From an uncultured delta proteobacterium (lineage in GTDB: Bacteria; Desulfobacterota; Syntrophorhabdia; Syntrophorhabdales; WCHB1-27), in NCBI GenBank assembly GCA_963810935.1, contig CAWEPK010000008.1, positions 192,001 through 256,000 on the forward strand: a stretch of DNA of 64,000 nucleotides, given 5' to 3'. The notes under the pieces were generated by a model. The model saw only the letters and a list, made by a program, of their open reading frames with translations. It had not been told where the DNA came from and made no database searches. Of this stretch, positions 1 to 64,000 are shown piece after piece. Both the position numbers and the translations under genes were made by a program. How positions within the stretch are numbered: position 1 is the stretch's first letter; every line of letters starts with the position of its first letter.

Positions 1-1036
1 GCAGATCAACAACTACGCCCCCGTGCGAGTCACGGGCAACGTCGACCTGTTCCAGCCCGAAACCCACGCGGACATCACGGCCACGGTGAGCGGCCTCGAC
101 CTGACCTCCATGTCGCCCTACTCGTCCCACTTCGTCGGGTACACGATACAGAGGGGCACGCTGACGCTCAACGCCAAATACTCCCTTGCCAACAAGCAGT
201 CCACAGCAAGCAACCGGGTGGGCCTGGGCCTGTTTGACCTGGGGCAGCACGTCCAGAGCCGTCCGGTTATCGACCTGCCCATCCGGATCGTTATCTCGAT
301 ATTGCGGGACCGGGAAGGCAACATCAACCTCGATATCCCGGTCAGCGGCGATCTTTCGAGCCCGCACTTCGCCTTCGGCAGCGCCGTATTGGGCGCGGTC
401 AAGAACGTCCTCGAAAAGATAGTCACATCGCCGTTCTCGTTCCTGGCCTCGCTCATCGGCTCCTCCGAGAAGGACCTCGGCTGGGTCGAGTTCGACTACG
501 GCAGCCCCGACGTCCCGCCGGCGGCCGGCAAAAAACTCGACCTGATAGCCAAGGCGATGGGCGCAAGGCCAAAGATGCGGACCAGCGTATCCGGCTATTC
601 TGACGTGGACGCCGACCGGGAGGCCCTGAAGCAGCAGCGTTTCCTCGACCTCCTCCGCGAGCAGAAGCTGAAGGAGACCCCCGGCGGGGCGCAAGGCCCC
701 GGCGCTCTGCGGCGGACCGACGTGACACCGGCCGAGTACACGAAATACCTTGAAAAGGCGTATCATGCCGCGAAGATAGATAAGCCGAAGAACGTCCTGG
801 GTTTTGACAAGTCCCTGCCGGCCGCCCAGATGGAGGATATCCTGCGTAAAAGCATCACGGTTACGGAGCAGGATTGCCGCAGTCTGGCCCTCGAACGGGC
901 CGTGAACGTGCGCACGGCCCTCGCCCGCCGCGAGATAGCGCCCGACCGGCTGATCGTCGCCGAGACAAACCCTCTCAATCCGCCCGAAAAGAAAGGCGTC
1001 AAAAGAAGCCGCGTCGAATTCGGAGTGCAGGAATAG
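1..1036 (+). CDS. DUF748 domain-containing protein, C-terminal part with OmpA-like region (5' end outside window)
   Basis: ORF open from the window edge; DUF748-type C-terminus (DLPIRIVISILRDREGNINLDIPVSGDLSSPHF..IVTSPFSFL) and OmpA-like end (LALERAVNVR..SRVEF). Confidence 0.75.
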   Translation, partial: QINNYAPVRVTGNVDLFQPETHADITATVSGLDLTSMSPYSSHFVGYTIQRGTLTLNAKYSLANKQSTASNRVGLGLFDLGQHVQSRPVIDLPIRIVISILRDREGNINLDIPVSGDLSSPHFAFGSAVLGAVKNVLEKIVTSPFSFLASLIGSSEKDLGWVEFDYGSPDVPPAAGKKLDLIAKAMGARPKMRTSVSGYSDVDADREALKQQRFLDLLREQKLKETPGGAQGPGALRRTDVTPAEYTKYLEKAYHAAKIDKPKNVLGFDKSLPAAQMEDILRKSITVTEQDCRSLALERAVNVRTALARREIAPDRLIVAETNPLNPPEKKGVKRSRVEFGVQE

Positions 1037-1236
1037 GCATACGGGCCGGCTACTTGTTCTGTCCGGCCGCCTCTCTTTCGAAGCCGGGCAGGATCGCCTG
1101 GACGAAGATTATTGCGGCTACCCGGGCAAACGTGCCTCTTCTCATTAAGAGAGCCTAGCCACTGTCTGCGCCTGCGTCAAGGAAGAGCTTGCTTGCCCTA
1201 TAATCCGTCTTCCGGGTGCCAACGTCTACGGCCGAT

Positions 1237-1863
1237 TTAGCCCCTTTTATCGAGTATGCCGTTCCACTCGGCGAGCTGGTCCTTGTAGTCTTCGGCCAGC
1301 TTCGAGTAGTCGCCTTTGATTGTAATGGAATCGATCTTGTCGCCTGCGGCTATGCTGTTGACGACGTCCTGGTCCTGCTGGCCGACGACCTGGCCGAAGA
1401 CGGTGTGCTTGTTGTCAAGCCACGGGGTCGCGACGTGGGTGATGAAGAACTGGCTGCCGTTCGTGTTGGGGCCCGAGTTGGCCATAGAGAGGATGCCCGG
1501 CCGCCTGTGGCGCAGCTCGCTCGAAAATTCGTCTTTGAACTCGTAGCCCGGCCCGCCGGTCCCGTTTCCCACGGGGTCTCCCCCCTGGATCATGAAGTCT
1601 GGTATCACCCTGTGGAAGGTAAGGCCGTCATAGAAGCCGCGCTTCGCCAGGTTTACGAAGCTAAGGACGGTCAGCGGCGTCTTGTCGGGGAACAGGTTCA
1701 GCCTGATATCGCCCCTCGTCGTGCTTATCGTTGCCTGCAATGGAGGATAGGACATTTTTTTACTCCAGTTTTGAGTGGTATTTTGTGCGCCGCAAATTCC
1801 AACAATGGCGACAACGGCGGCTATCGCCAAAAGGATGGACGTCCTTATATATCTCCTTTTCAT
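1237..1863 (-). CDS. Cyclophilin-type peptidyl-prolyl cis-trans isomerase with signal peptide
   Basis: [49 protein letters not shown] motifs; ATG at 1863 preceded by GAGGA RBS. Confidence 0.93.
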
Positions 1864-2009
1864 AGCGCGCTCCTCGCTCGTTCTGTTCGTTTCGACATCG
1901 GGCACTAGAATAAGACCATCGGCAGTCCGTTGTCAATCGAAGCGCGATGGACCGTCCGGCGCCTCTTGATGTTGCTTGCTTCTTGCCTTGCGGGGATTAG
2001 ATTGAATGT

Positions 2010-2471
2010 GTGCACCGGCCGACGCCCAGCGCGATTTTCCGCCTCGTCATGTTGCCGCTACTCTGCATCGCCCTGGCCGGACTCCACGGGTGCGCCCTGT
2101 TGACCGCCCCCTTGGCCACTGCCGCTTTCGGCGGGGCCGGGCTGGCTCTCAAGGGCGCGGAGCTGCAAAAGGATATCAAGAAGGCCGATTCCTACGATGC
2201 TTTGGATATACCCTTCGAGCAGGCGTGGGACCTCTCCTTCACCGCACTTTTGGCCCTCGATATCGAGATCGTCAAGAGCGCGAGGACGCCCGCCCAGGAC
2301 GGCGGCGTGATCGAGGCCAGACTCAAAAAATTTAAGATAAAAGTTGTCGTCGCTGAGATAAACGACAAAATTACCGAGGTGGGCATCTGGGTCAAAAAGG
2401 ACAAAGCCCTCGCAGAGTTTCTCTCACGCAAGATCAGCGAGATATGCTGCTCGATGCGGCCTGTGGGCTGA
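2010..2471 (+). CDS. Putative lipoprotein (DUF3568-like)
   Basis: Signal peptide with lipobox-like LHGC, then Gly/Ala-rich stretch and small soluble domain; start codon uncertain. Confidence 0.55.
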   Translation: MHRPTPSAIFRLVMLPLLCIALAGLHGCALLTAPLATAAFGGAGLALKGAELQKDIKKADSYDALDIPFEQAWDLSFTALLALDIEIVKSARTPAQDGGVIEARLKKFKIKVVVAEINDKITEVGIWVKKDKALAEFLSRKISEICCSMRPVG

Positions 2472-2843
2472 TCAACGTGAACGCATTATTCTCTCGTAAT
2501 TGGCCCACACCAAGTCCTTGAGCGGTCTTCCTATGAAACCGCCCCCGTTCGTAGTCACCACCGTGAGTGAGCCTGCCCTCTGCCATGCAAGCCAATAATA
2601 GTCCCTTGCCGAGAGCATATTGCCCTCAAACTCCGCAAGGACGCCCATGTTATTGATAACGAAGGGGTCGGTCGGGTTCTCCGCGTAGGCTTGCAGCACC
2701 AAGTCCCGGTACCTGTCCGTGTCGCCCTTCTTGTAGCTGTCGATAGCCTGATCGACCAGGCCGTTCACCTTGCCCGCGCTGCACCCGCAGACGAGAACAA
2801 TACACGCAAAGAGCATAACGATAAGCGCTGATTTCTTCATCAT
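2472..2843 (-). CDS. Small TPR-like lipoprotein
   Basis: MKK..LVCGC signal/lipobox; TPR-like P.DPFVINNMGVLAEFEGN...ARDYY. Confidence 0.6.
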   Translation of the reverse strand: MMKKSALIVMLFACIVLVCGCSAGKVNGLVDQAIDSYKKGDTDRYRDLVLQAYAENPTDPFVINNMGVLAEFEGNMLSARDYYWLAWQRAGSLTVVTTNGGGFIGRPLKDLVWANYERIMRSR

Positions 2844-3035
2844 GTCCCCCAAGCCTGTCTATCCTCGCAAAAAATCAAAAACAACAATATAGGCTCGCTT
2901 GTCAATGATAAAATCATTTTGCCTGCGCGGAAAGGCGCGAAGGCCCTTATCGTGATACGCGTCTCCATCGCCCCGCTTTCTCTCTCGCTTCTATGGACTT
3001 AACTGTGCCCATCTGATAAAATACACGTTGACCGA

Positions 3036-5045
3036 ATGCCTGTATCAACAGCCTTCAAACATGGAAATCAGAACATATGTGCATGCCGGGGCAGACGGTG
3101 GACTGCGCCTTGCCGCGCACTCGTTGCCGTTATAGCACTGGTTGCCTGCCTGTCCGCCTGCGGCAACAACCCCTATCCGGCCGCTTCCGCAGGACAGGCC
3201 CTGTACACCGCCCTGGCCGAAGACCCCCGTACTCTCGACCCTGCGCAGGTGTCCGACGTAACGTCAGGCGAGATAACGAACCAGATCTACGACGCCCTCT
3301 ACCAGAACAGCTACCTCGACAGGCCCTACAAGGTCGAGCCGTCGCTGGCTGCCGGCTACCCGGAAAAGCGCATTTTTAACGAGGACGTGACGGAAAACGG
3401 CGTAGCAAAGAAAGTCGCCCGGATGGAGTACACATTCAGGCTGCGCGACGATATCTATTTCCAGGACGACCCGTGCTTTCCGAACGGCAAGGGGCGCCGC
3501 GTGACAGCGAATGATGTCATCTATTCCATCAAGAGGCTTGCCGACCCGCGGGTCCAGTCCACGGGGTTCTGGCTGGTGGCCGGCAAGATCGAGGGCATCG
3601 ACGACTTTTTCAAGAGGTCCGTAAAGGCGGGCAAGGCCGATTATTCCATGAACGTAAAGGGTCTGGAGGCGCCCGACGACCGGACGCTCAAAGTCACCCT
3701 TACGGAGCCCTATCCTGCCTTTATATACGTCATGGCCATGACCTATACAGCACCCGTGCCTTATGAGGCGGTCGAATATTACAACGCGCCGGGGCGCGAC
3801 GGCTTCTCCCGCCACCCCGTGGGCACCGGCGCATACAGGCTCAAGTCATGGAAGCGGCAGCACCGGATCGTGCTGGAGAAAAACCCGACTTTCAGGACCG
3901 AATATTACCCCTCGACAGGCGCACCCGGCGACAGGGAAAAAGGGCTGCTCGAGGACGCCGGCAGGAAGCTCCCCCTGACAAACGAGATCTTTTACACGAT
4001 CATACCGACGACCCAGCCCGTCTGGCTCCTCTTCCTCCAGGGATACCTCGACGCCTCCGGCATCCCGCAGGAGCAGTTCGACAGGGTCATCACGAGGCAG
4101 CTAGACCTTTCGGAAAGCTTCATCAAAAAAGGCATCAGCCTGGAGATAGGGAGCGACCTGGATGTCTACTACATCGCCTTCAACATGCGCGACCCTCTGC
4201 TCGGGAAAAACAAGTACCTGCGGCAGGCACTCTCGCTTTCGTACGACAGCGACCTGTTCAACCAGATATACCTGAACGGCCGCGCGATCAACGCGCAGGG
4301 CCCCCTGCCCCCGGGCGTCTTCGGCTACGACCCGTCCTTAAAGAACCCGTATAAGACCCATGACCTGGAGAAGGCCAGGGAGCTTATGGTAAAGGCAGGC
4401 TATCCCGGCGGCATCGACCCGCGCACGGGTAAGCAGTTGGAGCTTACCTACGATATCGGGGCGGATTCGGCCCGCGCCCGCGAGCAGGCGACCTTCGACA
4501 TGCGCTGCTTCGAGCAGCTCGGCATCAGGATAAAATTGCAGGTCAACACGTTCTCCCAGTATCTCGAAAGGACGATCAAGGGGACCTTCCAGATCGCCTC
4601 GTCGGGCTGGGTGGCCGACTACCCCGACCCGGAGAACTTCCTCCAGTTACTTTATGGCCCCAACCACCCCCCGAACCCGAACCACGCGGCATTCTCCAGC
4701 CCGGAGTACAACCGGCTCTACGAAAAGATGAAAGCAATGGACGACGGCCCGGAGAGGCTTGCTATAATAAGACAGATGGTGGCAATAGCGGTCGAGGAGT
4801 GTCCCTGGATATTCAACGTGCATACGCCCTCATACGTGCTGCGCCACTCCTGGTACAAGAACGGCAAGAACCACAGCATCACGGGCAACTATAAGAAGTA
4901 CCTGCGCATCGACCCGGAGGCGAGATCGGCTTACTGGCGCGCAGAGGACAGGCCCAACTACAGGGTCCTCATTTACGCTGCCGCTATCCTGCTGGCCCTC
5001 GCGCTGCCCGCCGTATTTATCAAGCGCAGACAGAGGAGGAAGTAA
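3036..5045 (+). CDS. oppA: Oligopeptide/dipeptide ABC transporter substrate-binding protein (family 5)
   Basis: LSAC lipobox, DPRTLDPA, PVGTGAY, GWVADYPDPENFL motifs; first gene of Opp operon; hydrophobic C-terminal helix. True start may be downstream. Confidence 0.9.
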   Translation: MPVSTAFKHGNQNICACRGRRWTAPCRALVAVIALVACLSACGNNPYPAASAGQALYTALAEDPRTLDPAQVSDVTSGEITNQIYDALYQNSYLDRPYKVEPSLAAGYPEKRIFNEDVTENGVAKKVARMEYTFRLRDDIYFQDDPCFPNGKGRRVTANDVIYSIKRLADPRVQSTGFWLVAGKIEGIDDFFKRSVKAGKADYSMNVKGLEAPDDRTLKVTLTEPYPAFIYVMAMTYTAPVPYEAVEYYNAPGRDGFSRHPVGTGAYRLKSWKRQHRIVLEKNPTFRTEYYPSTGAPGDREKGLLEDAGRKLPLTNEIFYTIIPTTQPVWLLFLQGYLDASGIPQEQFDRVITRQLDLSESFIKKGISLEIGSDLDVYYIAFNMRDPLLGKNKYLRQALSLSYDSDLFNQIYLNGRAINAQGPLPPGVFGYDPSLKNPYKTHDLEKARELMVKAGYPGGIDPRTGKQLELTYDIGADSARAREQATFDMRCFEQLGIRIKLQVNTFSQYLERTIKGTFQIASSGWVADYPDPENFLQLLYGPNHPPNPNHAAFSSPEYNRLYEKMKAMDDGPERLAIIRQMVAIAVEECPWIFNVHTPSYVLRHSWYKNGKNHSITGNYKKYLRIDPEARSAYWRAEDRPNYRVLIYAAAILLALALPAVFIKRRQRRK

Positions 5046-6029
5046 TTGGCCGCTTACATTCTCCGAAGACTTTTGCTCGCCGTCCCCACGGTGATCGGGG
5101 TCTGCCTCGTCACATTCTTCCTGTTCAGCGTCTTCGCGTCGCCCGACGCGATAGCCAGGAAGCAGCTCGGCAAGAACCCGACCGAAGTACAGGTGAAAAG
5201 CTGGATACACAACCACGGGATGGACAAGCCGATGTTCTTCAACCTTCAGCAGGGAAAGGACGGCCGCACGCATCCCTTCGACAGCCAGTTCTGGGACCAG
5301 ATGCGCGAGCTGGTTCTTTTCCAGTTCCCTCAGTCCGATTACCTGCACGAGAAGATGAGCAGCCTGCTCAAAGAAAAGATAGGCCCGTCCCTTACGCTGA
5401 CCATCCCGGCCTTTGTCCTGTCGATCCTGATAACCCTGCCCCTGGCGCTCTTTGTGGCCTATTACCGGGGCACGTACCTCGACCGGGTGGCCCTCTTTGT
5501 CTGCGTCATCCTCATGAGCATAGTCATACTCAACTACATCATTTTCGGCCAGTACATCCTGGCCGTCCTCTTGAAATATTTCCCGATCTACGGCTATGAG
5601 TTCGGCCTCGGGGCGTGGAAATTCCTGCTCCTGCCGGTGATCCTGGCGATCGCCGCCGGCCTGGGCGGGAACCTGCGCTTCTACAGGACCGTCATGCTCA
5701 ACGAGGTGCGGGCGGACTATGTGAGGACGGCTATGGCCAAGGGCTTGAGCGAGGAGAAGATACTCTTCAAGCACGTACTGAAGAACGCGATGATCCCCAT
5801 CCTGACGGTAACGGTGCTCTCGCTGCCGTTCCTCATCCAGGGCAGCCTGCTCCTGGAGATGTATTTCGGCATACCGGGCATGGGGAACATGATGCTCAAC
5901 GCCATCAGCAACGCCGATTACCCGGTCATACGGACGCTCGTCTACATCTATTCGCTATTTTATATCATGTTCTCCATTTTGACGGATATCAGCTATACGC
6001 TGGTAGACCCGAGGATCAAGTTCGAATGA
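5046..6029 (+). CDS. oppB: Oligopeptide ABC transporter permease
   Basis: MAAYILRRLL N-terminus, DYVRTAMAKGL..ILFKHVLKNAMIP EAA loop, DPRI end; TTG start. Confidence 0.92.
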   Translation: MAAYILRRLLLAVPTVIGVCLVTFFLFSVFASPDAIARKQLGKNPTEVQVKSWIHNHGMDKPMFFNLQQGKDGRTHPFDSQFWDQMRELVLFQFPQSDYLHEKMSSLLKEKIGPSLTLTIPAFVLSILITLPLALFVAYYRGTYLDRVALFVCVILMSIVILNYIIFGQYILAVLLKYFPIYGYEFGLGAWKFLLLPVILAIAAGLGGNLRFYRTVMLNEVRADYVRTAMAKGLSEEKILFKHVLKNAMIPILTVTVLSLPFLIQGSLLLEMYFGIPGMGNMMLNAISNADYPVIRTLVYIYSLFYIMFSILTDISYTLVDPRIKFE

Positions 6030-6039
6030 GGGTAGCTGC

Positions 6040-6975
6040 GTGAAGGAATCGCATTTAAAGATAGCGGCGCGAAGGATACGGAGGGACACGCTGGCCAAGG
6101 CCGCCTTCGCGGTCGTCTGCCTTTTTGCGCTGGTCGCCCTGATCGACGTAGTGCCTGTGCCGCACCATACGGCTGCGGGTCTGCGCTGGGACAGGACCGC
6201 CCTCGACGCCATATTTCAGAAGCCTGTCGAAAAGTCCTACTCGCCGCCCATGGCGACTACGGGCGTATTGAACCGGCAGGAGTTCCCCCTCAAGAGCCGC
6301 CATCTCCTCGGGACGAACAACCTGGGCGAGGACGTGCTTTATAATGCGTTCAAAGGCGTGCGGACCGCCTTCATAATAGGCATCGTCCCTTCCGTGCTGG
6401 CGGCCTTTTTCGCGGTGCTTCTGGGCCTGTTCGCCGGATATTACGGCGGAGTGATCGACGACGCGATACAGTACGTCTACCAGGTGCTCGCCTCCATTCC
6501 TGGTATATTGCTCCTTATCGCCATGCTCATGGTCATGGAGAGGGGGCTATGGCAGTTGTGCATCGCCCTTGGCGTCACCTCGTGGGTTGGCCTCTGCCGG
6601 CTCATCCGGGGCGAGACGCTCAAGGTAAAGAATATGGAATACGTGGAGGCCGCCCGCGCCCTGGGCGCAAGCGATCTCAGGATCCTCTTCCGCCACATAT
6701 TGCCTAACGTCATGTACCTCGTGATTATCGAGATGACCCTCGATTTCTCCGGCCTCGTCATGTCGGAGGCGGTGCTGACATACATCGGGGTCGGAGCGGA
6801 GCCGGGAACGGGGAGCTGGGGCAGGATGCTCATGACGGCGGACAGGGAAATCCCGAACGGCATCTGGTGGAACATCGGAGGGGCATCTATCTTCCTGTTC
6901 CTCCTGGTGCTCTCTTTCAACCTCTTTGCCGACAGCCTGCGGGACGCCCTGGACCCGCGCCTGAGGAAGGACTGA
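6040..6975 (+). CDS. oppC: Oligopeptide ABC transporter permease
   Basis: HLLGTNNLGEDV, EYVEAARALGAS..ILFRHILPN, LRDALDP motifs. Confidence 0.92.
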   Translation: MKESHLKIAARRIRRDTLAKAAFAVVCLFALVALIDVVPVPHHTAAGLRWDRTALDAIFQKPVEKSYSPPMATTGVLNRQEFPLKSRHLLGTNNLGEDVLYNAFKGVRTAFIIGIVPSVLAAFFAVLLGLFAGYYGGVIDDAIQYVYQVLASIPGILLLIAMLMVMERGLWQLCIALGVTSWVGLCRLIRGETLKVKNMEYVEAARALGASDLRILFRHILPNVMYLVIIEMTLDFSGLVMSEAVLTYIGVGAEPGTGSWGRMLMTADREIPNGIWWNIGGASIFLFLLVLSFNLFADSLRDALDPRLRKD

Positions 6976-6976
6976 C

Positions 6977-7956
6977 GTGGAAGAAGTACTGCGCATAGAA
7001 GACCTGCAAACTTACTTTTTCACGGACGAGGGAACAGCCAGGGCCGTGGACCGTATCTCCCTGTCCGTCGGCAAGGCCGGGACACTCGGCCTGGTCGGCG
7101 AATCGGGCTGCGGGAAATCGGTCACCGCCCTCTCCGTCCTCCGCCTCGTGCCGGGGCCGCAAGGCAAGATCGTCGGAGGCGCCATTCATCTTGCAGGCAC
7201 GGACATAACTATGTGCTCAGAGATCGAGATGCGCGACATCAGGGGCAGGCTGGCTTCGATGATCTTTCAGGAGCCGATGACGAGCCTCAACCCCGTATTC
7301 ACTATAGGGTCGCAGGTGATGGAGGCGGTCCGTGTCCATACCGGGATGGGCAGCAAGGAGGCGCGCGACATCGCCGTCGACTACCTTGCGAAAGTCGGCA
7401 TACCGGCGGCAGCCCAAAGGATGTCCGAATACCCGCACCAACTGTCCGGGGGTATGAAGCAGCGGGTGATGATAGCCATGGCGCTCTGCCTCAAGCCCGC
7501 GCTCCTGATAGCCGACGAGCCGACGACCGCCCTCGACGTGACGATCCAGGCAGGCATCCTGCGGCTGATAAAAGACATGCAGAGCGAGACGGGGGCGGCC
7601 GTGCTGCTCATTACGCACGACCTCGGCATCGTCGCCGAGATGGCCGACGACGTCGCAGTCATGTACGCGGGCAGGATAGCAGAATACGGGCCTTGCGCCT
7701 CCATCTTCGCCTCCTTCGTCCATCCTTACACGGAAGGGCTTTTCAAGAGCCTGCCGGGGAGGACGAATAAAGGCAAGCGGCTCTACACGATACCCGGCAC
7801 GGTGCCTTCCGCCCTCGCCTTCCCGCCGGGGTGCAGGTTCCATACGCGCTGCCCCCTCGTCCGTGAAAGGTGCAGGGTCGAGGACCCGCCGCTGGTCGAG
7901 GTTGCGCCGGGCCACAGGGCGGCCTGCTGGGTGCGCGCGCCGGAAGGCGGTGCGTC

Positions 7957-7960
<4 letters not shown>
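6977..7960 (+). CDS. oppD: Oligopeptide ABC transporter ATP-binding protein
   Basis: Walker A GESGCGKS, LSGGMKQR signature, ADEPTTALD, C-terminal GCRFHTRC. Confidence 0.93.
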
Positions 7961-8901
<941 letters not shown>

Positions 8902-8937
8902 TGGGGGCCGGGGTCTTTCCCTTGCCATCGAAAGGTA

Positions 8938-8966
8938 GTGACAAACGACTCTGCCACTGCTATATT
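8938..8966 (+). promoter_or_regulatory. Putative sigma70 promoter of the toxin-antitoxin pair
   Basis: GTGACA-17 nt-TATATT with extended -10 TG, upstream of AGGAGG RBS at 8991. Confidence 0.45.
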
Positions 8967-9002
8967 AATTATCAAGTAAGAGTAATACCTAGGAGGTTGG
9001 CG

Positions 9003-9227
9003 ATGAGGGTTACGTCGAAAGGGCAGGTGACGATTCCGCTAGAAATAAGGGATAAACTGGGAATACGCGCGAGTTCGGAAGTGGAATTCGAGCTACAGCC
9101 TGATGGAAAGGTTTGCCTTACAAGGATCGATAAGCCGGCCCGGCGTCATCTCCTTGTGAAAAAGATGAGGGGCAGGGCCACCACGCGCCTCAGCACAGAC
9201 AAGATCATGAAACTCACGAGGGGATGA
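9003..9227 (+). CDS. vapB: AbrB/MazE/SpoVT-family antitoxin
   Basis: MRVTSKGQVTIPLEIRDKLGI signature; AGGAGG RBS; 74 aa. Confidence 0.9.
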   Translation: MRVTSKGQVTIPLEIRDKLGIRASSEVEFELQPDGKVCLTRIDKPARRHLLVKKMRGRATTRLSTDKIMKLTRG

Positions 9228-9228
9228 G

Positions 9229-9639
9229 TTGGAGGCTCTCGTAGACAGCAACGTTATTCTCGACATCGTTACTGAAGACAAGCACTGGGCGTCCTGGTCG
9301 GCCAAGGCAGTAGAGGAGTGGGGCGGTATCCTGGTTATCAATCCCATAATCTATGCCGAGGTATCGATAGGATTCGATAGGATTGAAGACCTGGAAAATA
9401 TTTTGAGGAGAGAGTTGTTCCGGCGCGACCCTCTGCCTTGGGACGCTGCCTTTCTGGCCGGCAAGTGCTTTCTGAAATACCGCCAATCGGGCGGAAAGAA
9501 GACCTCGCCTCTTCCCGACTTTTTCATAGGGGCCCACGCGGCAGTGGCAGGAATGGCCTTGATTACGAGGGACGCGTCGAGGTATCAGACTTATTTCCCT
9601 GGAGTCAGGTTGGTGGCTCCCTTCACAAACACTCAATAA
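9229..9639 (+). CDS. vapC: PIN-domain VapC toxin
   Basis: LVDSNVILD, IYAE, LPDFFIGAHA, LITRD PIN motifs; directly after the antitoxin. Confidence 0.92.
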   Translation: MEALVDSNVILDIVTEDKHWASWSAKAVEEWGGILVINPIIYAEVSIGFDRIEDLENILRRELFRRDPLPWDAAFLAGKCFLKYRQSGGKKTSPLPDFFIGAHAAVAGMALITRDASRYQTYFPGVRLVAPFTNTQ

Positions 9640-9712
9640 TAAATTGACAAATCGCGCCTGATCTACACAAAATAATCGCATCCGTTAATCACTGACGCGA
9701 GGTGTTTTTCCC

Positions 9713-11263
9713 ATGAGCCTGCTCGAAGCGTATATCGTTACCTTTATCGCCAGCTTTTGCTCGCTCGTCATCGAGATGGTCGCCGGCCGCATCCTGGCGC
9801 CTTTCGTCGGCGTCTCCCTCTATACGTGGACGAGCATCATCGGGGTCATTCTGACCGGCATCAGCATAGGCGCTTACATCGGCGGCAAGCTCGTGGACCG
9901 CTACCCGCGCAGGAGCACGCTGGGCCTGCTCCTTCTGCTTTCGGGCATCGCAGCCCTGTGCATCATACCGCTAACGAACATGGTCGCCGCCTACCCTTTC
10001 CCCTTCTCTCTCATGTGGCGCATCTTCACGGTTACAGCGATCATCTTCTTCATACCCGGCTGCATACTCGGCACGATATCGCCCGTCGTTGTCAGGCTCA
10101 CCCTCCAGAGCCTCAATAAGGCAGGCAACGTCATAGGAAAGATTTACGCGTTCTCGACGCTCGGAGCCATCATAGGTACCTTTGCAACGGGGTTCCTGCT
10201 TATCTCGTGGATGGGCACGCGGAACATCATTTTCACGATGGGCGTCATCCTTATCCTCGCCGCCCTTTTTGCAGGCCGCCTCTTCACGCGCAAAGTCCTG
10301 TTCACCGCGATCGTCGTCCTCTGCGCCGTCTCGCTGGCGCCCATCTACATGTGGGCGTACAGGATGCCGGTTAATTTCCCCACGTATTTTTACAAGGAGA
10401 GCGACTACTACACGATCAAGGTGACAAAGACGAAAGGCAGGGACAAGACAACCCCCGTCGAGGCGCTGATACTCGACCACCTCATCCACTCTTACGTAAA
10501 CCTTGCAGATCCCCTGCACATAGAGTACGAGTACGAGCGGATATACGGCGAGATCCTCAAATGGATGTACGAGCCGCAAAGCAACTTCAGCACCCTGTCC
10601 ATAGGTGGCGGCGGCTACACGTTCCCCCGCTATATGGAGAAGACTTTTCCGAAGTCGCACGTCGACGTAGTGGAGATAGACCCCGAGGTCACCAACGTCG
10701 TCTACAACCAATTCGGCCTCCACAGGGATACGCGCATCCGGACGTTCAACACGGACGGGCGGTGGTACGTCATGAACTGCAAGGAGAAGTACGACGTAAT
10801 CATGACGGACGCGTTTAATGACATTTCAATACCCTATCACCTGACCACGAAAGAGTTCATAAAACAGCTCGACTCTATTATGAACGAGAACGGCATCCTG
10901 ATGTCGAACATCATAGACAACTTCCAGAAAGGGGCCTTTCTCCCTTCTTACATAAGAACGCTCGGAGAGGTCTTCGGCCCTGAGAACGTCTACCTCTTCT
11001 CCATCAGCCCCGAGTTCGAGAAGCTACGCATCAGCACATTCATCGTGGCCGCGACAAAGGGCGGACGGGACATGAAGAAGTTCGACGCCTGGCTGAAACA
11101 GGGGAACCACAACAAAGCGAAATCGGTCCTTGTCTCGGACGCACTGATGAAGGACCTCATGACCAAGCGGCACTCGATAGTCATTACGGACGACTACGCG
11201 CCCGTGGACAACCTGATCGCCCCCATATTCGAGGAGAGGTTCGGCTACAAGGGCAAGCGGTAA
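9713..11263 (+). CDS. Fused MFS-like membrane domain / spermidine synthase-like (SAM-binding) protein
   Basis: N-terminal TM helices (EMVAGRILAPFVGVSLYTW), then IGGGGY, VEIDPEV, YDVIMTDAF, TDDYAPVD. Confidence 0.88.
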   Translation: MSLLEAYIVTFIASFCSLVIEMVAGRILAPFVGVSLYTWTSIIGVILTGISIGAYIGGKLVDRYPRRSTLGLLLLLSGIAALCIIPLTNMVAAYPFPFSLMWRIFTVTAIIFFIPGCILGTISPVVVRLTLQSLNKAGNVIGKIYAFSTLGAIIGTFATGFLLISWMGTRNIIFTMGVILILAALFAGRLFTRKVLFTAIVVLCAVSLAPIYMWAYRMPVNFPTYFYKESDYYTIKVTKTKGRDKTTPVEALILDHLIHSYVNLADPLHIEYEYERIYGEILKWMYEPQSNFSTLSIGGGGYTFPRYMEKTFPKSHVDVVEIDPEVTNVVYNQFGLHRDTRIRTFNTDGRWYVMNCKEKYDVIMTDAFNDISIPYHLTTKEFIKQLDSIMNENGILMSNIIDNFQKGAFLPSYIRTLGEVFGPENVYLFSISPEFEKLRISTFIVAATKGGRDMKKFDAWLKQGNHNKAKSVLVSDALMKDLMTKRHSIVITDDYAPVDNLIAPIFEERFGYKGKR

Positions 11264-11289
11264 AGGGGCCTCTCGCGGCAGGCGTTGCG

Positions 11290-11862
11290 ATGCACAGCGA
11301 TAAGTACCGCGATTATGCGGACCTCGCAGCCCATGAAAAAGAAGGCGCGGACTACAGGATCACCGTCCTCCGGCGGCCGTCGCCAATAGCGGTCATCGCC
11401 CCGCACGGAGGCGGCATAGAGCCGCAGACCGCGCACATCGCAGCAGCCATCGCGGGCAATGAATTCAATCTATATCTCTTTGAAGGCATCAAGCATCAGG
11501 GCAACAGTGTGCTCCACATAACGAGCCACCGCTTCGACGAGCATTCGTGCCTTGACCTTTTGGCAGCCTGCGATTCGGTTGTCGCGGTCCACGGCTATAC
11601 AGGCTATGACGAGGCGATACTCCTCGGCGGCCTTGACGAAGGCCTCAAGGCCCGTGTAGCAGCATCGCTACGCGCAACCGGCTTCGAGGCTGCGACTGAC
11701 GGCCATCAGTTTCCGGGAACAGAGCCGACCAATATTTGCAACCGCTGCCGCACCGGCAGGGGCGTGCAGATTGAGCTGTCGCGCCACATACGCGACAGCG
11801 AAGAAAGACGCCTGAAGCTGGTAAAGGCCGTGCGGGCTGCGCTGTCGAAAGCCCCTTCTTGA
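11290..11862 (+). CDS. Poly-gamma-glutamate hydrolase family protein (DUF867/YjqB)
   Basis: IAPHGGGIE..T, LHITSHRFDE, VHG, NICNR, GVQIELS motifs. Confidence 0.88.
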   Translation: MHSDKYRDYADLAAHEKEGADYRITVLRRPSPIAVIAPHGGGIEPQTAHIAAAIAGNEFNLYLFEGIKHQGNSVLHITSHRFDEHSCLDLLAACDSVVAVHGYTGYDEAILLGGLDEGLKARVAASLRATGFEAATDGHQFPGTEPTNICNRCRTGRGVQIELSRHIRDSEERRLKLVKAVRAALSKAPS

Positions 11863-11887
11863 TATTGCGGCCGCTTACAGGTATATT
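11859..11887 (+). promoter_or_regulatory. Putative sigma70 promoter for riboswitch 1 transcript
   Basis: TTGATA-17 nt-TATATT; predicted start ~11894-11895, immediately before the aptamer. Confidence 0.55.
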
Positions 11888-11895
11888 TTTTTTCA

Positions 11896-11947
11896 GGCGA
11901 TGGGGTTCGCCGTAACCGCCCCGCAAGAGGGGCTGATGACTCCTGAT
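11896..11947 (+). ncRNA. Fluoride riboswitch (crcB motif) #1
   Basis: GGCGATGGGGTTCGCC-GT-AACCGCCCC-GCAAGA-GGGGCTGATGACTCCTG matches the consensus GGCGATGGnGTTCGCC..AAYYGC..GCTRATGACTCCT; in 5' leader of the dynamin-like gene. Confidence 0.9.
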
Positions 11948-12016
11948 TATCCCACCTCTTGCGGGAGCGGACGGTGCGCCGGTATGCTTCCGCCGGAGGC
12001 CACCCGGAGGAGCATC

Positions 12017-13688
12017 ATGGAAGAGAAAACCGCTCGACCTGACCCCGCCAGGGCCGCATCGCGCGCAATCCTCGACCGCGCCCGCGAAATAGGACTCCGC
12101 TTCAATATTGCCTCCCTCGCCCCCCAGTTGGACGCGTGCGGGAAGCTCTTCAGCCGGGACGAATATATAGACGTTGCGGTCCTGGGTCAGTTCAAAGCCG
12201 GCAAAAGCTCCTTCATCAACAGCCTCATCGGCCATGAGGTCCTGCCCGTCGGCGTAATCCCGGTAACCACGGTCATCACACGACTTTACTACGATCAAGA
12301 ACCGGGCGCGGTCGTGACACGCTTCGATGGCACCACGGTCCGGGCGCCGCTCGACGAGATAGCGGACTACATATCGGAAGGAAAGAACCCTGCGAACGAA
12401 AAGGACGTTGAGGTCGTCGATATCGGCCTACCCGCCCTCGGGCGCTATCCGGGGCTGCGGCTCGTCGATACCCCCGGCCTGGGGAGCGCCTTCAGGCATA
12501 ACACCGGGACGTCGCGCAGGTGGCTGCCGGAGGCGGGAGCGGCCATCGCGGCAGTCAGCGCGGAACGCCCCCTTTCCGAGAGCGATATAGACCTCGTCAG
12601 AGAGTCTGACGGGCCACAGCCCGAACGTCATCCTGCTCCTCACGAAGGTCGACCTTCTCTCGCCGGAACAGCAAGCGGAGGTCATTGCGTTCTTCAATAA
12701 GACGCTCCTGAGGGAGATCGGCCGCGAGCTTCCCGTCTACACGTATTCGACGGTGAGCCGCACGGACTTACTGAAAGGCCGCATCGATGCCATTTTGCGA
12801 GCGCTCTCAGACAATCGCCGGGAGGAGCAGAAAAGCATCCTGCTGCACAAAATTGCCTTGCTGGCCAGGACCTCCATCGGCTACCTCGACCTTGCCCTGC
12901 TGGCGTCACTGAAAGCGGACGGGGAACGCGAAGCTGCAAGGAAGCTGATCCTTACCGAAAAGCTCAATTACGAGCTCGTCAGGGCGGAGTTGTTCGCTGT
13001 GGCGCGCGAAAACGAGCGAGAGACGAGGGGCGTTATCGCGGCCCGGCTCGAATCCAGGAGGCCGGAGCTGACGCGCAGGCTCGTTGCCGCCCTGGCTGCT
13101 GAGATGCCCGCATGGAAGGGCGGCCTGTGGAAGCTCACCCGAAGGTATGAGGAATGGCTCGAAGAGACCCTGACGAGTGAGCTTGCGGCCCTGTCGCAAA
13201 AAGAGCATCGCCACTTCTTCGGGACGCTCGATAAGGCCCGCGCGTCCATCTTACGGTCCCTGGACCTATTCCGGAACCTCCTCGACAGGAACATCGAAGC
13301 CGTTTTGGGTGTGACGCTCACGCCTCCCATATGGGAGATCAGCGTCGCCGAGCCGGCCAATCCCGACATCGCCTTTACCAAGGTATTCGACTTTCACCTG
13401 GATGCCCTCTGGTTCGTCATCCCTACGCCCCTGTTCAGGCCTGTATTCGAGAGGCGCTTTCTGCGGAAGGTGCCGCAGATAGTGCAGATGCACCTGTCGC
13501 GCCTCGCCTATCAATGGGAAGTGCGGATCAACAAGACCATCGATGAGATGCGGGACCGCGGCCTGGAATACGTACGGGACCAGCTTTCCGACATAGACGC
13601 CCTGCTATCGCAATCGACGGGGCGAAGCGCGGAGTTGCGGGAAGCCATTGGCGATCTGCGGGACAACCTCCGGCAACTGGCGGTCTGA
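12017..13688 (+). pseudogene. Dynamin-family (Dynamin_N) GTPase, split by a +1 frameshift near 12605 (possible sequencing error)
   Basis: G1 GQFKAGKSS, G2 PVTT, G3 DTPG in the first frame; G4 TKVD (from 12642) lies in the next frame, continuous with ORF 12753..13688; ATG 12017 with GGAGGAG RBS. Confidence 0.8.
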
Positions 13689-13739
13689 ATCCATAAGGCC
13701 GCCCTTTCGGGACCGGCCGGGGCTTTACCCGAAGAAGTA

Positions 13740-13768
13740 TTGATTTGTCACACAGTCTCCGTTAAGCT
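13740..13768 (+). promoter_or_regulatory. Putative sigma70 promoter for riboswitch 2 transcript
   Basis: TTGATT-17 nt-TAAGCT just upstream of the aptamer. Confidence 0.45.
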
Positions 13769-13780
13769 ATTTGTCAGTTT

Positions 13781-13832
13781 GGGGATGGAGTCCCCTCGTA
13801 ACTGCCTTTAGGCCAGGCTGATGACTCCTACC
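13781..13832 (+). ncRNA. Fluoride riboswitch (crcB motif) #2
   Basis: GGGGATGGAGTCCCC-TCGT-AACTGCCT..AGGCTGATGACTCCTACC matches the consensus including the GGAGT/ACTCC pseudoknot; upstream of the antiporter. Confidence 0.92.
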
Positions 13833-13875
13833 ATGAAGGCGCGTGCCTCGGTGGGGTCGTCTCCGGCTGTTCCCG

Positions 13876-13898
13876 ACCCGTCGCACGACGGGTTTTTT
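13876..13898 (+). terminator. Intrinsic terminator in riboswitch 2 expression platform
   Basis: ACCCGTC-GCAC-GACGGGT hairpin followed by a T run, before the antiporter RBS. Confidence 0.8.
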
Positions 13899-13941
13899 GT
13901 TGCCTTCATCCTGGCCAATCTATCGTTGAGGAGGCTTCATC

Positions 13942-15141
13942 ATGGAGCACATTTTTGTCATCGCCTCGGTCTGGCTGGGCCTTGCAGTTATCGCGGCAAT
14001 TATCGCTTATCACCTGCGCATTTCAATTGCCCTCGTCGAGATTTGCGTAGGCGTTGCGGCAGGCGGCCTGGCGGGGCTGTTCGCAAAGGCAGACGCGTTC
14101 GATATGAACGTCGAGTGGCTGCGGTTCCTCGCTTCCTCCGGGGCCATCCTGCTGACGTTCCTGGCAGGTGCGGAGCTGGAGCCGGACGCGCTGCGGTCGA
14201 AGGTAAAAGAGGTGTCCGTGGTCGGCCTCGTCGGTTTTCTTGCGCCGTTTTTCGGCTGCGCCGCGCTCGCCCACTACCTGCTCGGCTGGGAGTTACGACC
14301 GAGCCTCCTGTGCGGCGTCGCCCTTTCTACCACTTCCATGGCGGTCGTCTACGCGGTCATGCTGGAGACGGGCCTTAACAAGACGGAATTCGGCAAAGGC
14401 ATCCTGGGCGCCTGCTTTGTAAACGACCTTGGCACGGTCATCGCCCTCGGCCTGCTATTCGCGCCGTTTACCTACAGGACGCTCGTGTTTGTAGCCGTCA
14501 GCGCTGTCGTCCTGGCCTTCCTTCCTTCCGTAACGGGCCTGCTGACGCGCATTTATGCCTACCGCACGGCCGCCATACGGGCCAAATGGGTGCTCCTGGT
14601 CCTATTCGGTCTGGGGGCGCTTGCCCTCTGGGCAGGCAATGAAGGTGTCCTCCCGGCCTACATCGGGGGCATGGTGCTTGCGTCCAGGGCGGCAAAGGAC
14701 GACCTCTGGATACGCCGCATGAGGACGCTTACCATAGGTTTTCTGACGCCCTTCTACTTCCTCCGGGCGGGTATGCTCGTCTCCATCGGGGCCCTCGTTT
14801 CCGCGCCCCTCGTCTTCCTCGCACTGCTGGCTGCCAAAGTCTTCTCCAAAATCTTCGGCCTTTACCCTGTGGTCCGGCCGTTCAGACAGGACCACAACGA
14901 GCGCTGGTATTACACCCTTCTCATGTCTACGGGGCTGACGTTCGGGACGATCTCGGCGCTCTTCGGCCTCTCCCACGGGATCGTGACGCGGGGACAATAC
15001 TCTTTTCTCGTTGCAACGGTCATCGCGAGCGCCGTAGTGCCGACCCTTATTGCCACGATCTTTTTCCTGCCGACGCACCTTCTCGATACCGGGCGGGAAA
15101 AGCCGCAGCCGAACGGCGAAGGGCTGGCGGACGAAGGATAA
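13942..15141 (+). CDS. Cation:proton antiporter (CPA2/Kef-type, Na_H_Exchanger domain)
   Basis: Many TM segments; FLAGAE, LSTTSMAVV, ACFVNDL motifs; GAGGAGG RBS. Confidence 0.85.
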   Translation: MEHIFVIASVWLGLAVIAAIIAYHLRISIALVEICVGVAAGGLAGLFAKADAFDMNVEWLRFLASSGAILLTFLAGAELEPDALRSKVKEVSVVGLVGFLAPFFGCAALAHYLLGWELRPSLLCGVALSTTSMAVVYAVMLETGLNKTEFGKGILGACFVNDLGTVIALGLLFAPFTYRTLVFVAVSAVVLAFLPSVTGLLTRIYAYRTAAIRAKWVLLVLFGLGALALWAGNEGVLPAYIGGMVLASRAAKDDLWIRRMRTLTIGFLTPFYFLRAGMLVSIGALVSAPLVFLALLAAKVFSKIFGLYPVVRPFRQDHNERWYYTLLMSTGLTFGTISALFGLSHGIVTRGQYSFLVATVIASAVVPTLIATIFFLPTHLLDTGREKPQPNGEGLADEG

Positions 15142-15174
15142 ATTCCAGGGCTTCTTTTCCACTGCCGAAGGTTG

Positions 15175-16446
15175 TTAATCGACTATCCAGTTGGGCCTGG
15201 TCCGGGCATAGTCGGCCACGGCCTGCCTGGTCCATTCTTCGAGGCCCGGCGACATGTAGAAACTGGGTACGAGAAGGTCGTTGCAGGCAAGGACGACCCT
15301 TTCCCTTACTGCCTGGTCCGCCAGTTGCGTGCCCGGATAAATGCGGACGCCAATTGTAATCTTCAACGCTTCTAATTCGAGGGAATCGGCGAAGGCAAGG
15401 CTTTCCTTCACAGAATCGCGCGTCTCTCCGGGACCCCCGAGGAGGACAAACCCCATGCACTTGATGCCGGATTTGCGCAAGGCCTCACGCGTCCGGGCAA
15501 CGTCGCGCAGATCGAACCGCTTGTTCATGCTTTTCAGCATCTTCTGGCACCCGCTCTCGAACCCGACGGCCGCGTCGCTGCACCCCGCCTGCGCCATGAG
15601 ACCGGCCAGCTCCTCGTCCAGCCGCCAGGGATAGACAATAGCCGTCCATGAAACGCCAAGGGAAGCGGCGATCAGCTCGCTGCATAGGAGGCGCGCATAC
15701 GAGACAGGCAGGTTGAATGTGTTGTCCACGAAATAGAACCTGCGGCCGCCTGCGGCCGCCCACCCGGCGATCCATTCCACGACCTTAGCAGGCGACCTTT
15801 TGCGTACTGCCCGCCCCTCGATGGAGGCGGTCGAGCAGTATGAGCAGCCAAGGGGGCAGCCGCGCCGCGTCTGCACCGGTATTGCAGTCTCGCCGGCCCC
15901 GGTCAACGGCAGCAGGCCCGGACCAGGCAAAGGCAGCGTGTCAAGGTCGCGAACGAAAACTCGCGGGGCCTGAAGCCCCCTCTTTTTTAGATAGAGGCCG
16001 GGCGTGCCTTCGAGCGGTTGCCCGTGTTCTATTCTTTCGAGGAGCAGCCGGAGTGCCTCCTCCCCCTCGCCGCAGATGCCCATGTCCGCGCGCGAGCGTT
16101 CCAGCGCGCCTTCCGGAAAAATGCTGTAGCCCGCGCCCCCCAATATCACGGGGGCGGACGTAAGAGATTTCACACAGTCGATGACTGCATTGGCCTCTTC
16201 CATGAAGTAGCGGGGAGAGGACATGTTTTGATCGTCGATGTTGCGCAGCGATATACCGACCGCACCCGGGGACAATTCTTTCACGGCTGCGCCAATGGCG
16301 GCCTGTACGTCCTGCACGCCCAGGAGGTCGAGGGTCTGCACCTCATGCCCCGCCGCGTCAAGCGCCGCTGCCACGCAACCGAGACCGAGCGGCAGGGCCC
16401 GCATGTTAATCTCGGTCCGGTTCGCCGATATCAGGAGCACCCTCAT
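15175..16446 (-). CDS. B12-binding radical SAM protein
   Basis: N-terminal B12-binding domain (PLGLGCVAAAL..GISLRNID..ILGGAGYS) and CPLGCSYC; ATGA overlap with the upstream gene. Confidence 0.88.
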   Translation of the reverse strand: MRVLLISANRTEINMRALPLGLGCVAAALDAAGHEVQTLDLLGVQDVQAAIGAAVKELSPGAVGISLRNIDDQNMSSPRYFMEEANAVIDCVKSLTSAPVILGGAGYSIFPEGALERSRADMGICGEGEEALRLLLERIEHGQPLEGTPGLYLKKRGLQAPRVFVRDLDTLPLPGPGLLPLTGAGETAIPVQTRRGCPLGCSYCSTASIEGRAVRKRSPAKVVEWIAGWAAAGGRRFYFVDNTFNLPVSYARLLCSELIAASLGVSWTAIVYPWRLDEELAGLMAQAGCSDAAVGFESGCQKMLKSMNKRFDLRDVARTREALRKSGIKCMGFVLLGGPGETRDSVKESLAFADSLELEALKITIGVRIYPGTQLADQAVRERVVLACNDLLVPSFYMSPGLEEWTRQAVADYARTRPNWIVD

Positions 16447-17135
16447 TTCACCCGCCGGTCCTCCTTCACCCCTTTGTGCGCCTTCCAGTGCTCGTACTCG
16501 TAAGGCCACTCTTCCTTGCGCCACGTCACCAGCGACCTCATGCGCTCTTTGAACTTGAGGGTAAGCCAGGCGTAATCCGGAGAGCCTTCTTGCGCTTCCC
16601 AGGCCGCTACGAGCTTACCTCCCAGCTCAAGCGCCTTCTCGCGCGTCCCGGCAGGGAAGTTGTGTCCTTCTATTTGTCCCATGGTCGCCCAGACGGAGCC
16701 TACCGGGACAGCCCCGCACACCGCAAGGAACTGGTTGATGTACTCGGCGATGGGCGCCTCGTCCCCTCCCCCTGATGTCACGACGGCAGCGCCGTATTTC
16801 CCCTCGAACCCCTGAAGGTGGACCGCACCGCAGCAGCGGTCGATGAAGGTTTTCAACTGCGCGCTCACGTGGGATATATAATTCGGCGTCGCGAGGATTA
16901 TACCATCCGCCTCATCGACTGCCTTCTTTATCGCGCCGAACGAATCCTTCTGGGGGCACGAGCCCACTTTGTGGCAGGTATCGCATGCCTTGCACGGCTT
17001 CACCTCCTGCCCCTTTATGGCAAAGACCTCGATAGACGCCCCTGCCTCCTCCGACCCCTGCAGGACGAGTTTCATCAGGCTGCCCGTCGCGCCCTTCATA
17101 CCCCTGGGGCTGCCCACTATCGCAGCTATCTTCAT
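16443..17135 (-). CDS. Iron-sulfur flavoprotein / NADPH-dependent FMN reductase family
   Basis: MKIAAIVGSPRG, CKACDTCHKVGSC cluster motif, ILATPNY, LKTFIDR; AAGGAGGA RBS. Confidence 0.88.
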   Translation of the reverse strand: MKIAAIVGSPRGMKGATGSLMKLVLQGSEEAGASIEVFAIKGQEVKPCKACDTCHKVGSCPQKDSFGAIKKAVDEADGIILATPNYISHVSAQLKTFIDRCCGAVHLQGFEGKYGAAVVTSGGGDEAPIAEYINQFLAVCGAVPVGSVWATMGQIEGHNFPAGTREKALELGGKLVAAWEAQEGSPDYAWLTLKFKERMRSLVTWRKEEWPYEYEHWKAHKGVKEDRRVK

Positions 17136-17381
17136 GCGGTCCTCCTTTCGACGCTCTATATGTTTCGGGTCGCAAGCAGCCAGGCGTTCCCTCGGTATAC
17201 AAGGTATTTCCGGCCGCAATGATATTATAACACCCGCGCCGGCACGGCGCCTAACGGAACCTTCGTCGGCAGGCAGGCCCGAAGAGACCCCTGGCCGACC
17301 GGCCGGAGCCAATCGGAGCCCTTTTTTCAAGGGCCTGTTTTCATAGTAAAAACAGTTCGTTCGAAAAATATAAATTTCTTC

Positions 17382-17410
17382 TTGACAGCCATTCCGAAAA
17401 GTAATATTGT
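17382..17410 (+). promoter_or_regulatory. Putative strong sigma70 promoter
   Basis: TTGACA-17 nt-TATTGT with AT-rich upstream tract. Confidence 0.6.
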
Positions 17411-17416
17411 ATACAA

Positions 17417-17634
17417 AGCGTATGTAACGCAATTCACAACGCGCCGCTGATAGGTGAAGGGCCGTTAAGACAGGCCGCATACGCAAGCGGGTCCAAGTCC
17501 GGAAATTCAAGGATTTGGCCGGCCGGGCAAGTGCTTAATTGCACAAAGTCAGTTGCCGGCAACGCTAGGCCCATTAATCTGCAACTTCTCATAATTACTC
17601 CCCTTTCCCCCTGGGCCCCCCCAGGGGGTTTTTT
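17417..17634 (+). ncRNA. Candidate structured small RNA of unknown family
   Basis: Bounded by a promoter and a terminator; no plus-strand ORF of note; several hairpins (CCAAGTCC/GGATTTGG, GTGC/GCAC, GTTGCCGGCAAC). Confidence 0.4.
17607..17634 (+). terminator. Intrinsic terminator
   Basis: CCCCCTGGG-CCCC-CCCAGGGGG followed by TTTTTT. Confidence 0.8.
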
Positions 17635-17635
17635 C

Positions 17636-17664
17636 TTTACAATCAAGAGGCGTTAAGATATCAT
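17636..17664 (+). promoter_or_regulatory. Putative sigma70 promoter for tolQ (near-leaderless mRNA)
   Basis: TTTACA-17 nt-TATCAT ending 8 nt before the tolQ ATG; no SD sequence. Confidence 0.55.
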
Positions 17665-17672
17665 AGAACATT

Positions 17673-18350
17673 ATGGGAATCTCAGACATAAACGTGTATA
17701 CAGGCGGTTTAACGGGTCTCGTCCTCTCGGCCGGGCCCGTCGCAAGAGCAGTGGTCCTCATCCTGCTCTTCTTCTCCGTAGTCTCCTGGACGATCATTTT
17801 CTTTAAATGGCGCCAGTTGAGCGCAGCGGAGAGGGAGGGCATGAAGTTCCTCCAGGTGGCGAGGGACAGCGACTCATTCAAGCGGCTTGCCGCTATGTAC
17901 GCCGAGGACCCGGACAGCCCCTTCTACAAGCTCCTGATCGCGTCCTACAAAGAGGTGACGATCAGAGAGAAGGAGAATTCCACAAAGCTGAGCGCCGACA
18001 CCCTTCCTGCGGTGGAGGGCGTGCTGAGGGTAGCGGTGTCGGAAGAGACGGAGAGATTGGAAAAGCGCCTCGCCTTCCTTGCCACTACGGCCAACACGGC
18101 CCCCTTTATCGGGTTGTTCGGCACCGTATGGGGCATCATGGATTCCTTCCGGGAGATAGGCGTAAGGGGCACCACGAGCCTCGCCGTCGTGGCGCCGGGT
18201 ATCAGCGAGGCCCTGATAACGACCGCACTCGGACTCGCGACCGCCATCCCGGCGGTCTTAGCATACAATTACCTGATCAACAGACTTAGGGGCGTCTCCG
18301 TGAAGATGGAAAGCGCCTCCCACTGTATTATCAATCTTATCAGCCGATGA
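17673..18350 (+). CDS. tolQ: TolQ (MotA/TolQ/ExbB family)
   Basis: FLATTANTAPFIGLFGTVWGIM and VVAPGISEALITTALGL motifs. Confidence 0.9.
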   Translation: MGISDINVYTGGLTGLVLSAGPVARAVVLILLFFSVVSWTIIFFKWRQLSAAEREGMKFLQVARDSDSFKRLAAMYAEDPDSPFYKLLIASYKEVTIREKENSTKLSADTLPAVEGVLRVAVSEETERLEKRLAFLATTANTAPFIGLFGTVWGIMDSFREIGVRGTTSLAVVAPGISEALITTALGLATAIPAVLAYNYLINRLRGVSVKMESASHCIINLISR

Positions 18351-18760
18351 TGACCGGGCCCAAACATACGAAAGGCGTTCTCTCGGAGATCAACATCATC
18401 CCCCTGGTCGATGTCATGCTCGTGCTGCTGATCGTCTTCATGATCGCCGCGCCCATGATGCAGCAGGGGCTTCCGATCAACCTCCCGAAGGTTACTTCCA
18501 AGCCCCTTCCCTCCAAGGAAGACGTCCAGGTGATAACGATCACCAAGAACCAGGTGCTCATACTCAATAACAGGACGATCGATGTGAAAGATCTCAAGAC
18601 CGCGATGGAGCTGCTCTTTACCAACAAGGCCGACAAGGAGATCTTCCTGAAAGCCGACAGCTCGGTCCCATACGGTTTTGTCGTCTCCTGCATGGGCATC
18701 ATCAGGGAGGCAGGGGTGGAGAAGGTCAACATCGTCACACGCCCCCTTAACGGGACATGA
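18347..18760 (+). CDS. tolR: TolR (ExbD/TolR family)
   Basis: SEINIIPLVDVMLVLLIVFMIAAP; LKADSSVPYG. Confidence 0.9.
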   Translation: MMTGPKHTKGVLSEINIIPLVDVMLVLLIVFMIAAPMMQQGLPINLPKVTSKPLPSKEDVQVITITKNQVLILNNRTIDVKDLKTAMELLFTNKADKEIFLKADSSVPYGFVVSCMGIIREAGVEKVNIVTRPLNGT

Positions 18761-19506
18761 GAGAAGAAAACTGGTATAAGATGCTGATCGCCTCGGCGAT
18801 CTTCCACGTCTTCCTCATCGGTGCCTTCAGTATACCCCTCAAGAAATCGTTCAAAAGGCCGGACATGTCCTATTACTCGGTAAACCTCGTCGGAGACCTA
18901 GGTGCGAGCATTCCCAAGGCGGCCCCGGCTGCGCCTGTAAAAGCACCGCCGGAGCCCGTAAAGAACATAAAGAAACCGGAGCCGAAAAAACCCGCAGAGA
19001 AGGAAAGGGTCGTCGCCAGGCCGAAGGAGAAATCCCTTGCGCCGGTCGTCAAGAAGAAGGATGCGCCCCTTACGAAAGACGAGGTAAGGACCCTGGACCA
19101 GCGGATCAGGGAGCTTAAGTCGCGCCAGTACATCGATATTGCCGGCAAGAAGGACGGCCCACCCGGAAGAATGCCCGGCATCCAGGGGGCGGGAATGGCT
19201 TCCGGCCCTGTAGATCCGGTCCTTCAAAAGTACTACGCGGACATCTGGGAGAAGATCCAGGAAAGCTGGCACTCCCCTAACATCACGCTGGGCAAGGGGC
19301 TCTTGACGGTCGTCTCCATAAAGATCAGGCGGGACGGCCGCATCACGGACTGGACGATCGAGCAACGGTCGGGTAACAGGGCATACGACGAATCGATCTC
19401 CAGGGCGCTCCGCTCCATAGACTCTTTGCCGCCCATCCCCGCTTCGCTCAACACGGACCTCATAGAAGTCGGGTTCAACTTCCATCCGCCGGGGGAAACC
19501 AGATGA
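18757..19506 (+). CDS. tolA: TolA/TonB-like protein
   Basis: N-terminal TM with SxxxH, Lys/Pro-rich linker, C-terminal domain (KIQESW..DGRI..SGNRAYD). Confidence 0.75.
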   Translation: MREENWYKMLIASAIFHVFLIGAFSIPLKKSFKRPDMSYYSVNLVGDLGASIPKAAPAAPVKAPPEPVKNIKKPEPKKPAEKERVVARPKEKSLAPVVKKKDAPLTKDEVRTLDQRIRELKSRQYIDIAGKKDGPPGRMPGIQGAGMASGPVDPVLQKYYADIWEKIQESWHSPNITLGKGLLTVVSIKIRRDGRITDWTIEQRSGNRAYDESISRALRSIDSLPPIPASLNTDLIEVGFNFHPPGETR

Positions 19507-20300
19507 CGACAGTCGAGAGCGTAGTAATGGGCGCCATCCAGGGCGTTACGGAATTTCTACCCATAAGCTCCAGCGCACACCTCGTAGTGGTGCCCTGGAT
19601 CTTCAAGATCGATGAGGGGAACGTCCATGGCATCACTTATGACGTGATGCTCCACTTCGGCACGCTGCTGGCCCTGCTGGCAGTCTATGCGCGGCGCCTC
19701 GTGAACATTATAGGCGACGACTTCCACATGGCGCAGCAGGGGGCCTTACGATACTGCCTGATACCGAAGCTCGTCGTGGGGACGATACCTGCAGCGATCC
19801 TGGGGTTGCTTTTCAAGGATATTATAGAGAAGCAGCTTCGTGCTCCCTACATAGTCATTTTCACCCTGACAGCCGTCTCATTGCTCATGCTGATTGCAGA
19901 ACGGGTGCACAGGACAAAAGCGGGCGGCGAGGGCGATATCTCGTATGGCCTCGCCTTTATCATCGGCATTGCCCAGGCCATAGCCCTGGTGCCCGGCATA
20001 TCGAGGAGCGGCATAACCATAACGGCCGCCATGCTCCTCGGCCTCAAGAGGAGCGACGCGGTCGATTTCTCGTTCCTCCTTTCCATCCCTATCGTGCTCG
20101 GCATCTCCCTCTACGAGGCCCGCCACGTGGTTCTCGGCGGGCAGCAGCTTTCCCTTTACCTTGCCGGTCTTCTCTCCGCTTTTGTTTTTGGGGTGGCGAG
20201 CCTGAAGTTCCTGATCGGTTACCTGCGGAAGCACTCTCTCGACGTCTTCGCCTATTACCGGCTGGCCCTCGCCGTCCTTATTGCCCTTCTTTTGGTCTAA
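19503..20300 (+). CDS. uppP: Undecaprenyl-diphosphate phosphatase
   Basis: QGVTEFLPISSSAHL and ALVPGISRSG motifs. Confidence 0.95.
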   Translation: MTTVESVVMGAIQGVTEFLPISSSAHLVVVPWIFKIDEGNVHGITYDVMLHFGTLLALLAVYARRLVNIIGDDFHMAQQGALRYCLIPKLVVGTIPAAILGLLFKDIIEKQLRAPYIVIFTLTAVSLLMLIAERVHRTKAGGEGDISYGLAFIIGIAQAIALVPGISRSGITITAAMLLGLKRSDAVDFSFLLSIPIVLGISLYEARHVVLGGQQLSLYLAGLLSAFVFGVASLKFLIGYLRKHSLDVFAYYRLALAVLIALLLV

Positions 20301-21027
20301 AAAGCCCCTTGAGCGAGCCAAGAAGGCGGACAACCGCGTCTCTCCCGAAATAGAGGCAGGTCGAAAGGACGAGACTGCCGCCGAAGATCACCCAGAACGA
20401 GGCGAACTTGCCGTTCCTGATCGCGTCACCCTGCATGCATAGAAGGAAGGTGCCGGGCAGGCGGCCGAAAACGTTCATAAGTATCAAATCGAGGTACCGC
20501 ATCCGCGTAAGGCCGAGAAGGTAGCAGAGGGAGTCCTTGGGGAAGCCCGGTATGATGAAAAGGACGAACGTTATGTTCCGCGCCTTGTGCGAGGACATGA
20601 AGGAATCGAAGCGGTCGAAATATTCCTGCTTGACTATCTTGCGGACGAAGTCCGAGCCGAGGGAACGGGCAAAGTAAAAGGCGAGGAGCGCGCCGATGGT
20701 CAAGCCGACCGTTGAAAGGAGCGTCCCGTACAGCTTGCCGAAGAGAAGGCCGCCCACGAAGCCCGTAACCTCCCCCGGTATCGGGGCCACGACGACCTGG
20801 ACTATCTGGAGGACCGTAAACGCCAGCGCCGAATACGGGCCGAACGAGGCAAGGAATGCCTTCAGCTTCCTGCCCTCGAAGAAATACCTGAAGAAGTGGA
20901 ATACGTCCCTCCAGACCCCTTCCAGGTATATGTAGAACACGAGGCCGATCAGAAGTGCGGCCAGGACCGCGAGCAATATCTTTACGGTCCGGAACTGAAA
21001 CAGTGATTTCTCCTGGTCTTCACTCAT
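20278..21027 (-). CDS. TVP38/TMEM64 (DedA/VTT superfamily) membrane protein
   Basis: QVVVAPIPGE..GFVGGLLFG, FIIPGFPKD.LCYLLG, GRLPG motifs. Confidence 0.85.
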   Translation of the reverse strand: MSEDQEKSLFQFRTVKILLAVLAALLIGLVFYIYLEGVWRDVFHFFRYFFEGRKLKAFLASFGPYSALAFTVLQIVQVVVAPIPGEVTGFVGGLLFGKLYGTLLSTVGLTIGALLAFYFARSLGSDFVRKIVKQEYFDRFDSFMSSHKARNITFVLFIIPGFPKDSLCYLLGLTRMRYLDLILMNVFGRLPGTFLLCMQGDAIRNGKFASFWVIFGGSLVLSTCLYFGRDAVVRLLGSLKGLFRPKEGQ

Positions 21028-21082
21028 GCGCGCGCCGCCGCTCCCCGGCCCGTCCCGGCGGCCATAGTTTGCCCAAGGGCAA

Positions 21083-21853
21083 TCACTTTCCGAATCTCCT
21101 GTTCCTGTGCTGATAACTCCTGATTGCCCTCAGGAAATCGATCTTCCTGAAAAGCGGCCATAAGGCGTCGCAAAAATAGAACTCGCTGTAAGCGCTCTGC
21201 CAGAGCAGGAAGCCCGAGAGGCGTACCTCGCCGCTCGTCCTGATGATAAGGTCGGGGTCCGGGATACCGCACGTATATAGATTATTTGCGATATCCTCCA
21301 CGCTCAGGCCTTCGATAAGCTCCTGCACGGACGACGCCTTTTTATCCATCAGCGCCTTCTTGGCCGCTTCAACGATCTCTTCCCTGCCGCCGTACCCGAC
21401 GGCGATATTCAGCATATGCCGGTCGAACTTTCCGGTCGACGCCTCGCACCGCGATATGGCCTCCTGGAGATCGGCCGGCAGGCCGTCCAGCTTGCCGAAC
21501 GCCTTTATCCTGAACCTGTTCTTCGCTATGACGGGGTTGTGGCTCAGGTCCTCCATCTTCTCCCTGATAATTGCGTAGAGGGAGTCGACCTCGTCCTTGC
21601 TCCTGTTGGTATTCTCGGGTGAAAGCACCCAGATCGTGACGATCCTGACGCCCAGGTCTGCGCACCATTGAAGCACATCGTCAAGCCGCCGGGCCCCTTC
21701 CCTGTGGCCGTCGGCAACGTCATCGAGCCGCATCTCCCTGGCGTAACGGCGGTTGCCGTCCAGGATAAGACCGAGGTGCGTAGGCAAAGCACGCCTCCTG
21801 ATCTTGCGGATAAGGCGCTTCTGATAGAGATAGTATAGGATTCCGTGAATCAA
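21083..21853 (-). CDS. uppS: cis-Prenyltransferase (UppS family; possibly short-chain Z-isoprenyl diphosphate synthase type)
   Basis: ILDGNRR, YGGREEI, PDPDLIIRTSGEVRLSGFLLWQ, RRFG; TTG start. Confidence 0.88.
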   Translation of the reverse strand: MIHGILYYLYQKRLIRKIRRRALPTHLGLILDGNRRYAREMRLDDVADGHREGARRLDDVLQWCADLGVRIVTIWVLSPENTNRSKDEVDSLYAIIREKMEDLSHNPVIAKNRFRIKAFGKLDGLPADLQEAISRCEASTGKFDRHMLNIAVGYGGREEIVEAAKKALMDKKASSVQELIEGLSVEDIANNLYTCGIPDPDLIIRTSGEVRLSGFLLWQSAYSEFYFCDALWPLFRKIDFLRAIRSYQHRNRRFGK

Positions 21854-21978
21854 ATCGTAAAGATTATAACTAATTATACAGCCAAAGTAACTAGTTATTA
21901 GACGAGTAAAAGAGGCCGGGATCCTTGTCTTGCGGTATATACCGGAGCCGCACCTTAACGAAAAGAATGTACTGCGCG

Positions 21979-23190
21979 TTAAACGCGCAGTACATTCTGT
22001 CTACCCTGGTCGAGGAAATACCATACGGACAGATAATCGCGCATCTGCCTTGTAATGAGGAAATTATTCCTTACGTACTCCCTCCCCGCCGTGCCTATCG
22101 ACCTTCCCATCTCCGGGTCGTTCAGCAACTGGCGGATGCGGAAGGCGGCGCCCTCTATGGAATAGACGAGGAACCCCGTGACCCCGTGGATGATCTGTAA
22201 GGGTATCCCGCCGGCCGCCCCGCCGACTACGGGCCTCCCCTTCCACATCGCCTCCGACACGGTCAGTCCGAAGCCCTCACGAAGCGATTTCTGGAGGATC
22301 ACGTCGGCCGCGCGCTGAAGCGCGTTGATGTCCTTGTCGCTGAACGGCGGCAGAAGGAGTATGCGCAGGTCCGGGTCCCCTTTCCCGTATTCCCTCACCT
22401 CTGCCAGCACCTGCCCGCCCTCAGGGTCGTCGCTTGCCGGGCTGCCTGCCAGGATGAGGATGCAGTCGTTGTATTTTTTCACCATGCGGTACGCCTGGAT
22501 CACGCCCGTCGGGTCTTTGAAGCGGTCGAACCTAGACACTTGCAGGAGTATGGGCCTGTCCGTGCCTATGCCGAACCTGTCGAGGGTCTCATCGATCTCC
22601 TGCTGCGTCAGCTCCCTGTTTTTCTCGCTCACCGGGTCGATCGAAGGCGGTATGATGAACTCGTCGATGCCAAGGGCCTTCGAGAACCTGGGGATGGAAA
22701 AGACGGCGCTCTCATATTTCCGTGCATAGAAGCTGAGGAAATCGAATATCACCTTTTGCGGCTCCGACACGTCGATGTGGCATCGCCAGACCCAGTGTCC
22801 CCCTTTCCGGAACTCAATAAGAGGCGCCGGCTGCGGGTCGTGTATGAGCACCAGGTCGGCCTCCAGGTCCAATGTTTCGGAGTTACGCTTGCTTACCTCG
22901 AAGTAATGCTCCCACATGGCCTCCGTAATATTCTCGCTGTTGCCCTGCAGGGCGTTGTGGATCTTTTTCGTGATCTCGAAGAAGAAGGGGTCGCCCTCGA
23001 TGACCTCCCATTTGGCTTCGATGCCCATGCCGTCGAGGAGCGGCACCATCCTCTGTAATATTTCGGCTACGCCGCCCCCCTCGCGCGTCGAGTTTACGTG
23101 GAGGAACCGCTTGCCGTTGAATTTTTCGCACAGCCTTCTGATGAGCAGCAGGTCGCCTTTTGGCGCAATGCCGGCATAACGGGATATCAT
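21979..23190 (-). CDS. treT: GT4 glycosyltransferase, trehalose synthase TreT-like
   Basis: HVNST..GGGVAEIL, IHDPQP, WRCHID, QVSRFDRFKD, QKSLREGFGLTVSEAMWKG. Confidence 0.82.
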   Translation of the reverse strand: MISRYAGIAPKGDLLLIRRLCEKFNGKRFLHVNSTREGGGVAEILQRMVPLLDGMGIEAKWEVIEGDPFFFEITKKIHNALQGNSENITEAMWEHYFEVSKRNSETLDLEADLVLIHDPQPAPLIEFRKGGHWVWRCHIDVSEPQKVIFDFLSFYARKYESAVFSIPRFSKALGIDEFIIPPSIDPVSEKNRELTQQEIDETLDRFGIGTDRPILLQVSRFDRFKDPTGVIQAYRMVKKYNDCILILAGSPASDDPEGGQVLAEVREYGKGDPDLRILLLPPFSDKDINALQRAADVILQKSLREGFGLTVSEAMWKGRPVVGGAAGGIPLQIIHGVTGFLVYSIEGAAFRIRQLLNDPEMGRSIGTAGREYVRNNFLITRQMRDYLSVWYFLDQGRQNVLRV

Positions 23191-23858
23191 GATATGCCCC
23201 CTTCCATGTCGCTCTTGAGCTCACGCTCGACAAGATCGCTGATGATCTCCCTGATGCCCTCGATGCTGTGCATGAATGGGTCTATCGACCTCACCTTCCG
23301 GGCAAGCCCCACCTTGCCCAGGCCTTCCTCGAACCATTTCGAGAAGTCGTCCGTCTCCGCGTTAATGCGGCTCCTGGCCTCGTAGAAGTGAAAATAGACG
23401 CACCCCCGATCGACGTATTTCAGGGCCATGAGGAACTCGGCTAGATTACGTACCCTCACCCCCTCGAAAAATATGAATGAGACCGATTCGTTGAAATAGA
23501 ACTCCTCGCCGGGCATCACCGTCCTCGGCTCCGGAAATTGCTCCAGGTACCTGTCGATGACGCGCAGCAGCTCCTTGCGCACATCGCCGATCGATTTAAA
23601 GCTGTAAGGGTCGATGTTCGACAGGTGCTCGGAGAGGATGCTCTCTTCGAGGCTCTCACCCGCCCAGTGGGCGAAGTCGTTGGTGTATTCGAGCACGTGC
23701 CCTTTCAGGAAATACTGATAGGTGTGGTGGAAGATAGCTACGTCGCTTGCTAAGGAGATGCCTTCCCTAAGCTCGCGCGCATTACTGGCTTTCTTTCCCG
23801 TCGACTTGAGGATGCTGATCGTCTGCTGGAAATCGAACGGAGGTACCTGTCCTTCCAT
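23187..23858 (-). CDS. DUF5752 family protein
   Basis: Two internal repeats (IFHH..NDFAHW / YFHFY..DDFSKW); coupled to the treT-like gene. Confidence 0.75.
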   Translation of the reverse strand: MEGQVPPFDFQQTISILKSTGKKASNARELREGISLASDVAIFHHTYQYFLKGHVLEYTNDFAHWAGESLEESILSEHLSNIDPYSFKSIGDVRKELLRVIDRYLEQFPEPRTVMPGEEFYFNESVSFIFFEGVRVRNLAEFLMALKYVDRGCVYFHFYEARSRINAETDDFSKWFEEGLGKVGLARKVRSIDPFMHSIEGIREIISDLVERELKSDMEGGIS

Positions 23859-24888
23859 CGCGGGCCTCCTTCACATAAACCGTCTTTGTGGGGAACACTG
23901 TTTCTATTCCCTCAATGGAAAGCCTTCGGAGGATGCGTCTTCGCAACGCGCTTTTTACGCCGTACTGGTCAATAAACCGCTTCACCGAGAGATTGAGCGA
24001 GCACTCGACCCAGCTCTCAGCGGAGTCGAAGCTGACGGAAGGGACCTGCCCCTCAACGAGCCCCGGCAGCTCCGCCGCCGCCTTCTTCGCCTCTTCGACG
24101 AGCAGGGACTCGACCTTATCGTAATCGGCCCCGTAGGGCACGTGAACGGCCAGCGAGATCCACATTTCTTCCGCGGGAAGCGAGTAGTTGACAACTACAC
24201 TCTGGGCCAGCTTCTTGTTCGGTATCACGACCATGTTGTTGGCCGGCGTCTTTACCCTTGCAGTCCGCCAGGTGATGTCCTCCACGCACCCTTCCTGCCC
24301 CGACTCGAGCTTTACGAAGTCGCCCACCCGTATCGACTTCTCGACAAGCAGGTGGAAACCCGCGAAGAGGTTCGCCAGCGTATCCTGGAGTGCGAGGGCC
24401 ACGGCAAGGCCGCCGACGCCCATTGCAGTAAGGAGCGGGGCTATGGAGATGCCGAGCATGCCGAGGATGATTACGGCGCCCGTGATGATAATCGCTCCTT
24501 TCAGCACCGCGCCGGCCAGGCCTGTTGCAGAGATGGGAATGCCCAGCTTCTCGACTTCGGCGGCGAAGACCCCGCTGACCATGTTCGCCACCGCGAGGCT
24601 CACAGAGAGCACCAGGATCACGTATATCGCCCGGGTCACGTAGAAGACGTACTTGTCCGGCAGGTCGGAGACGGCCATGCCGAGGTAAAGGCCCGCAGCG
24701 ATGCACCAGTATACGGACGGTATCGACAGCGCCTGCCAGACGGGCTTGTAGAGGTTCAACCGGCCCTCGGCCCCGCCGGCCCACTTTTTGAAACACCTGA
24801 CCATGGCAGCCCTTACGGCGAGGAGCGCGAATGACGCGGCAGATGTGACAAGGACGGGCACTGCGATCACCCGCGCGCCGTTAGTCAT
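23782..24888 (-). CDS. mscS: Small-conductance mechanosensitive channel
   Basis: GVGGLAVALALQDTLANLFAG, IRVGDFV, IPN motifs. Confidence 0.9.
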   Translation of the reverse strand: MTNGARVIAVPVLVTSAASFALLAVRAAMVRCFKKWAGGAEGRLNLYKPVWQALSIPSVYWCIAAGLYLGMAVSDLPDKYVFYVTRAIYVILVLSVSLAVANMVSGVFAAEVEKLGIPISATGLAGAVLKGAIIITGAVIILGMLGISIAPLLTAMGVGGLAVALALQDTLANLFAGFHLLVEKSIRVGDFVKLESGQEGCVEDITWRTARVKTPANNMVVIPNKKLAQSVVVNYSLPAEEMWISLAVHVPYGADYDKVESLLVEEAKKAAAELPGLVEGQVPSVSFDSAESWVECSLNLSVKRFIDQYGVKSALRRRILRRLSIEGIETVFPTKTVYVKEARDGRTGTSVRFPADDQHPQVDGKESQ

Positions 24889-25940
24889 CCTTCCCCTCCT
24901 CGTGCCTGAATATGTCTATTATGGAGATGAAGACTGCCAGGACGAGCGGCCCCATAACCAGGCCTATGAGTCCGAACAGCTCCCACTCCGCCCAGGGCTC
25001 CGAAGAATATGGCGAGAAGCGGCATCCTCAGCCGGTTGCCGATGATGACGGGCCTTATGATATTGTCTATCACAGCGGTTGCGAAAGTCGCTACCAGAAA
25101 GAGGATGATCGCCTTCGAGAACGCTGCATGGAAAAGGAGCCAGAGTATCGCCGGTATCCAGACGACGGCCGATCCCACGATAGGAACGAACGAAGAGATC
25201 GCTATAGCCATCCCCCAGATGCCGGGTGCGTGAAGACCCACGAGGGCGAAGGACAACGACCCGACGCAGCCCAACGCCAGGCCCACCACTATCCCCCCGT
25301 ATATCGTAGAGATGACGATGTCTTTTACCTGCTTCGTCAGCCTTTCCCTGTGCGGCTTCGAAAAGGGCAGATAATCGCTCAGGCGGCCCAGGAGATAGGG
25401 GCCGTCCTGGAAGAAGAAAAAGAGAGAGAAGATCATAAGCAGGAAGTTGAAGCCCACTCCCATAACGTCGCCCAGCCTGCCGGGCACATATTCGAGCACC
25501 CGCTTTCCGAAGGAGGCAAGGCCGGAGAGGACCGACGCCTGGAACTCGGCCTGGCTCACACCGGAGAAGGAGAGTATCTTGTCCGTTACTTGCCTTACGA
25601 CCGGATGGTTGAAAAGGTCCGCGACCGACTTCATTTCTATCGGCCCGGTGGATATGCTCGCCAGCTCGACCGTCAGGATGTAGGCGAAATAGGAAAACGG
25701 ACCGAGGATAAGGATGCAGACGAGGATGACGGTCAACGTTGAGGCCAGTGACCGGAGACGGACGAACCTGAGTATTACCTGGTAAACGGGAAAGAAAACT
25801 ATGCAGAAAACGACCGCCCAGCTCAAGGGGGTAAGGAAGGGCAGCAGGATGCGATAGCAGAGGTAAGCGAGGAGGATCACCAGCGCCATGATGGTGTAGA
25901 AGGAGAACTGTTTTTCGCCCATACCGTTCGTGCTTCGCAT
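24881..25940 (-). CDS. AI-2E family transporter with +1 frameshift near the 3' end (~24983)
   Basis: Hydrophobic ORF with FFFFQDG, SFVPIVGSAVVWIP, IDNIIRP; conserved tail ELFGLIGLVMGPLVLA is in the next frame and ends at TAA 24881. Confidence 0.82.
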
Positions 25941-26017
25941 ATGGCCTTTTTAAAACATATCCTATGTAACGCCGCGATGCAAGGGAACGAGCATGCGCCG
26001 GCGCGGTGCACGTCGTG

Positions 26018-26719
26018 TTACAGGGGATCGATATGGTCCTCACCTTCCTCCCTTCCCTCTCCGATTTTCTTCGAAAGGTACGCCTTGATATACGGCTGCG
26101 CTGCAAACCCGAAGGCCAGGGCGAGCGCGAGGACGACGCCGCCGAATATGATGGCGAAAGCGATCAGCACGGAGAATCTACCTATGTCGAGCTGCTCCAG
26201 GGCCATCGTGACGGCAAAAACGACTATCGCTACGCGCGCCGCCCGCGCCAGGAGCCGCGCCTCACGCACACCGCTGTTGACCAGTGTGATGAGTATGGCC
26301 CTGGACAGGAAATTACCCAGGACCAGGCCGGCCGTCAGTATGAGCAGGGCGGCAAAGACATTCGGCAGGTAAAGGAAGAACCGGCCGAGTACGGCGTCGA
26401 TTACCGCCACGTGGAGAACGTTCAGCGCCATTACTGCGAAGATAAGGACGGTCAGCCAGGAGACGAGGCGGGCCAGCTCGGCAGAGACGGGCCTTCTGAC
26501 CCCTCCACGCGCAAGGACCTCCCTGATGCCCGCGTTGTCCCAGAACCTGTCAACGTTAACGGCCCTGAAGGCCCGAAGGGCGATGAAGGCCAGGAGCTTT
26601 GCAAGGGCCAGGCCCGCCGCAAAAAGGACGAGGGCAACCAGGAGGTTCGGCAGGAACTCTATGAGCCTCCTGTAGAACACTGCGCCCATCTCCATCATCC
26701 CCGATCCTGCTTCGTGCAT
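26018..26719 (-). CDS. Membrane protein with repeated 'conserved TM helix' (CmpX/MscS-associated type)
   Basis: Duplicated FLPNLLVAL / YLPNVFAAL motif; GAGGTG RBS before ATG 26719. Confidence 0.7.
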   Translation of the reverse strand: MHEAGSGMMEMGAVFYRRLIEFLPNLLVALVLFAAGLALAKLLAFIALRAFRAVNVDRFWDNAGIREVLARGGVRRPVSAELARLVSWLTVLIFAVMALNVLHVAVIDAVLGRFFLYLPNVFAALLILTAGLVLGNFLSRAILITLVNSGVREARLLARAARVAIVVFAVTMALEQLDIGRFSVLIAFAIIFGGVVLALALAFGFAAQPYIKAYLSKKIGEGREEGEDHIDPL

Positions 26720-27993
26720 GAGGACACCTCCCCATTCGGCTCCCAATTGCTTACGAGGAAGGGCTTCTTCTCCTCGAAGGCCAGGCAGAGCCGCTCTATC
26801 CTCTCTTCAACCGCGGCGATATCGTCATCGCGCGTATCGATCACGAAAGAAGCCGTCCTGCCCATATACAGGGTTGTAAGCGACTTCAACAGGTGCTCCT
26901 TATTAATGACCTTGCGGTGGTCGCTGATCGCCGACCTGTAAACGATCTCGGTCCACAGGTCGTCGGGCAGAGAAAACTCTTTCTCATCCAGAGACGCCAG
27001 CCGCCTGAGGGACGATACTATCTCTTTACCGAGGATCATCTGCCACAGGTCGGCAAGTTCCTGCGCACCAAGCCTAAACCTCTCTATCATGGCCCGTACG
27101 TTGACCGCCAGGGGTTCGACGGACGTCTCGCGGACGACGCCGAACGTCTGCACCTGTTCTGCGGCCACAACCTCTTTCCAGACGCTCGCGTAGGTCTCCA
27201 TCAGATCGAAAGCAGCGCCGACGACCTGGTAGAGCATCGTCGAGAGATGGGCGCCGGGGTCCTTCGGGTCGTGTACCTTCGACCCCAGGAACGACTGACA
27301 AACCCGGAAGCCCTCGACAATGGCCGTAGTCGTTACCCATACGTCTATCCCGAAGCGGGCCACGTTCGATTCCCACACATCGCCCTTTGACAGATAGAAC
27401 CGCGCGAGGCGGCCCGAGAAGCCGAAATCGCCGCCTATGGGCTGCCGCACGCATTTCCCGTAGAGCGCCCTGGTCAAGGGATAGACGATGCTGTTCGTGA
27501 TGGTGCCGTCGTATTTGTGCCTCCTGTAAAGAGGCGCTACATAATCGAAGCCGCCGTCCATCACCGGACCTATCAGGAGCTCTATCCATTCGGGGATGAT
27601 GCTCCGCAAGTCCGCATCGACCACCGCGCAGGCCGACACCCCGAGGTCGTACGCGACTTCAAGGATCGTCCTTACCGCACTCCCCTTCCCCGGTATGCCC
27701 TGATACTGCGTGGACATCGTGAAGGTCCCGGGCAGGCCGGGCGCCGGGTCCGCCTCTTCCGCGCGCGCCTGTTCCACCAGACCGGGTGTCCCGTCCACAG
27801 AGCCGCCGTCTGCGTTTACGATCACCGATCTGGCAACCGGGTAATGGACGGCAAGCCCGGCACGGACTGTATCGACGACATGGCGTATAGTGCCTGCATT
27901 GTTGTAACTCGGTATACCGACCACTATGTCGGCATGGCCTATCTCCTGCACCTTTTTCAGTGCTTCTTCACACAGGACACCGTTCTTCATCAC
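26695..27993 (-). CDS. GT-A glycosyltransferase, glucosylglycerate/mannosylglycerate synthase-like
   Basis: VGIPSYNNA, ADGGSVDGT, GKGSA, VDADLRSI, RHKYDGTITN, RQPIGGDFG, KVHDPKDP. Confidence 0.7.
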   Translation of the reverse strand: MMKNGVLCEEALKKVQEIGHADIVVGIPSYNNAGTIRHVVDTVRAGLAVHYPVARSVIVNADGGSVDGTPGLVEQARAEEADPAPGLPGTFTMSTQYQGIPGKGSAVRTILEVAYDLGVSACAVVDADLRSIIPEWIELLIGPVMDGGFDYVAPLYRRHKYDGTITNSIVYPLTRALYGKCVRQPIGGDFGFSGRLARFYLSKGDVWESNVARFGIDVWVTTTAIVEGFRVCQSFLGSKVHDPKDPGAHLSTMLYQVVGAAFDLMETYASVWKEVVAAEQVQTFGVVRETSVEPLAVNVRAMIERFRLGAQELADLWQMILGKEIVSSLRRLASLDEKEFSLPDDLWTEIVYRSAISDHRKVINKEHLLKSLTTLYMGRTASFVIDTRDDDIAAVEERIERLCLAFEEKKPFLVSNWEPNGEVSSCTKQDRG

Positions 27994-28036
27994 TTCTTCC
28001 GGCCGATGGGCCCGCTTCCCCGGAGGACCGGCTGCC

Positions 28037-29245
28037 TCACCTGTTGTCCGCCTCTACGGCGGCCCTTATTTTACCGAGTATGCCGGGCATCGCGGACGTC
28101 ACCCTGTCCCAGCTTTCGATCATAGTCGTACCCGGCGGGTCTCCCATGATCTCGTCCGCCGCCTCGGTTATGGAGTCCGCGAACGTTTCGACCGCCAGGG
28201 ATTCCTGAAGCCGGTCGAATTCCAGGGCGTTCATGGAGGCGTCGTCCTCATATCTTTTCAGCATATCTCCGGCGGTCTTCCGGTAGGTGGCCAGAAGGGT
28301 CTTGAAGAACCGGCCCTGAAAGACGATCCCTTCCGATATTATCGTGCGCAGAACCGACTTGCAGACATCGACGGCCATCTTGTGCAGGCCCTTTGACGGG
28401 TCGTCCTTCGAAAGCTCCTGGTGTTTATGCTCGTAGGCCTCGGCAATGTCTACCTGGCATATGCGCCTCAGCGATGTGTTACGGTAAGCTTCGGCGAGCA
28501 CCCCCACCTCGAAGCCCCAATCCGAAGGTATGCTGCTGATGCGGGCTAAATCGCTGTCCATAGCTACTTCTCCCGACAGCACGTACCTGAAGCTGTCGAG
28601 ATAGACGAGCATCGGCAGGTAGCCGAGTATCCTTTGGAGGCTCCTGATGAGAGGCGTCATGAGCAGACGCGTTACCCTGCCGTGCATCCTGTCCGTCACC
28701 CTTGAGTAAAACCCTTTGCAGAAGTCGTAGTCGAGGCTCGGGCTCGTCACCGGGAAGCAAAGACGGGCGAGCAGGCCGCTTTCATACCCGACGATATCGC
28801 AGTCGTGGAGCGCTATGGCGTGCACGTCGGGACCGGACATAACGTAGCCCAGGGCCAGCCAGACGGACCTTCCTTTGCCAGGCGCCCCCGTGCGGATGCC
28901 CCGCGCCTCTACCTCGCGGTATATCTCGCTAACTGCGGGCCCGTTGTTCCAGATAACCCTGTGTTCCTGGGGCAGGACGGAGAAATATTCGAGCGCGTGC
29001 CTGAATTCTTCCGCAGATGCAGGCCCCAGAGTGACGATAATCTGCCGCAGATATTTTACACGGCCCAACTCCTCCACGATCTTCTTCAGGGCCGGTGCAT
29101 TCAGCTCTTTGTAGAGGGAAGGCAGAACCAGGGCCATGCCGCGCTCCCGCGCACACGCCTCGAGGTGCGCTTCCGCGGCCAGGGATGTCGGACCGCCCAG
29201 TCTGTGGAACGTGGCAATCGTCCCGGACTGGTAGAAGTCGCCCAC
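28037..29245 (-). CDS. gpgS: Glucosyl-3-phosphoglycerate synthase
   Basis: MGDFYQSG.IATFH N-terminus, GKGRSVW, LHDCDI, CKGFYSR, GRVTRL, YEHKHQ. Confidence 0.8.
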   Translation of the reverse strand: MGDFYQSGTIATFHRLGGPTSLAAEAHLEACARERGMALVLPSLYKELNAPALKKIVEELGRVKYLRQIIVTLGPASAEEFRHALEYFSVLPQEHRVIWNNGPAVSEIYREVEARGIRTGAPGKGRSVWLALGYVMSGPDVHAIALHDCDIVGYESGLLARLCFPVTSPSLDYDFCKGFYSRVTDRMHGRVTRLLMTPLIRSLQRILGYLPMLVYLDSFRYVLSGEVAMDSDLARISSIPSDWGFEVGVLAEAYRNTSLRRICQVDIAEAYEHKHQELSKDDPSKGLHKMAVDVCKSVLRTIISEGIVFQGRFFKTLLATYRKTAGDMLKRYEDDASMNALEFDRLQESLAVETFADSITEAADEIMGDPPGTTMIESWDRVTSAMPGILGKIRAAVEADNR

Positions 29246-29371
29246 TCCTCCCCCACATATAAGATGACGAGCGCAAAGGAAGCGCCTAAGTCAATATAAG
29301 GACCGGCGAGATTGGGGTCAATGGTGGTCGGGAAGTTGCCGTGCCTCCTGACGCGGCCTAATTTAATACCT

Positions 29372-30223
29372 GTGGGCCTCGTAATCTTCACGGACCTCGA
29401 CGGGACGCTGCTCGATGCCGCCTATTCGTTCCTGCCCGCTGCACCGGCCCTTGAGGCTGTGCGGCGCACGTTTGTCCCCATGGTCATCTGCTCAAGCAAG
29501 ACGAGGCGCGAGATAGAGAGCTACAGAATAAGGCTCGGCAACCACGATCCCTTCATTGCCGAAAACGGGGGTGCGGTTTACGTGCCGGAAGGCTATTTCA
29601 CGGCCGCCGCCTTCGCAGGTTTGCGGACAATCGCGCCGCAGGCGGCGGATCCCGTAGAAACAGTTGGCGGCTATGAAATAATACGGCTGGGCGCGCCGTA
29701 CGCCAGGCTGCGCTCGGCGCTGGCCGCGTTTCGGGAAGACGGATTGCGCGTGACGGGTTACGGGGACATGTCCGCGATTGAGATAGCCGCTGCGACCGGA
29801 CTTCCACCCGAAGAGGCGGTAATGGCAAAAGAGCGGGAATTTGACGAGCCGTTCTACCTGGAAGGCAACGGAAGGGCGCAGGCAAGGGTTACGGAAGCCG
29901 CCCGGCGCACCGGCTTGCACGTATCCGGCCGGGGGCCCTTTCACTTGACGGGGGGAAACGACAAGGGAAAGGCGGTCTCCCTGCTCTGCGCCCTTTTCAA
30001 AAAGACGACGGATCGAACAACCTTTGCCGCCCTGGGGGACGGCCCCACAGACCTGCCGATGCTCCGGGTGGTGGACAGGCCGGTAATCGTCCGGAGGCCT
30101 GACGGGACTTACGACCCGGATCTCGAAAACAGGGGTTTCGCAAAGGCGGACGGCGTAGGCCCCGAGGGATGGAACAAGGCCGTCCTGGAGCTTCTCGCGC
30201 AGCAAGAGCGTACCGAAACATGA
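29372..30223 (+). CDS. HAD-IIB mannosyl/glucosyl-3-phosphoglycerate phosphatase
   Basis: IFTDLDGTLLD, CSSKTRREI, FIAENGG, REFDEPF, DKGKAV, ALGDGPTDLPML, GPEGWN. Confidence 0.85.
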   Translation: MGLVIFTDLDGTLLDAAYSFLPAAPALEAVRRTFVPMVICSSKTRREIESYRIRLGNHDPFIAENGGAVYVPEGYFTAAAFAGLRTIAPQAADPVETVGGYEIIRLGAPYARLRSALAAFREDGLRVTGYGDMSAIEIAAATGLPPEEAVMAKEREFDEPFYLEGNGRAQARVTEAARRTGLHVSGRGPFHLTGGNDKGKAVSLLCALFKKTTDRTTFAALGDGPTDLPMLRVVDRPVIVRRPDGTYDPDLENRGFAKADGVGPEGWNKAVLELLAQQERTET

Positions 30224-30254
30224 TTACTACTCTGCCGCCGCCGGCTCCGCCTGC

Positions 30255-30635
30255 CTACTTCTCGGCTGCGAAGGGGAGAACGCCCCTGTTCTCCGCTTCC
30301 CTGGTCTTGTTCATGTACGAATGGCCTTCGAACAGGCCGCCCTCAGAGACGGCCAGCCGCGGCGAATATATATCGCCGGAGAAAGCGCCCGTTGTCTTGA
30401 TGTCCACCAGCTCACCCGCGTGGGCTGTCCCCTCGACCTTACCTCCCACGATCATGCCCCTGCACGCGACGGCGCCCATGATGACTCCCGATTCGCCTAC
30501 GATAACCCAGTCCGCCCTTACGCGCCCTTCGAACGTCCCGTCTATCCGTACGGTCCCCTTCGACGTAACCTCGCCCCTGACAAAACTGCCCGCCCCGATC
30601 ATGGTATCAATTGCCGGCTGACGACTTGCAAACAT
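30255..30635 (-). CDS. Bactofilin (polymer-forming cytoskeletal protein)
   Basis: TMIGAGSFVRGEV..GTVRIDGTFEG..LAVSEGGLFEG beta-helix repeats. Confidence 0.88.
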   Translation of the reverse strand: MFASRQPAIDTMIGAGSFVRGEVTSKGTVRIDGTFEGRVRADWVIVGESGVIMGAVACRGMIVGGKVEGTAHAGELVDIKTTGAFSGDIYSPRLAVSEGGLFEGHSYMNKTREAENRGVLPFAAEK

Positions 30636-30638
30636 CGA

Positions 30639-31481
30639 TCACCTCCTGGTCATGAGTGACAACGGATCGATCTGGCTGCCGTCCTTCCAAACTTCGTAAT
30701 GAACGTGCGGTCCCGTGCTGCGGCCCGTAGAACCTGACGATACTATGACGTCCCCGCGCTTTACGCGCTGTCCCACCTTAACCAGATTCGCGCAACCGTG
30801 CGCGTAAGCGGTACTGTAGCCCATACCGTGCTCAACGACGACGATGTTGCCGCTACCCTTCAACTGACCCGAAAAACTGACCACCCCGTCCGCGGTCACG
30901 TGTACCGGAGTACCGGTTACAGCCTTTATGTCCATACCGTGGTGGAAGGCCGATATGCGCCGGCCGCCGTCATTCGATGACCGGGGCCCGAAAAACGAGG
31001 TGATGGGGCCCATGACCGGCAGACCCGCCGGCGTCGCATAAAAAGCATCGCGCTTAATCCTGACATAATCCTTCAAGTCCGATATCGAATCTATCGCCCG
31101 GCGCACCTCTTTTGTAAGCTCGTTCATATCGATCATGTCGCCGGTGGCCTCGGGCCCGGCTGCCGCTTTGGAGGCAGTAGGCCGCAGCGCCAGGAGCCCG
31201 CGCATTTCGTCCTCGCTGTTTTTCAGGGCATCGAGGGAGGATTGCATCTGGCGGAACTGCACCCGCAGCTTGAGGCGGGCTGTGTAGTACGATTGCGCCT
31301 GGGCAGCCAGTTGGACCAGACAGCCGAAGCCGACAACCGCCAGGACAAAGCAAGCATATACGGCCAGGGTCGGTACCCTGACTTTTCTGGGTTTCCCCTT
31401 CGTATGGGGCACGAGCAGTATGGTAACGGGAATTAGGCAGACCCGGATGTGGGGGATTAGCCATCTCCACAGACGCCGCAT
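30639..31481 (-). CDS. M23 family metallopeptidase
   Basis: HHGMD (HxxxD), YAH, GRSTGPHVHYEV (HxH); N-terminal TM and coiled coil. Confidence 0.9.
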   Translation of the reverse strand: MRRLWRWLIPHIRVCLIPVTILLVPHTKGKPRKVRVPTLAVYACFVLAVVGFGCLVQLAAQAQSYYTARLKLRVQFRQMQSSLDALKNSEDEMRGLLALRPTASKAAAGPEATGDMIDMNELTKEVRRAIDSISDLKDYVRIKRDAFYATPAGLPVMGPITSFFGPRSSNDGGRRISAFHHGMDIKAVTGTPVHVTADGVVSFSGQLKGSGNIVVVEHGMGYSTAYAHGCANLVKVGQRVKRGDVIVSSGSTGRSTGPHVHYEVWKDGSQIDPLSLMTRR

Positions 31482-31686
31482 CAAAAAACCGACCTTTTTC
31501 CCGGGTAGTCAAAAGAAAGCGATACGCTTCACTTATATTTATATCATAGCCGGGCGGTGATGTCTACTTAATTGCCTACAACGGCGGATTTGCCTTGCTT
31601 TCCCGCAACCACGGCTTAAACTTATTTATAGGCGCTCGTATCGATCAGGCCCTCACTGATTTAATTGAAAAAAGGCGGGTAATTCC

Positions 31687-33312
31687 TTGGAAAACGGCGG
31701 TTGTCTGGGGAGGCTCGAGACTCGTAAAGCATACCCCGGCACCGCCTTGGCCATACTGCCCATTCTTCTCCTGCTGGCGGGTGCCTGCGCCAAGGTGGGA
31801 CCCGACTACGTCCGCCCCCCGGTGCCTTTGGCCCAAGCCTGGAATGAGGCGGACGGGGAGCGGGTGGCGGTAGGCCCGGCCGATTACAGGGCATGGTGGC
31901 GGGTATTCAATGACCCCGTGCTCGACAGGCTTATCGAGACCGCCTACCGCCAGAACCTTCAGTTGCGCGTCGCAGGGGTCAGGATCTTAGAGGCAAGGGC
32001 GCAGCTCGGCATAGCGGTGGGCCAGCTCTATCCGCAACAACAGCAGGTGAACGCCGCCCTCCAGTATAATGGCCTGAGCAGCCATTCCACTTTCGGCACC
32101 TTTCTGAGCAACGCTATCGGCACCTACTGGCAGGACCAGATAGGGGTCGGCGGCAACTGGGAGATCGACTTCTGGGGCAAGTTCCGGCGGGGCGTCGAGT
32201 CGGCCGATGCGAGCCTTCTGGCAAGCGTGGCAGACTACGACAACGCCATCGTCTCCCTCACGGCCGACGTCGCAACGAATTACATAACGATACGGATGTT
32301 CGAAAAGCGCATCGAGATCGCGCTCAAGAACGTCGATACCCAGGTCCAGAACCTAAAGGTGGTCGAGGCGCGCCGGGAATTCGGCACTGCTACAGACAGG
32401 GAAGTCGCGCAGGCTACGACCCAGCTCAAAGAAACGCAGGCTACGGTCCCGTCGTTCCAGATCCAGCTCCAGCAGGCGAAACACGCCCTGAGTATCCTTT
32501 TGGGGGTTCCCCCCTCAAACCTGACGCAGGAGCTGTCCGGCTCGTCGGGCATACCGGTCCCCCCTGTGCAGGTCACCGTCGGCATCCCGGCAGACCTCAT
32601 AAGGAGGCGGCCCGACATACGCGGCGCCGAGTACCGCGCGATGGCGCAGTGCGCTCAAATAGGCGTCGCCCGCTCGTATCTCTATCCCGCCTTCGCCCTC
32701 TCCGGGGACTTCGGCTTCCTATCCACCAACATCGGCCGGTCGAGCCTCGGTGAGACATTCCAGTGGGGCAGCAGGAACTGGGTAGTCGGGCCGGGCATCA
32801 CCTGGAACGTGCTCAACTACGGCCAGCTTACCAACAATGTGCGCCTTCAGGACGCGCGCTTTCAGGAGTTGCTTACTACTTATCAGAACACGGTCCTTAC
32901 GGCCCAGCAGAACGTGGAGGACGCGATCGTGGCCTATTTAAGGTCGCAGGAAAGGGCGGAGCTGCTCGCGAGCAGCACGAGCGCGGCCCAGCGGTCGCTC
33001 GAGCTGGGCAGCCACCAGTATACATTTGGGACGACCGATTTCACGACGGTAATCGTCAGCTCGCAGTCGCTCTTGACCGAGCAGGATAATTTCGTAACGA
33101 CGCTCGGCGCCGTGGCGACCAACCTCGTCGCGATATACCGGGCCCTGGGAGGCGGCTGGGAGATAAGGGAAGGCAAGGACATTGTGCCTGCCGAGGTCAC
33201 GCAGGCGATGGCGAAGCGGACTAACTGGGGACACTTGCTCGAATTTGCGTCATATATGCCGCCGCCGGTACCCGAAAAAGAGCGCCTGCTCGTGAGGCCG
33301 CCCGACTGGTAA
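31687..33312 (+). CDS. RND outer-membrane factor lipoprotein (NodT/OprM family)
   Basis: LAGAC lipobox, VGPDYVRP, WEIDFWGKFRR, RRRPDI, YRALGGGW. Confidence 0.92.
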   Translation: MENGGCLGRLETRKAYPGTALAILPILLLLAGACAKVGPDYVRPPVPLAQAWNEADGERVAVGPADYRAWWRVFNDPVLDRLIETAYRQNLQLRVAGVRILEARAQLGIAVGQLYPQQQQVNAALQYNGLSSHSTFGTFLSNAIGTYWQDQIGVGGNWEIDFWGKFRRGVESADASLLASVADYDNAIVSLTADVATNYITIRMFEKRIEIALKNVDTQVQNLKVVEARREFGTATDREVAQATTQLKETQATVPSFQIQLQQAKHALSILLGVPPSNLTQELSGSSGIPVPPVQVTVGIPADLIRRRPDIRGAEYRAMAQCAQIGVARSYLYPAFALSGDFGFLSTNIGRSSLGETFQWGSRNWVVGPGITWNVLNYGQLTNNVRLQDARFQELLTTYQNTVLTAQQNVEDAIVAYLRSQERAELLASSTSAAQRSLELGSHQYTFGTTDFTTVIVSSQSLLTEQDNFVTTLGAVATNLVAIYRALGGGWEIREGKDIVPAEVTQAMAKRTNWGHLLEFASYMPPPVPEKERLLVRPPDW

Positions 33313-33365
33313 GGCAGGAGGCGATGCAGCACCCGTTGGCAGAACACAAGGGGACGGGAACATCC

Positions 33366-34545
33366 ATGAAAAACATGAGGCAGGCATACACCGGAGACAA
33401 TCGGACGCAGCGGGCGCGGGGCCGCCGGGCTATCGTCTGGGCCGCTGCCGTGCTTCTCTGCGCGGCCCTCCTGCCGTCATGCAAAGGAAAACCGCCGCCC
33501 CCTCCCCCGCCACCGGCCGTCACGGTCGTCCAGCCGGTCGAGCGCCTCATCACCGATTACATCGAAACGACAGGCAGCACCCAGGCCATCCTGACCGTCC
33601 AGCTCCGCGCACGCGTAGCCGGCTACCTCGAGAAGGTCCTCTTCCAGGACGGCCAGTTCGTGCACGTTGGGCAGCTCCTTTTCGTGATACAGCAAAACAC
33701 CTATCGGGACGCCCTGGCGCAGGCAGAGGCTTCCATATCGTTTCAGACCGCGCAGGCTCGAATACGCCACCGCCCAGTTCAACCGCTACTCGGAGCTTTT
33801 TCTTCGCAAGGCGGCAGCCCAGTCGGACGTAGATAACTGGCGGTTCCAGAGGGACTCCGCCAGGGCCAACCTGCTGAGCGCGCGGGCCGCCCGCGACCTG
33901 GCCGCCCTTAACCTGGAATATACGGAAGTGCGCTCACCCTTCGACGGCAGGGTGGACAGGAGGCTGGTCGATCCCGGAAACCTCGTAGGGTCGAGCGAGG
34001 TGACGGTGCTGACGACGGTCAACAAGATCGACCCCATATATACGTACTTTACGATCAGCGAATCCGACCTGGCCCGGCTCACCGGCGCACGCTGGAGGCC
34101 GGGAAAGGCACGGGCCGAAAAGTGGCCCGTCCTGATAGGCACCATGAGCGAGCGGGGCTACCCCTACAAGGGAGTGCTCGACTTCGCTTCCATCAGCATG
34201 ACGGCTACGTCAGGGACATTGCAGATGCGCGGCATCTTCCCCAACCCGGAAGGACTTCTGGCCGCAGGCGCCTACGCCAGGGTCCGCGTCCCACTGTCGC
34301 AGAAAAAGGCGCTCCTTGTGCCGCAGGAAGCCGTCGGCTCCGACCAGCGGGGCTTCTTCCTGCTCGTCGTCGATGCGGACAATACCGTGGAGCGCAGGTA
34401 CGTCACGGTAGGTACGGAAGTTGACGGCATGAGGGCCATAGCGAAGGGCCTAGCCATCCAGGAGTGGGTCGTCACCAGCGGCCTTCAGAAGGCGATCCCC
34501 GGCCGTAAAGTGACGCCGCAAAAGGCGGGCGGGCGCCAGCCGTGA
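33366..34545 (+). pseudogene. RND periplasmic adaptor (MFP), split by a +1 frameshift at ~33755
   Basis: LPSC lipobox and VQLRARVAGYL in the first frame; LEYATAQFNRY..LNLEYTEVRSPFDGRV in the next frame. Confidence 0.82.
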
Positions 34546-37500
34546 TCTCCACATTTTTCATCGACCGCCCCATTCTGGCGAACGTCCTCGCCGTCATTAC
34601 CATCATCATCGGCGTCATAAGCTATATCCGGCTTCCCGTGGAGCAGTATCCGCCCATCACCCCGCCTACCATACAGGTGACGACGAGGTATCCCGGAGCG
34701 AGCGCCTCCGTCGTCGCGGAGACGATAGGTGTGCCCCTGGAGCAGGCAGTCAACGGCGTGGAGCGCTCCATTTACATGCTCTCCACCAGCGGAAGCGACG
34801 GCTCCTACACGCTGACAGTAACGTTCGACATCGGGACCGACCTCGACAAGTCGCTCACCCTCGTGCAGAACGCGGTAAGCACCGCCCTGGCACAGCTCCC
34901 CGGCAGCGTTACCTTACAGGGCGTCAGCGTTAAGAAGGTCTCGACGAATATTCTTTTGGTCGTGAGCCTCTATTCAGAAGACAACCACTACGATGAAGCC
35001 TTTCTGTCCAATTACGGCCAGATCAACATGCAGTACCCCCTTGCGAGGCTGCCCGGCATTGGCCTGGTGAGGGTCTTCGGCGCGGGCCAGTACAGTATGC
35101 GCGTCTGGCTCGACCCCAACAGGCTCAGGCAGTTCAACCTGACAGCCGCCGACGTCCTCAATGCCGTAGGCGACCAGAACGTACAGCTTACCGCAGGGCA
35201 GATCGGCGCGCCGCCGACGGCCAACGAGCAGGCGTTTCAGCTTACGATCAACAGCCTCGGCAGGCTTTCGGACGCGAGACAGTTCGAAGACATCATAGTG
35301 AAGAGCGACACCAGCGGCCCCAGCGCCCAGATCGTCCGCATCCGGGACCTCGGTCACGTGGAGCTGGGCCAGCAAACGTACGCCGTCTACAGCAGCGCCC
35401 GAGGCAAGAAGTCCGCGGAGATCGTTGTCTTCGCGCTGCCGGAGGCGAACGCCATAGCCGTGGCGGACAGCGTCTACAAGATGGTGGACTCGATGAGCAA
35501 GGACTTCCCGGAGGGGCTGAAATACGGCATACACTTCGATACGACGAAATTCGTCCGGGAGTCCGTGTCGAAGGTGTACGAGACGCTCATCGAGGCAGGC
35601 ATACTGGTCCTCCTCGTCATCATGGTCTTCCTGCAGAATTTCAGGGCCCTCCTCGTCCCCGCGACTACGGTGCCCGTCACGATCGTAGGCGCTTTCGGGG
35701 CGATGATAGCCCTCGGCTTCACGATCAACCTGATGACGCTTTTCGCGCTGGTGCTGGCCATCGGGATCGTTGTTGACGACGCCATCGTGATCGTCGAGAA
35801 CAGCTCGTACTACATCGAGAAGGGGCTTTCGCCCCGGGACGCGGCGGTCAAGGCCATGAGCGAGCTTACGGGCCCCATCATGGGCATCACCATGGCCCTT
35901 GTCTCGGTATTCCTGCCGGCAGCCTTCCTGCCCGGCATCACCGGCCAGATTTTCAAGCAGTTCGCGCTGGTCATCGCGGCCACCTCGGTCATCAGCGCCA
36001 TCAACGCGCTGACGCTGAAGCCCGCCCAGTGCGCACTCTGGCTGCGCCAAAGGAAGCAGAAGCCGCCGAACTGGTTCAATAGGGGTTTCACGAGGATGTA
36101 CGAGGGGATGAGGCGCCCCTATATGGGCATGGTGAGGCGGATGGTCGGCCGGCCGGTCCTCTCCGTCGTAATCTTCGGCCTTGTCATCGCAGTCGCCTTC
36201 TTCGCCTTCACCCGGCGCCCGACAGGTTTTCTCCCCACCGAAGACCAGGGCTACGCCATCCTCCTGGCCCGCTTGCCGGACGCCGCCTCGCAGCCGAGGC
36301 TGCAGCGCGTCTCCGCTCAGATAGAGGCCATACTGCACAAGACGCCCGGCGTCGCGAGCTGGGTCGATATAGGCGGCTACTCCGTCCTGGACAGCGCTAA
36401 TGTCTCCACCGACATCACCGTCTTCGTCGTTTACGAGGATTGGAGCAAACGAGGTCGCCGCCTGAACCAGGATGCTATTATTTCCGGTCTCAACCGCGAC
36501 CTGGCGGGGATAAAGGACGCAGTCGCCTTCGTCGTAGTGCCGCCGCCGATCAGGGGGCTCGGACAATCAGGGGGCTTCCAGATCATGGTCGAAGACAGGG
36601 GGAACGCGGGACTTGAGGCCTTACAGGACGCCACCGCCTCCTTTGTCGGGGCAGGCAACAAGACAGCGGGGCTTCAGGGTCTTACGACTACCTTCGACGC
36701 CCACAGCCCGCAGATATACCTCGATATAGACAGGACCAAGGCACAGGCGTTCAACGTCCCTCTGGGGAACGTCTTCCAGACCCTGACCGGTTACGTCGGC
36801 TCCTCGTTCGTCAACCTCTTCAACAAATTCAACCAGATATACCAGGTATACATACAGGCGAACGACCCGTACCGTAAAACGGTCGATGATATAGGCAACC
36901 TTTACACGAGGAACGCGCAGGGGCAGATGGTGCCGCTGGGCAGCATCCTCCAGGCGCGGCGCACGATGGGGTCGGAGCTGATAACCCGCTACAACCTGTA
37001 CCCTGCCGCCTCCGTTTTCGGCTCTGCCGCTACCGGCTTCAGCTCGGGCCAGGCGATCACGAGCATGGAGCAGATCGCGGGACATGCCCTGCCCTCCGGC
37101 TTTTCTTATGAATGGACGGCCACTTCCTATCAGGAGAAAAAGGTCGGCTACGAGCCCTATTTCATTTACGCCCTCTCCGTCGTGCTCGTTTTTATGGTGC
37201 TGGCCGCGCTTTACGAAAGCTGGACCTCCCCTGCGGCCGTGCTCCTTGCCGTCCCCATGGCGCTCGTCGGCGTCCTTCTCGGCCTCATCGTCAGAGGCTA
37301 CGACAACAACATCTACACGCAGATCGGCCTGGTCCTGATGATCGCCCTTGCGAGCAAAAATGCCATCCTTGTCGTAGAGTTCGCCCGCGACCTCCGGAAG
37401 GAAGGCTTGTCCGTCAAGGAGGCCGCCATAGAAGCGACGGACCGCCGCTTCCGCCCCATCGTCATGACCTCTTTCGCCTTCATCCTTGGCGTCGCCCCAC

Positions 37501-37697
37501 TCCTTTTCGCCTTCGGCGCGGGCGCAGTGAGCCAGAGGGCCATCGGCACCGTCGTCTTCGGCGGTATGTGCGCCTCCACCCTCCTAGCCATCCCCTTCGT
37601 CCCCGTCTTCTTCGTCCTCATGCAGGGTTTGAGTGAACGGAAACAGAAAAATAAGCAACCACCGAGTCCCTCACCGAATCAAGACAGACCCTTATAA
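34542..37697 (+). CDS. RND efflux permease (AcrB/HAE1 family)
   Basis: FFIDRPI, LPVEQYP, AIGIVVDDAIV, KNAILVVEFA, RFRPIVMTS. Confidence 0.95.
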   Translation: MISTFFIDRPILANVLAVITIIIGVISYIRLPVEQYPPITPPTIQVTTRYPGASASVVAETIGVPLEQAVNGVERSIYMLSTSGSDGSYTLTVTFDIGTDLDKSLTLVQNAVSTALAQLPGSVTLQGVSVKKVSTNILLVVSLYSEDNHYDEAFLSNYGQINMQYPLARLPGIGLVRVFGAGQYSMRVWLDPNRLRQFNLTAADVLNAVGDQNVQLTAGQIGAPPTANEQAFQLTINSLGRLSDARQFEDIIVKSDTSGPSAQIVRIRDLGHVELGQQTYAVYSSARGKKSAEIVVFALPEANAIAVADSVYKMVDSMSKDFPEGLKYGIHFDTTKFVRESVSKVYETLIEAGILVLLVIMVFLQNFRALLVPATTVPVTIVGAFGAMIALGFTINLMTLFALVLAIGIVVDDAIVIVENSSYYIEKGLSPRDAAVKAMSELTGPIMGITMALVSVFLPAAFLPGITGQIFKQFALVIAATSVISAINALTLKPAQCALWLRQRKQKPPNWFNRGFTRMYEGMRRPYMGMVRRMVGRPVLSVVIFGLVIAVAFFAFTRRPTGFLPTEDQGYAILLARLPDAASQPRLQRVSAQIEAILHKTPGVASWVDIGGYSVLDSANVSTDITVFVVYEDWSKRGRRLNQDAIISGLNRDLAGIKDAVAFVVVPPPIRGLGQSGGFQIMVEDRGNAGLEALQDATASFVGAGNKTAGLQGLTTTFDAHSPQIYLDIDRTKAQAFNVPLGNVFQTLTGYVGSSFVNLFNKFNQIYQVYIQANDPYRKTVDDIGNLYTRNAQGQMVPLGSILQARRTMGSELITRYNLYPAASVFGSAATGFSSGQAITSMEQIAGHALPSGFSYEWTATSYQEKKVGYEPYFIYALSVVLVFMVLAALYESWTSPAAVLLAVPMALVGVLLGLIVRGYDNNIYTQIGLVLMIALASKNAILVVEFARDLRKEGLSVKEAAIEATDRRFRPIVMTSFAFILGVAPLLFAFGAGAVSQRAIGTVVFGGMCASTLLAIPFVPVFFVLMQGLSERKQKNKQPPSPSPNQDRPL

Positions 37698-37776
37698 GTT
37701 ACTTTAACGATGTGCCACAGTTAATTGTATTTGTTAGTCTTTAGACAGGTCGATCTATAGCGGCAAGTATGGCGAT

Positions 37777-37867
37777 GCAAATTTGGTGAAGCGCGAGGTT
37801 CGAGGCGCGAAGGCGTACTTTTTTGTACGTCGAAGCGTCGCGGACCGAAGCGCTACGCCAAAGATGC
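37777..37867. repeat. Long imperfect palindrome between convergent genes
   Basis: Nested pairing TTTGG/CCAAA, AGCGC/GCGCT, GGTTCG/CGGACC, GGCGC/GCGTC, GGCGTAC-T6-GTACGTC. Confidence 0.6.
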
Positions 37868-37890
37868 GCGCCAGACGCCGCCACACCCAC

Positions 37891-39378
37891 CTATACCTTT
37901 GGTAGCTGCCCCGCGTCCCAACTGCCGCCCATCGCTTCGATCAACAACACCGCCGCCGTCATCCTCCGCCCCAGTATATTCATTGCGGTTATCCTGTTGC
38001 TCAACACCGTCGTCTGCGCCACGATCACGCTGACGTAGGCTACCGTCCCCTGCTTGTATTGGTTCGTGATGATCGCGAGCGACTGCTCGGCCGCCTTGAC
38101 CGCCTCGTCCTGCACGGCCGCCTCCTGCTCCAGTATCCGCAGGGCGGCAAGGTTATCCTCGACCTCCTGGAAGGCCGTGAGCACGGTCTGCCGGTACGTC
38201 GCGACCGTTGCGTCGTATGCGGCCCTCGCCTGCGCGGTCCGGGCCTTCCTCAGGCCGCCGTCATAAACGAGCTGCGAGACTGCGGGGCCGACGGACCAGA
38301 AACGCATGGGCCACGTGAGCCATTGCGACAGGTCCGTGCTCAGGAAGCCCCCGGACCCGCCGATGGTCAGCGCGGGATAGTAGGCTGCGACTGCGACGCC
38401 GATCTGCGCGTTCGCCGCAGCCATGTTCCTCTCGGCGGTCGCCACGTCCGGCCTTCTCTCAAGCAGTGCGGAAGGCACGCCGACGGGCACGGGGGGCGGC
38501 AGCGCGGAGATAGGCGAGAAGGGGATCGAGAAGTTGGCGGGCGGCCTGCCCGTCAGCAGCGCAATGGCGTGCTCCAACTGGGCGCGCTGGACGCCCACGT
38601 CTATCTCCTGGGCGATGGTCGTCTTGAGCTGGGTTTCCGCCTGGAGCACATCGGCCCTCGACGACACGCCGGAGTTGTACTTGTTCTCTGTGAGCTGCAG
38701 GGTCTTGCGATACGCCTCCACGGTCTCGTGGAGGATCGCCTTTTGCGCGTCCAGCGTGCGGAGCTGGAAATAGTCCTGGGCGACCTGCGCATGCGCGCTT
38801 AAGCGGACGTTCTCAAGGAGAGCGGCGCTCGCCTGGGCGCTTGCGCGGTTCGACTCGACATTGCGCCGCACGAGGCCCCAGACGTCGGGCACCCACGAGG
38901 CGGTAGCCGGAAGGGAATAGATGTTGACGTCGGCGGCGGTCGTGCTGGATGCGGCCGAGGCGCTCGCTGATGCCGTACCCGTCGAGCGGTAGAGCCGCGT
39001 GGCGGCGGGGCTAATACTCGCCGTGGGGAAATAGGAGGCCCGGGCTACCGCCACGAGAGCGACGGCCTGCCGGAAGTTCGCCGCGGCACTCGCGATGTTC
39101 TGGTTAGTGATATCCACCTGGTCTTGCAGAGCGGACAACTCAGAGTTAGTGAATATCTCCCACCACTTGCCGCGCAGCAGGTCTTCTCTCGGCTCCGCCT
39201 GCTTCCATCCATCCATCTCCTTGAACGTCTCCTGCATCGGCGCCGTCGGCCTTACGTAGTCCGGCCCCACAGTGCACGAAGCCAGACCGAAGAGCAAAAC
39301 GAGCACAAACGCCCCCGCCTGCCGCACCATTCGGGCGCGTGTCTCTCTTGTAGTCTTTATTCTCTTATCGCGTATCAT
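37891..39378 (-). CDS. RND outer-membrane factor lipoprotein
   Basis: LASC lipobox, VGPDYVRP, LLERRPDV, AMGGSW; GAGGTG RBS before ATG 39378. Confidence 0.9.
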   Translation of the reverse strand: MIRDKRIKTTRETRARMVRQAGAFVLVLLFGLASCTVGPDYVRPTAPMQETFKEMDGWKQAEPREDLLRGKWWEIFTNSELSALQDQVDITNQNIASAAANFRQAVALVAVARASYFPTASISPAATRLYRSTGTASASASAASSTTAADVNIYSLPATASWVPDVWGLVRRNVESNRASAQASAALLENVRLSAHAQVAQDYFQLRTLDAQKAILHETVEAYRKTLQLTENKYNSGVSSRADVLQAETQLKTTIAQEIDVGVQRAQLEHAIALLTGRPPANFSIPFSPISALPPPVPVGVPSALLERRPDVATAERNMAAANAQIGVAVAAYYPALTIGGSGGFLSTDLSQWLTWPMRFWSVGPAVSQLVYDGGLRKARTAQARAAYDATVATYRQTVLTAFQEVEDNLAALRILEQEAAVQDEAVKAAEQSLAIITNQYKQGTVAYVSVIVAQTTVLSNRITAMNILGRRMTAAVLLIEAMGGSWDAGQLPKV

Positions 39379-42300
39379 CGACTTCACCTCTTGTAATGCT
39401 GACGCCCCCCCGGCCCCCTCTTGTAAACCGCCCTCTGAAGCCCCGCGCGCGGAGTGCCCTCAGCCTCAAGCGGAAACGGTCGAGGATGAGGTACATAGCC
39501 GGCGTCGTGTATAGCGTCAGCAACTGGCTGAAAATAAGTCCCCCCACGATCGATATGCCCAACGGGCGGCGCAACTCGGCCCCTACACCCGCCCCGACCG
39601 CAAGCGGCACAGCCCCAAGCAATGCGGCCATGGTCGTCATCATGATGGGCCTGAACCGCAAAAGGCACGCCTGGTAGATAGCGTCGATGGGCTCCATGCC
39701 CTGCCTGCGCTCCGCGTCTATGGCGAAGTCCACCATCATTATACCGTTCTTCTTAACGATGCCTATGAGCAGGATAATCCCTATGAAGGCGATGATCGTC
39801 AGGTCGGTCCTGAACACCAGCAGCGCGAGCATTGCGCCGACGCCGGCGGACGGCAGCGTGGACAGGATGGTGAGCGGGTGGACAAGGCTCTCGTAAAGGA
39901 TGCCGAGCACGATGTAGACGGTCACGAGTGCGGCCAGGATCAGTAAGGGTTCATTGGCCAGCGAGGCCTGGAACGCCTGGGCGGTGCCCATGAAGTTGCC
40001 CCTGACGCTCGCCGGTATGCCTACCTTGCGCGTGGCGTCCTCGATCTGCTGCACGGCCTCGCCCAGAGACTTACCCGGGGCGACGTTGAAGGAGATCGTT
40101 ACCGAGGGGTATTGTCCCTGGTGGTTGACTGCGAGCGACGTAGCGCGCCTCTCGAAATGCGTAAAAGCGGAAATAGGCACCATGTTTCCGGACGACCCGC
40201 GGACGTATATGTCGTGCAGCGTCTCGGGCCGCTGCCAATACTGGGGGCCGACCCCCATCACCACGTGGTACTGGTTGAGCTGCGTATACGTTATCGACAC
40301 CTGCCGCTGCCCGAACGCGTCATAGAGAACGTCGTCTATCGCCTGGGCCGTAATCCCCATCCTGGACGCGGTATCGCGGTCAATGACGAGGGTAGCCTCC
40401 AACCCCTTGTTCTGCTGGTCGCTGTTCACATCGACAAGGGCGGGCAGTGTCCGAATCCGCTGGTAGACCCTAGGCGCGTAGGAGACGAGGTCGCCGAGGT
40501 TGTCGCCCCATAGCGTGAACTGGTACATGGCGTTGCTCCGCCGGCCGCCGATTCGGAGGTCCTGGACGGGCACGAGATAGACGGGCGCCCCCGGTATCCG
40601 GGCGAGCTTCTTGCGCAGGCGGGCGATCACCGTCCCCACTGTCACTTTGCGCTGCGCAAAAGGCTTCAAGGTGATGAACATGTTAGCCGTGTTGGCGGCA
40701 GTACCGCCGCCTCCTCCACTGCCCGTATAGCCTCCGACCATATCGACTTCCGGGTCGGTGCGGATGATGTCCAGGACCTGCGTCAGTTTTCCTATCATCG
40801 ACTGGTATGATATATCCTGGTCCGCCTGAATGGTGCCGGAGATACGGCCGATGTCCTGCTCCGGGAAAAAGCCTTTCGGAAGCACGATGAAAAGAAAGAT
40901 GCTCGTGGCCACCGTCATGCCCATCACTATGAGCATCAGCCGGGCGTGGCCCAGCGCCCAGCGGAGGCTCACTTCGTACTTGCGGCGGAGCCAATTGAAG
41001 GTGTTTTCGCTTATCTCGTATGCGCGGCCGTGCCCGACGTCCTTACCGCTCCGGAGCACCGTGGCGCACATCATCGATGTGGTCGTCAGCGATACGGCCA
41101 TCGACACCAGAATTGCCGCCGAAAGCGTTACGGCAAACTCACGGAAGAGCCGGCCCACCATGCCGCCCATCATAAGGATGGGGATAAAGACCGCGACCAG
41201 CGAGAGGCTCATGGAGAGGACGGTGAACCCGATTTCCTTCGAGCCTATCAGCGCCGCCACCCTCGGCTTAACGCCCTGCTCGATGTGGCGAGTGACGTTC
41301 TCCAGCACGACGATGGCGTCGTCCACCACAAACCCGGTGGCTATGGTAAGGGCCATCAGAGACAGGTTATCGAGGTTATAGCCGAAAACGTACATGACGC
41401 CGAAGGTGCCGACGAGCGAAGCGGCGACTGCTACGGCAGGGATGATCGTCGAGCGCAGGTTGCGAAGGAAAACGAAGACGACTAAAATAACGAGGCCGAA
41501 GGAGATCAACAGGCTGATCTCCACGTCCCGCAGCGAGCCCCTGATCGGCGGGGTGCGGTCCTGAATTATGGAGAAATCGATCCCTCCCGGGAGAGAGGCC
41601 TGAAGCTGCGGCAGGATCGCTTTAACGCTGTCCACGGTGTCGATGATGTTCGCGTTCGGCTGGCGGAATATCACCACCATGACGGCGCGCTTGCCGTTGA
41701 CGAACCCGCCCGTCCTTACGTCCTCCACGGAATCCTGCACGGTGCCCACATCGGGCAGGCGCACCGCGGCCCCGGACCGGTACGCGACGATCACGGGCAT
41801 ATAATCGGCGGCCTTTGTAAGCTGGTCGTTTGTATGGATGTCCCAGGCTTGCTCCTTGTTCGATATCTGCCCCCTCGGCTGGTTGACGCTCGTCTGCTGC
41901 AAGACGCCGCGCACGTCGGCCAGCCCGATGCCGTACCGGTTCAGGGCGGTCGGGTTCAGGTCCACCCGCACGGCGGGCAGCGCGCCGCCGCCCACGAACA
42001 CCTGGCCCACGCCGGGCACCTGGGAAAGCTTCTGCATCATGATGCTGGAAGCCGCGTCGTACATCTTCGAGGCAGGGACATGGTCCGACGTAAGGGCCAC
42101 GATGAGTACGGGCGCGTCCGACGGGTTGACTTTACGGTACGTCGGCTGGCTCGGCAGGTTCGGCGGCAGGTAGCTCCTGGCCGCGTTGATCGCCGCCTGG
42201 ACGTCGCGGGCCGCGCCGTTTATATTCCGGTCGAGGTCGAATTGCAGCGTGATGCTCGTCGCCCCCCGGTTACTCACCGAAGTCATCTCCGTGACGCCCG

Positions 42301-42523
42301 CTATGCGGCCCAACTGGCGTTCCAGGGGGGTGGCCACCGATGTCGCCATCGTCTCCGGGTCCGCGCCGGGCAGCGTGGCCGCCACGAAGATTGTAGGGAA
42401 ATCGACCGCAGGCAGGGGAGAGACGGGCAGCATGTAGAAAGCCACGGCCCCGGCCAGGACAAGCCCTATGGTCAAAAGCGTAGTGGCAACGGGCCTTCCA
42501 ATAAAGGTAGAAGAGATGTTCAT
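39365..42523 (-). CDS. mdtC: Multidrug efflux RND subunit MdtC
   Basis: [51 protein letters not shown]. Confidence 0.88.
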   Translation of the reverse strand: MNISSTFIGRPVATTLLTIGLVLAGAVAFYMLPVSPLPAVDFPTIFVAATLPGADPETMATSVATPLERQLGRIAGVTEMTSVSNRGATSITLQFDLDRNINGAARDVQAAINAARSYLPPNLPSQPTYRKVNPSDAPVLIVALTSDHVPASKMYDAASSIMMQKLSQVPGVGQVFVGGGALPAVRVDLNPTALNRYGIGLADVRGVLQQTSVNQPRGQISNKEQAWDIHTNDQLTKAADYMPVIVAYRSGAAVRLPDVGTVQDSVEDVRTGGFVNGKRAVMVVIFRQPNANIIDTVDSVKAILPQLQASLPGGIDFSIIQDRTPPIRGSLRDVEISLLISFGLVILVVFVFLRNLRSTIIPAVAVAASLVGTFGVMYVFGYNLDNLSLMALTIATGFVVDDAIVVLENVTRHIEQGVKPRVAALIGSKEIGFTVLSMSLSLVAVFIPILMMGGMVGRLFREFAVTLSAAILVSMAVSLTTTSMMCATVLRSGKDVGHGRAYEISENTFNWLRRKYEVSLRWALGHARLMLIVMGMTVATSIFLFIVLPKGFFPEQDIGRISGTIQADQDISYQSMIGKLTQVLDIIRTDPEVDMVGGYTGSGGGGGTAANTANMFITLKPFAQRKVTVGTVIARLRKKLARIPGAPVYLVPVQDLRIGGRRSNAMYQFTLWGDNLGDLVSYAPRVYQRIRTLPALVDVNSDQQNKGLEATLVIDRDTASRMGITAQAIDDVLYDAFGQRQVSITYTQLNQYHVVMGVGPQYWQRPETLHDIYVRGSSGNMVPISAFTHFERRATSLAVNHQGQYPSVTISFNVAPGKSLGEAVQQIEDATRKVGIPASVRGNFMGTAQAFQASLANEPLLILAALVTVYIVLGILYESLVHPLTILSTLPSAGVGAMLALLVFRTDLTIIAFIGIILLIGIVKKNGIMMVDFAIDAERRQGMEPIDAIYQACLLRFRPIMMTTMAALLGAVPLAVGAGVGAELRRPLGISIVGGLIFSQLLTLYTTPAMYLILDRFRLRLRALRARGFRGRFTRGGRGGVSITRGEVDDTR

Positions 42524-42526
42524 GGC

Positions 42527-45500
42527 CTACCCGACATCTTCAGGATCGTTCTGCTCGCCTTCGATATCTTCCATACCGTTCTGCTCGCCGGCGCCGCCTC
42601 TCCTGAAGCGCCTGGCAAGCCGGTCGAACCATAGATAGATAACGGGTGTCGTGTAGAGGGTAAGGATCTGGCTGATGACGAGCCCGCCCACTATCGAGAT
42701 ACCGAGAGGATGGCGAAGCTCCGACCCGACGCCTCTGCCCACGGCCAGCGGCAGCGCGCCGAGGAGGGCAGCCATCGTCGTCATCATTATCGGCCGGAAG
42801 CGCAGGAGGCAGGCCTGGTAAATAGCATCATGCGGGCTTTTCTTTTGTTTTCGTTCCGCCTCAAGGGCAAAGTCCACCATCATGATGCCGTTCTTCTTCA
42901 CGATGCCTATAAGGAGGATGATGCCGATAAGCGCAATGACGCTGAAATCGGTGCGGCAGAGGAGGAGCGCAAAAATGGCGCCGACGCCCGCGGAAGGCAG
43001 CGTCGAAAGTATCGTGATCGGGTGAATGTAGCTCTCATACAGCACGCCGAGCACGATGTACACGGTCACGAGGGCCGCGAGTATCAGGATGGGCTCGTGC
43101 ACCAGGGACGAACGGAACGCCTGGGCCGTGCCCTGGAAGCTGCCGCTTATGCTTGGCGGTAGCTGCAACCGGGCAGCGGACGACTGTACGGCATCGACCG
43201 CGTTGCCGAGGGAGGAGCCGCGTTGGAGGTCGAAGGAGATCGTGACCGATGGGAACTGCCCCTGCCGGCTGATCAAAAGCGGCCCCGTCCCCACCGACGT
43301 CTGGGTCATGGCGGCGAGAGGCACCTCGGTCCCTCCGCTGCCCCTTATATAGATATTGCCCAGCTCGCCGGGGTTCGCCTTGTAGTCCGGTTTTACGCCC
43401 AGTATGACTCGGTACTGGTTGAGCTGCGTGAATATAGTGGAGACCATGCGCTGGCCGTATGCGTCGTAAAGCGTATTGTCGATAACCGATGGCATTATAC
43501 CGAGGCGCGACGCAGTGCTCCTGTCGATATCGACATTGAGCTGAAGCCCCTTATCCTGCTGGTCGCTGCTGACGTCTCTCAGCTCGGGCCGGCGGCGCAG
43601 GGCCTCGACGAGCTTCGGGGCGTATGTGTAAAGCTCCTTCGAGTCCGGGTCTTCCAGGGTGTATTGGAATTGCGTCCGGCTGACGCGCGCATCGACAGAG
43701 AGGTCCTGTGCCGGCTGCATATAAAGGGTAATGCCCTCGACCCTCTCAAGCTGCGGCTGGAGGCGCCGTATCACGTCCGTCGCGCTCACTTTCCGCACGT
43801 CCAGCGGCTTCAGGTTGATGAGTATCCTGCCCGTGTTGAGCGTCGGGTTCGTGCCGTCTACGCCGATGAACGACGAAAGGCTATCTACCGCAGGGTCCTG
43901 AAGGATAATGTGGCTGAGCGCCTGCTGGTACTTGGTCATCGCAGGGAACGATACGGTCTGGGAGGCCTCGGATATACCAGTTATAAGCCCGGTGTCCTCA
44001 ACGGGGAAAAAACCCTTCGGCACTAATATATACAAGACGATCGTAAGGACGAGGGTGCCGACCGCCACCACTAGCGTCGCCTGCTGGTGCTTGAGCACCC
44101 AGCTCAGCGTCCTGCCGTAGAAGGCGACCGTCCTGTCGAAGACTTCCCCTGACTTCCGGAAAAAGCGGCCCTGCTCCTTCTCCGGCGTATGCTTCAGCAG
44201 CCGCGCGCACATCATCGGGGTAAGGGTCAGGGAGACAACAGCGGAAATCAGGATCGTTACGCCCAGGGTAACGGCGAACTCGCGGAAGAGCCTGCCCACA
44301 ATGTCGCTCATGAAAAGCAGCGGGATAAGGACGGCGATCAGCGATACGGTCAGCGACAGGATCGTGAAGCCTATCTGCTTGGCCCCGAGCAGCGCCGCCT
44401 TGAGCGGCGTCTCGCCCTGCTCTATGTAGCGCGCGATGTTCTCGATCATGACGATGGCGTCATCCACGACAAAGCCCGTCGAGATGGTGAGGGCCATAAG
44501 CGAAAGGTTGTTGAGGCTGAACCCCAGAAGGTACATGACGCCGAACGAGCCGACGAGCGACAGCGGCACCGCGACGCTAGGTATGATCGTAGCGGACACG
44601 TTCCGCAGAAAGAGGAAAATCACCAGGACGACGAGGGCGACGGCAAGGAGAAGCTCGAACTGGACGTCCCTGACGGACGCGCGGATCGTAGTCGTCCTGT
44701 CGGTCAAAATCGAAACCTGTACGGACGAAGGCAGGGAGCTTCTAAGCTGCGGCAGCAGCGTCTTGATCCGGTCCACCACCTGTATGACGTTCGCGCCCGG
44801 CTGCCTCTGGATATTGAGAATGACCGCCGGCATCTCGTTCATCCATGCGGCCATCTGCACGTTCTCTGAGTCGTCCACCGCCTCGGCGACGTCGGAAAGC
44901 GTGACGGGAGCGCCGTTACGGTAGGTAATGATGAGCGGCTTGTATTCTTTGGCGGTGAACAACTGGTCGTTCGCCCCTATGATGTAAGACTGGCGCGGAC
45001 CGTCGAAGCTCCCTTTCGCCTGGTTCACGTTAGCGGCAGCCAGGGCGCTGCGCACGTCCTCCAAGGTCAGGTTGTAAGCGGCCAGGGCAGTCGGGTTGAC
45101 GTGGATGCGAACGGCCGGCCGCTGTCCACCGCTTATGCTGACGAGGCCGACGCCCGGCAACTGCGAGATCTTCTGCGCGAACCTCGTGTCGGCAAGGTCT
45201 TCGATCTGCGGAAGCGGCACGGTCTTCGACGTCAGGGCCAGTGTCAATATCGGTGCATCGGCGGGGTTTATCTTGCTGTAGACGGGCGGGACCGGCAAAT
45301 CGGACGGCAGGAAACTGTACGCCGCGTTAATGGCCGCCTGTACCTGCTGCTCGGCCACGTCGAGGGCCAGCTCGAGGGTGAACTGCAGCGTGACTATCGA
45401 GCTGCCCTGAGAGCTCGTAGAGGTCATCAGGGTGAGGCCCGGCATCTGGCCGAACTGCCGTTCCAGCGGGGCAGTCACGGACGACGCCATCACGTCGGGG

Positions 45501-45664
45501 CTTGCGCCGGGGTAGAACGTGCGCACCTGGATGGTGGGGTAATCGACCTGCGGAAGCGCCGATACGGGCAACTGATGATACGCGACCGCACCGGCGAGAA
45601 AAATTGCGACCATCAGCAGCGCAGTTGCTACCGGCCGGAGAATAAAAGGCCGGGAGAGGTTCAA
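42527..45664 (-). CDS. mdtB: Multidrug efflux RND subunit MdtB
   Basis: [44 protein letters not shown]. Confidence 0.92.
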
Positions 45665-46866
45665 GGTGTGCTCCGACTCCCGCTGCTGCCGGCAGCCTGG
45701 CCTTTAAGGTCTATCTTCGAGCCATCCCGCAGCCTCTCCGCGCCGTCGACAACGACGAGCTCGCCGACCTTGAGCCCCTTTGATATCGCCGCCTCGCCGC
45801 CCTGTACCTCCATGATGGTAACCGGCCTTATCTCTACCGTACGGTCGGGTTTTGCCACGTATACGAATATGCCCTGCGAGCCCCTCTGGATAGCGGCCGA
45901 AGGCACGATGACAACGGACCGAAGCGTATCCACCAGGAGCTTGGCGTTGACGAACTGGTTGGGAAAGAGCGAGTTGTCTTTGTTGTCGAAGACCGCCTTG
46001 AGGCGCACTGTCCCTGTTGTCGGGTCAATCTGGTTGTCAACGGTCAGGAGGGTGCCGCTCGTTATCTTTTTCGACTGGGACCGGTCGTACGCGTCCACCG
46101 GCATCTTCTCGCCCGAATGGAGCTTCTTGAGCACGGGCGGGAGACTGTCCTCCGGCACCGGGAAGATAACGGTAATCGGCTGGAGCTGCGTAATCACGAG
46201 GAGCCCGCCCGCGTCGGTGGCGTGGACCATATTGCCCGGATCGACGAGCCTTAAGCCTACCCTGCCGTCGATGGGCGAGCAGATGCGGCTGTAAATAAGC
46301 TGGAGCTTCGCGTTATCGATCGCGGCCCTGTCGGTCTTGATCGCGCCTTCATACTGGCGCACAAGCTCCACCTGCGTATCGAGCTGCTGCTTGGGTATCG
46401 AGTCCTGTTTCCAGAGCGTATCGTAACGGTCGAGGTCCACCTTCGCGTTTCTCATGAGCGCCTCGTCACGCACAAGCTGGCCTTCCGCCTGGTCCAACTG
46501 CACCTGAAAGGGTCGAGGGTCGATTGTGGCAAGGAGGTCGCCCTTCTTGACTACCTGACCCTCCTTGAAGGAAACGTCCATGAGCTGGCCGTCCACACGG
46601 CTCTTGACGGTAACGGTATAAAGGGGCGTTACCGAGCCAAGCCCGTTGATGTATACGTTCATGTCGCCTTCCCGCGCAGCCGTCGCTGCTACGGGTAGGC
46701 CCCGCACCCCGGCGGCCGCTTGCGCGGCCCGCAACGCTCCCTGCTTGCTTTTAGCGACAATTGCATACGTCAGGATTACGGCGAGAATCACGGCCAGCGC
46801 CACGCATATGCGCCACACCCTCCTACGCCCGGTCCCCAGCACCTTTCTTTCGAATACCTCGTTCAC
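45661..46866 (-). CDS. mdtA: Multidrug efflux MFP MdtA
   Basis: [51 protein letters not shown]. Confidence 0.9.
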
Positions 46867-47166
46867 ATGGTCCTCACAATCTTAAATCAGGGGGCGCGAA
46901 GCGCCCATTCCGATAGCAAATATACCACTTTTATCATAACCGGCACAACCCCGGCCGGCAGCCGGCTGCATACATGCCGCCGAAGGAATATGCCGCGCCT
47001 TCGCTACCCGTACCCCCCCTTAGCTATCGTAGCCGACCCTTGAAAGGTTACACGGGAGCTAAAAAATGAAGCAGGCCGGCAGACAAGGGGGGGAGGCGCT
47101 TTCATATGTCGCACAAAAGGCGGCATTACTTGCAAAGCTCGCTATGCGAAGCAGCAGAGATATAGC

Positions 47167-47194
47167 TGCCCGCAGGCTAAAGTCCCTGCGGGCA
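47167..47194. terminator. GC-rich hairpin downstream of the binding-protein gene
   Basis: TGCCCGCAGG-8 nt-CCTGCGGGCA perfect stem; no clear U tract. Confidence 0.5.
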
Positions 47195-47217
47195 ACCGTT
47201 CAGGCTTTTCTGCGCGG

Positions 47218-48438
47218 CTATTTCTTCCGGTCTTTGAGTACCTCTTCGCAGCTCGACATGTAATCCTTTGCGGGGATCACCTGGTTTTCGGCCGAGATGA
47301 GGAAATCGGGGTACTTGGGATCTTTCTTGGTAACGCCCCAGTACATAGGCAGCTCAAGCTGGTGGTCGCAGGCCCGCATCGTCAGGGGACCGACCGGGCT
47401 GTCGACCGTCATACCTTCGAGAGCCTTGACAAACCGCTCCGTGTCCACTTTTCCCGCCTTCTTGAACCCCTCCGCTATGAACTCCGCAGTCATGTATCCG
47501 TAAAGCGCGCCGATGCGCGGATACCTGCTGTAAGCCTTCTGGAAGTCTGAAGCGAAGGCCCTGTTGGCAGGCGTATCCGGGTAATAAAAAAGGTAGTTCG
47601 ACGTGCCGAAGGCGCCTTCGGGTGCATTCGGCCCCTGCGCCATGAGCGTGGAGTGCTCGTTGGCCGTATGCTGGTAGAAAGGCACCTTCTGGCTCAAGCC
47701 CGTTGCCTTGGCCGCCTTCTGGAAGTTCACCATGCCCGACCCGCCCGTCGCGACAATGAGGAAATCGGGTTTTGCGGCCATGATCTGCGTGATGTAAGGA
47801 GTAAAATCGGCCTCGCCGACCTTCCACCAGGACTGGCCCACGAGCTGTACGTTGGGCTTTAGCTTCTTCAGGTGGTTCCACACGCCGTCAGCGATAGCGT
47901 GGCCGTATTCATAGTCATCGCCCGCTATCCAGTACTTCACATACGGCTTCTTGGCAAGCATGAGGGCGGCGGCCTTCCCCGCCATCAGTGTGTTTTCGTT
48001 CATGTTGAAGACGTACCGGTGTCCCTTCTCGCCGATGATCTTATCGCTTTTCGCGAACGTAACGAAGAAGGGTACCTTCTCCTTCTTGGCGAAATCGGAG
48101 ACGGCAAGCGCCGTACCGCTGTTGATAGTGCCCATCAGTATGTCAACTTTCTCCTTCATCACGAGATCTTTCGCCATTGCGAGTCCGATGTCGGGCTTGA
48201 ATTTCTCATCGCGCGTCATGTACTCGATCTTCCTGCCCAACACCCCGCCTTTGGCGTTGATCTTTTCTACGGCCAGCTTGAAGCCGTCGAGGACATCCTG
48301 CGTGAAGCTCGTGGCCGGCCCGGAATACGTATCGACGATCCCGACCTTGATCGGCCCGGCCGCAAAGCAAAACGAAGCGGCAGAAAGAAGCCCGACCGAT
48401 AATCCAAGAACCAGTCCAACAACCATACTTTTTCGCAT
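47218..48438 (-). CDS. ABC transporter substrate-binding protein (Leu/Ile/Val/aromatic-binding family)
   Basis: Signal peptide; IKVGIV..SGP, INAKGGVLGRKI, DYEYGH, MRACDHQ. Confidence 0.88.
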   Translation of the reverse strand: MRKSMVVGLVLGLSVGLLSAASFCFAAGPIKVGIVDTYSGPATSFTQDVLDGFKLAVEKINAKGGVLGRKIEYMTRDEKFKPDIGLAMAKDLVMKEKVDILMGTINSGTALAVSDFAKKEKVPFFVTFAKSDKIIGEKGHRYVFNMNENTLMAGKAAALMLAKKPYVKYWIAGDDYEYGHAIADGVWNHLKKLKPNVQLVGQSWWKVGEADFTPYITQIMAAKPDFLIVATGGSGMVNFQKAAKATGLSQKVPFYQHTANEHSTLMAQGPNAPEGAFGTSNYLFYYPDTPANRAFASDFQKAYSRYPRIGALYGYMTAEFIAEGFKKAGKVDTERFVKALEGMTVDSPVGPLTMRACDHQLELPMYWGVTKKDPKYPDFLISAENQVIPAKDYMSSCEEVLKDRKK

Positions 48439-48482
48439 GATTTGCCCCTCTTCACTACGAATTCAGTTGCACCCCCGGCAAC

Positions 48483-48530
48483 TGTCTGTTATGTTTCGGA
48501 CATTCTATCGGATATATCTTTGCATGTCCA
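48483..48530 (-). promoter_or_regulatory. Putative sigma70 promoter with an inverted-repeat operator over the start site
   Basis: Minus-strand TGGACA-17 nt-TAGAAT (48530..48502) followed by TGTCCG-N8-CAGACA (48502..48483). Confidence 0.45.
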
Positions 48531-48683
48531 GAAAAGCCGGCTGCGTACCGCCATACCCATACTCCCAGAGGCCAACAGGTCCAAAGGCCGGAGCGATTTC
48601 ATAGGTCGAAAATCGCCCCGGCCCCATATAAGCCGGAAAAACGTCTTTGCCCAAAGCGGCGGGTATATGAACCCGCCGATCGC

Positions 48684-49907
48684 TTACTTGCCGGCGCGCT
48701 GCTTCATAATCTCATCACAGCCAGGCAAATAATCCTTGCCTGCCACTGTGAGAAAGTCCGACCCTATGAGGAACGGATAGGATTTCGTCTTCTTCGTCAC
48801 CCCGTAATACATCGGGAGGATCAACTGGTGGTCGCAGGCCCGCATCTGGATGTTCCCTATAGGGCTGTCAACGGTCAAACCTTCCATGGCGTCGATGAAC
48901 TTCTCGGTATCGACCTTGCCTGCCTTCTGGTACGCCTTTGCCATCAACTGGACGGCCACATAGCCGTAAAACGCCGTGGACCCGGGCTGTCTCTTGTAAA
49001 CCCTCATGAACTCATCGACGAAGGCCTTGTTGTCCGGGATATTCGGATAGTAGAAGTGATAGCTCGAGCTGCCCATCACGCCCTCGGGCGCATCCATGCC
49101 GAGCGGCCGCAGGGCAAGCAGGTCGGTAGCGTAGTGCTGGTATATGGGTATCTTCTTCTCCAGTCCCATGGCCTTGACGGCCTTCAGGAAGTTGACGATC
49201 CCCCCGCCGCCCGCCGCGCTGATGATACAGTCCGGCTTCGACTGCAAAGCGAGCGTCATGTAAGGGGCCAGGTCGGTCTCGCCGACCTTCCTCCAGGATT
49301 GTCCGAGGAGCTGCACTTGCGGCTTGAGCGTCTTGAGGTGGCTCCACAGGGCCTCTGCGCACGCATGGCCGAACTCGTAGTCCTCACCCATGATCCAGAA
49401 CTTCGTGTAGGGCTTCTTGGAGAGGGCGAGCGCCGCGGCCCTGCCGATCATGGCCGTGTTCTCGTTAGTGTTGAAGACGTAGCGGTTGCCTCTCTCGCCC
49501 GTGATCTTGTCGCTCTTCGCATCGGTTACGATGAAGGCTATCTTTTCCTTCTTCGCAAACTCGGACATGGCCAGGGCGCCGCCGGAGTTCGTCGATCCCA
49601 TGATGATATCGACCTTCTCCCGCATCACGAGGTCCTTGGTCATCTCGAGGGCGATATCAGGTTTGAACTTGTCGTCCCGCCTTATGATCTCGACCTTCCT
49701 GCCTAGTATCCCGCCCTTCGCGTTCACATGGGCGGCACCCAGCTTAATGCCGTCGAGCACGTCTTCCGTGTAGGTCGTCGCCGGCCCGGTGTACGTGTCC
49801 ACAACACCGACCTTGAACACGGCCTGCGCATGGACGGCCCCGGCACCCGTCAGAAAACAGGCAAAAACGAAGCATAAAGCCGCAATCAATGACATCACAG
49901 TTTTCAT
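48684..49907 (-). CDS. ABC transporter substrate-binding protein, paralog of the adjacent gene
   Basis: Shares DKFKPDI.L.M.KDLVM.EKVDI, KSDKI.GE, MRACDHQL with 47218..48438; GAGGAGG RBS. Confidence 0.88.
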   Translation of the reverse strand: MKTVMSLIAALCFVFACFLTGAGAVHAQAVFKVGVVDTYTGPATTYTEDVLDGIKLGAAHVNAKGGILGRKVEIIRRDDKFKPDIALEMTKDLVMREKVDIIMGSTNSGGALAMSEFAKKEKIAFIVTDAKSDKITGERGNRYVFNTNENTAMIGRAAALALSKKPYTKFWIMGEDYEFGHACAEALWSHLKTLKPQVQLLGQSWRKVGETDLAPYMTLALQSKPDCIISAAGGGGIVNFLKAVKAMGLEKKIPIYQHYATDLLALRPLGMDAPEGVMGSSSYHFYYPNIPDNKAFVDEFMRVYKRQPGSTAFYGYVAVQLMAKAYQKAGKVDTEKFIDAMEGLTVDSPIGNIQMRACDHQLILPMYYGVTKKTKSYPFLIGSDFLTVAGKDYLPGCDEIMKQRAGK

Positions 49908-49952
49908 ACAGCCTCCTCTTTCATTACCCCTTTTCAATACAAAAACATCACG

Positions 49953-51716
49953 CTACTTTGCGCCCGCCTGCCTTTTGACCGGGCGCCCGCCATCCTTCTT
50001 CTTCTGCGGGCAGACGAAAAGGCACATCCCGCAGTTGACGCAAAGCCCCTCGTCCCGTTTGACCTTCTTTGCTTCCTCGTCGAAGATGAGGCCGGGACAA
50101 TCGAACAGCTTTACGCATATTTTGCAACCGTTGCACGTTGCGCTCAGGTCGAGGTCGTCGTAGTAGGCAGCTTTGCCCGCCTTCGAAAACAGCAGGCACG
50201 GGTGGCGCGCGATGACGGCGGCCGGCCCCCTGCCCTTCGATCGCATATAGTCCTGCGCCTCTTTGAGGGTTTTTATCATGAGAGGCGTATCGTACGGGTC
50301 GATTGTCCGGATGAACTCGACGCCCAGTCCCCGCACCGTTTCTTCGATTGAAACGCGATACTCGCTCTTGCCGTCGGCCCGCATTCCGCTCCCCGGCGTC
50401 GGTTGCATCCCGGTCATCGCCGTCGTGCCGTTATCCAGGATAACTGCGATGAACCGCTTGCCCGTATGCGCCGCGCCGTAGATCAGTGGAAGCGCAGCGT
50501 GGAAGAATGTGGAATCGCCGATAGTGGCAAGGATCGGCATCTCCTCGCCGTCCTGGTCGTAGGTTTCGAAGAATCCTGAGGCAAGGCTTATGCTGCCGCC
50601 CATGTCGACGCACGTATCGACTGCCCCCTGCGATGTTCCAAGGGTATAGCAGCCGATGTCTCCCGGAAATATGGCCTTGGGGAACGCCCGCCGCATTGCG
50701 TAAAAGGAGGACCTGTGGGGACAGCCCGCACAGAGCTTGGGAGGACGGGGCGGGAACGGCACGCTGCTCACAGCAGTTTCTATCGAGTCGTCGGCGGAGA
50801 ACCCGCGCGCCTTCAAGCCCGTCTCCCGCGCAACGTCCTGCACTATGGCACGCACTACGTCGTAGGTAAGCTCGCCCTGGCTGGGAACATGGCCCGTAGA
50901 CCTGCCCAAGACCTTCGTGCGGCCCGCTACGAGCGCCTCCAGCACCTCGTCCGTCTCCTCAAGGATGAGGATGCTGTCCACCGACTCCGCGAAACGGAGC
51001 AGGCCGGGTTGGCAAGGATATATCTGCGCCGCCTTGTAAAGCGAAACGCTTTTTTCGAGCCCGAGCTCCTGAAGCACGTCCATCGCGACGTTATATCCCA
51101 TGCCCGAAGAAATGACGCCCAGCTTTTTACCGCCGGACATCTTCACGCCCTCGTCGATAGCGCCTCCGGCAACGGGGGCGTCGAGGCTGATTGCCTCCCT
51201 CGCGTGGCTGACCCGGTGGGTAGACCTGAGCACGACGGGCCTGTGCGTCCGGACTGAATAGTCCAGCGCATAGGCTGCCAGCAGGCGCGCGTCTTCGGGA
51301 GAGGAGACGTCGAATACGGGAAAGCCGAACAGCATGGCGATAAGCCGGGAATCCTGCTCGGTCTGGGACGACTGCGGTCCCGGGTCGTCGCAGGAGATGA
51401 CGACCAACCCACCTTTGATCTTTACGTCCCTGCCCTTTATAAACGGGGTAAAGGCCACATTCAGCCCAACCTGTTTCATCATGCAGGCAACCTTCTTGCC
51501 GGCCATCGCGGCCCCGTAGGCAACCTCCATGGCAACCCGCTCGTTGACGGACCACTCTGTGTGAATCTCCCTGTTGAAGCGTTTCTTGAAATCGACCACG
51601 GCCGGCAGTATCTCCGAGCTGGGTGTGCCCGGATAAGCCGACGCGACCTCCAGCCCGGCCTCTACGAGACCGAGGGCTATCGCCTGGTTTCCGATCATAA
51701 CTTCTGTCTTGCTCAT
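49953..51716 (-). CDS. iorA: Indolepyruvate:ferredoxin oxidoreductase alpha subunit
   Basis: GNQAIALG, YPGTPSSEI, WSVNE, MKQVGLNVA, RPPKLCAGCPHR, GDIGCY, IGDSTFFH, DNGTTAMTG, two C-terminal 4Fe-4S motifs. Confidence 0.88.
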   Translation of the reverse strand: MSKTEVMIGNQAIALGLVEAGLEVASAYPGTPSSEILPAVVDFKKRFNREIHTEWSVNERVAMEVAYGAAMAGKKVACMMKQVGLNVAFTPFIKGRDVKIKGGLVVISCDDPGPQSSQTEQDSRLIAMLFGFPVFDVSSPEDARLLAAYALDYSVRTHRPVVLRSTHRVSHAREAISLDAPVAGGAIDEGVKMSGGKKLGVISSGMGYNVAMDVLQELGLEKSVSLYKAAQIYPCQPGLLRFAESVDSILILEETDEVLEALVAGRTKVLGRSTGHVPSQGELTYDVVRAIVQDVARETGLKARGFSADDSIETAVSSVPFPPRPPKLCAGCPHRSSFYAMRRAFPKAIFPGDIGCYTLGTSQGAVDTCVDMGGSISLASGFFETYDQDGEEMPILATIGDSTFFHAALPLIYGAAHTGKRFIAVILDNGTTAMTGMQPTPGSGMRADGKSEYRVSIEETVRGLGVEFIRTIDPYDTPLMIKTLKEAQDYMRSKGRGPAAVIARHPCLLFSKAGKAAYYDDLDLSATCNGCKICVKLFDCPGLIFDEEAKKVKRDEGLCVNCGMCLFVCPQKKKDGGRPVKRQAGAK

Positions 51717-52303
51717 ACCCTCACCCCACGCCGCGCTGCCGCGCGCCCGGCCTCGCTCCTTCCTTCCTCACATACCGCCCGGTTCATCTCGAAGAGCCTG
51801 GCCGGGACTTTGCGCCCGATTGCGCCGAGGATATTCTCGAAGACATACGGGCCGAAGGCGAAGTGCGAGAAGAAGCCGAGCATCGCCATGTTGGAGGCCT
51901 GTATAGCGCCGTGGCGGTTCGCGATGGCGTCCGCGTCGACGAAGTGCCACTCTATATCTCTTGACTCAAGCAGGGCGCGGACCGTTGGAGGCATCTCACG
52001 CCCCGCGGAGTTGATAATCGCAAGGCCGCCTCTCCTCAGGAAAGTCAGGTTGCGGTAAAATTCACTCTCTTCGAAGGAAAGGAGGGCGTCCGCGTTTTCC
52101 CTGCCCACGAAGGGGCTGCGGAAAGTGCCGATCTTCAACATCGAGACGACCGAGCCGCCCCTCTGGCTCATGCCCAGCTCATCGGAAGCCATCGCGTGGT
52201 ATCCCGCGGCGGTAGCTGTCTCTATAAGGACCGCCGACGCGAGGAGCACGCCCCTTCCGCCTACGCCCGAGCAGACAATCTCCCACTTTGACGGCCGTTT
52301 CAT
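51713..52303 (-). CDS. iorB: Indolepyruvate:ferredoxin oxidoreductase beta subunit
   Basis: SGVGGRGVLLA, GMSQRGGSV, NMAMLG. Confidence 0.88.
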   Translation of the reverse strand: MKRPSKWEIVCSGVGGRGVLLASAVLIETATAAGYHAMASDELGMSQRGGSVVSMLKIGTFRSPFVGRENADALLSFEESEFYRNLTFLRRGGLAIINSAGREMPPTVRALLESRDIEWHFVDADAIANRHGAIQASNMAMLGFFSHFAFGPYVFENILGAIGRKVPARLFEMNRAVCEEGRSEAGRAAARRGVRV

Positions 52304-53514
52304 AAATCACCTTCGTGCAGAAGCACGGTAAGGCGTGCCTCGCGCTTGTATTTCCCGATGTCGCCGGACGACGCCAGCCGCACGATATGCTCGAAGCCGA
52401 AGCCCCGGAGCGCATCCGAGACCGTCTTTTCCATACCGTTCGTCTTTATTGCGAGCAGGTAGTCCGATCCGTTATAGATCGTGTTGACGAACGCGGCCAG
52501 GCCCGAATGGAGGAAGGAGCCCGCGTCGGTAACTGCAAGGATATTCCTGGCCCCCGCTTTTGCCATGCCATGGGCGATGTTTATCGACGATGCCGGACCG
52601 AGACGGTCCCTGATGACGGTAAGGCCCGAAAGCTTCCCGCCTGATGCCGGCCTCTCGCCTTTTTCGGCACGCGCCGGTGTGCCTTTGCAGAGCCGCCCAT
52701 CAATTCCGCCCATGCGCAATTGCACCTCAATGCCCGGATAAGCCCCTTCGATGACCTGCACTCGTTTCATGTCAGCAGCAAATTGCGACACAAGGCGGAC
52801 GGGCAGCGGGAAGACCGACCCAAGGGAAAGGACGCTCGCGTTTTGTGACATCTCTTCAGTGCAGGCCCGGTGTGTCAGCACGCCTTGCGTCCCTCTGACG
52901 TTCATCACGTTCCCGGCGTACGTCTCGAACTCGTCGCGAATGCGCTCTATCTTTGCATTCAACGCCTTATGGAGCTGGTACCTGAATTTCGGTATTGCGG
53001 CCCACCGCCCCGTGTCTTTCACGAAAGCGGAAGCCCCGTCAGCCGCCGCCGCCTTCCGCCGCGTGATGCCTTCAGGCGGGAGTGTCTCGACAATGCAGGG
53101 CATCTCGTATCTCGCCGACAGGTCGAACGCAAACGACAGGGCGGACGACAGGTCGCGGGCCGTCCCGTCCGACACCAGGATGGGGAGCTTCGAGAACGGT
53201 CCGAGGGGCGTCGCATCCAGGGGCCCCTCCTTGACGCAGACCACGACGAAGGCGCCCTTCACGCCCGTATAAGCAGAGCTCATAAGCGGGTCGAGCGCAT
53301 CGTAAAGGCCTTCGACGGAGAAGAGGCAGGCGGTCTTTTTCGCGGCATACGACCCGGCAAGGGCCATCTCGTATGCCGCCTGCTCGTTGACGCACGATTC
53401 AAAATGCACGCCCGGCGGCGCCTTGCCGGCTAAATCCGGCATGCCCGCAGTATAGACGAGCCTGGGTCCGAACGAAAGTATCAGATTGAAAAGGTTGGGG
53501 TACATGGATGTCAT
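52300..53514 (-). CDS. Degenerate IorA-like protein lacking catalytic and Fe-S motifs
   Basis: NEQAAYEMALAGS, DPLMSSAYTGVKG, RYEMP, SFLHSGL.AFVNTIYN align with IorA; no YPGTP, CxGCPH, GDIGC or ferredoxin motifs. Confidence 0.7.
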   Translation of the reverse strand: MTSMYPNLFNLILSFGPRLVYTAGMPDLAGKAPPGVHFESCVNEQAAYEMALAGSYAAKKTACLFSVEGLYDALDPLMSSAYTGVKGAFVVVCVKEGPLDATPLGPFSKLPILVSDGTARDLSSALSFAFDLSARYEMPCIVETLPPEGITRRKAAAADGASAFVKDTGRWAAIPKFRYQLHKALNAKIERIRDEFETYAGNVMNVRGTQGVLTHRACTEEMSQNASVLSLGSVFPLPVRLVSQFAADMKRVQVIEGAYPGIEVQLRMGGIDGRLCKGTPARAEKGERPASGGKLSGLTVIRDRLGPASSINIAHGMAKAGARNILAVTDAGSFLHSGLAAFVNTIYNGSDYLLAIKTNGMEKTVSDALRGFGFEHIVRLASSGDIGKYKREARLTVLLHEGDL

Positions 53515-53548
53515 TCGCTCACTATATATACCATATTATTTTGGATTT

Positions 53549-55273
53549 TCACTTGCGCGGCCTTTTCCGGCCGCGCAGCGCTCTGGTGGCCTTGACGTCT
53601 GCTTTCATCGAGACAGGGTCGATTACCACCCCGTACTCGCTCTTTGCTGCTTCGACGGAGACATAACCTTCCGCTACGTCGCTCTCCACCATCTCCGGGT
53701 CTCTCTCGAACGGCTCCCCGTAACCGCCGCCGCCGGGCGCGTCTATCGTTACAACGTCGCCGGGGACAAGCTGCGTGAGGCCGTAAGGGTTGCCGGGGGT
53801 GGTATTCACCAGAAACCGCGCGCGCGCTCCGGGACGCCCTCCGAAAAGGCCCTCCGGCGGATAGACGTACCGCCCCGACTGCATCCCGAGGTTCACGGGA
53901 GGCACGGGCGCGTAGGCATCGTTGGGGACTTTGAAGACGATCCTCTTGCCAAGACCGCCCTTCATCCTTCCCGGCCCTGCGGAGTCGGATAGAAGCTCCC
54001 TTCTCTCGACGATCAGGGGCGTATCGCTCTCGAAAATCTCCACCGGGGTGCCCGCGCCGTTCGCCGGGAATATGTACACGTAATTGCCGTCGTTCGAGCT
54101 GCCGGCGCCCATGCCGCCGCCCCTTATGACTACCGAGTGCCACGGCCTGCCGTTGTTCCTCTTTCCGTAGAAGACGTTCATTACCGCAGGAGTGCCTCCG
54201 CTCGCCGCTATCACCTTGGACGGCATGGCGGAGGACAATGCCCTGTAAATGATCTCCGTGAGGAAGTGGCCTATCACGAGCCGGGCTGCGACCGCCGCAG
54301 GGAAGCGGCAATTGACGACGCTCCCTTCCGGCGCCGTAAGGTGGAGAGGCTTCGCGCACCCGTCGTTATTCGGGATGTCGGGACCGAACATGCTCTTCAT
54401 CGCCATAAAGACATACGCATAGGTAAAGTTGAACACTACGTTGCCGCCCCAGTTGACCTGCGGCGAGGAGCCGGAGAGGTCAACGCTGATGTCGCTCCCC
54501 TTCACCCTTACTGCGGCTTTTATGACGACGTCGCCGCTGCCTTTCGTCTGCTCCACGATGCCTTCAGCCCGGTAGAGCCCGTCCGGGACTTTGGCGATCT
54601 CTTCCCGCATGCTCTTTTCCGTTCGGCCGATGATCTCGTCCGCAAGGTCGTCCAGGTCGGACAGGTGGTTCTCCCTGAGCATCCGGCCTACTTTGTCGGC
54701 GCACACGTGGTTGGCCGCAATCTGCGACCGTATGTCGCCTATCACTTCATCGGGGGTCCGGACGTTCCACCGGATCATTTCCATCACCGACTCGTTAAGG
54801 ACGCCGCCGTCATACAGCTTTACGAGAGGGATGAAAAGGCCCTCTTCGAAAACGTCGTGGTTGTCCGACGAGACGCGGCCGCCGATATCGGAATGATGGA
54901 AAACGCACGCGGTAAAGGCGACGACCTTGTGCTCGTAGAATATCGGACTCATGACGCAGACGTCGTTCAGGTGGCCCGCAAGCGCCCACGGGTCGTTCGT
55001 TATGAAAACGTCGCCCGGCTTATACTCGCTGACCGGCGTGCGCATCACCAGGTTCTTGATCCCCAGCGCCATCGCGCCCGACTGGCCCGGCGTCGCAAAG
55101 CTCCCCTGCGCAAGCTCGCGCCCTTTGCGGTCGGTGAACATGCAAGTGTAATCGTGCGCGTCGCGCAGCAGGCTCGAAAAAGCCGTGCGGGCGACCGTGC
55201 CGTCCGCTTCATCCACTATCGATATCAGCCTTCGCCAGAGTATTTCCAGCGTAATCGGATCGAAAGACGCCAT
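53549..55273 (-). CDS. Hydantoinase B / oxoprolinase family subunit
   Basis: DPITLEILW, TAFSSLLRDAHD, NDPW..GHLND, HHSDIGG, PGGGGYG; ATG 55273. Confidence 0.9.
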   Translation of the reverse strand: MASFDPITLEILWRRLISIVDEADGTVARTAFSSLLRDAHDYTCMFTDRKGRELAQGSFATPGQSGAMALGIKNLVMRTPVSEYKPGDVFITNDPWALAGHLNDVCVMSPIFYEHKVVAFTACVFHHSDIGGRVSSDNHDVFEEGLFIPLVKLYDGGVLNESVMEMIRWNVRTPDEVIGDIRSQIAANHVCADKVGRMLRENHLSDLDDLADEIIGRTEKSMREEIAKVPDGLYRAEGIVEQTKGSGDVVIKAAVRVKGSDISVDLSGSSPQVNWGGNVVFNFTYAYVFMAMKSMFGPDIPNNDGCAKPLHLTAPEGSVVNCRFPAAVAARLVIGHFLTEIIYRALSSAMPSKVIAASGGTPAVMNVFYGKRNNGRPWHSVVIRGGGMGAGSSNDGNYVYIFPANGAGTPVEIFESDTPLIVERRELLSDSAGPGRMKGGLGKRIVFKVPNDAYAPVPPVNLGMQSGRYVYPPEGLFGGRPGARARFLVNTTPGNPYGLTQLVPGDVVTIDAPGGGGYGEPFERDPEMVESDVAEGYVSVEAAKSEYGVVIDPVSMKADVKATRALRGRKRPRK

Positions 55274-55274
55274 T

Positions 55275-57377
55275 TCACGCCTCCTTAAGGTCGACTCGAA
55301 GGAACCCGAACTCGTCCGTCCGCACCAGCGCATTCTCGCCCACAATGAGAGTCGATTCCCTCTCCTCGATGATGGCCGGGCCCCGGAAAAGAGCGCCGGG
55401 GAAGAGCTTGTAACGGTCATAAACGGTGTGGGGGATGAAGTCATTGGCGACCGGCGAGTACGCCTTGCGCGTGCCCTTGATCGCAGCTTCAAGGTGCTGG
55501 CCTTTCTTCTTTGTCAGCTTCGGCAGTTGCAGCAGCTTCTCCGGCAGCACTGCCCTCACCTTGAAGTTGATGAACTCGATCTCGGAGTCGGGATACGTCC
55601 TGCCGTACAGCTTCTCGTAAACCTGGTCGAAGAGCCGGCGCACCTCGGCCCTCTGCATATCGGGGAAAGGCTTTGCGGGGATGGGCACATTGGTCTCCGC
55701 GCCCTGGCCGACAAAGCGCATATCGAGCGACCTCTCGAAGCGGATCGACGCGCCCGGGCCGTCCTTTTGCAGCGTAGCGGCGGCTTCCCCTTCCAACGCT
55801 TTGAAAATAGCCTCTATCTCCTCGAACTTTGCTTCGGCGAGCGCAACCTTGTGGCTCCTCAGCAGGTCGAACGCGCGGGGCGCGGTGAAAAAGCCGAGCG
55901 CGGAGCCGACGCCCGCGTTCGGTGGGACCAGCAGGCGCGGCGCTCCCAGCTTTTGAGCCAGGCCATACGCGTGCACCGGGCCCGCGCCGCCGAAGGCAGC
56001 GATGGTCACTATCTTCGGGTTGCCGCCCTTCTCCGCGATGTGCGTCTTTGCGGCGGCTGCCATCGTCTCGTTTATGACGTCGTGAATACCCCAGACGGCC
56101 TTCACGTACGAAACCTCGAGGGGCCCGGCTATGCGCTCCATTACGGCGCGCCTGGCAGCCTCCTTGTCGAGCTTCATCTCGCCGCCGAGGAAATAATTCT
56201 CGTCGAGGTAGCCGAGCAGAAGGTCTGCGTCCGTGACGCACGGATCGACGCCGCCCCTGCCGTAGCAGACGGGTCCGGGGTCCGCGCTGGAGCTTTCCGG
56301 CCCCACCTGGAGCGTCCCCATTTTGCTCACTTTCGCGATGCTCCCGCCGCCCGCGCCTATCTCCATGAGGTCTACGACCGGCACCTGTATCGTGAGGCCG
56401 CTCCCCTTCATGAAACGCTGCACGCGGCCCACCTCGAACGTCGGCACAACGCCTGCGACGCCTTTCTGTATCAGGCATGACTTCGCGGTCGTGCCGCCCA
56501 TGTCGAAGCAGAACATCTCAGGGATATCGAAGTGCTTCCCGTAATACTGGCCCGCTATAACCGCAGCCGTGGGCCCTGACTCGATGATGCGGACCGGGAA
56601 CCGGGCGGCCGTCTCGACGGACGTGACGCCGCCGGAAGAGAGCATTATGAAGAGCTTCCCACGGAAGCCGATCGATTCCAGCTTGCCCTGGAGCTTTGAC
56701 AGGTACTTGCCGGTCAGCGGCTTGACGTAGGCGTTCGTGACCGTGGTGCTCGTCCTCTCGTATTCCTTTATCTGCGGAAGGACTTCGTAGGAGATCGATA
56801 TCGGGACGCCGGGCATCTCCTCTTCGAGGATCCGCTTGAGAGTCAGCTCGTGGGCGGGGTTCTCGAAGGAATTGAGCAGGCAGACGGCAACCGATTCTAT
56901 GCCGAGGGCAGGCAAGGATTTTACCAGGCGTCTCGCCTCCTGGACCTTCATCGCCTTGAGCACGGTGCCGTCGCTGCGCACTCTTTCGTCCACCTCGAAG
57001 CGGAACCTCCTCGGTATCAGCGGCTCCGGGAACTCCGCGAAGATGTCATAAGGGGCATAGCGTATCTCACGGCCGATCTCCAGCACGTCCCGAAAGCCCT
57101 TCGTCGTAATAAGGGCCGTCCTGGCGCCTTTCCGTTCGATTATGGAGTTGATGACGAGCGTGGTGCCGTGGATAAGCTCGTTGAGCTTCGGCACGAAGCC
57201 GGCGACGTCTTTCTCCAATGTCCTTATGCCCTGCTCCACCGCGTCCGACGGGTCCCTCGGCGTCGTAAGGCATTTGCTCGTCCTTATCTCGCCGGTTTCG
57301 TCGTCCAGAAGGACGAAGTCCGTGAACGTCCCGCCGATATCGCAGCCCAGCCGGTAATGCTTATCATCCTTCTTCAC
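55275..57377 (-). CDS. Hydantoinase A / oxoprolinase family subunit (ATP-binding)
   Basis: DIGGTFTD, HGTT, EYERTSTT, ESGP, DMGGTT, IGAGGGSI, FGGAGP. Confidence 0.92.
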   Translation of the reverse strand: MKKDDKHYRLGCDIGGTFTDFVLLDDETGEIRTSKCLTTPRDPSDAVEQGIRTLEKDVAGFVPKLNELIHGTTLVINSIIERKGARTALITTKGFRDVLEIGREIRYAPYDIFAEFPEPLIPRRFRFEVDERVRSDGTVLKAMKVQEARRLVKSLPALGIESVAVCLLNSFENPAHELTLKRILEEEMPGVPISISYEVLPQIKEYERTSTTVTNAYVKPLTGKYLSKLQGKLESIGFRGKLFIMLSSGGVTSVETAARFPVRIIESGPTAAVIAGQYYGKHFDIPEMFCFDMGGTTAKSCLIQKGVAGVVPTFEVGRVQRFMKGSGLTIQVPVVDLMEIGAGGGSIAKVSKMGTLQVGPESSSADPGPVCYGRGGVDPCVTDADLLLGYLDENYFLGGEMKLDKEAARRAVMERIAGPLEVSYVKAVWGIHDVINETMAAAAKTHIAEKGGNPKIVTIAAFGGAGPVHAYGLAQKLGAPRLLVPPNAGVGSALGFFTAPRAFDLLRSHKVALAEAKFEEIEAIFKALEGEAAATLQKDGPGASIRFERSLDMRFVGQGAETNVPIPAKPFPDMQRAEVRRLFDQVYEKLYGRTYPDSEIEFINFKVRAVLPEKLLQLPKLTKKKGQHLEAAIKGTRKAYSPVANDFIPHTVYDRYKLFPGALFRGPAIIEERESTLIVGENALVRTDEFGFLRVDLKEA

Positions 57378-59683
57378 GCCGCTCCCCCTTCCTTTTCTTT
57401 TGCCTTAAGCGCAGCGAGCACTTTTTCCGGGGTTATGGGCAGGTCCCTTATCCTCACGCCTATCGCGTCGTACACGGCGTTCGCGATTGCCGGCGCAGTC
57501 GGCACCAGGCCCGGCTCGCCTATACCTTTCGCCCCGAACGGACCATCCTTCTCGTCCGTCTCGACTATGACCGCCTGCATGGGCGGTATGTCCCTCGCCG
57601 TAAGGATCTTGTAATCCAGGTAATTCGGGTTCATCAGCCTGCCGTCTTTGTAGACCATCTTCTCCGAAAGGGCGTAGCCGAGGCCCATAGCGCCGCCTCC
57701 CGATATCTGCCCTTCGAGGAGCATCGGGTTGAGGGCCTTGCCGACGTCGTGGGCTGCCACGTAATTGATGACCTTGACCCTGCCCGTCTCCTTGTCGACC
57801 TCGACCTCGACGCCGTGCGCGCCATAGGCGTAGGTGACGGAGAGGTTCCCTTTAAGCTCCCGGTCGAGGCACTCGTTCGGCGGGTCGTAAAAATATTCCG
57901 CCATGAGCATCTTGCCGCCCGACATGTAGTGCGCGTTCCGCAGGATTTTGGCTAGGGAGATGTTCTTTTCTTTATTGTGTCTCGCGTAAATGAGGCCGGG
58001 CGCCAGCTCCAGCCCCGACGGGTCTTCGTTCAACGCCTCGGCGGCCGCTTCAAGGATCTGCTGCTTGATCTTCATAGCCGCGCCCAGCGCCGAGTTGCCG
58101 CCGACGAACGTGGTACGGCTCGCATGGACGCCCACGTCCCATGGGCAAACGTCCGTATCATTGTTGATCACGTTCACGTCGTCCGTCGAGATGCCGAGCA
58201 CCTCCGCGACGATCTGGGCGATGATCGTGTCCGACCCCTGGCCTATGTCCGACGAGCCGGTGAAGACGTCCACCTTGCAGTAGTCGTCCATCTTGATGAT
58301 CGTGCCGCACCCGTCTGACTTGTAGACCCTCGCTCCCCCGCCGACGTGGATGAGGGTGGCCATGCCGAAACCTCTTCCTTCCTTGGCCTTGCGCTTCCCG
58401 CTCCAGCCCAGCCTGCTTTTGACCTCCGACATGCATTCCTTCATGCCGCAGGTGGTGATCTTCAGCTTCTGGGGCGTAAACTCTCCGGGCTCGTTCGCGT
58501 TCTTCAGCCTGAAATCGTAAGGTTCAATCCCCGCCTTCTCCGCAAGCTCTTCGAGGGAAGACTCGATGGCGAACGTTGCCTGGGGGTTGCCGTAACCTCT
58601 CATGGCCTGGCTATACGTATTGTTCGTATAAACACACTTGGCGATATATTTGATGTTCGGCACTTTATATAGCGAGGAGATGGGCATCATCATGACCGAC
58701 GGCGTCGTCGCCCCCCATGACGTATAGGCCCCGTTGTCGAGGATCATCTCCATGTCCCTGAAGAGTAGCTTTCCTTCTTTGGTGCAACCTTGCGAGATGC
58801 GGGTGATCGTGGGCTGCCTGGGCGACGTAGCCAGGAACTCCTCTTCCCGCGTGAAGACGATCTTAACCGGCCGCCTGGCAGCCATGGCCAGTAGTATCGC
58901 GATATATTCATAAGCGTAGGTGTCCAGCTTGCTCCCGAAACCACCTCCTATGGTGGTCTGGATGACCCTGACCCGCTTGCCTTTCAGGCCGAAGACGCCG
59001 AGCGCCTCCATGAAATCCTTCTGCGCCAGGGATGGTATCTGCGTGTTGCTGTACATCGTAAGGTTCTTAGTAGAGTCGAACTGGGCGATGCACCCGCTGG
59101 TGCCCATGCAGCAGTGGGTAACCCATTGCGTGCTGTACGAGCCTTCCACTATGAAGGCCGCCTCTTTCTTCGCCGCCTCAACGTCGCCGGAAACCAGCCG
59201 CCAGGGCAGGTTGAGGATATTGGTGGGCTTCTTCTCTTTGCCGCCCAGGTGGTCTTCGTGTATCAGGGGCGCGCCTTCTTTCATCGCCTCAAGAGGGTCG
59301 AAGACGGCAGGCAGCTCCTCGTACTCGACCTCGATCAGGTCGAGGGCGTCTTCGGCAATCTCCGGGTCCGTCGCGGCGACCGCGGCAATCTCATCCCTCA
59401 GAGAACAGACCTTGTCCTTCTTGAGCGGCGGGTTGTCCTTATAGACGCCCATCTTGAAAGGCGGGACCGAGGCGCCCGTGATGACCGCTTTCACGCCCGG
59501 AAGATTCTCCGCCCGGGAAGTATCTATGCGTTTTATACGCGCGTGGGGATAACGACTGTATAATATCTTTCCGTAGAGCATTCCGGGCAGTGCCAGGTCC
59601 TGGATGTAGGAGGCCTCACCCGTCACTTTGGCCGGCGCGTCCTTCTTGGATATCCTTTTTCCTACGGCAGTCAGCTCCATCAT
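57374..59683 (-). CDS. Xanthine dehydrogenase family molybdopterin-binding subunit
   Basis: KVTGEA.Y, GGGFGSK, AMRGYGNPQ, ASRTT, GPFGAKGIGEP, LPITPEKV. Confidence 0.92.
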   Translation of the reverse strand: MMELTAVGKRISKKDAPAKVTGEASYIQDLALPGMLYGKILYSRYPHARIKRIDTSRAENLPGVKAVITGASVPPFKMGVYKDNPPLKKDKVCSLRDEIAAVAATDPEIAEDALDLIEVEYEELPAVFDPLEAMKEGAPLIHEDHLGGKEKKPTNILNLPWRLVSGDVEAAKKEAAFIVEGSYSTQWVTHCCMGTSGCIAQFDSTKNLTMYSNTQIPSLAQKDFMEALGVFGLKGKRVRVIQTTIGGGFGSKLDTYAYEYIAILLAMAARRPVKIVFTREEEFLATSPRQPTITRISQGCTKEGKLLFRDMEMILDNGAYTSWGATTPSVMMMPISSLYKVPNIKYIAKCVYTNNTYSQAMRGYGNPQATFAIESSLEELAEKAGIEPYDFRLKNANEPGEFTPQKLKITTCGMKECMSEVKSRLGWSGKRKAKEGRGFGMATLIHVGGGARVYKSDGCGTIIKMDDYCKVDVFTGSSDIGQGSDTIIAQIVAEVLGISTDDVNVINNDTDVCPWDVGVHASRTTFVGGNSALGAAMKIKQQILEAAAEALNEDPSGLELAPGLIYARHNKEKNISLAKILRNAHYMSGGKMLMAEYFYDPPNECLDRELKGNLSVTYAYGAHGVEVEVDKETGRVKVINYVAAHDVGKALNPMLLEGQISGGGAMGLGYALSEKMVYKDGRLMNPNYLDYKILTARDIPPMQAVIVETDEKDGPFGAKGIGEPGLVPTAPAIANAVYDAIGVRIRDLPITPEKVLAALKAKEKEGGAA

Positions 59684-60147
59684 CCACCTCCCACGGCGGA
59701 CTTAATGGCCTCAATAATTTGAACGTACCCCGTACATCTGCACAGATTGCCTTCTATGCCCTCCTTGATCTCATCATCGGTAGGCCGGACATTCTCATCC
59801 AGCAAGGCATAAGCAGACATGATCATCCCTGGCGAGCAGAAGCCGCACTGAACGGCCCCGTGCTCGATGAAGGCTACCTGGAGCGGATGGAGGCTGCCGT
59901 CTTTCGCCGTCAGGCCCTCGATGGTCTTCACGCTGCACCCTCCCGCCTCTATCGCGGGGAAAAGGCAGGAATTGACCGCTTTCCCATCGACGATCACCGT
60001 ACAGGCCCCGCATTCACCATGGCCGCACCCTTCCTTCGTCCCTTTAAGACCCATAACCTCCCGCAATAGATAGAGGAGGGTCCAGTGGGGTTCCACCTCC
60101 GTCCCGACGGTCTCGCCGTTCAGAACAAATGAAATTTCTTTCTTCAT
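59680..60147 (-). CDS. Xanthine dehydrogenase family (2Fe-2S) subunit
   Basis: GCGHGECGACTV, QCGFCSPG, GNLCRCTGY. Confidence 0.95.
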   Translation of the reverse strand: MKKEISFVLNGETVGTEVEPHWTLLYLLREVMGLKGTKEGCGHGECGACTVIVDGKAVNSCLFPAIEAGGCSVKTIEGLTAKDGSLHPLQVAFIEHGAVQCGFCSPGMIMSAYALLDENVRPTDDEIKEGIEGNLCRCTGYVQIIEAIKSAVGGG

Positions 60148-60157
60148 CCTTTCACCC

Positions 60158-61120
60158 TTACCAGAGCCTGTCAGGATAAACCATCTCGTCCGGCCGCAAG
60201 ACCCGGTCGAGGGACTTCATGATCGCTCTCCGCACTAGGACTTCCACCAGTTCCCTGCGATACCACGCGTCTCCCCGTACGTCGTCTATCGGCGACGATT
60301 CGGATGCCGCGACCTGCGCCGCGGCGGCAACGGCCTCGTCGGAGAGAACGCGGCCCTTGAGCATATCTTCAGCTTTTCTCGCCCTCAGAGGACGGGGCGC
60401 AACTGCGGCCATTGCTATGCGTATGTCCTTGCAGCGCACCTCCTCGTCACCGAAATGGGAGAGTATCTCGGAGGCAGGCGCCATGCTGCATAGCATGTCC
60501 TTGCAGCGAACGTCCGTCCTGTCCAGGGTGAGCCGCACGGCGACGGCTGCGATGGGCAGGTCCACGGCGTTTCTCCTCGCCTGCCTTATATACGCCGACC
60601 CTGTATAGTCGTCTGTCTCCGGCACACGCAGCTCTTTAAGGATCTCGCCCCTCTTCAGCACTGTCATGCCCGGTCCCAGGAAAAAATCATCGAGGCTTAC
60701 GCGCCGCTCGCCTTCGGGTCCCACTATGACCCCTTCCGCGTCCAACACGAGAAGCGGGCAGGCAGTGTCGGCCGAAGGCGCGGCATTGCAGATATTGCCT
60801 CCGATGGTAGCCACGTTCCTTATCTGCGTCGACCCTACGTTGCACACAGCGTCGTGGAGGGCCGAGAGGCGCTTCTGAGCGTGCTCGTTCTTTTGGATCT
60901 CCCTGTGAGTCACGCAGGCGCCGATGGAAAGCCCGTTCAGCACGGACAACTCCTTTATGCTCCTGAGCGACGTCAGCGCCTTCACGGAAAGTCTCTTCTG
61001 CCTGAGGAGCACCATCACGTCAGTGCCGCCCGCTATGTATGCAGCGTCGCCGCTGAATCGCCCCATTAGATCGAGCGCCTCCGAAATGGAAGCGGGTTTA
61101 AAATACTCGAACCGAAGCAT
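60158..61120 (-). CDS. Xanthine dehydrogenase family FAD-binding subunit
   Basis: IAGGTD, QIRNVATIGGNICNAAPSAD, PIDDVRG..WYR. Confidence 0.92.
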   Translation of the reverse strand: MLRFEYFKPASISEALDLMGRFSGDAAYIAGGTDVMVLLRQKRLSVKALTSLRSIKELSVLNGLSIGACVTHREIQKNEHAQKRLSALHDAVCNVGSTQIRNVATIGGNICNAAPSADTACPLLVLDAEGVIVGPEGERRVSLDDFFLGPGMTVLKRGEILKELRVPETDDYTGSAYIRQARRNAVDLPIAAVAVRLTLDRTDVRCKDMLCSMAPASEILSHFGDEEVRCKDIRIAMAAVAPRPLRARKAEDMLKGRVLSDEAVAAAAQVAASESSPIDDVRGDAWYRRELVEVLVRRAIMKSLDRVLRPDEMVYPDRLW

Positions 61121-61183
61121 GTTAGTCCCCTCTCCTTCCGTCCGGCCGGAACGGCAATTTGCCCAATATCGCCAGACCCCGGC

Positions 61184-62476
61184 CTAATCCTCTCTAGTGT
61201 CGAATACCCTCTTAGTCTTTCTTTCGGACCTCGGAAGCTCGCCGTAGCCGCAGATCTCGCACTCGCAGCTCACCATGATCTGCTTCTTGACCAGCGCCTC
61301 GACCGCTTTCTTGCATGCGGCGTCTCCGCCGGGAGAGGCGCCTTTTCCCCTCTCGACCTTGATGGTCATGTAATCCTTTCCGTCGCCGGCCCTCTTCAGG
61401 TGCACCTGAAATTCGCTGCCTATGCCGGGGATGCCCGAAAGCACGTGGTCGATCTGGCCGGGATAAACGTTGACGGCCCTTATGATGAACATATCGTCCG
61501 AGCGGCCCAGGAAGCGGTCGTGCCTCGGCAGGATCGAGCCGCAGGGACAGGTCCCCGGTATGGCCCTCGTCAGGTCCCTCGTCCTGTACCTGATCAGGGG
61601 CGCGGCCTCTTTCCGCAGGGTGGTGACGACGAGCTCGCCGATTTCGCCTTCCGGCACCGGCTCCAGTGTCTCAGGGTCGAGGAACTCCGCTATGTAGTAG
61701 TCGGCCCAGTAGTGAATGCCCGTGTGATGGACGCAATCGAGGCCCGTGCCCGGACCGTAAAGCTCGGTCATCCCTGGGATGTCGAATATATCCTGTACGC
61801 CGAGCATTTCCCTGATCTTCGCCCGCATTGAGTCGCTCGACCGCTCCGAGCCGAAAATGACTTTCTTGAGGTTGATCTTATCCTTGATGCCCCTCTTCTC
61901 GACCTCTTCCGCCATGAGCAGACCCATAGACGCGGTGCAGCAGAGCACGGTGGTCTTGAAATCGACGAGGAACTCGCATTGCAGGTCGATGTTCCCCGGT
62001 CCTATGGGTATCGCCATCGCTCCGAAGCGCTCGCACCCTGCCTGGAACCCGACCCCGGCCGTCCACACGCCGTAACCGACGGCGATCTGCACGCTGTCCG
62101 CCGCAGTCAGCCCGGCCATCTCATAGCAGCGCGCAAAAAAATTGGCCCAGTCATCGATGTCGCGCGCAGTATAGGCAAGCACCTTGCGCTTACCCGTAGT
62201 GCCCGAGGACGCGTGTATCCTGACAACGTCCTCCATCGGAACGGAAAGGAGCGGGAAAGGATACCCCGCCTTGAGGTCGTTGGCCGTAGTAAAAGGCAAG
62301 CGCTTCAAGTCGTCCAGCGTCTTGATCTGCTCCGGCCTGACACCGGCGTCCTCTAATTTTTTCCTGTAAAACGGAGACCCCTTAAATGCGTGCTGCACCG
62401 TCCACTTCAAGCCCTCAAGCTGAAAGGCGAGCAACTCCTTCTCGGTCTTCTGAACCGGCATGAATGTCTTTCCCAT
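61184..62476 (-). CDS. paaK: Phenylacetate-CoA ligase family (aryl-acetate CoA ligase)
   Basis: VRIHASSGTTGK, PLIRYRTRD, GRSDDMFIIRAVNVYP; ATG 62476 with GAGGGGAG RBS. Confidence 0.85.
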   Translation of the reverse strand: MGKTFMPVQKTEKELLAFQLEGLKWTVQHAFKGSPFYRKKLEDAGVRPEQIKTLDDLKRLPFTTANDLKAGYPFPLLSVPMEDVVRIHASSGTTGKRKVLAYTARDIDDWANFFARCYEMAGLTAADSVQIAVGYGVWTAGVGFQAGCERFGAMAIPIGPGNIDLQCEFLVDFKTTVLCCTASMGLLMAEEVEKRGIKDKINLKKVIFGSERSSDSMRAKIREMLGVQDIFDIPGMTELYGPGTGLDCVHHTGIHYWADYYIAEFLDPETLEPVPEGEIGELVVTTLRKEAAPLIRYRTRDLTRAIPGTCPCGSILPRHDRFLGRSDDMFIIRAVNVYPGQIDHVLSGIPGIGSEFQVHLKRAGDGKDYMTIKVERGKGASPGGDAACKKAVEALVKKQIMVSCECEICGYGELPRSERKTKRVFDTRED

Positions 62477-62516
62477 GATAACTCCCCTCCACGAGAAATT
62501 GACCGGACGGGTTTTT

Positions 62517-64000
62517 CTAAAACAGGCTCGGCTCGTCGAACTCGCCGAAAATGTTGCGAAAAACACCCGTCATTTCACCAACCGTTGCGTAGGCCTTGCA
62601 GCACTCCACGAGGAAAGGCATGACGTTCTTCCCTTCCTTTGTGGCCTTTTCCAGATCACCGAGCGTCTTCGCGACGTCCCGGCTGCTCCTGCCGCGCCTG
62701 ACCTCTTTCAGGTCCTCTATCTGCTTGTTCGCCGACTCCGTATTGTATTCATGCAGCTCAACGTCCTGTGATTCTCCTTCCGTGTGGATGTTGACTCCGA
62801 CCTTTAGAAGCTCTCCGGACTGGATGCCCTTCTCGAAGTCGTATGCCTGCGCAGCCACGAGCCTCTGGATGTAACCCGTTGCGACCGCCTGCACGATGCC
62901 CCCCACTTTCTCTATGCTGGCCATCTCTTCTTCGATCTTTTGCTCCATCTCTTTCGTCAGCGTCTCGATGAAGTAGCTGCCTGCGAGCGGGTCCACCGTA
63001 TCGCGCAGCCCTATCTCGTCCATCAGAAGCTGGAGCGTGCGCAGCGAGATGATGGCCGAATGGGGCGTGGGAATGGTGTAAGCCTCGTCATAGCTGCAAA
63101 GGGCGATAGTCTGTGCGCCCGACAGGGCCGCGGCCAGGGCGTAATAGGCGCCCCGCATGATGTTGTTCTCGGGCTGCGCCTTCGTGAGGCCGTAACCCCC
63201 GCCCCCGAAGAGGCCCCGGAGATACATGTTCGAATCTTTCTTTACGCCGTATTTCTCTTTCAGGTTCCTTGCCCACATTTTCCTCGCCGCCCTGAACTTC
63301 GCCACCTGCTCCCACAGGTTGCCGAAGACGTTCAGGTTGAAGGAGAAGCGGCCGACGAAATCGTCCGCCTCGTACCCCCTCGCCAGCACGTTATCAATGT
63401 AGGCGTTCGCGATCAGGACGGCGCACGCGATCTCCTGCGCGGGCGTAGCCCCGGATTCCCTGATATGGTATCCGCACACGCTCACCGGGTTAGTCCTGGG
63501 CAGGACGTTCATCGAGTACTCGATGGTGTCGCCGATCAGCTTGACTGCGGGCTCCACGGGGAAAATCCACGAGCCCCTGCCGATCATCTCCTTCAATATG
63601 TCGTTCTGCGGCGTGGCGGAGATAACGGCCGGGCTGTAACCGAACTTCTCGGCGACCGCCTGGTACATGGCAAGCATGATCGAGGCGACCGCATTTATCG
63701 TGAGGCCGGACCCGATGCGCGCAAGGTCGATCTGGTTGAAGGCTACCTCGAAGTCACGGAGCGAATCGACCGCCATGCCCACGCGGCCCACCTCGCCCTC
63801 GGACATAGGGTCGTCCGAGTCGTAGCCCATCTGCGTGGGGAGGTCGAAGGCCACGTTGAGCCCCGTCTGCCCGTGCGAGATCATCAGCTTGAACCGCTCG
63901 TTCGTCTCGGCTGGCGTGCCGAAACCCGTATACTGGCGCGTCGTCCAGGCCCTGCTCCTGAAGCCCTGCGGGTGGATGCCCCGCGTGAACGGATACCGGC
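62517..64000 (-). CDS. Coenzyme B12-dependent acyl-CoA mutase, large subunit (5' end outside window)
   Basis: YPFTRGI, RQYTGFG, AFDLPTQMGYDSD, QNDILKE, GYHIRESGAT, VDPLAGSY, AYATVGE. Confidence 0.92.
   Translation of the reverse strand, partial: RYPFTRGIHPQGFRSRAWTTRQYTGFGTPAETNERFKLMISHGQTGLNVAFDLPTQMGYDSDDPMSEGEVGRVGMAVDSLRDFEVAFNQIDLARIGSGLTINAVASIMLAMYQAVAEKFGYSPAVISATPQNDILKEMIGRGSWIFPVEPAVKLIGDTIEYSMNVLPRTNPVSVCGYHIRESGATPAQEIACAVLIANAYIDNVLARGYEADDFVGRFSFNLNVFGNLWEQVAKFRAARKMWARNLKEKYGVKKDSNMYLRGLFGGGGYGLTKAQPENNIMRGAYYALAAALSGAQTIALCSYDEAYTIPTPHSAIISLRTLQLLMDEIGLRDTVDPLAGSYFIETLTKEMEQKIEEEMASIEKVGGIVQAVATGYIQRLVAAQAYDFEKGIQSGELLKVGVNIHTEGESQDVELHEYNTESANKQIEDLKEVRRGRSSRDVAKTLGDLEKATKEGKNVMPFLVECCKAYATVGEMTGVFRNIFGEFDEPSLF

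Follow-up and report, generated by a model that had tools for sequence, protein, structure and literature searches.

A putative iaa-type indoleacetate degradation operon with an attached indolepyruvate oxidoreductase-like gene trio in an uncultured member of the Syntrophorhabdales

In the stretch of DNA analysed here (the window, 64,000 nucleotides), positions 47218-64000 probably represent the downstream part of a ~25-kb operon of the indoleacetate-degrading (iaa) type in an uncultured Syntrophorhabdales member, a reading made by analogy to Aromatoleum, with a gene trio for an indolepyruvate oxidoreductase (IOR) attached to the catabolic genes. All 12 reported minus-strand ORFs of this region could be confirmed and Pfam assigned a family to 11 of them, the exception being the 404-aa ORF at 52300-53514. 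The tight, co-oriented run of named enzyme families described in a first-pass annotation is thus borne out, and its order is conserved in relatives. The window contains the following genes:

47218..48438, minus strand: substrate-binding protein 1 (Liv/Peripla_BP_6 type; PF13458, 280.7 bits), last gene of the run
48684..49937, minus strand: substrate-binding protein 2, accompanying the IOR trio (PF13458, 250.8 bits)
49953..51716, minus strand: IorA, complete IOR alpha-type subunit (POR_N, TPP_enzyme_C)
51713..52303, minus strand: IorB, IOR beta/gamma-type subunit (PF01558, 105 bits)
52300..53514, minus strand: IorA' (= IorAx), third subunit (no Pfam family)
53549..55273, minus strand: hydantoinase/lactamase B subunit, IaaE-like, 574 aa from the likely start (PF02538, 494.7 bits)
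55275..57377, minus strand: hydantoinase/lactamase A subunit, IaaC-like, ATP-binding (Hydant_A_N, Hydantoinase_A, Hydant_A_C)
57374..59683, minus strand: molybdenum hydroxylase large subunit, XDH family (Ald_Xan_dh_C, MoCoBD_1, MoCoBD_2)
59680..60147, minus strand: molybdenum hydroxylase 2x[2Fe-2S] subunit (Fer2_2, Fer2)
60158..61120, minus strand: molybdenum hydroxylase FAD subunit (FAD_binding_5, CO_deh_flav_C)
61184..62479, minus strand: PaaK-type aryl-acetate CoA ligase, IaaB-like (AMP-binding, AMP-binding_C_2)
62517..64000, minus strand: B12 acyl-CoA mutase large subunit, IaaG/H-like, truncated by the window end (PF01642, MM_CoA_mutase)

These genes form the 3' two-thirds of a co-oriented minus-strand run of 21 genes, which extends ~8.4 kb beyond the window end. 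Positions there are given in L001 coordinates (window equivalent: L001 + 62000):

L001 2234-2656, minus strand: mutase small B12-binding subunit with a DGHDRG motif (DxHxxG) (PF02310; TIGR00640, 142 bits, above the cut-off of 57.45)
L001 2728-3435, minus strand: GntR/FCD regulator
L001 3450-3728, minus strand: FixX-like 92-aa ORF
L001 3725-5020, minus strand: FixC-like flavoprotein
L001 5023-6000, minus strand: EtfA
L001 6009-6791, minus strand: EtfB
L001 6957-8111, minus strand: IaaF-like acyl-CoA dehydrogenase (LLYGGGTHEI)
L001 8218-9168, minus strand: MeaB (TIGR00750, 264 bits, above the cut-off of 240.75)
L001 9182-10372, minus strand: family III CoA-transferase, first gene of the run
L001 10742-14522, plus strand: 4-HBCR-like molybdenum enzyme, divergent

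The large subunit of this divergent enzyme is frameshifted near L001 13704-13726. From the genes that the first-pass annotation had expected past position 64000, the mutase small subunit, the acyl-CoA dehydrogenase and the CoA-transferase were found, with MeaB, ETF and GntR genes in addition; thiolase, hydratase and hydroxyacyl-CoA dehydrogenase genes were absent within ~20 kb of the cluster. Intergenic gaps in the run mostly range from -4 to 88 nt. Larger ones amount to 289 nt after GntR, where the FixX-like ORF is located, to 165 and 112 nt at two other sites, and to 245 nt before the last binding protein gene. The latter holds a promoter-like site, but promoter- and terminator-like sites occur in the cluster no more often than by chance, so that they do not define transcription units. 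Every cluster gene is single-copy within the genome. The run CoAT-(MeaB)-ACAD-ETF-GntR-mutase-(ligase-Mo)-hydantoinase is repeated across Syntrophorhabdales loci and recurs rearranged in MAGs labelled Desulfobacteraceae, Desulfatiglandales, Syntrophobacteraceae, Bacteroidota and Solirubrobacterales; with the same gene set syntenic in so many related loci, the gene order is not due to chance.

The catabolic cluster appears assignable to the iaa type at family level, and the proposal that it carries the iaa enzyme set is supported by the whole set of families and by the GGG motif in the dehydrogenase. This motif is described for IaaF in PMC8360864, but is not diagnostic, since 29 of the 150 best ACAD representatives carry GGG[TS] at the corresponding position. 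In a quick tree, the dehydrogenase falls into another subgroup than Thermoplasmata and Desulfatiglandales-type sequences, with identities of 44-49%. In NCBIfam, no catabolic or IOR enzyme of the cluster reached an equivalog cut-off and no iaa-specific model was matched, and all enzyme assignments are therefore at family level. The unrelated subfamilies named as alternatives in the first-pass annotation were not recovered either, with scores below the NCBIfam cut-offs for 4-hydroxybenzoyl-CoA reductase, methylmalonyl-CoA mutase and caprolactamase.

IaaCE is a hydantoinase-like hydrolase of 707 + 564 aa (PMC8453981, IaaE length from its Table 1). The A subunit here has 700 aa compared to the 707 of IaaC. 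It contains DIGGTFTD (residue 13) and DMGGT (residue 292), which correspond to the P1/P2 phosphate sites described in the same paper. For the B subunit, which scores 246 bits with the caprolactamase beta model (cut-off 1000), the start is most likely the Met at 55273 and not 55492. The molybdenum large subunit, with a GIGEPG motif at residue 722, has no equivalog assignment, as its top NCBIfam scores lie under the cut-offs (4-HBCR alpha, 626 against 994.55; XdhA, 597 against 780), and the FAD subunit obtains 220.6 bits for XdhB (cut-off 310). The ligase contains an SSGTTG motif and scores 405 bits with PaaK TIGR02155 (cut-off 646.3); its ORF is open up to 62566, with 62479 as the most likely start (N-terminus MGKTF). 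The entire mutase large-subunit gene spans L001:517-2145, i.e. to extrapolated position 64145 (PF01642, 572.7 bits; methylmalonyl-CoA mutase NF006944, 417.7 bits, cut-off 876). Its nearest solved chain is 2-hydroxyisobutyryl-CoA mutase 4r3u (428 bits; human MCM, 330). It retains an Arg at the position of the 'MVRN' Arg of human methylmalonyl-CoA mutase, where HcmA has Gln, and this residue presumably binds the substrate carboxylate.

We propose a pathway whose substrates and order of steps are inferred by analogy to Aromatoleum, and which we regard, taken as a whole, as rather probable. Indoleacetate, the plant hormone auxin, would be captured by the two periplasmic binding proteins, beside whose genes no ABC permease or ATPase was seen. 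The PaaK-type ligase would convert it to indoleacetyl-CoA, which would then be hydroxylated at C2 by the three-subunit molybdenum enzyme, and the ATP-dependent hydantoinase-like A/B enzyme would open the lactam ring to a (2-aminophenyl)succinyl thioester, the CoA group of which would be moved by the family III CoA-transferase. Rearrangement to (2-aminobenzyl)malonyl-CoA could be carried out by the B12 mutase with MeaB, followed by oxidative decarboxylation to 2-aminocinnamoyl-CoA by the GGG-type dehydrogenase, with the EtfAB and FixCX-like module of the operon itself as electron acceptors. Genes located elsewhere would then provide the beta-oxidation to 2-aminobenzoyl-CoA. The IOR trio may act as a ferredoxin-dependent enzyme interconverting indolepyruvate and indoleacetyl-CoA, so that the tryptophan pool and the pathway would meet at the level of the CoA ester.

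IorA shows the layout of PYR domain, TPP-binding PP domain and C-terminal 2x[4Fe-4S] part with two CxxCxxCxxxCP-type motifs; it scores 506 bits with TIGR03336 IOR_alpha (cut-off 650.9) and is only 34% identical to the genome's two ordinary IorA genes. The top NCBIfam matches of IorB belong exclusively to IOR beta families, at most at 119 bits with cut-offs of 205-348. IorA' matches positions 46-298, the N-terminal half, of the NCBIfam IOR_alpha model (128 bits, cut-off 650.9) and is remotely similar to IorA in its PYR and PP parts. Its orthologs (16 and 20 aligned) lack a conserved TPP motif and all retain Glu49; we take IorA' as a putative degenerate IorA paralog. A predicted IorA-IorA' complex scored 0.92, with 0.00 for the best of 3 controls and a mark attained by 116 of 157 solved complexes and 2 of 215 mismatched pairs, although this pass may stem from likeness to solved dimers of TPP enzymes and 2-oxoacid oxidoreductases. 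At least 89% of contacts agree between runs, the partner's pLDDT is at least 87, and the predicted contacts run PYR-to-PP in both directions (head-to-tail). The enzyme is probably heteromeric, with IorA' contributing a PYR domain to the one TPP site, which lies on IorA.

The trio IorA'-IorB-IorA is an order-wide three-gene unit, found in 81 of 96 genomes (E<=1e-40), and its IorA sequences group together in a single clade (support 98/98), to which the ordinary IorA genes of the genome do not belong. It adjoins the hydantoinase genes directly in three genomes of this genus (G000, which carries the present cluster, G086 and G087), a fourth genome not being judgeable, and lies ~15.4 kb from the dehydrogenase in each. 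Ten genomes have an IorA'-type gene without an IaaF-like match (E<=1e-110) and eight show the reverse. The trio is therefore not tied to the iaa pathway, and the view of IOR as a special pathway extension does not hold. It is unlikely, yet conceivable, that the juxtaposition is a recent rearrangement devoid of functional meaning, the trio and its binding protein being a general arylpyruvate/2-oxoacid module of the order. The rare adjacency and the separate occurrence speak for it, as does a trio tree which tracks families with no iaa-linked paralog class. In G077 and G078, moreover, the trio and the iaa genes are separated by the ABC-ligase operon belonging to the trio and by ~18 kb with unrelated genes for a pirin, an alcohol dehydrogenase, a Crp regulator and hypothetical proteins, and in G057 unrelated genes occupy the 45 kb in between. 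However, only 34 nt separate the trio from the hydantoinase B gene, which precedes it on the same strand, the trio genes overlap one another by 4 nt, the layout is retained in three genomes despite divergence of the trio proteins to 74-93% identity, seven more genomes hold both on one contig 24-63 kb apart, and an indolepyruvate oxidoreductase would yield precisely the first CoA ester of the pathway. Binding protein 2 has orthologs of 72-81% identity immediately after IorA in G087, in G077, in G078 and in the second copy of G057, and an ortholog of binding protein 1, which is 57% identical to binding protein 2, occupies the same place in G087 (87% identity).

In other families, the trio stands behind a TrpB-like PLP enzyme and a class I/II aminotransferase in 8 of 10 annotated loci, and the TrpB2-like neighbours score 737-749 bits with NF009057 (cut-off 366). 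The suggested action of IOR on indolepyruvate and tryptophan is supported by these usual neighbours, and the attached IOR probably ties the iaa pathway to tryptophan. Flux could run either towards tryptophan breakdown or towards synthesis from indoleacetyl-CoA, between which sequence does not discriminate. With the catabolic part unchanged, the trio might be anabolic, reductively carboxylating indoleacetyl-CoA from the ligase of the operon to indolepyruvate, which an aminotransferase would turn into tryptophan, so that imported auxin would be split between tryptophan supply and energy metabolism. We hold this only tentatively. Methanococcus maripaludis makes aromatic amino acids from aryl acids via IOR (cited in PMC4162585), TrpA turned up in only 41 of the order's 96 genomes (28 of the 68 of high quality) compared with 82 of 96 for TrpB2, and the G077 trio comes after a complete ABC importer and an AMP-forming ligase. 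In genus g2, where the trio shares an operon with such genes, uptake and reductive carboxylation fit better than tryptophan breakdown. G000 has no match for TrpA, TrpB, IGPS, TrpD or TrpB2 and retains an ortholog of the module aminotransferase (67% identity, C10:14313-15401), but its completeness is 93.5%, its contamination 7%, and TrpB2 is present in the three congeners, so that the missing trp genes may reflect an assembly gap. For trp synthesis the order-wide survey was limited to TrpA, the usual neighbours equally fit catabolism (indole and serine to tryptophan, indolepyruvate and indoleacetyl-CoA), and the direction of a reversible ferredoxin enzyme is not readable from sequence.

Least probable, in our estimate, is that the substrate is a relative of indole-3-acetate, such as 2-oxindole-3-acetate, another heteroaryl- or aryl-acetate or another lactam-forming N-heterocycle. 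Such a substrate would be in line with scores under all equivalog cut-offs, with a dehydrogenase subgroup differing from sequences of taxa named in the IaaF paper, and with the second dehydrogenase (50-57% identity) beside the first in many relatives. The 4-HBCR-like molybdenum enzyme is moreover a conserved divergent neighbour, and the binding proteins yield no ligand clue. However, the attached IOR suggests an indolic substrate, and to our knowledge no pathway other than iaa is known to combine a hydantoinase-like A/B enzyme with an XDH-type hydroxylase, a B12 mutase, a family III CoA-transferase and a decarboxylating-type dehydrogenase. As described in PMC8360864, IaaF-subclass enzymes are all located in iaa-type clusters.

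We favour indoleacetate degradation linked to tryptophan. In Aromatoleum, the iaa set comprises the binding protein IaaM, ligase IaaB, CoA-transferase IaaL, mutase IaaGH and dehydrogenase IaaF (PMC8360864), and by family, motifs and descriptions the enzyme set of our cluster is the same. Like the strict-anaerobe iaa operons with their own ETF treated in the discussion of PMC8360864, the operon here has its own EtfAB. Since such operons are already published, novelty lies not in the catabolic part but in the IOR trio attached to an iaa-type cluster.

The genes that the first-pass annotation had named between position 47218 and the window end are all present on the minus strand, as seen from the ORF listing and family scans. 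Together with the genes found in the next 36 kb past the window end, which we added to the analysis, they therefore form a run of 21 co-oriented genes over about 25 kb, reaching about 8.4 kb past the window end.

Features of the run and its surroundings (window coordinates, or coordinates of L001, a stretch that overlaps and continues past the window end, with window-equivalent = L001 + 62000)
37891-39387, minus strand: OMF of the second RND efflux system
39365-45664, minus strand: two AcrB-type genes of the second RND system
45661-46866, minus strand: membrane-fusion protein of the second RND system
window part of the run, minus strand: two Peripla_BP_6 binding proteins (Pfam)
window part of the run, minus strand: complete IorA-type protein and IorB-type protein (Pfam/NCBIfam)
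52300-53514, minus strand: 404-aa ORF, here IorA' (NCBIfam IOR_alpha over the N-terminal half, 128 bits; no Pfam match)
window part of the run, minus strand: hydantoinase B and A (Pfam)
window part of the run, minus strand: XDH-family molybdenum enzyme, three subunits (Pfam)
window part of the run, minus strand: PaaK-type ligase (Pfam/NCBIfam)
window and L001, minus strand: B12 acyl-CoA mutase large subunit, the remainder of the gene lying past the window end (Pfam)
beyond the window end, minus strand: B12-binding small mutase subunit (family scans)
beyond the window end, minus strand: GntR/FCD regulator (family scans)
L001:3450-3728, about 1.5 kb past the window end, minus strand: FixX-like ferredoxin-like ORF, 92 aa (family scans)
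beyond the window end, minus strand: FixC-like flavoprotein (family scans)
beyond the window end, minus strand: EtfA and EtfB (family scans)
beyond the window end, minus strand: acyl-CoA dehydrogenase (family scans)
beyond the window end, minus strand: MeaB (family scans)
beyond the window end, minus strand: family III CoA-transferase (PF02515, 256 bits)
L001:10742-14522, about 8.7-12.5 kb past the window end, plus strand: 4-hydroxybenzoyl-CoA-reductase-like (4-HBCR-like) Mo enzyme, divergent from the CoA-transferase

A Pfam family could be assigned to 11 of the 12 window ORFs of the run, among which the generic mutase N-terminal domain model was the sole NCBIfam model whose cut-off was reached. 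Intergenic gaps range from -4 to 88 nt with four longer exceptions, the apparent 289-nt gap between the GntR regulator and the FixC-like gene being occupied by the FixX-like ORF, and no gene of the run has a second copy in the 4.06-Mb assembly (G000; 93.5% complete, 7% contamination), in which the window spans C8:192001-256000. The small mutase subunit, the acyl-CoA dehydrogenase and the CoA-transferase, for which the first-pass annotation had pointed beyond 64000, are all located there. The thiolase anticipated with them is absent among the ORFs annotated between window position 26695 and a point some 28 kb beyond the window, as are hydratase and hydroxyacyl-CoA dehydrogenase; in the related locus L010, 3-hydroxyacyl-CoA dehydrogenase and thiolase genes adjoin the cluster. 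A scan for promoters and terminators was uninformative, with promoter-like sites numbering 3 (5.6 expected) and terminator-like sites 16 (13.7 expected). Among solved structures, the best match of the two binding proteins, 3i45, comes without ligand information and gives no hint of their substrate. Just outside the cluster lies an RND efflux system on the plus strand (outer-membrane factor 31687-33312, AcrB-type gene 34542-37697), and a second one, on the minus strand, sits directly downstream of the cluster (37891-46866).

Judged by gene content, motifs and synteny, the assignment of the cluster to the iaa type, as put forward in the first-pass annotation, is well supported. For the known pathway, the accessible sections of PMC8360864 describe IaaM as a binding protein, IaaB as the ligase, IaaL as phenylsuccinyl-CoA transferase, IaaGH as the mutase and IaaF as a benzylmalonyl-CoA dehydrogenase of the decarboxylating kind, whose orthologues show GGG where others have YEG and all lie in iaa-type clusters, while the accessible part of PMC8453981 gives IaaC (707 aa) and IaaE (564 aa) as a hydantoinase-like hydrolase with two ATP motifs, P1 and P2. 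Accessions listed in the papers are CAI07262 / WP_011236983 for IaaF, Q5P602 for IaaC and Q5P600 for IaaE, with IaaB, G, H and L encoded at the same locus of Aromatoleum aromaticum, and orthologues are published from Ferroglobus, NaphS2, Desulfocarbo and R. palustris. The hydantoinase-like pair of the run measures 700 and 574 aa, has complete Pfam hydantoinase A and B domains and carries both P1 and P2 (DIGGTFTD, DMGGT). The B12 mutase consists of large and small subunits, accompanied by MeaB, and the small subunit holds the DxHxxG motif as DGHDRG. The mutase scores 428 bits to 2-hydroxyisobutyryl-CoA mutase versus 330 bits to methylmalonyl-CoA mutase, retains the Arg aligned with human 'MVRN' and has Phe at the Tyr of human 'TMY'. 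The PaaK-family ligase scores 405 bits, under the PaaK cut-off (646.3), and its names in the protein atlas are of the 'phenylacetate-CoA ligase' type only; the family III CoA-transferase, the putative counterpart of IaaL, reaches no other equivalog. Lying among other iaa-type genes, the dehydrogenase (IaaF-like) reads LLYGGGTHEI at the subclass motif; since 29 of the 150 best dehydrogenase representatives at 50% identity likewise have GGG, we consider the motif necessary and non-diagnostic.

Membership in the unrelated subfamilies that had been named as incompatible with this assignment did not arise, all scores lying under the cut-offs. Assignment of the in-operon Mo enzyme to 4-hydroxybenzoyl-CoA reductase was rejected (alpha 626 vs 994.55, gamma 165.4 vs 257.8, beta 116.8 vs 404.55 with partial alignment only), as was that of the mutase to true methylmalonyl-CoA mutase (equivalog 417.7 vs cut-off 876). 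For the hydantoinase pair, the equivalogs of 5-oxoprolinase and acetophenone carboxylase were unreached, with Apc subunits far below 1250-1500, and caprolactamase was rejected as well (CapA 523.6 and CapB 246.1 vs 1000). Iaa-type clusters of strict anaerobes are already in print, and the run is a member of this known kind. According to the accessible sections of PMC8360864, an ETF of their own belongs to the iaa operons predicted for Desulfatiglans anilini, other sulfate reducers and Ferroglobus, and strain NaphS2, Desulfocarbo indianensis, Ferroglobus placidus and Thermoplasmatales are also given predicted iaa operons (citing Schuhle 2016). As far as its accessible text goes, the literature searched holds no paper linking Syntrophorhabdus with indoleacetate, and earlier figures or supplements may already show such clusters.

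Matches to the dehydrogenase were dominated by Syntrophorhabdales MAGs, and the named sequences closest to the dehydrogenase and to IorA' belong to MAGs with the labels Syntrophorhabdaceae, Syntrophorhabdales or Syntrophorhabdus; among them is a 'hypothetical protein' of Syntrophorhabdus aromaticivorans. Searching with the dehydrogenase alignment retrieved 441 confirmed relatives; the best 80 loci among them were retained, and none of these 80 belongs to Aromatoleum, Ferroglobus or Desulfatiglans anilini. Against plasmids, tblastn returned generic dehydrogenases only, at no more than 41% identity, a second homolog search with the query P0134 led to Desulfomonilaceae, and the cluster look-up of six representatives gave MAG names only. 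In synteny maps made by tblastn with 20 cluster proteins, Syntrophorhabdales loci follow the order CoA-transferase, (MeaB), (second acyl-CoA dehydrogenase), acyl-CoA dehydrogenase, EtfBA, (FixC), GntR, mutase, with 84-98% identity of the dehydrogenase and, downstream of the mutase, either ligase-Mo-hydantoinase or hydantoinase-ligase-Mo. A similar, rearranged set occurs at 44-49% identity in MAGs labelled Desulfobacteraceae, Desulfatiglandales, Syntrophobacteraceae, Bacteroidota and Solirubrobacterales. An IaaF-like match at E<=1e-110 is present in 79 of the 96 genomes of the order, and the iaa-type cluster is thus a common, conserved trait of the Syntrophorhabdales.

A quick, midpoint-rooted tree of 42 dehydrogenases, all of them unnamed or MAG sequences, places the ordinary acyl-CoA dehydrogenases in one clade (support 100) and the mutase-linked ones outside it in two groups. 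With this rooting, the dehydrogenase of G000 groups with sequences from Syntrophorhabdales, Desulfarculaceae and Syntrophaceae, the other mutase-linked group holding Thermoplasmata, Bacteroidota, Desulfobacteraceae, Desulfatiglandales and Syntrophobacteraceae. In many relatives, a second dehydrogenase of 49-57% identity lies directly upstream of the IaaF-like one (seen in loci L009, L010, L015, L022, L023 and L006, with 44 second matches order-wide); G000 has one only. Between families of the order, identity amounts to 84-91% for the dehydrogenase, 82-90% for the large mutase subunit and 74-83% for the hydantoinases. For IorA of the indolepyruvate oxidoreductase (IOR) trio, IorA'-IorB-IorA, the corresponding value is 50-60%, far below that of the iaa-type genes (loci L004-L025, genomes of family f4), a difference that may reflect lateral spread of the iaa cluster within the order or unusually strong constraint.

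The divergent 4-HBCR-like Mo enzyme next to the run has the same position in L003, L009, L022, L023 and L024. Its large subunit shifts frame in G000 near L001:13704-13726 and is an intact 715-aa ORF in L003, the frame change being either a pseudogene or an assembly error. Speculatively, this conserved enzyme might act on 2-aminobenzoyl-CoA and remove its amino group in anaerobes.

The trio pairs a beta subunit with an alpha subunit that carries the TPP motif and two [4Fe-4S] clusters, at scores below the equivalog cut-offs, and the third, alpha-like gene always belongs to the unit, which departs from a two-gene alpha2beta2 organization. IorA' is labelled 'hypothetical protein' at NCBI and IOR alpha subunit at JGI; the few labelled sequences among its 120 best matches stem from Syntrophorhabdales/Syntrophorhabdus and from MAGs labelled Syntrophus sp., Proteobacteria or Pseudomonadota. 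With orthologs in L096-L113, it is a remote IorA paralog, with 29% identity in the PYR domain over 116 residues and likeness also in a shortened PP domain. Among 16 orthologs and 20 database homologs, the positions of the GDS...NN TPP motif are unconserved, and Glu49 of the PYR domain as well as 58 to 75 other positions are invariant. Complex prediction for IorA and IorA', with a separate alignment for each, gave a score of 0.92 versus 0.00 for the best control (of the solved complexes, 116 out of 157 attain the mark applied, as do 2 out of 215 mismatched pairs), with runs agreeing in at least 89% of contacts and a partner pLDDT of at least 87. The predicted contacts connect the PP domain of IorA (about 349-465) to the PYR domain of IorA' (35-107) and the PYR domain of IorA (52-130) to the degenerate PP part of IorA' (304-373), so that in the model the two chains lie head to tail, as in TPP enzymes. 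Dimers of related proteins have been solved, and for that reason this pass may reflect likeness and not a specific interaction. In the prediction, IorA' takes the position of a second IorA as the partner of IorA, and the IOR would be a heteromer in which one TPP site is live and the other dead.

At E<=1e-5, the search with IorA' found matches in 94 of the 96 genomes of the order, which we rejected as a count of IorA' since the weak matches fall in ordinary IorA genes of 600-650 aa. At E<=1e-40, 81 of the 96 genomes hold IorA', namely 11 of 22 in the family of G000, counting G000 itself, all 5 genomes of families f2-f3 and 65 of the 69 in f4. An IorB-type match then follows in all 18 fetched loci with an IorA'-type match and an IorA-type match in 17 of them, L104 being without an IorA match passing the filter. 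The trio IorA sequences fall in a single clade (support 98/98), well separated from the two ordinary IorA genes that G000 carries; within this clade, the copies from the family of G000 group together (support 100/99). The trio therefore represents one orthologous family without an iaa-specific paralog, and a paralog class of iaa-linked trios apart from the TrpB2-linked ones (TrpB2 being a TrpB-like PLP enzyme) was rejected, the tree having one family that follows taxonomy. IorA' at this threshold occurs without an IaaF-like match in 10 genomes (G020, G039, G046, G047, G048, G050, G052, G053, G055, G058) and an IaaF-like match without IorA' in 8 (G089-G093, G043, G071, G072). The locus L034, from a MAG labelled Syntrophaceae, was rejected as an independent second case of trio plus IaaF, as it holds no trio. 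About 6 kb upstream of its CoA-transferase and IaaF-like dehydrogenase (59% identity) lies a different IOR form, a fused IorA-IorB-type ORF of about 940 aa (L034:118-2925, plus strand).

Direct attachment of the trio to hydantoinase B is seen in G000, G086 and G087, at about 15.4 kb from the dehydrogenase in all three, and thus in 3 of the 4 genomes of the genus, the contigs of the fourth, G085, being too short to judge. In G077 and G078, which represent the neighbouring genus, hydantoinase B and the trio share a strand but are about 18 kb apart, the trio being the downstream one and part of its own operon of binding protein, two permeases, two ATPases, 540-aa AMP-forming ligase, trio and binding protein 2. 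In G049, G022, G057, G032 and G080 it resides on the same contig 29-63 kb from the dehydrogenase, in G057 with unrelated genes in between. We annotated the flanks of the trio in ten loci from other families, and in eight of these (L102, L103, L107, L108, L109, L110, L112, L113) it is preceded by a PLP enzyme of about 450 aa and a class I/II aminotransferase, the former belonging to the TrpB2 family (737-749 bits vs a cut-off of 366, NCBIfam); in the remaining two, the neighbours are ETF/FixC with binding protein 2 (L105) and an operon for a TRAP transporter (L106). From coordinates compared by hand, TrpB2 lies within about 4 kb of IorA' in 54 of the 70 f2-f4 genomes with IorA' at E<=1e-40 and in none of the 11 such genomes of the family of G000. 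This TrpB2/aminotransferase neighbourhood is the best evidence here that indolepyruvate may be the substrate of the trio; the literature searched yielded no paper treating both TrpB2 and indolepyruvate. The link to tryptophan drawn in the first-pass annotation consequently gains partial support from these neighbours. Its proposed extension of the iaa cluster by IOR holds for this genus, in which the cluster has captured a module of order-wide occurrence; a pathway-specific paralog is not part of it. The trio is an undescribed, putatively three-subunit IOR variant linked to TrpB2 and an aminotransferase, and earlier cluster comparisons may show IOR genes.

The trio could run in either direction. 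It might make indolepyruvate, and then tryptophan, from an aryl acid, and aryl-acid-dependent synthesis of aromatic amino acids via IOR is described for Methanococcus maripaludis in the accessible part of PMC4162585; the operon of G077, which joins importer, ligase and trio, points the same way. Only 41 of the 96 genomes in the order (28 of 68 among those of high quality) gave a match for tryptophan synthase alpha (PF00290), and TrpB2 is present in 82 of 96, which is likewise consistent with synthesis, as is the lack in G000 of a match for TrpA, TrpB, IGPS, TrpD and TrpB2. However, all three congeners of G000 have TrpB2, so that the blank in G000 may be an assembly gap. Conversely, tryptophan might be degraded via indolepyruvate to indoleacetyl-CoA and on to ring cleavage, which the operon context fits equally well. 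The scarcity of TrpA in the order may indicate that many members are tryptophan auxotrophs or that they salvage indole or indoleacetate.

We tentatively offer a joint reading, unlikely as it is to hold in full, in which an undescribed three-subunit IOR, with a degenerate alpha' for one alpha, would form a tryptophan module with TrpB2 and an aminotransferase, captured by the iaa operon and complemented by a Mo enzyme deaminating 2-aminobenzoyl-CoA. Such a module would serve tryptophan salvage or interconversion, from indole or indoleacetate to tryptophan and back, and in this genus indoleacetyl-CoA might be the point at which one imported auxin pool divides, part of it going into tryptophan and part into ring cleavage.

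In peat, sediments and digesters, protein fermentation and the decay of plants commonly yield indoleacetate and tryptophan, and indole-ring mineralisers under methanogenic conditions are poorly known. With the cluster and an IaaF-like gene in 79 of 96 genomes, the Syntrophorhabdales become candidate indole-ring mineralisers. For IaaF, whose electron acceptor in Aromatoleum is not known according to the accessible sections of PMC8360864, the ETF/FixCX genes of the run would provide a natural partner. Many genomes of the order gave no match for TrpA, and the connection of a three-subunit IOR with TrpB2 raises the hypothesis of tryptophan salvage.

With the iaa cluster of Aromatoleum aromaticum EbN1 and Aromatoleum (Azoarcus) evansii, the run shares a binding protein and a PaaK-type ligase and, as far as the accessible descriptions go, a hydantoinase-like A/B pair of nearly equal sizes, a two-subunit B12 mutase, a family III CoA-transferase and a GGG acyl-CoA dehydrogenase. 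It differs in its own EtfAB, FixC/FixX-like genes and MeaB, in the absence of hydratase/dehydrogenase and thiolase genes in or near the run, in having two binding proteins and a three-gene IOR at the 3' end, in the neighbouring divergent 4-HBCR-like Mo enzyme, and in its host, an uncultured, syntrophic strict anaerobe. An XDH-family Mo enzyme and a GntR regulator are also common to both; the 2012 work of Ebenau-Jehle reportedly places a Mo enzyme, a GntR regulator and beta-oxidation genes (hydratase/dehydrogenase, thiolase) in the Aromatoleum cluster. The predicted iaa operons of strict anaerobes, in the accessible sections of PMC8360864, likewise combine an iaaF orthologue with a dedicated ETF paralogue. 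Loci of MAGs labelled Desulfatiglandales, Desulfobacteraceae, Desulfarculaceae and Thermoplasmata, recovered with the G000 dehydrogenase as query, share mutase, CoA-transferase, ETF and ligase with the run, but their dehydrogenases are only 44-56% identical to that of G000 and fall in other subgroups. The trio resembles the two-subunit alpha2beta2 IorAB (TIGR03336/TIGR03334) in an IorA with PYR domain, TPP-binding domain, GDS...DNG motif and two [4Fe-4S] motifs, in a POR-gamma-type IorB, and in having the IOR models as best NCBIfam matches. In contrast to IorAB, it scores under the equivalog cut-offs, its IorA is 34% identical to the two ordinary IorA genes of the genome, and it includes a third alpha-like subunit of about 405 aa without Pfam match or conserved TPP motif. 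Finally, the row of EtfB, EtfA, FixC-like FAD protein and FixX-like 92-aa protein behind the IaaF-like dehydrogenase is shared with FixABCX-type modules, from which it differs in scores under the equivalog cut-offs and in following an acyl-CoA dehydrogenase within a catabolic operon.
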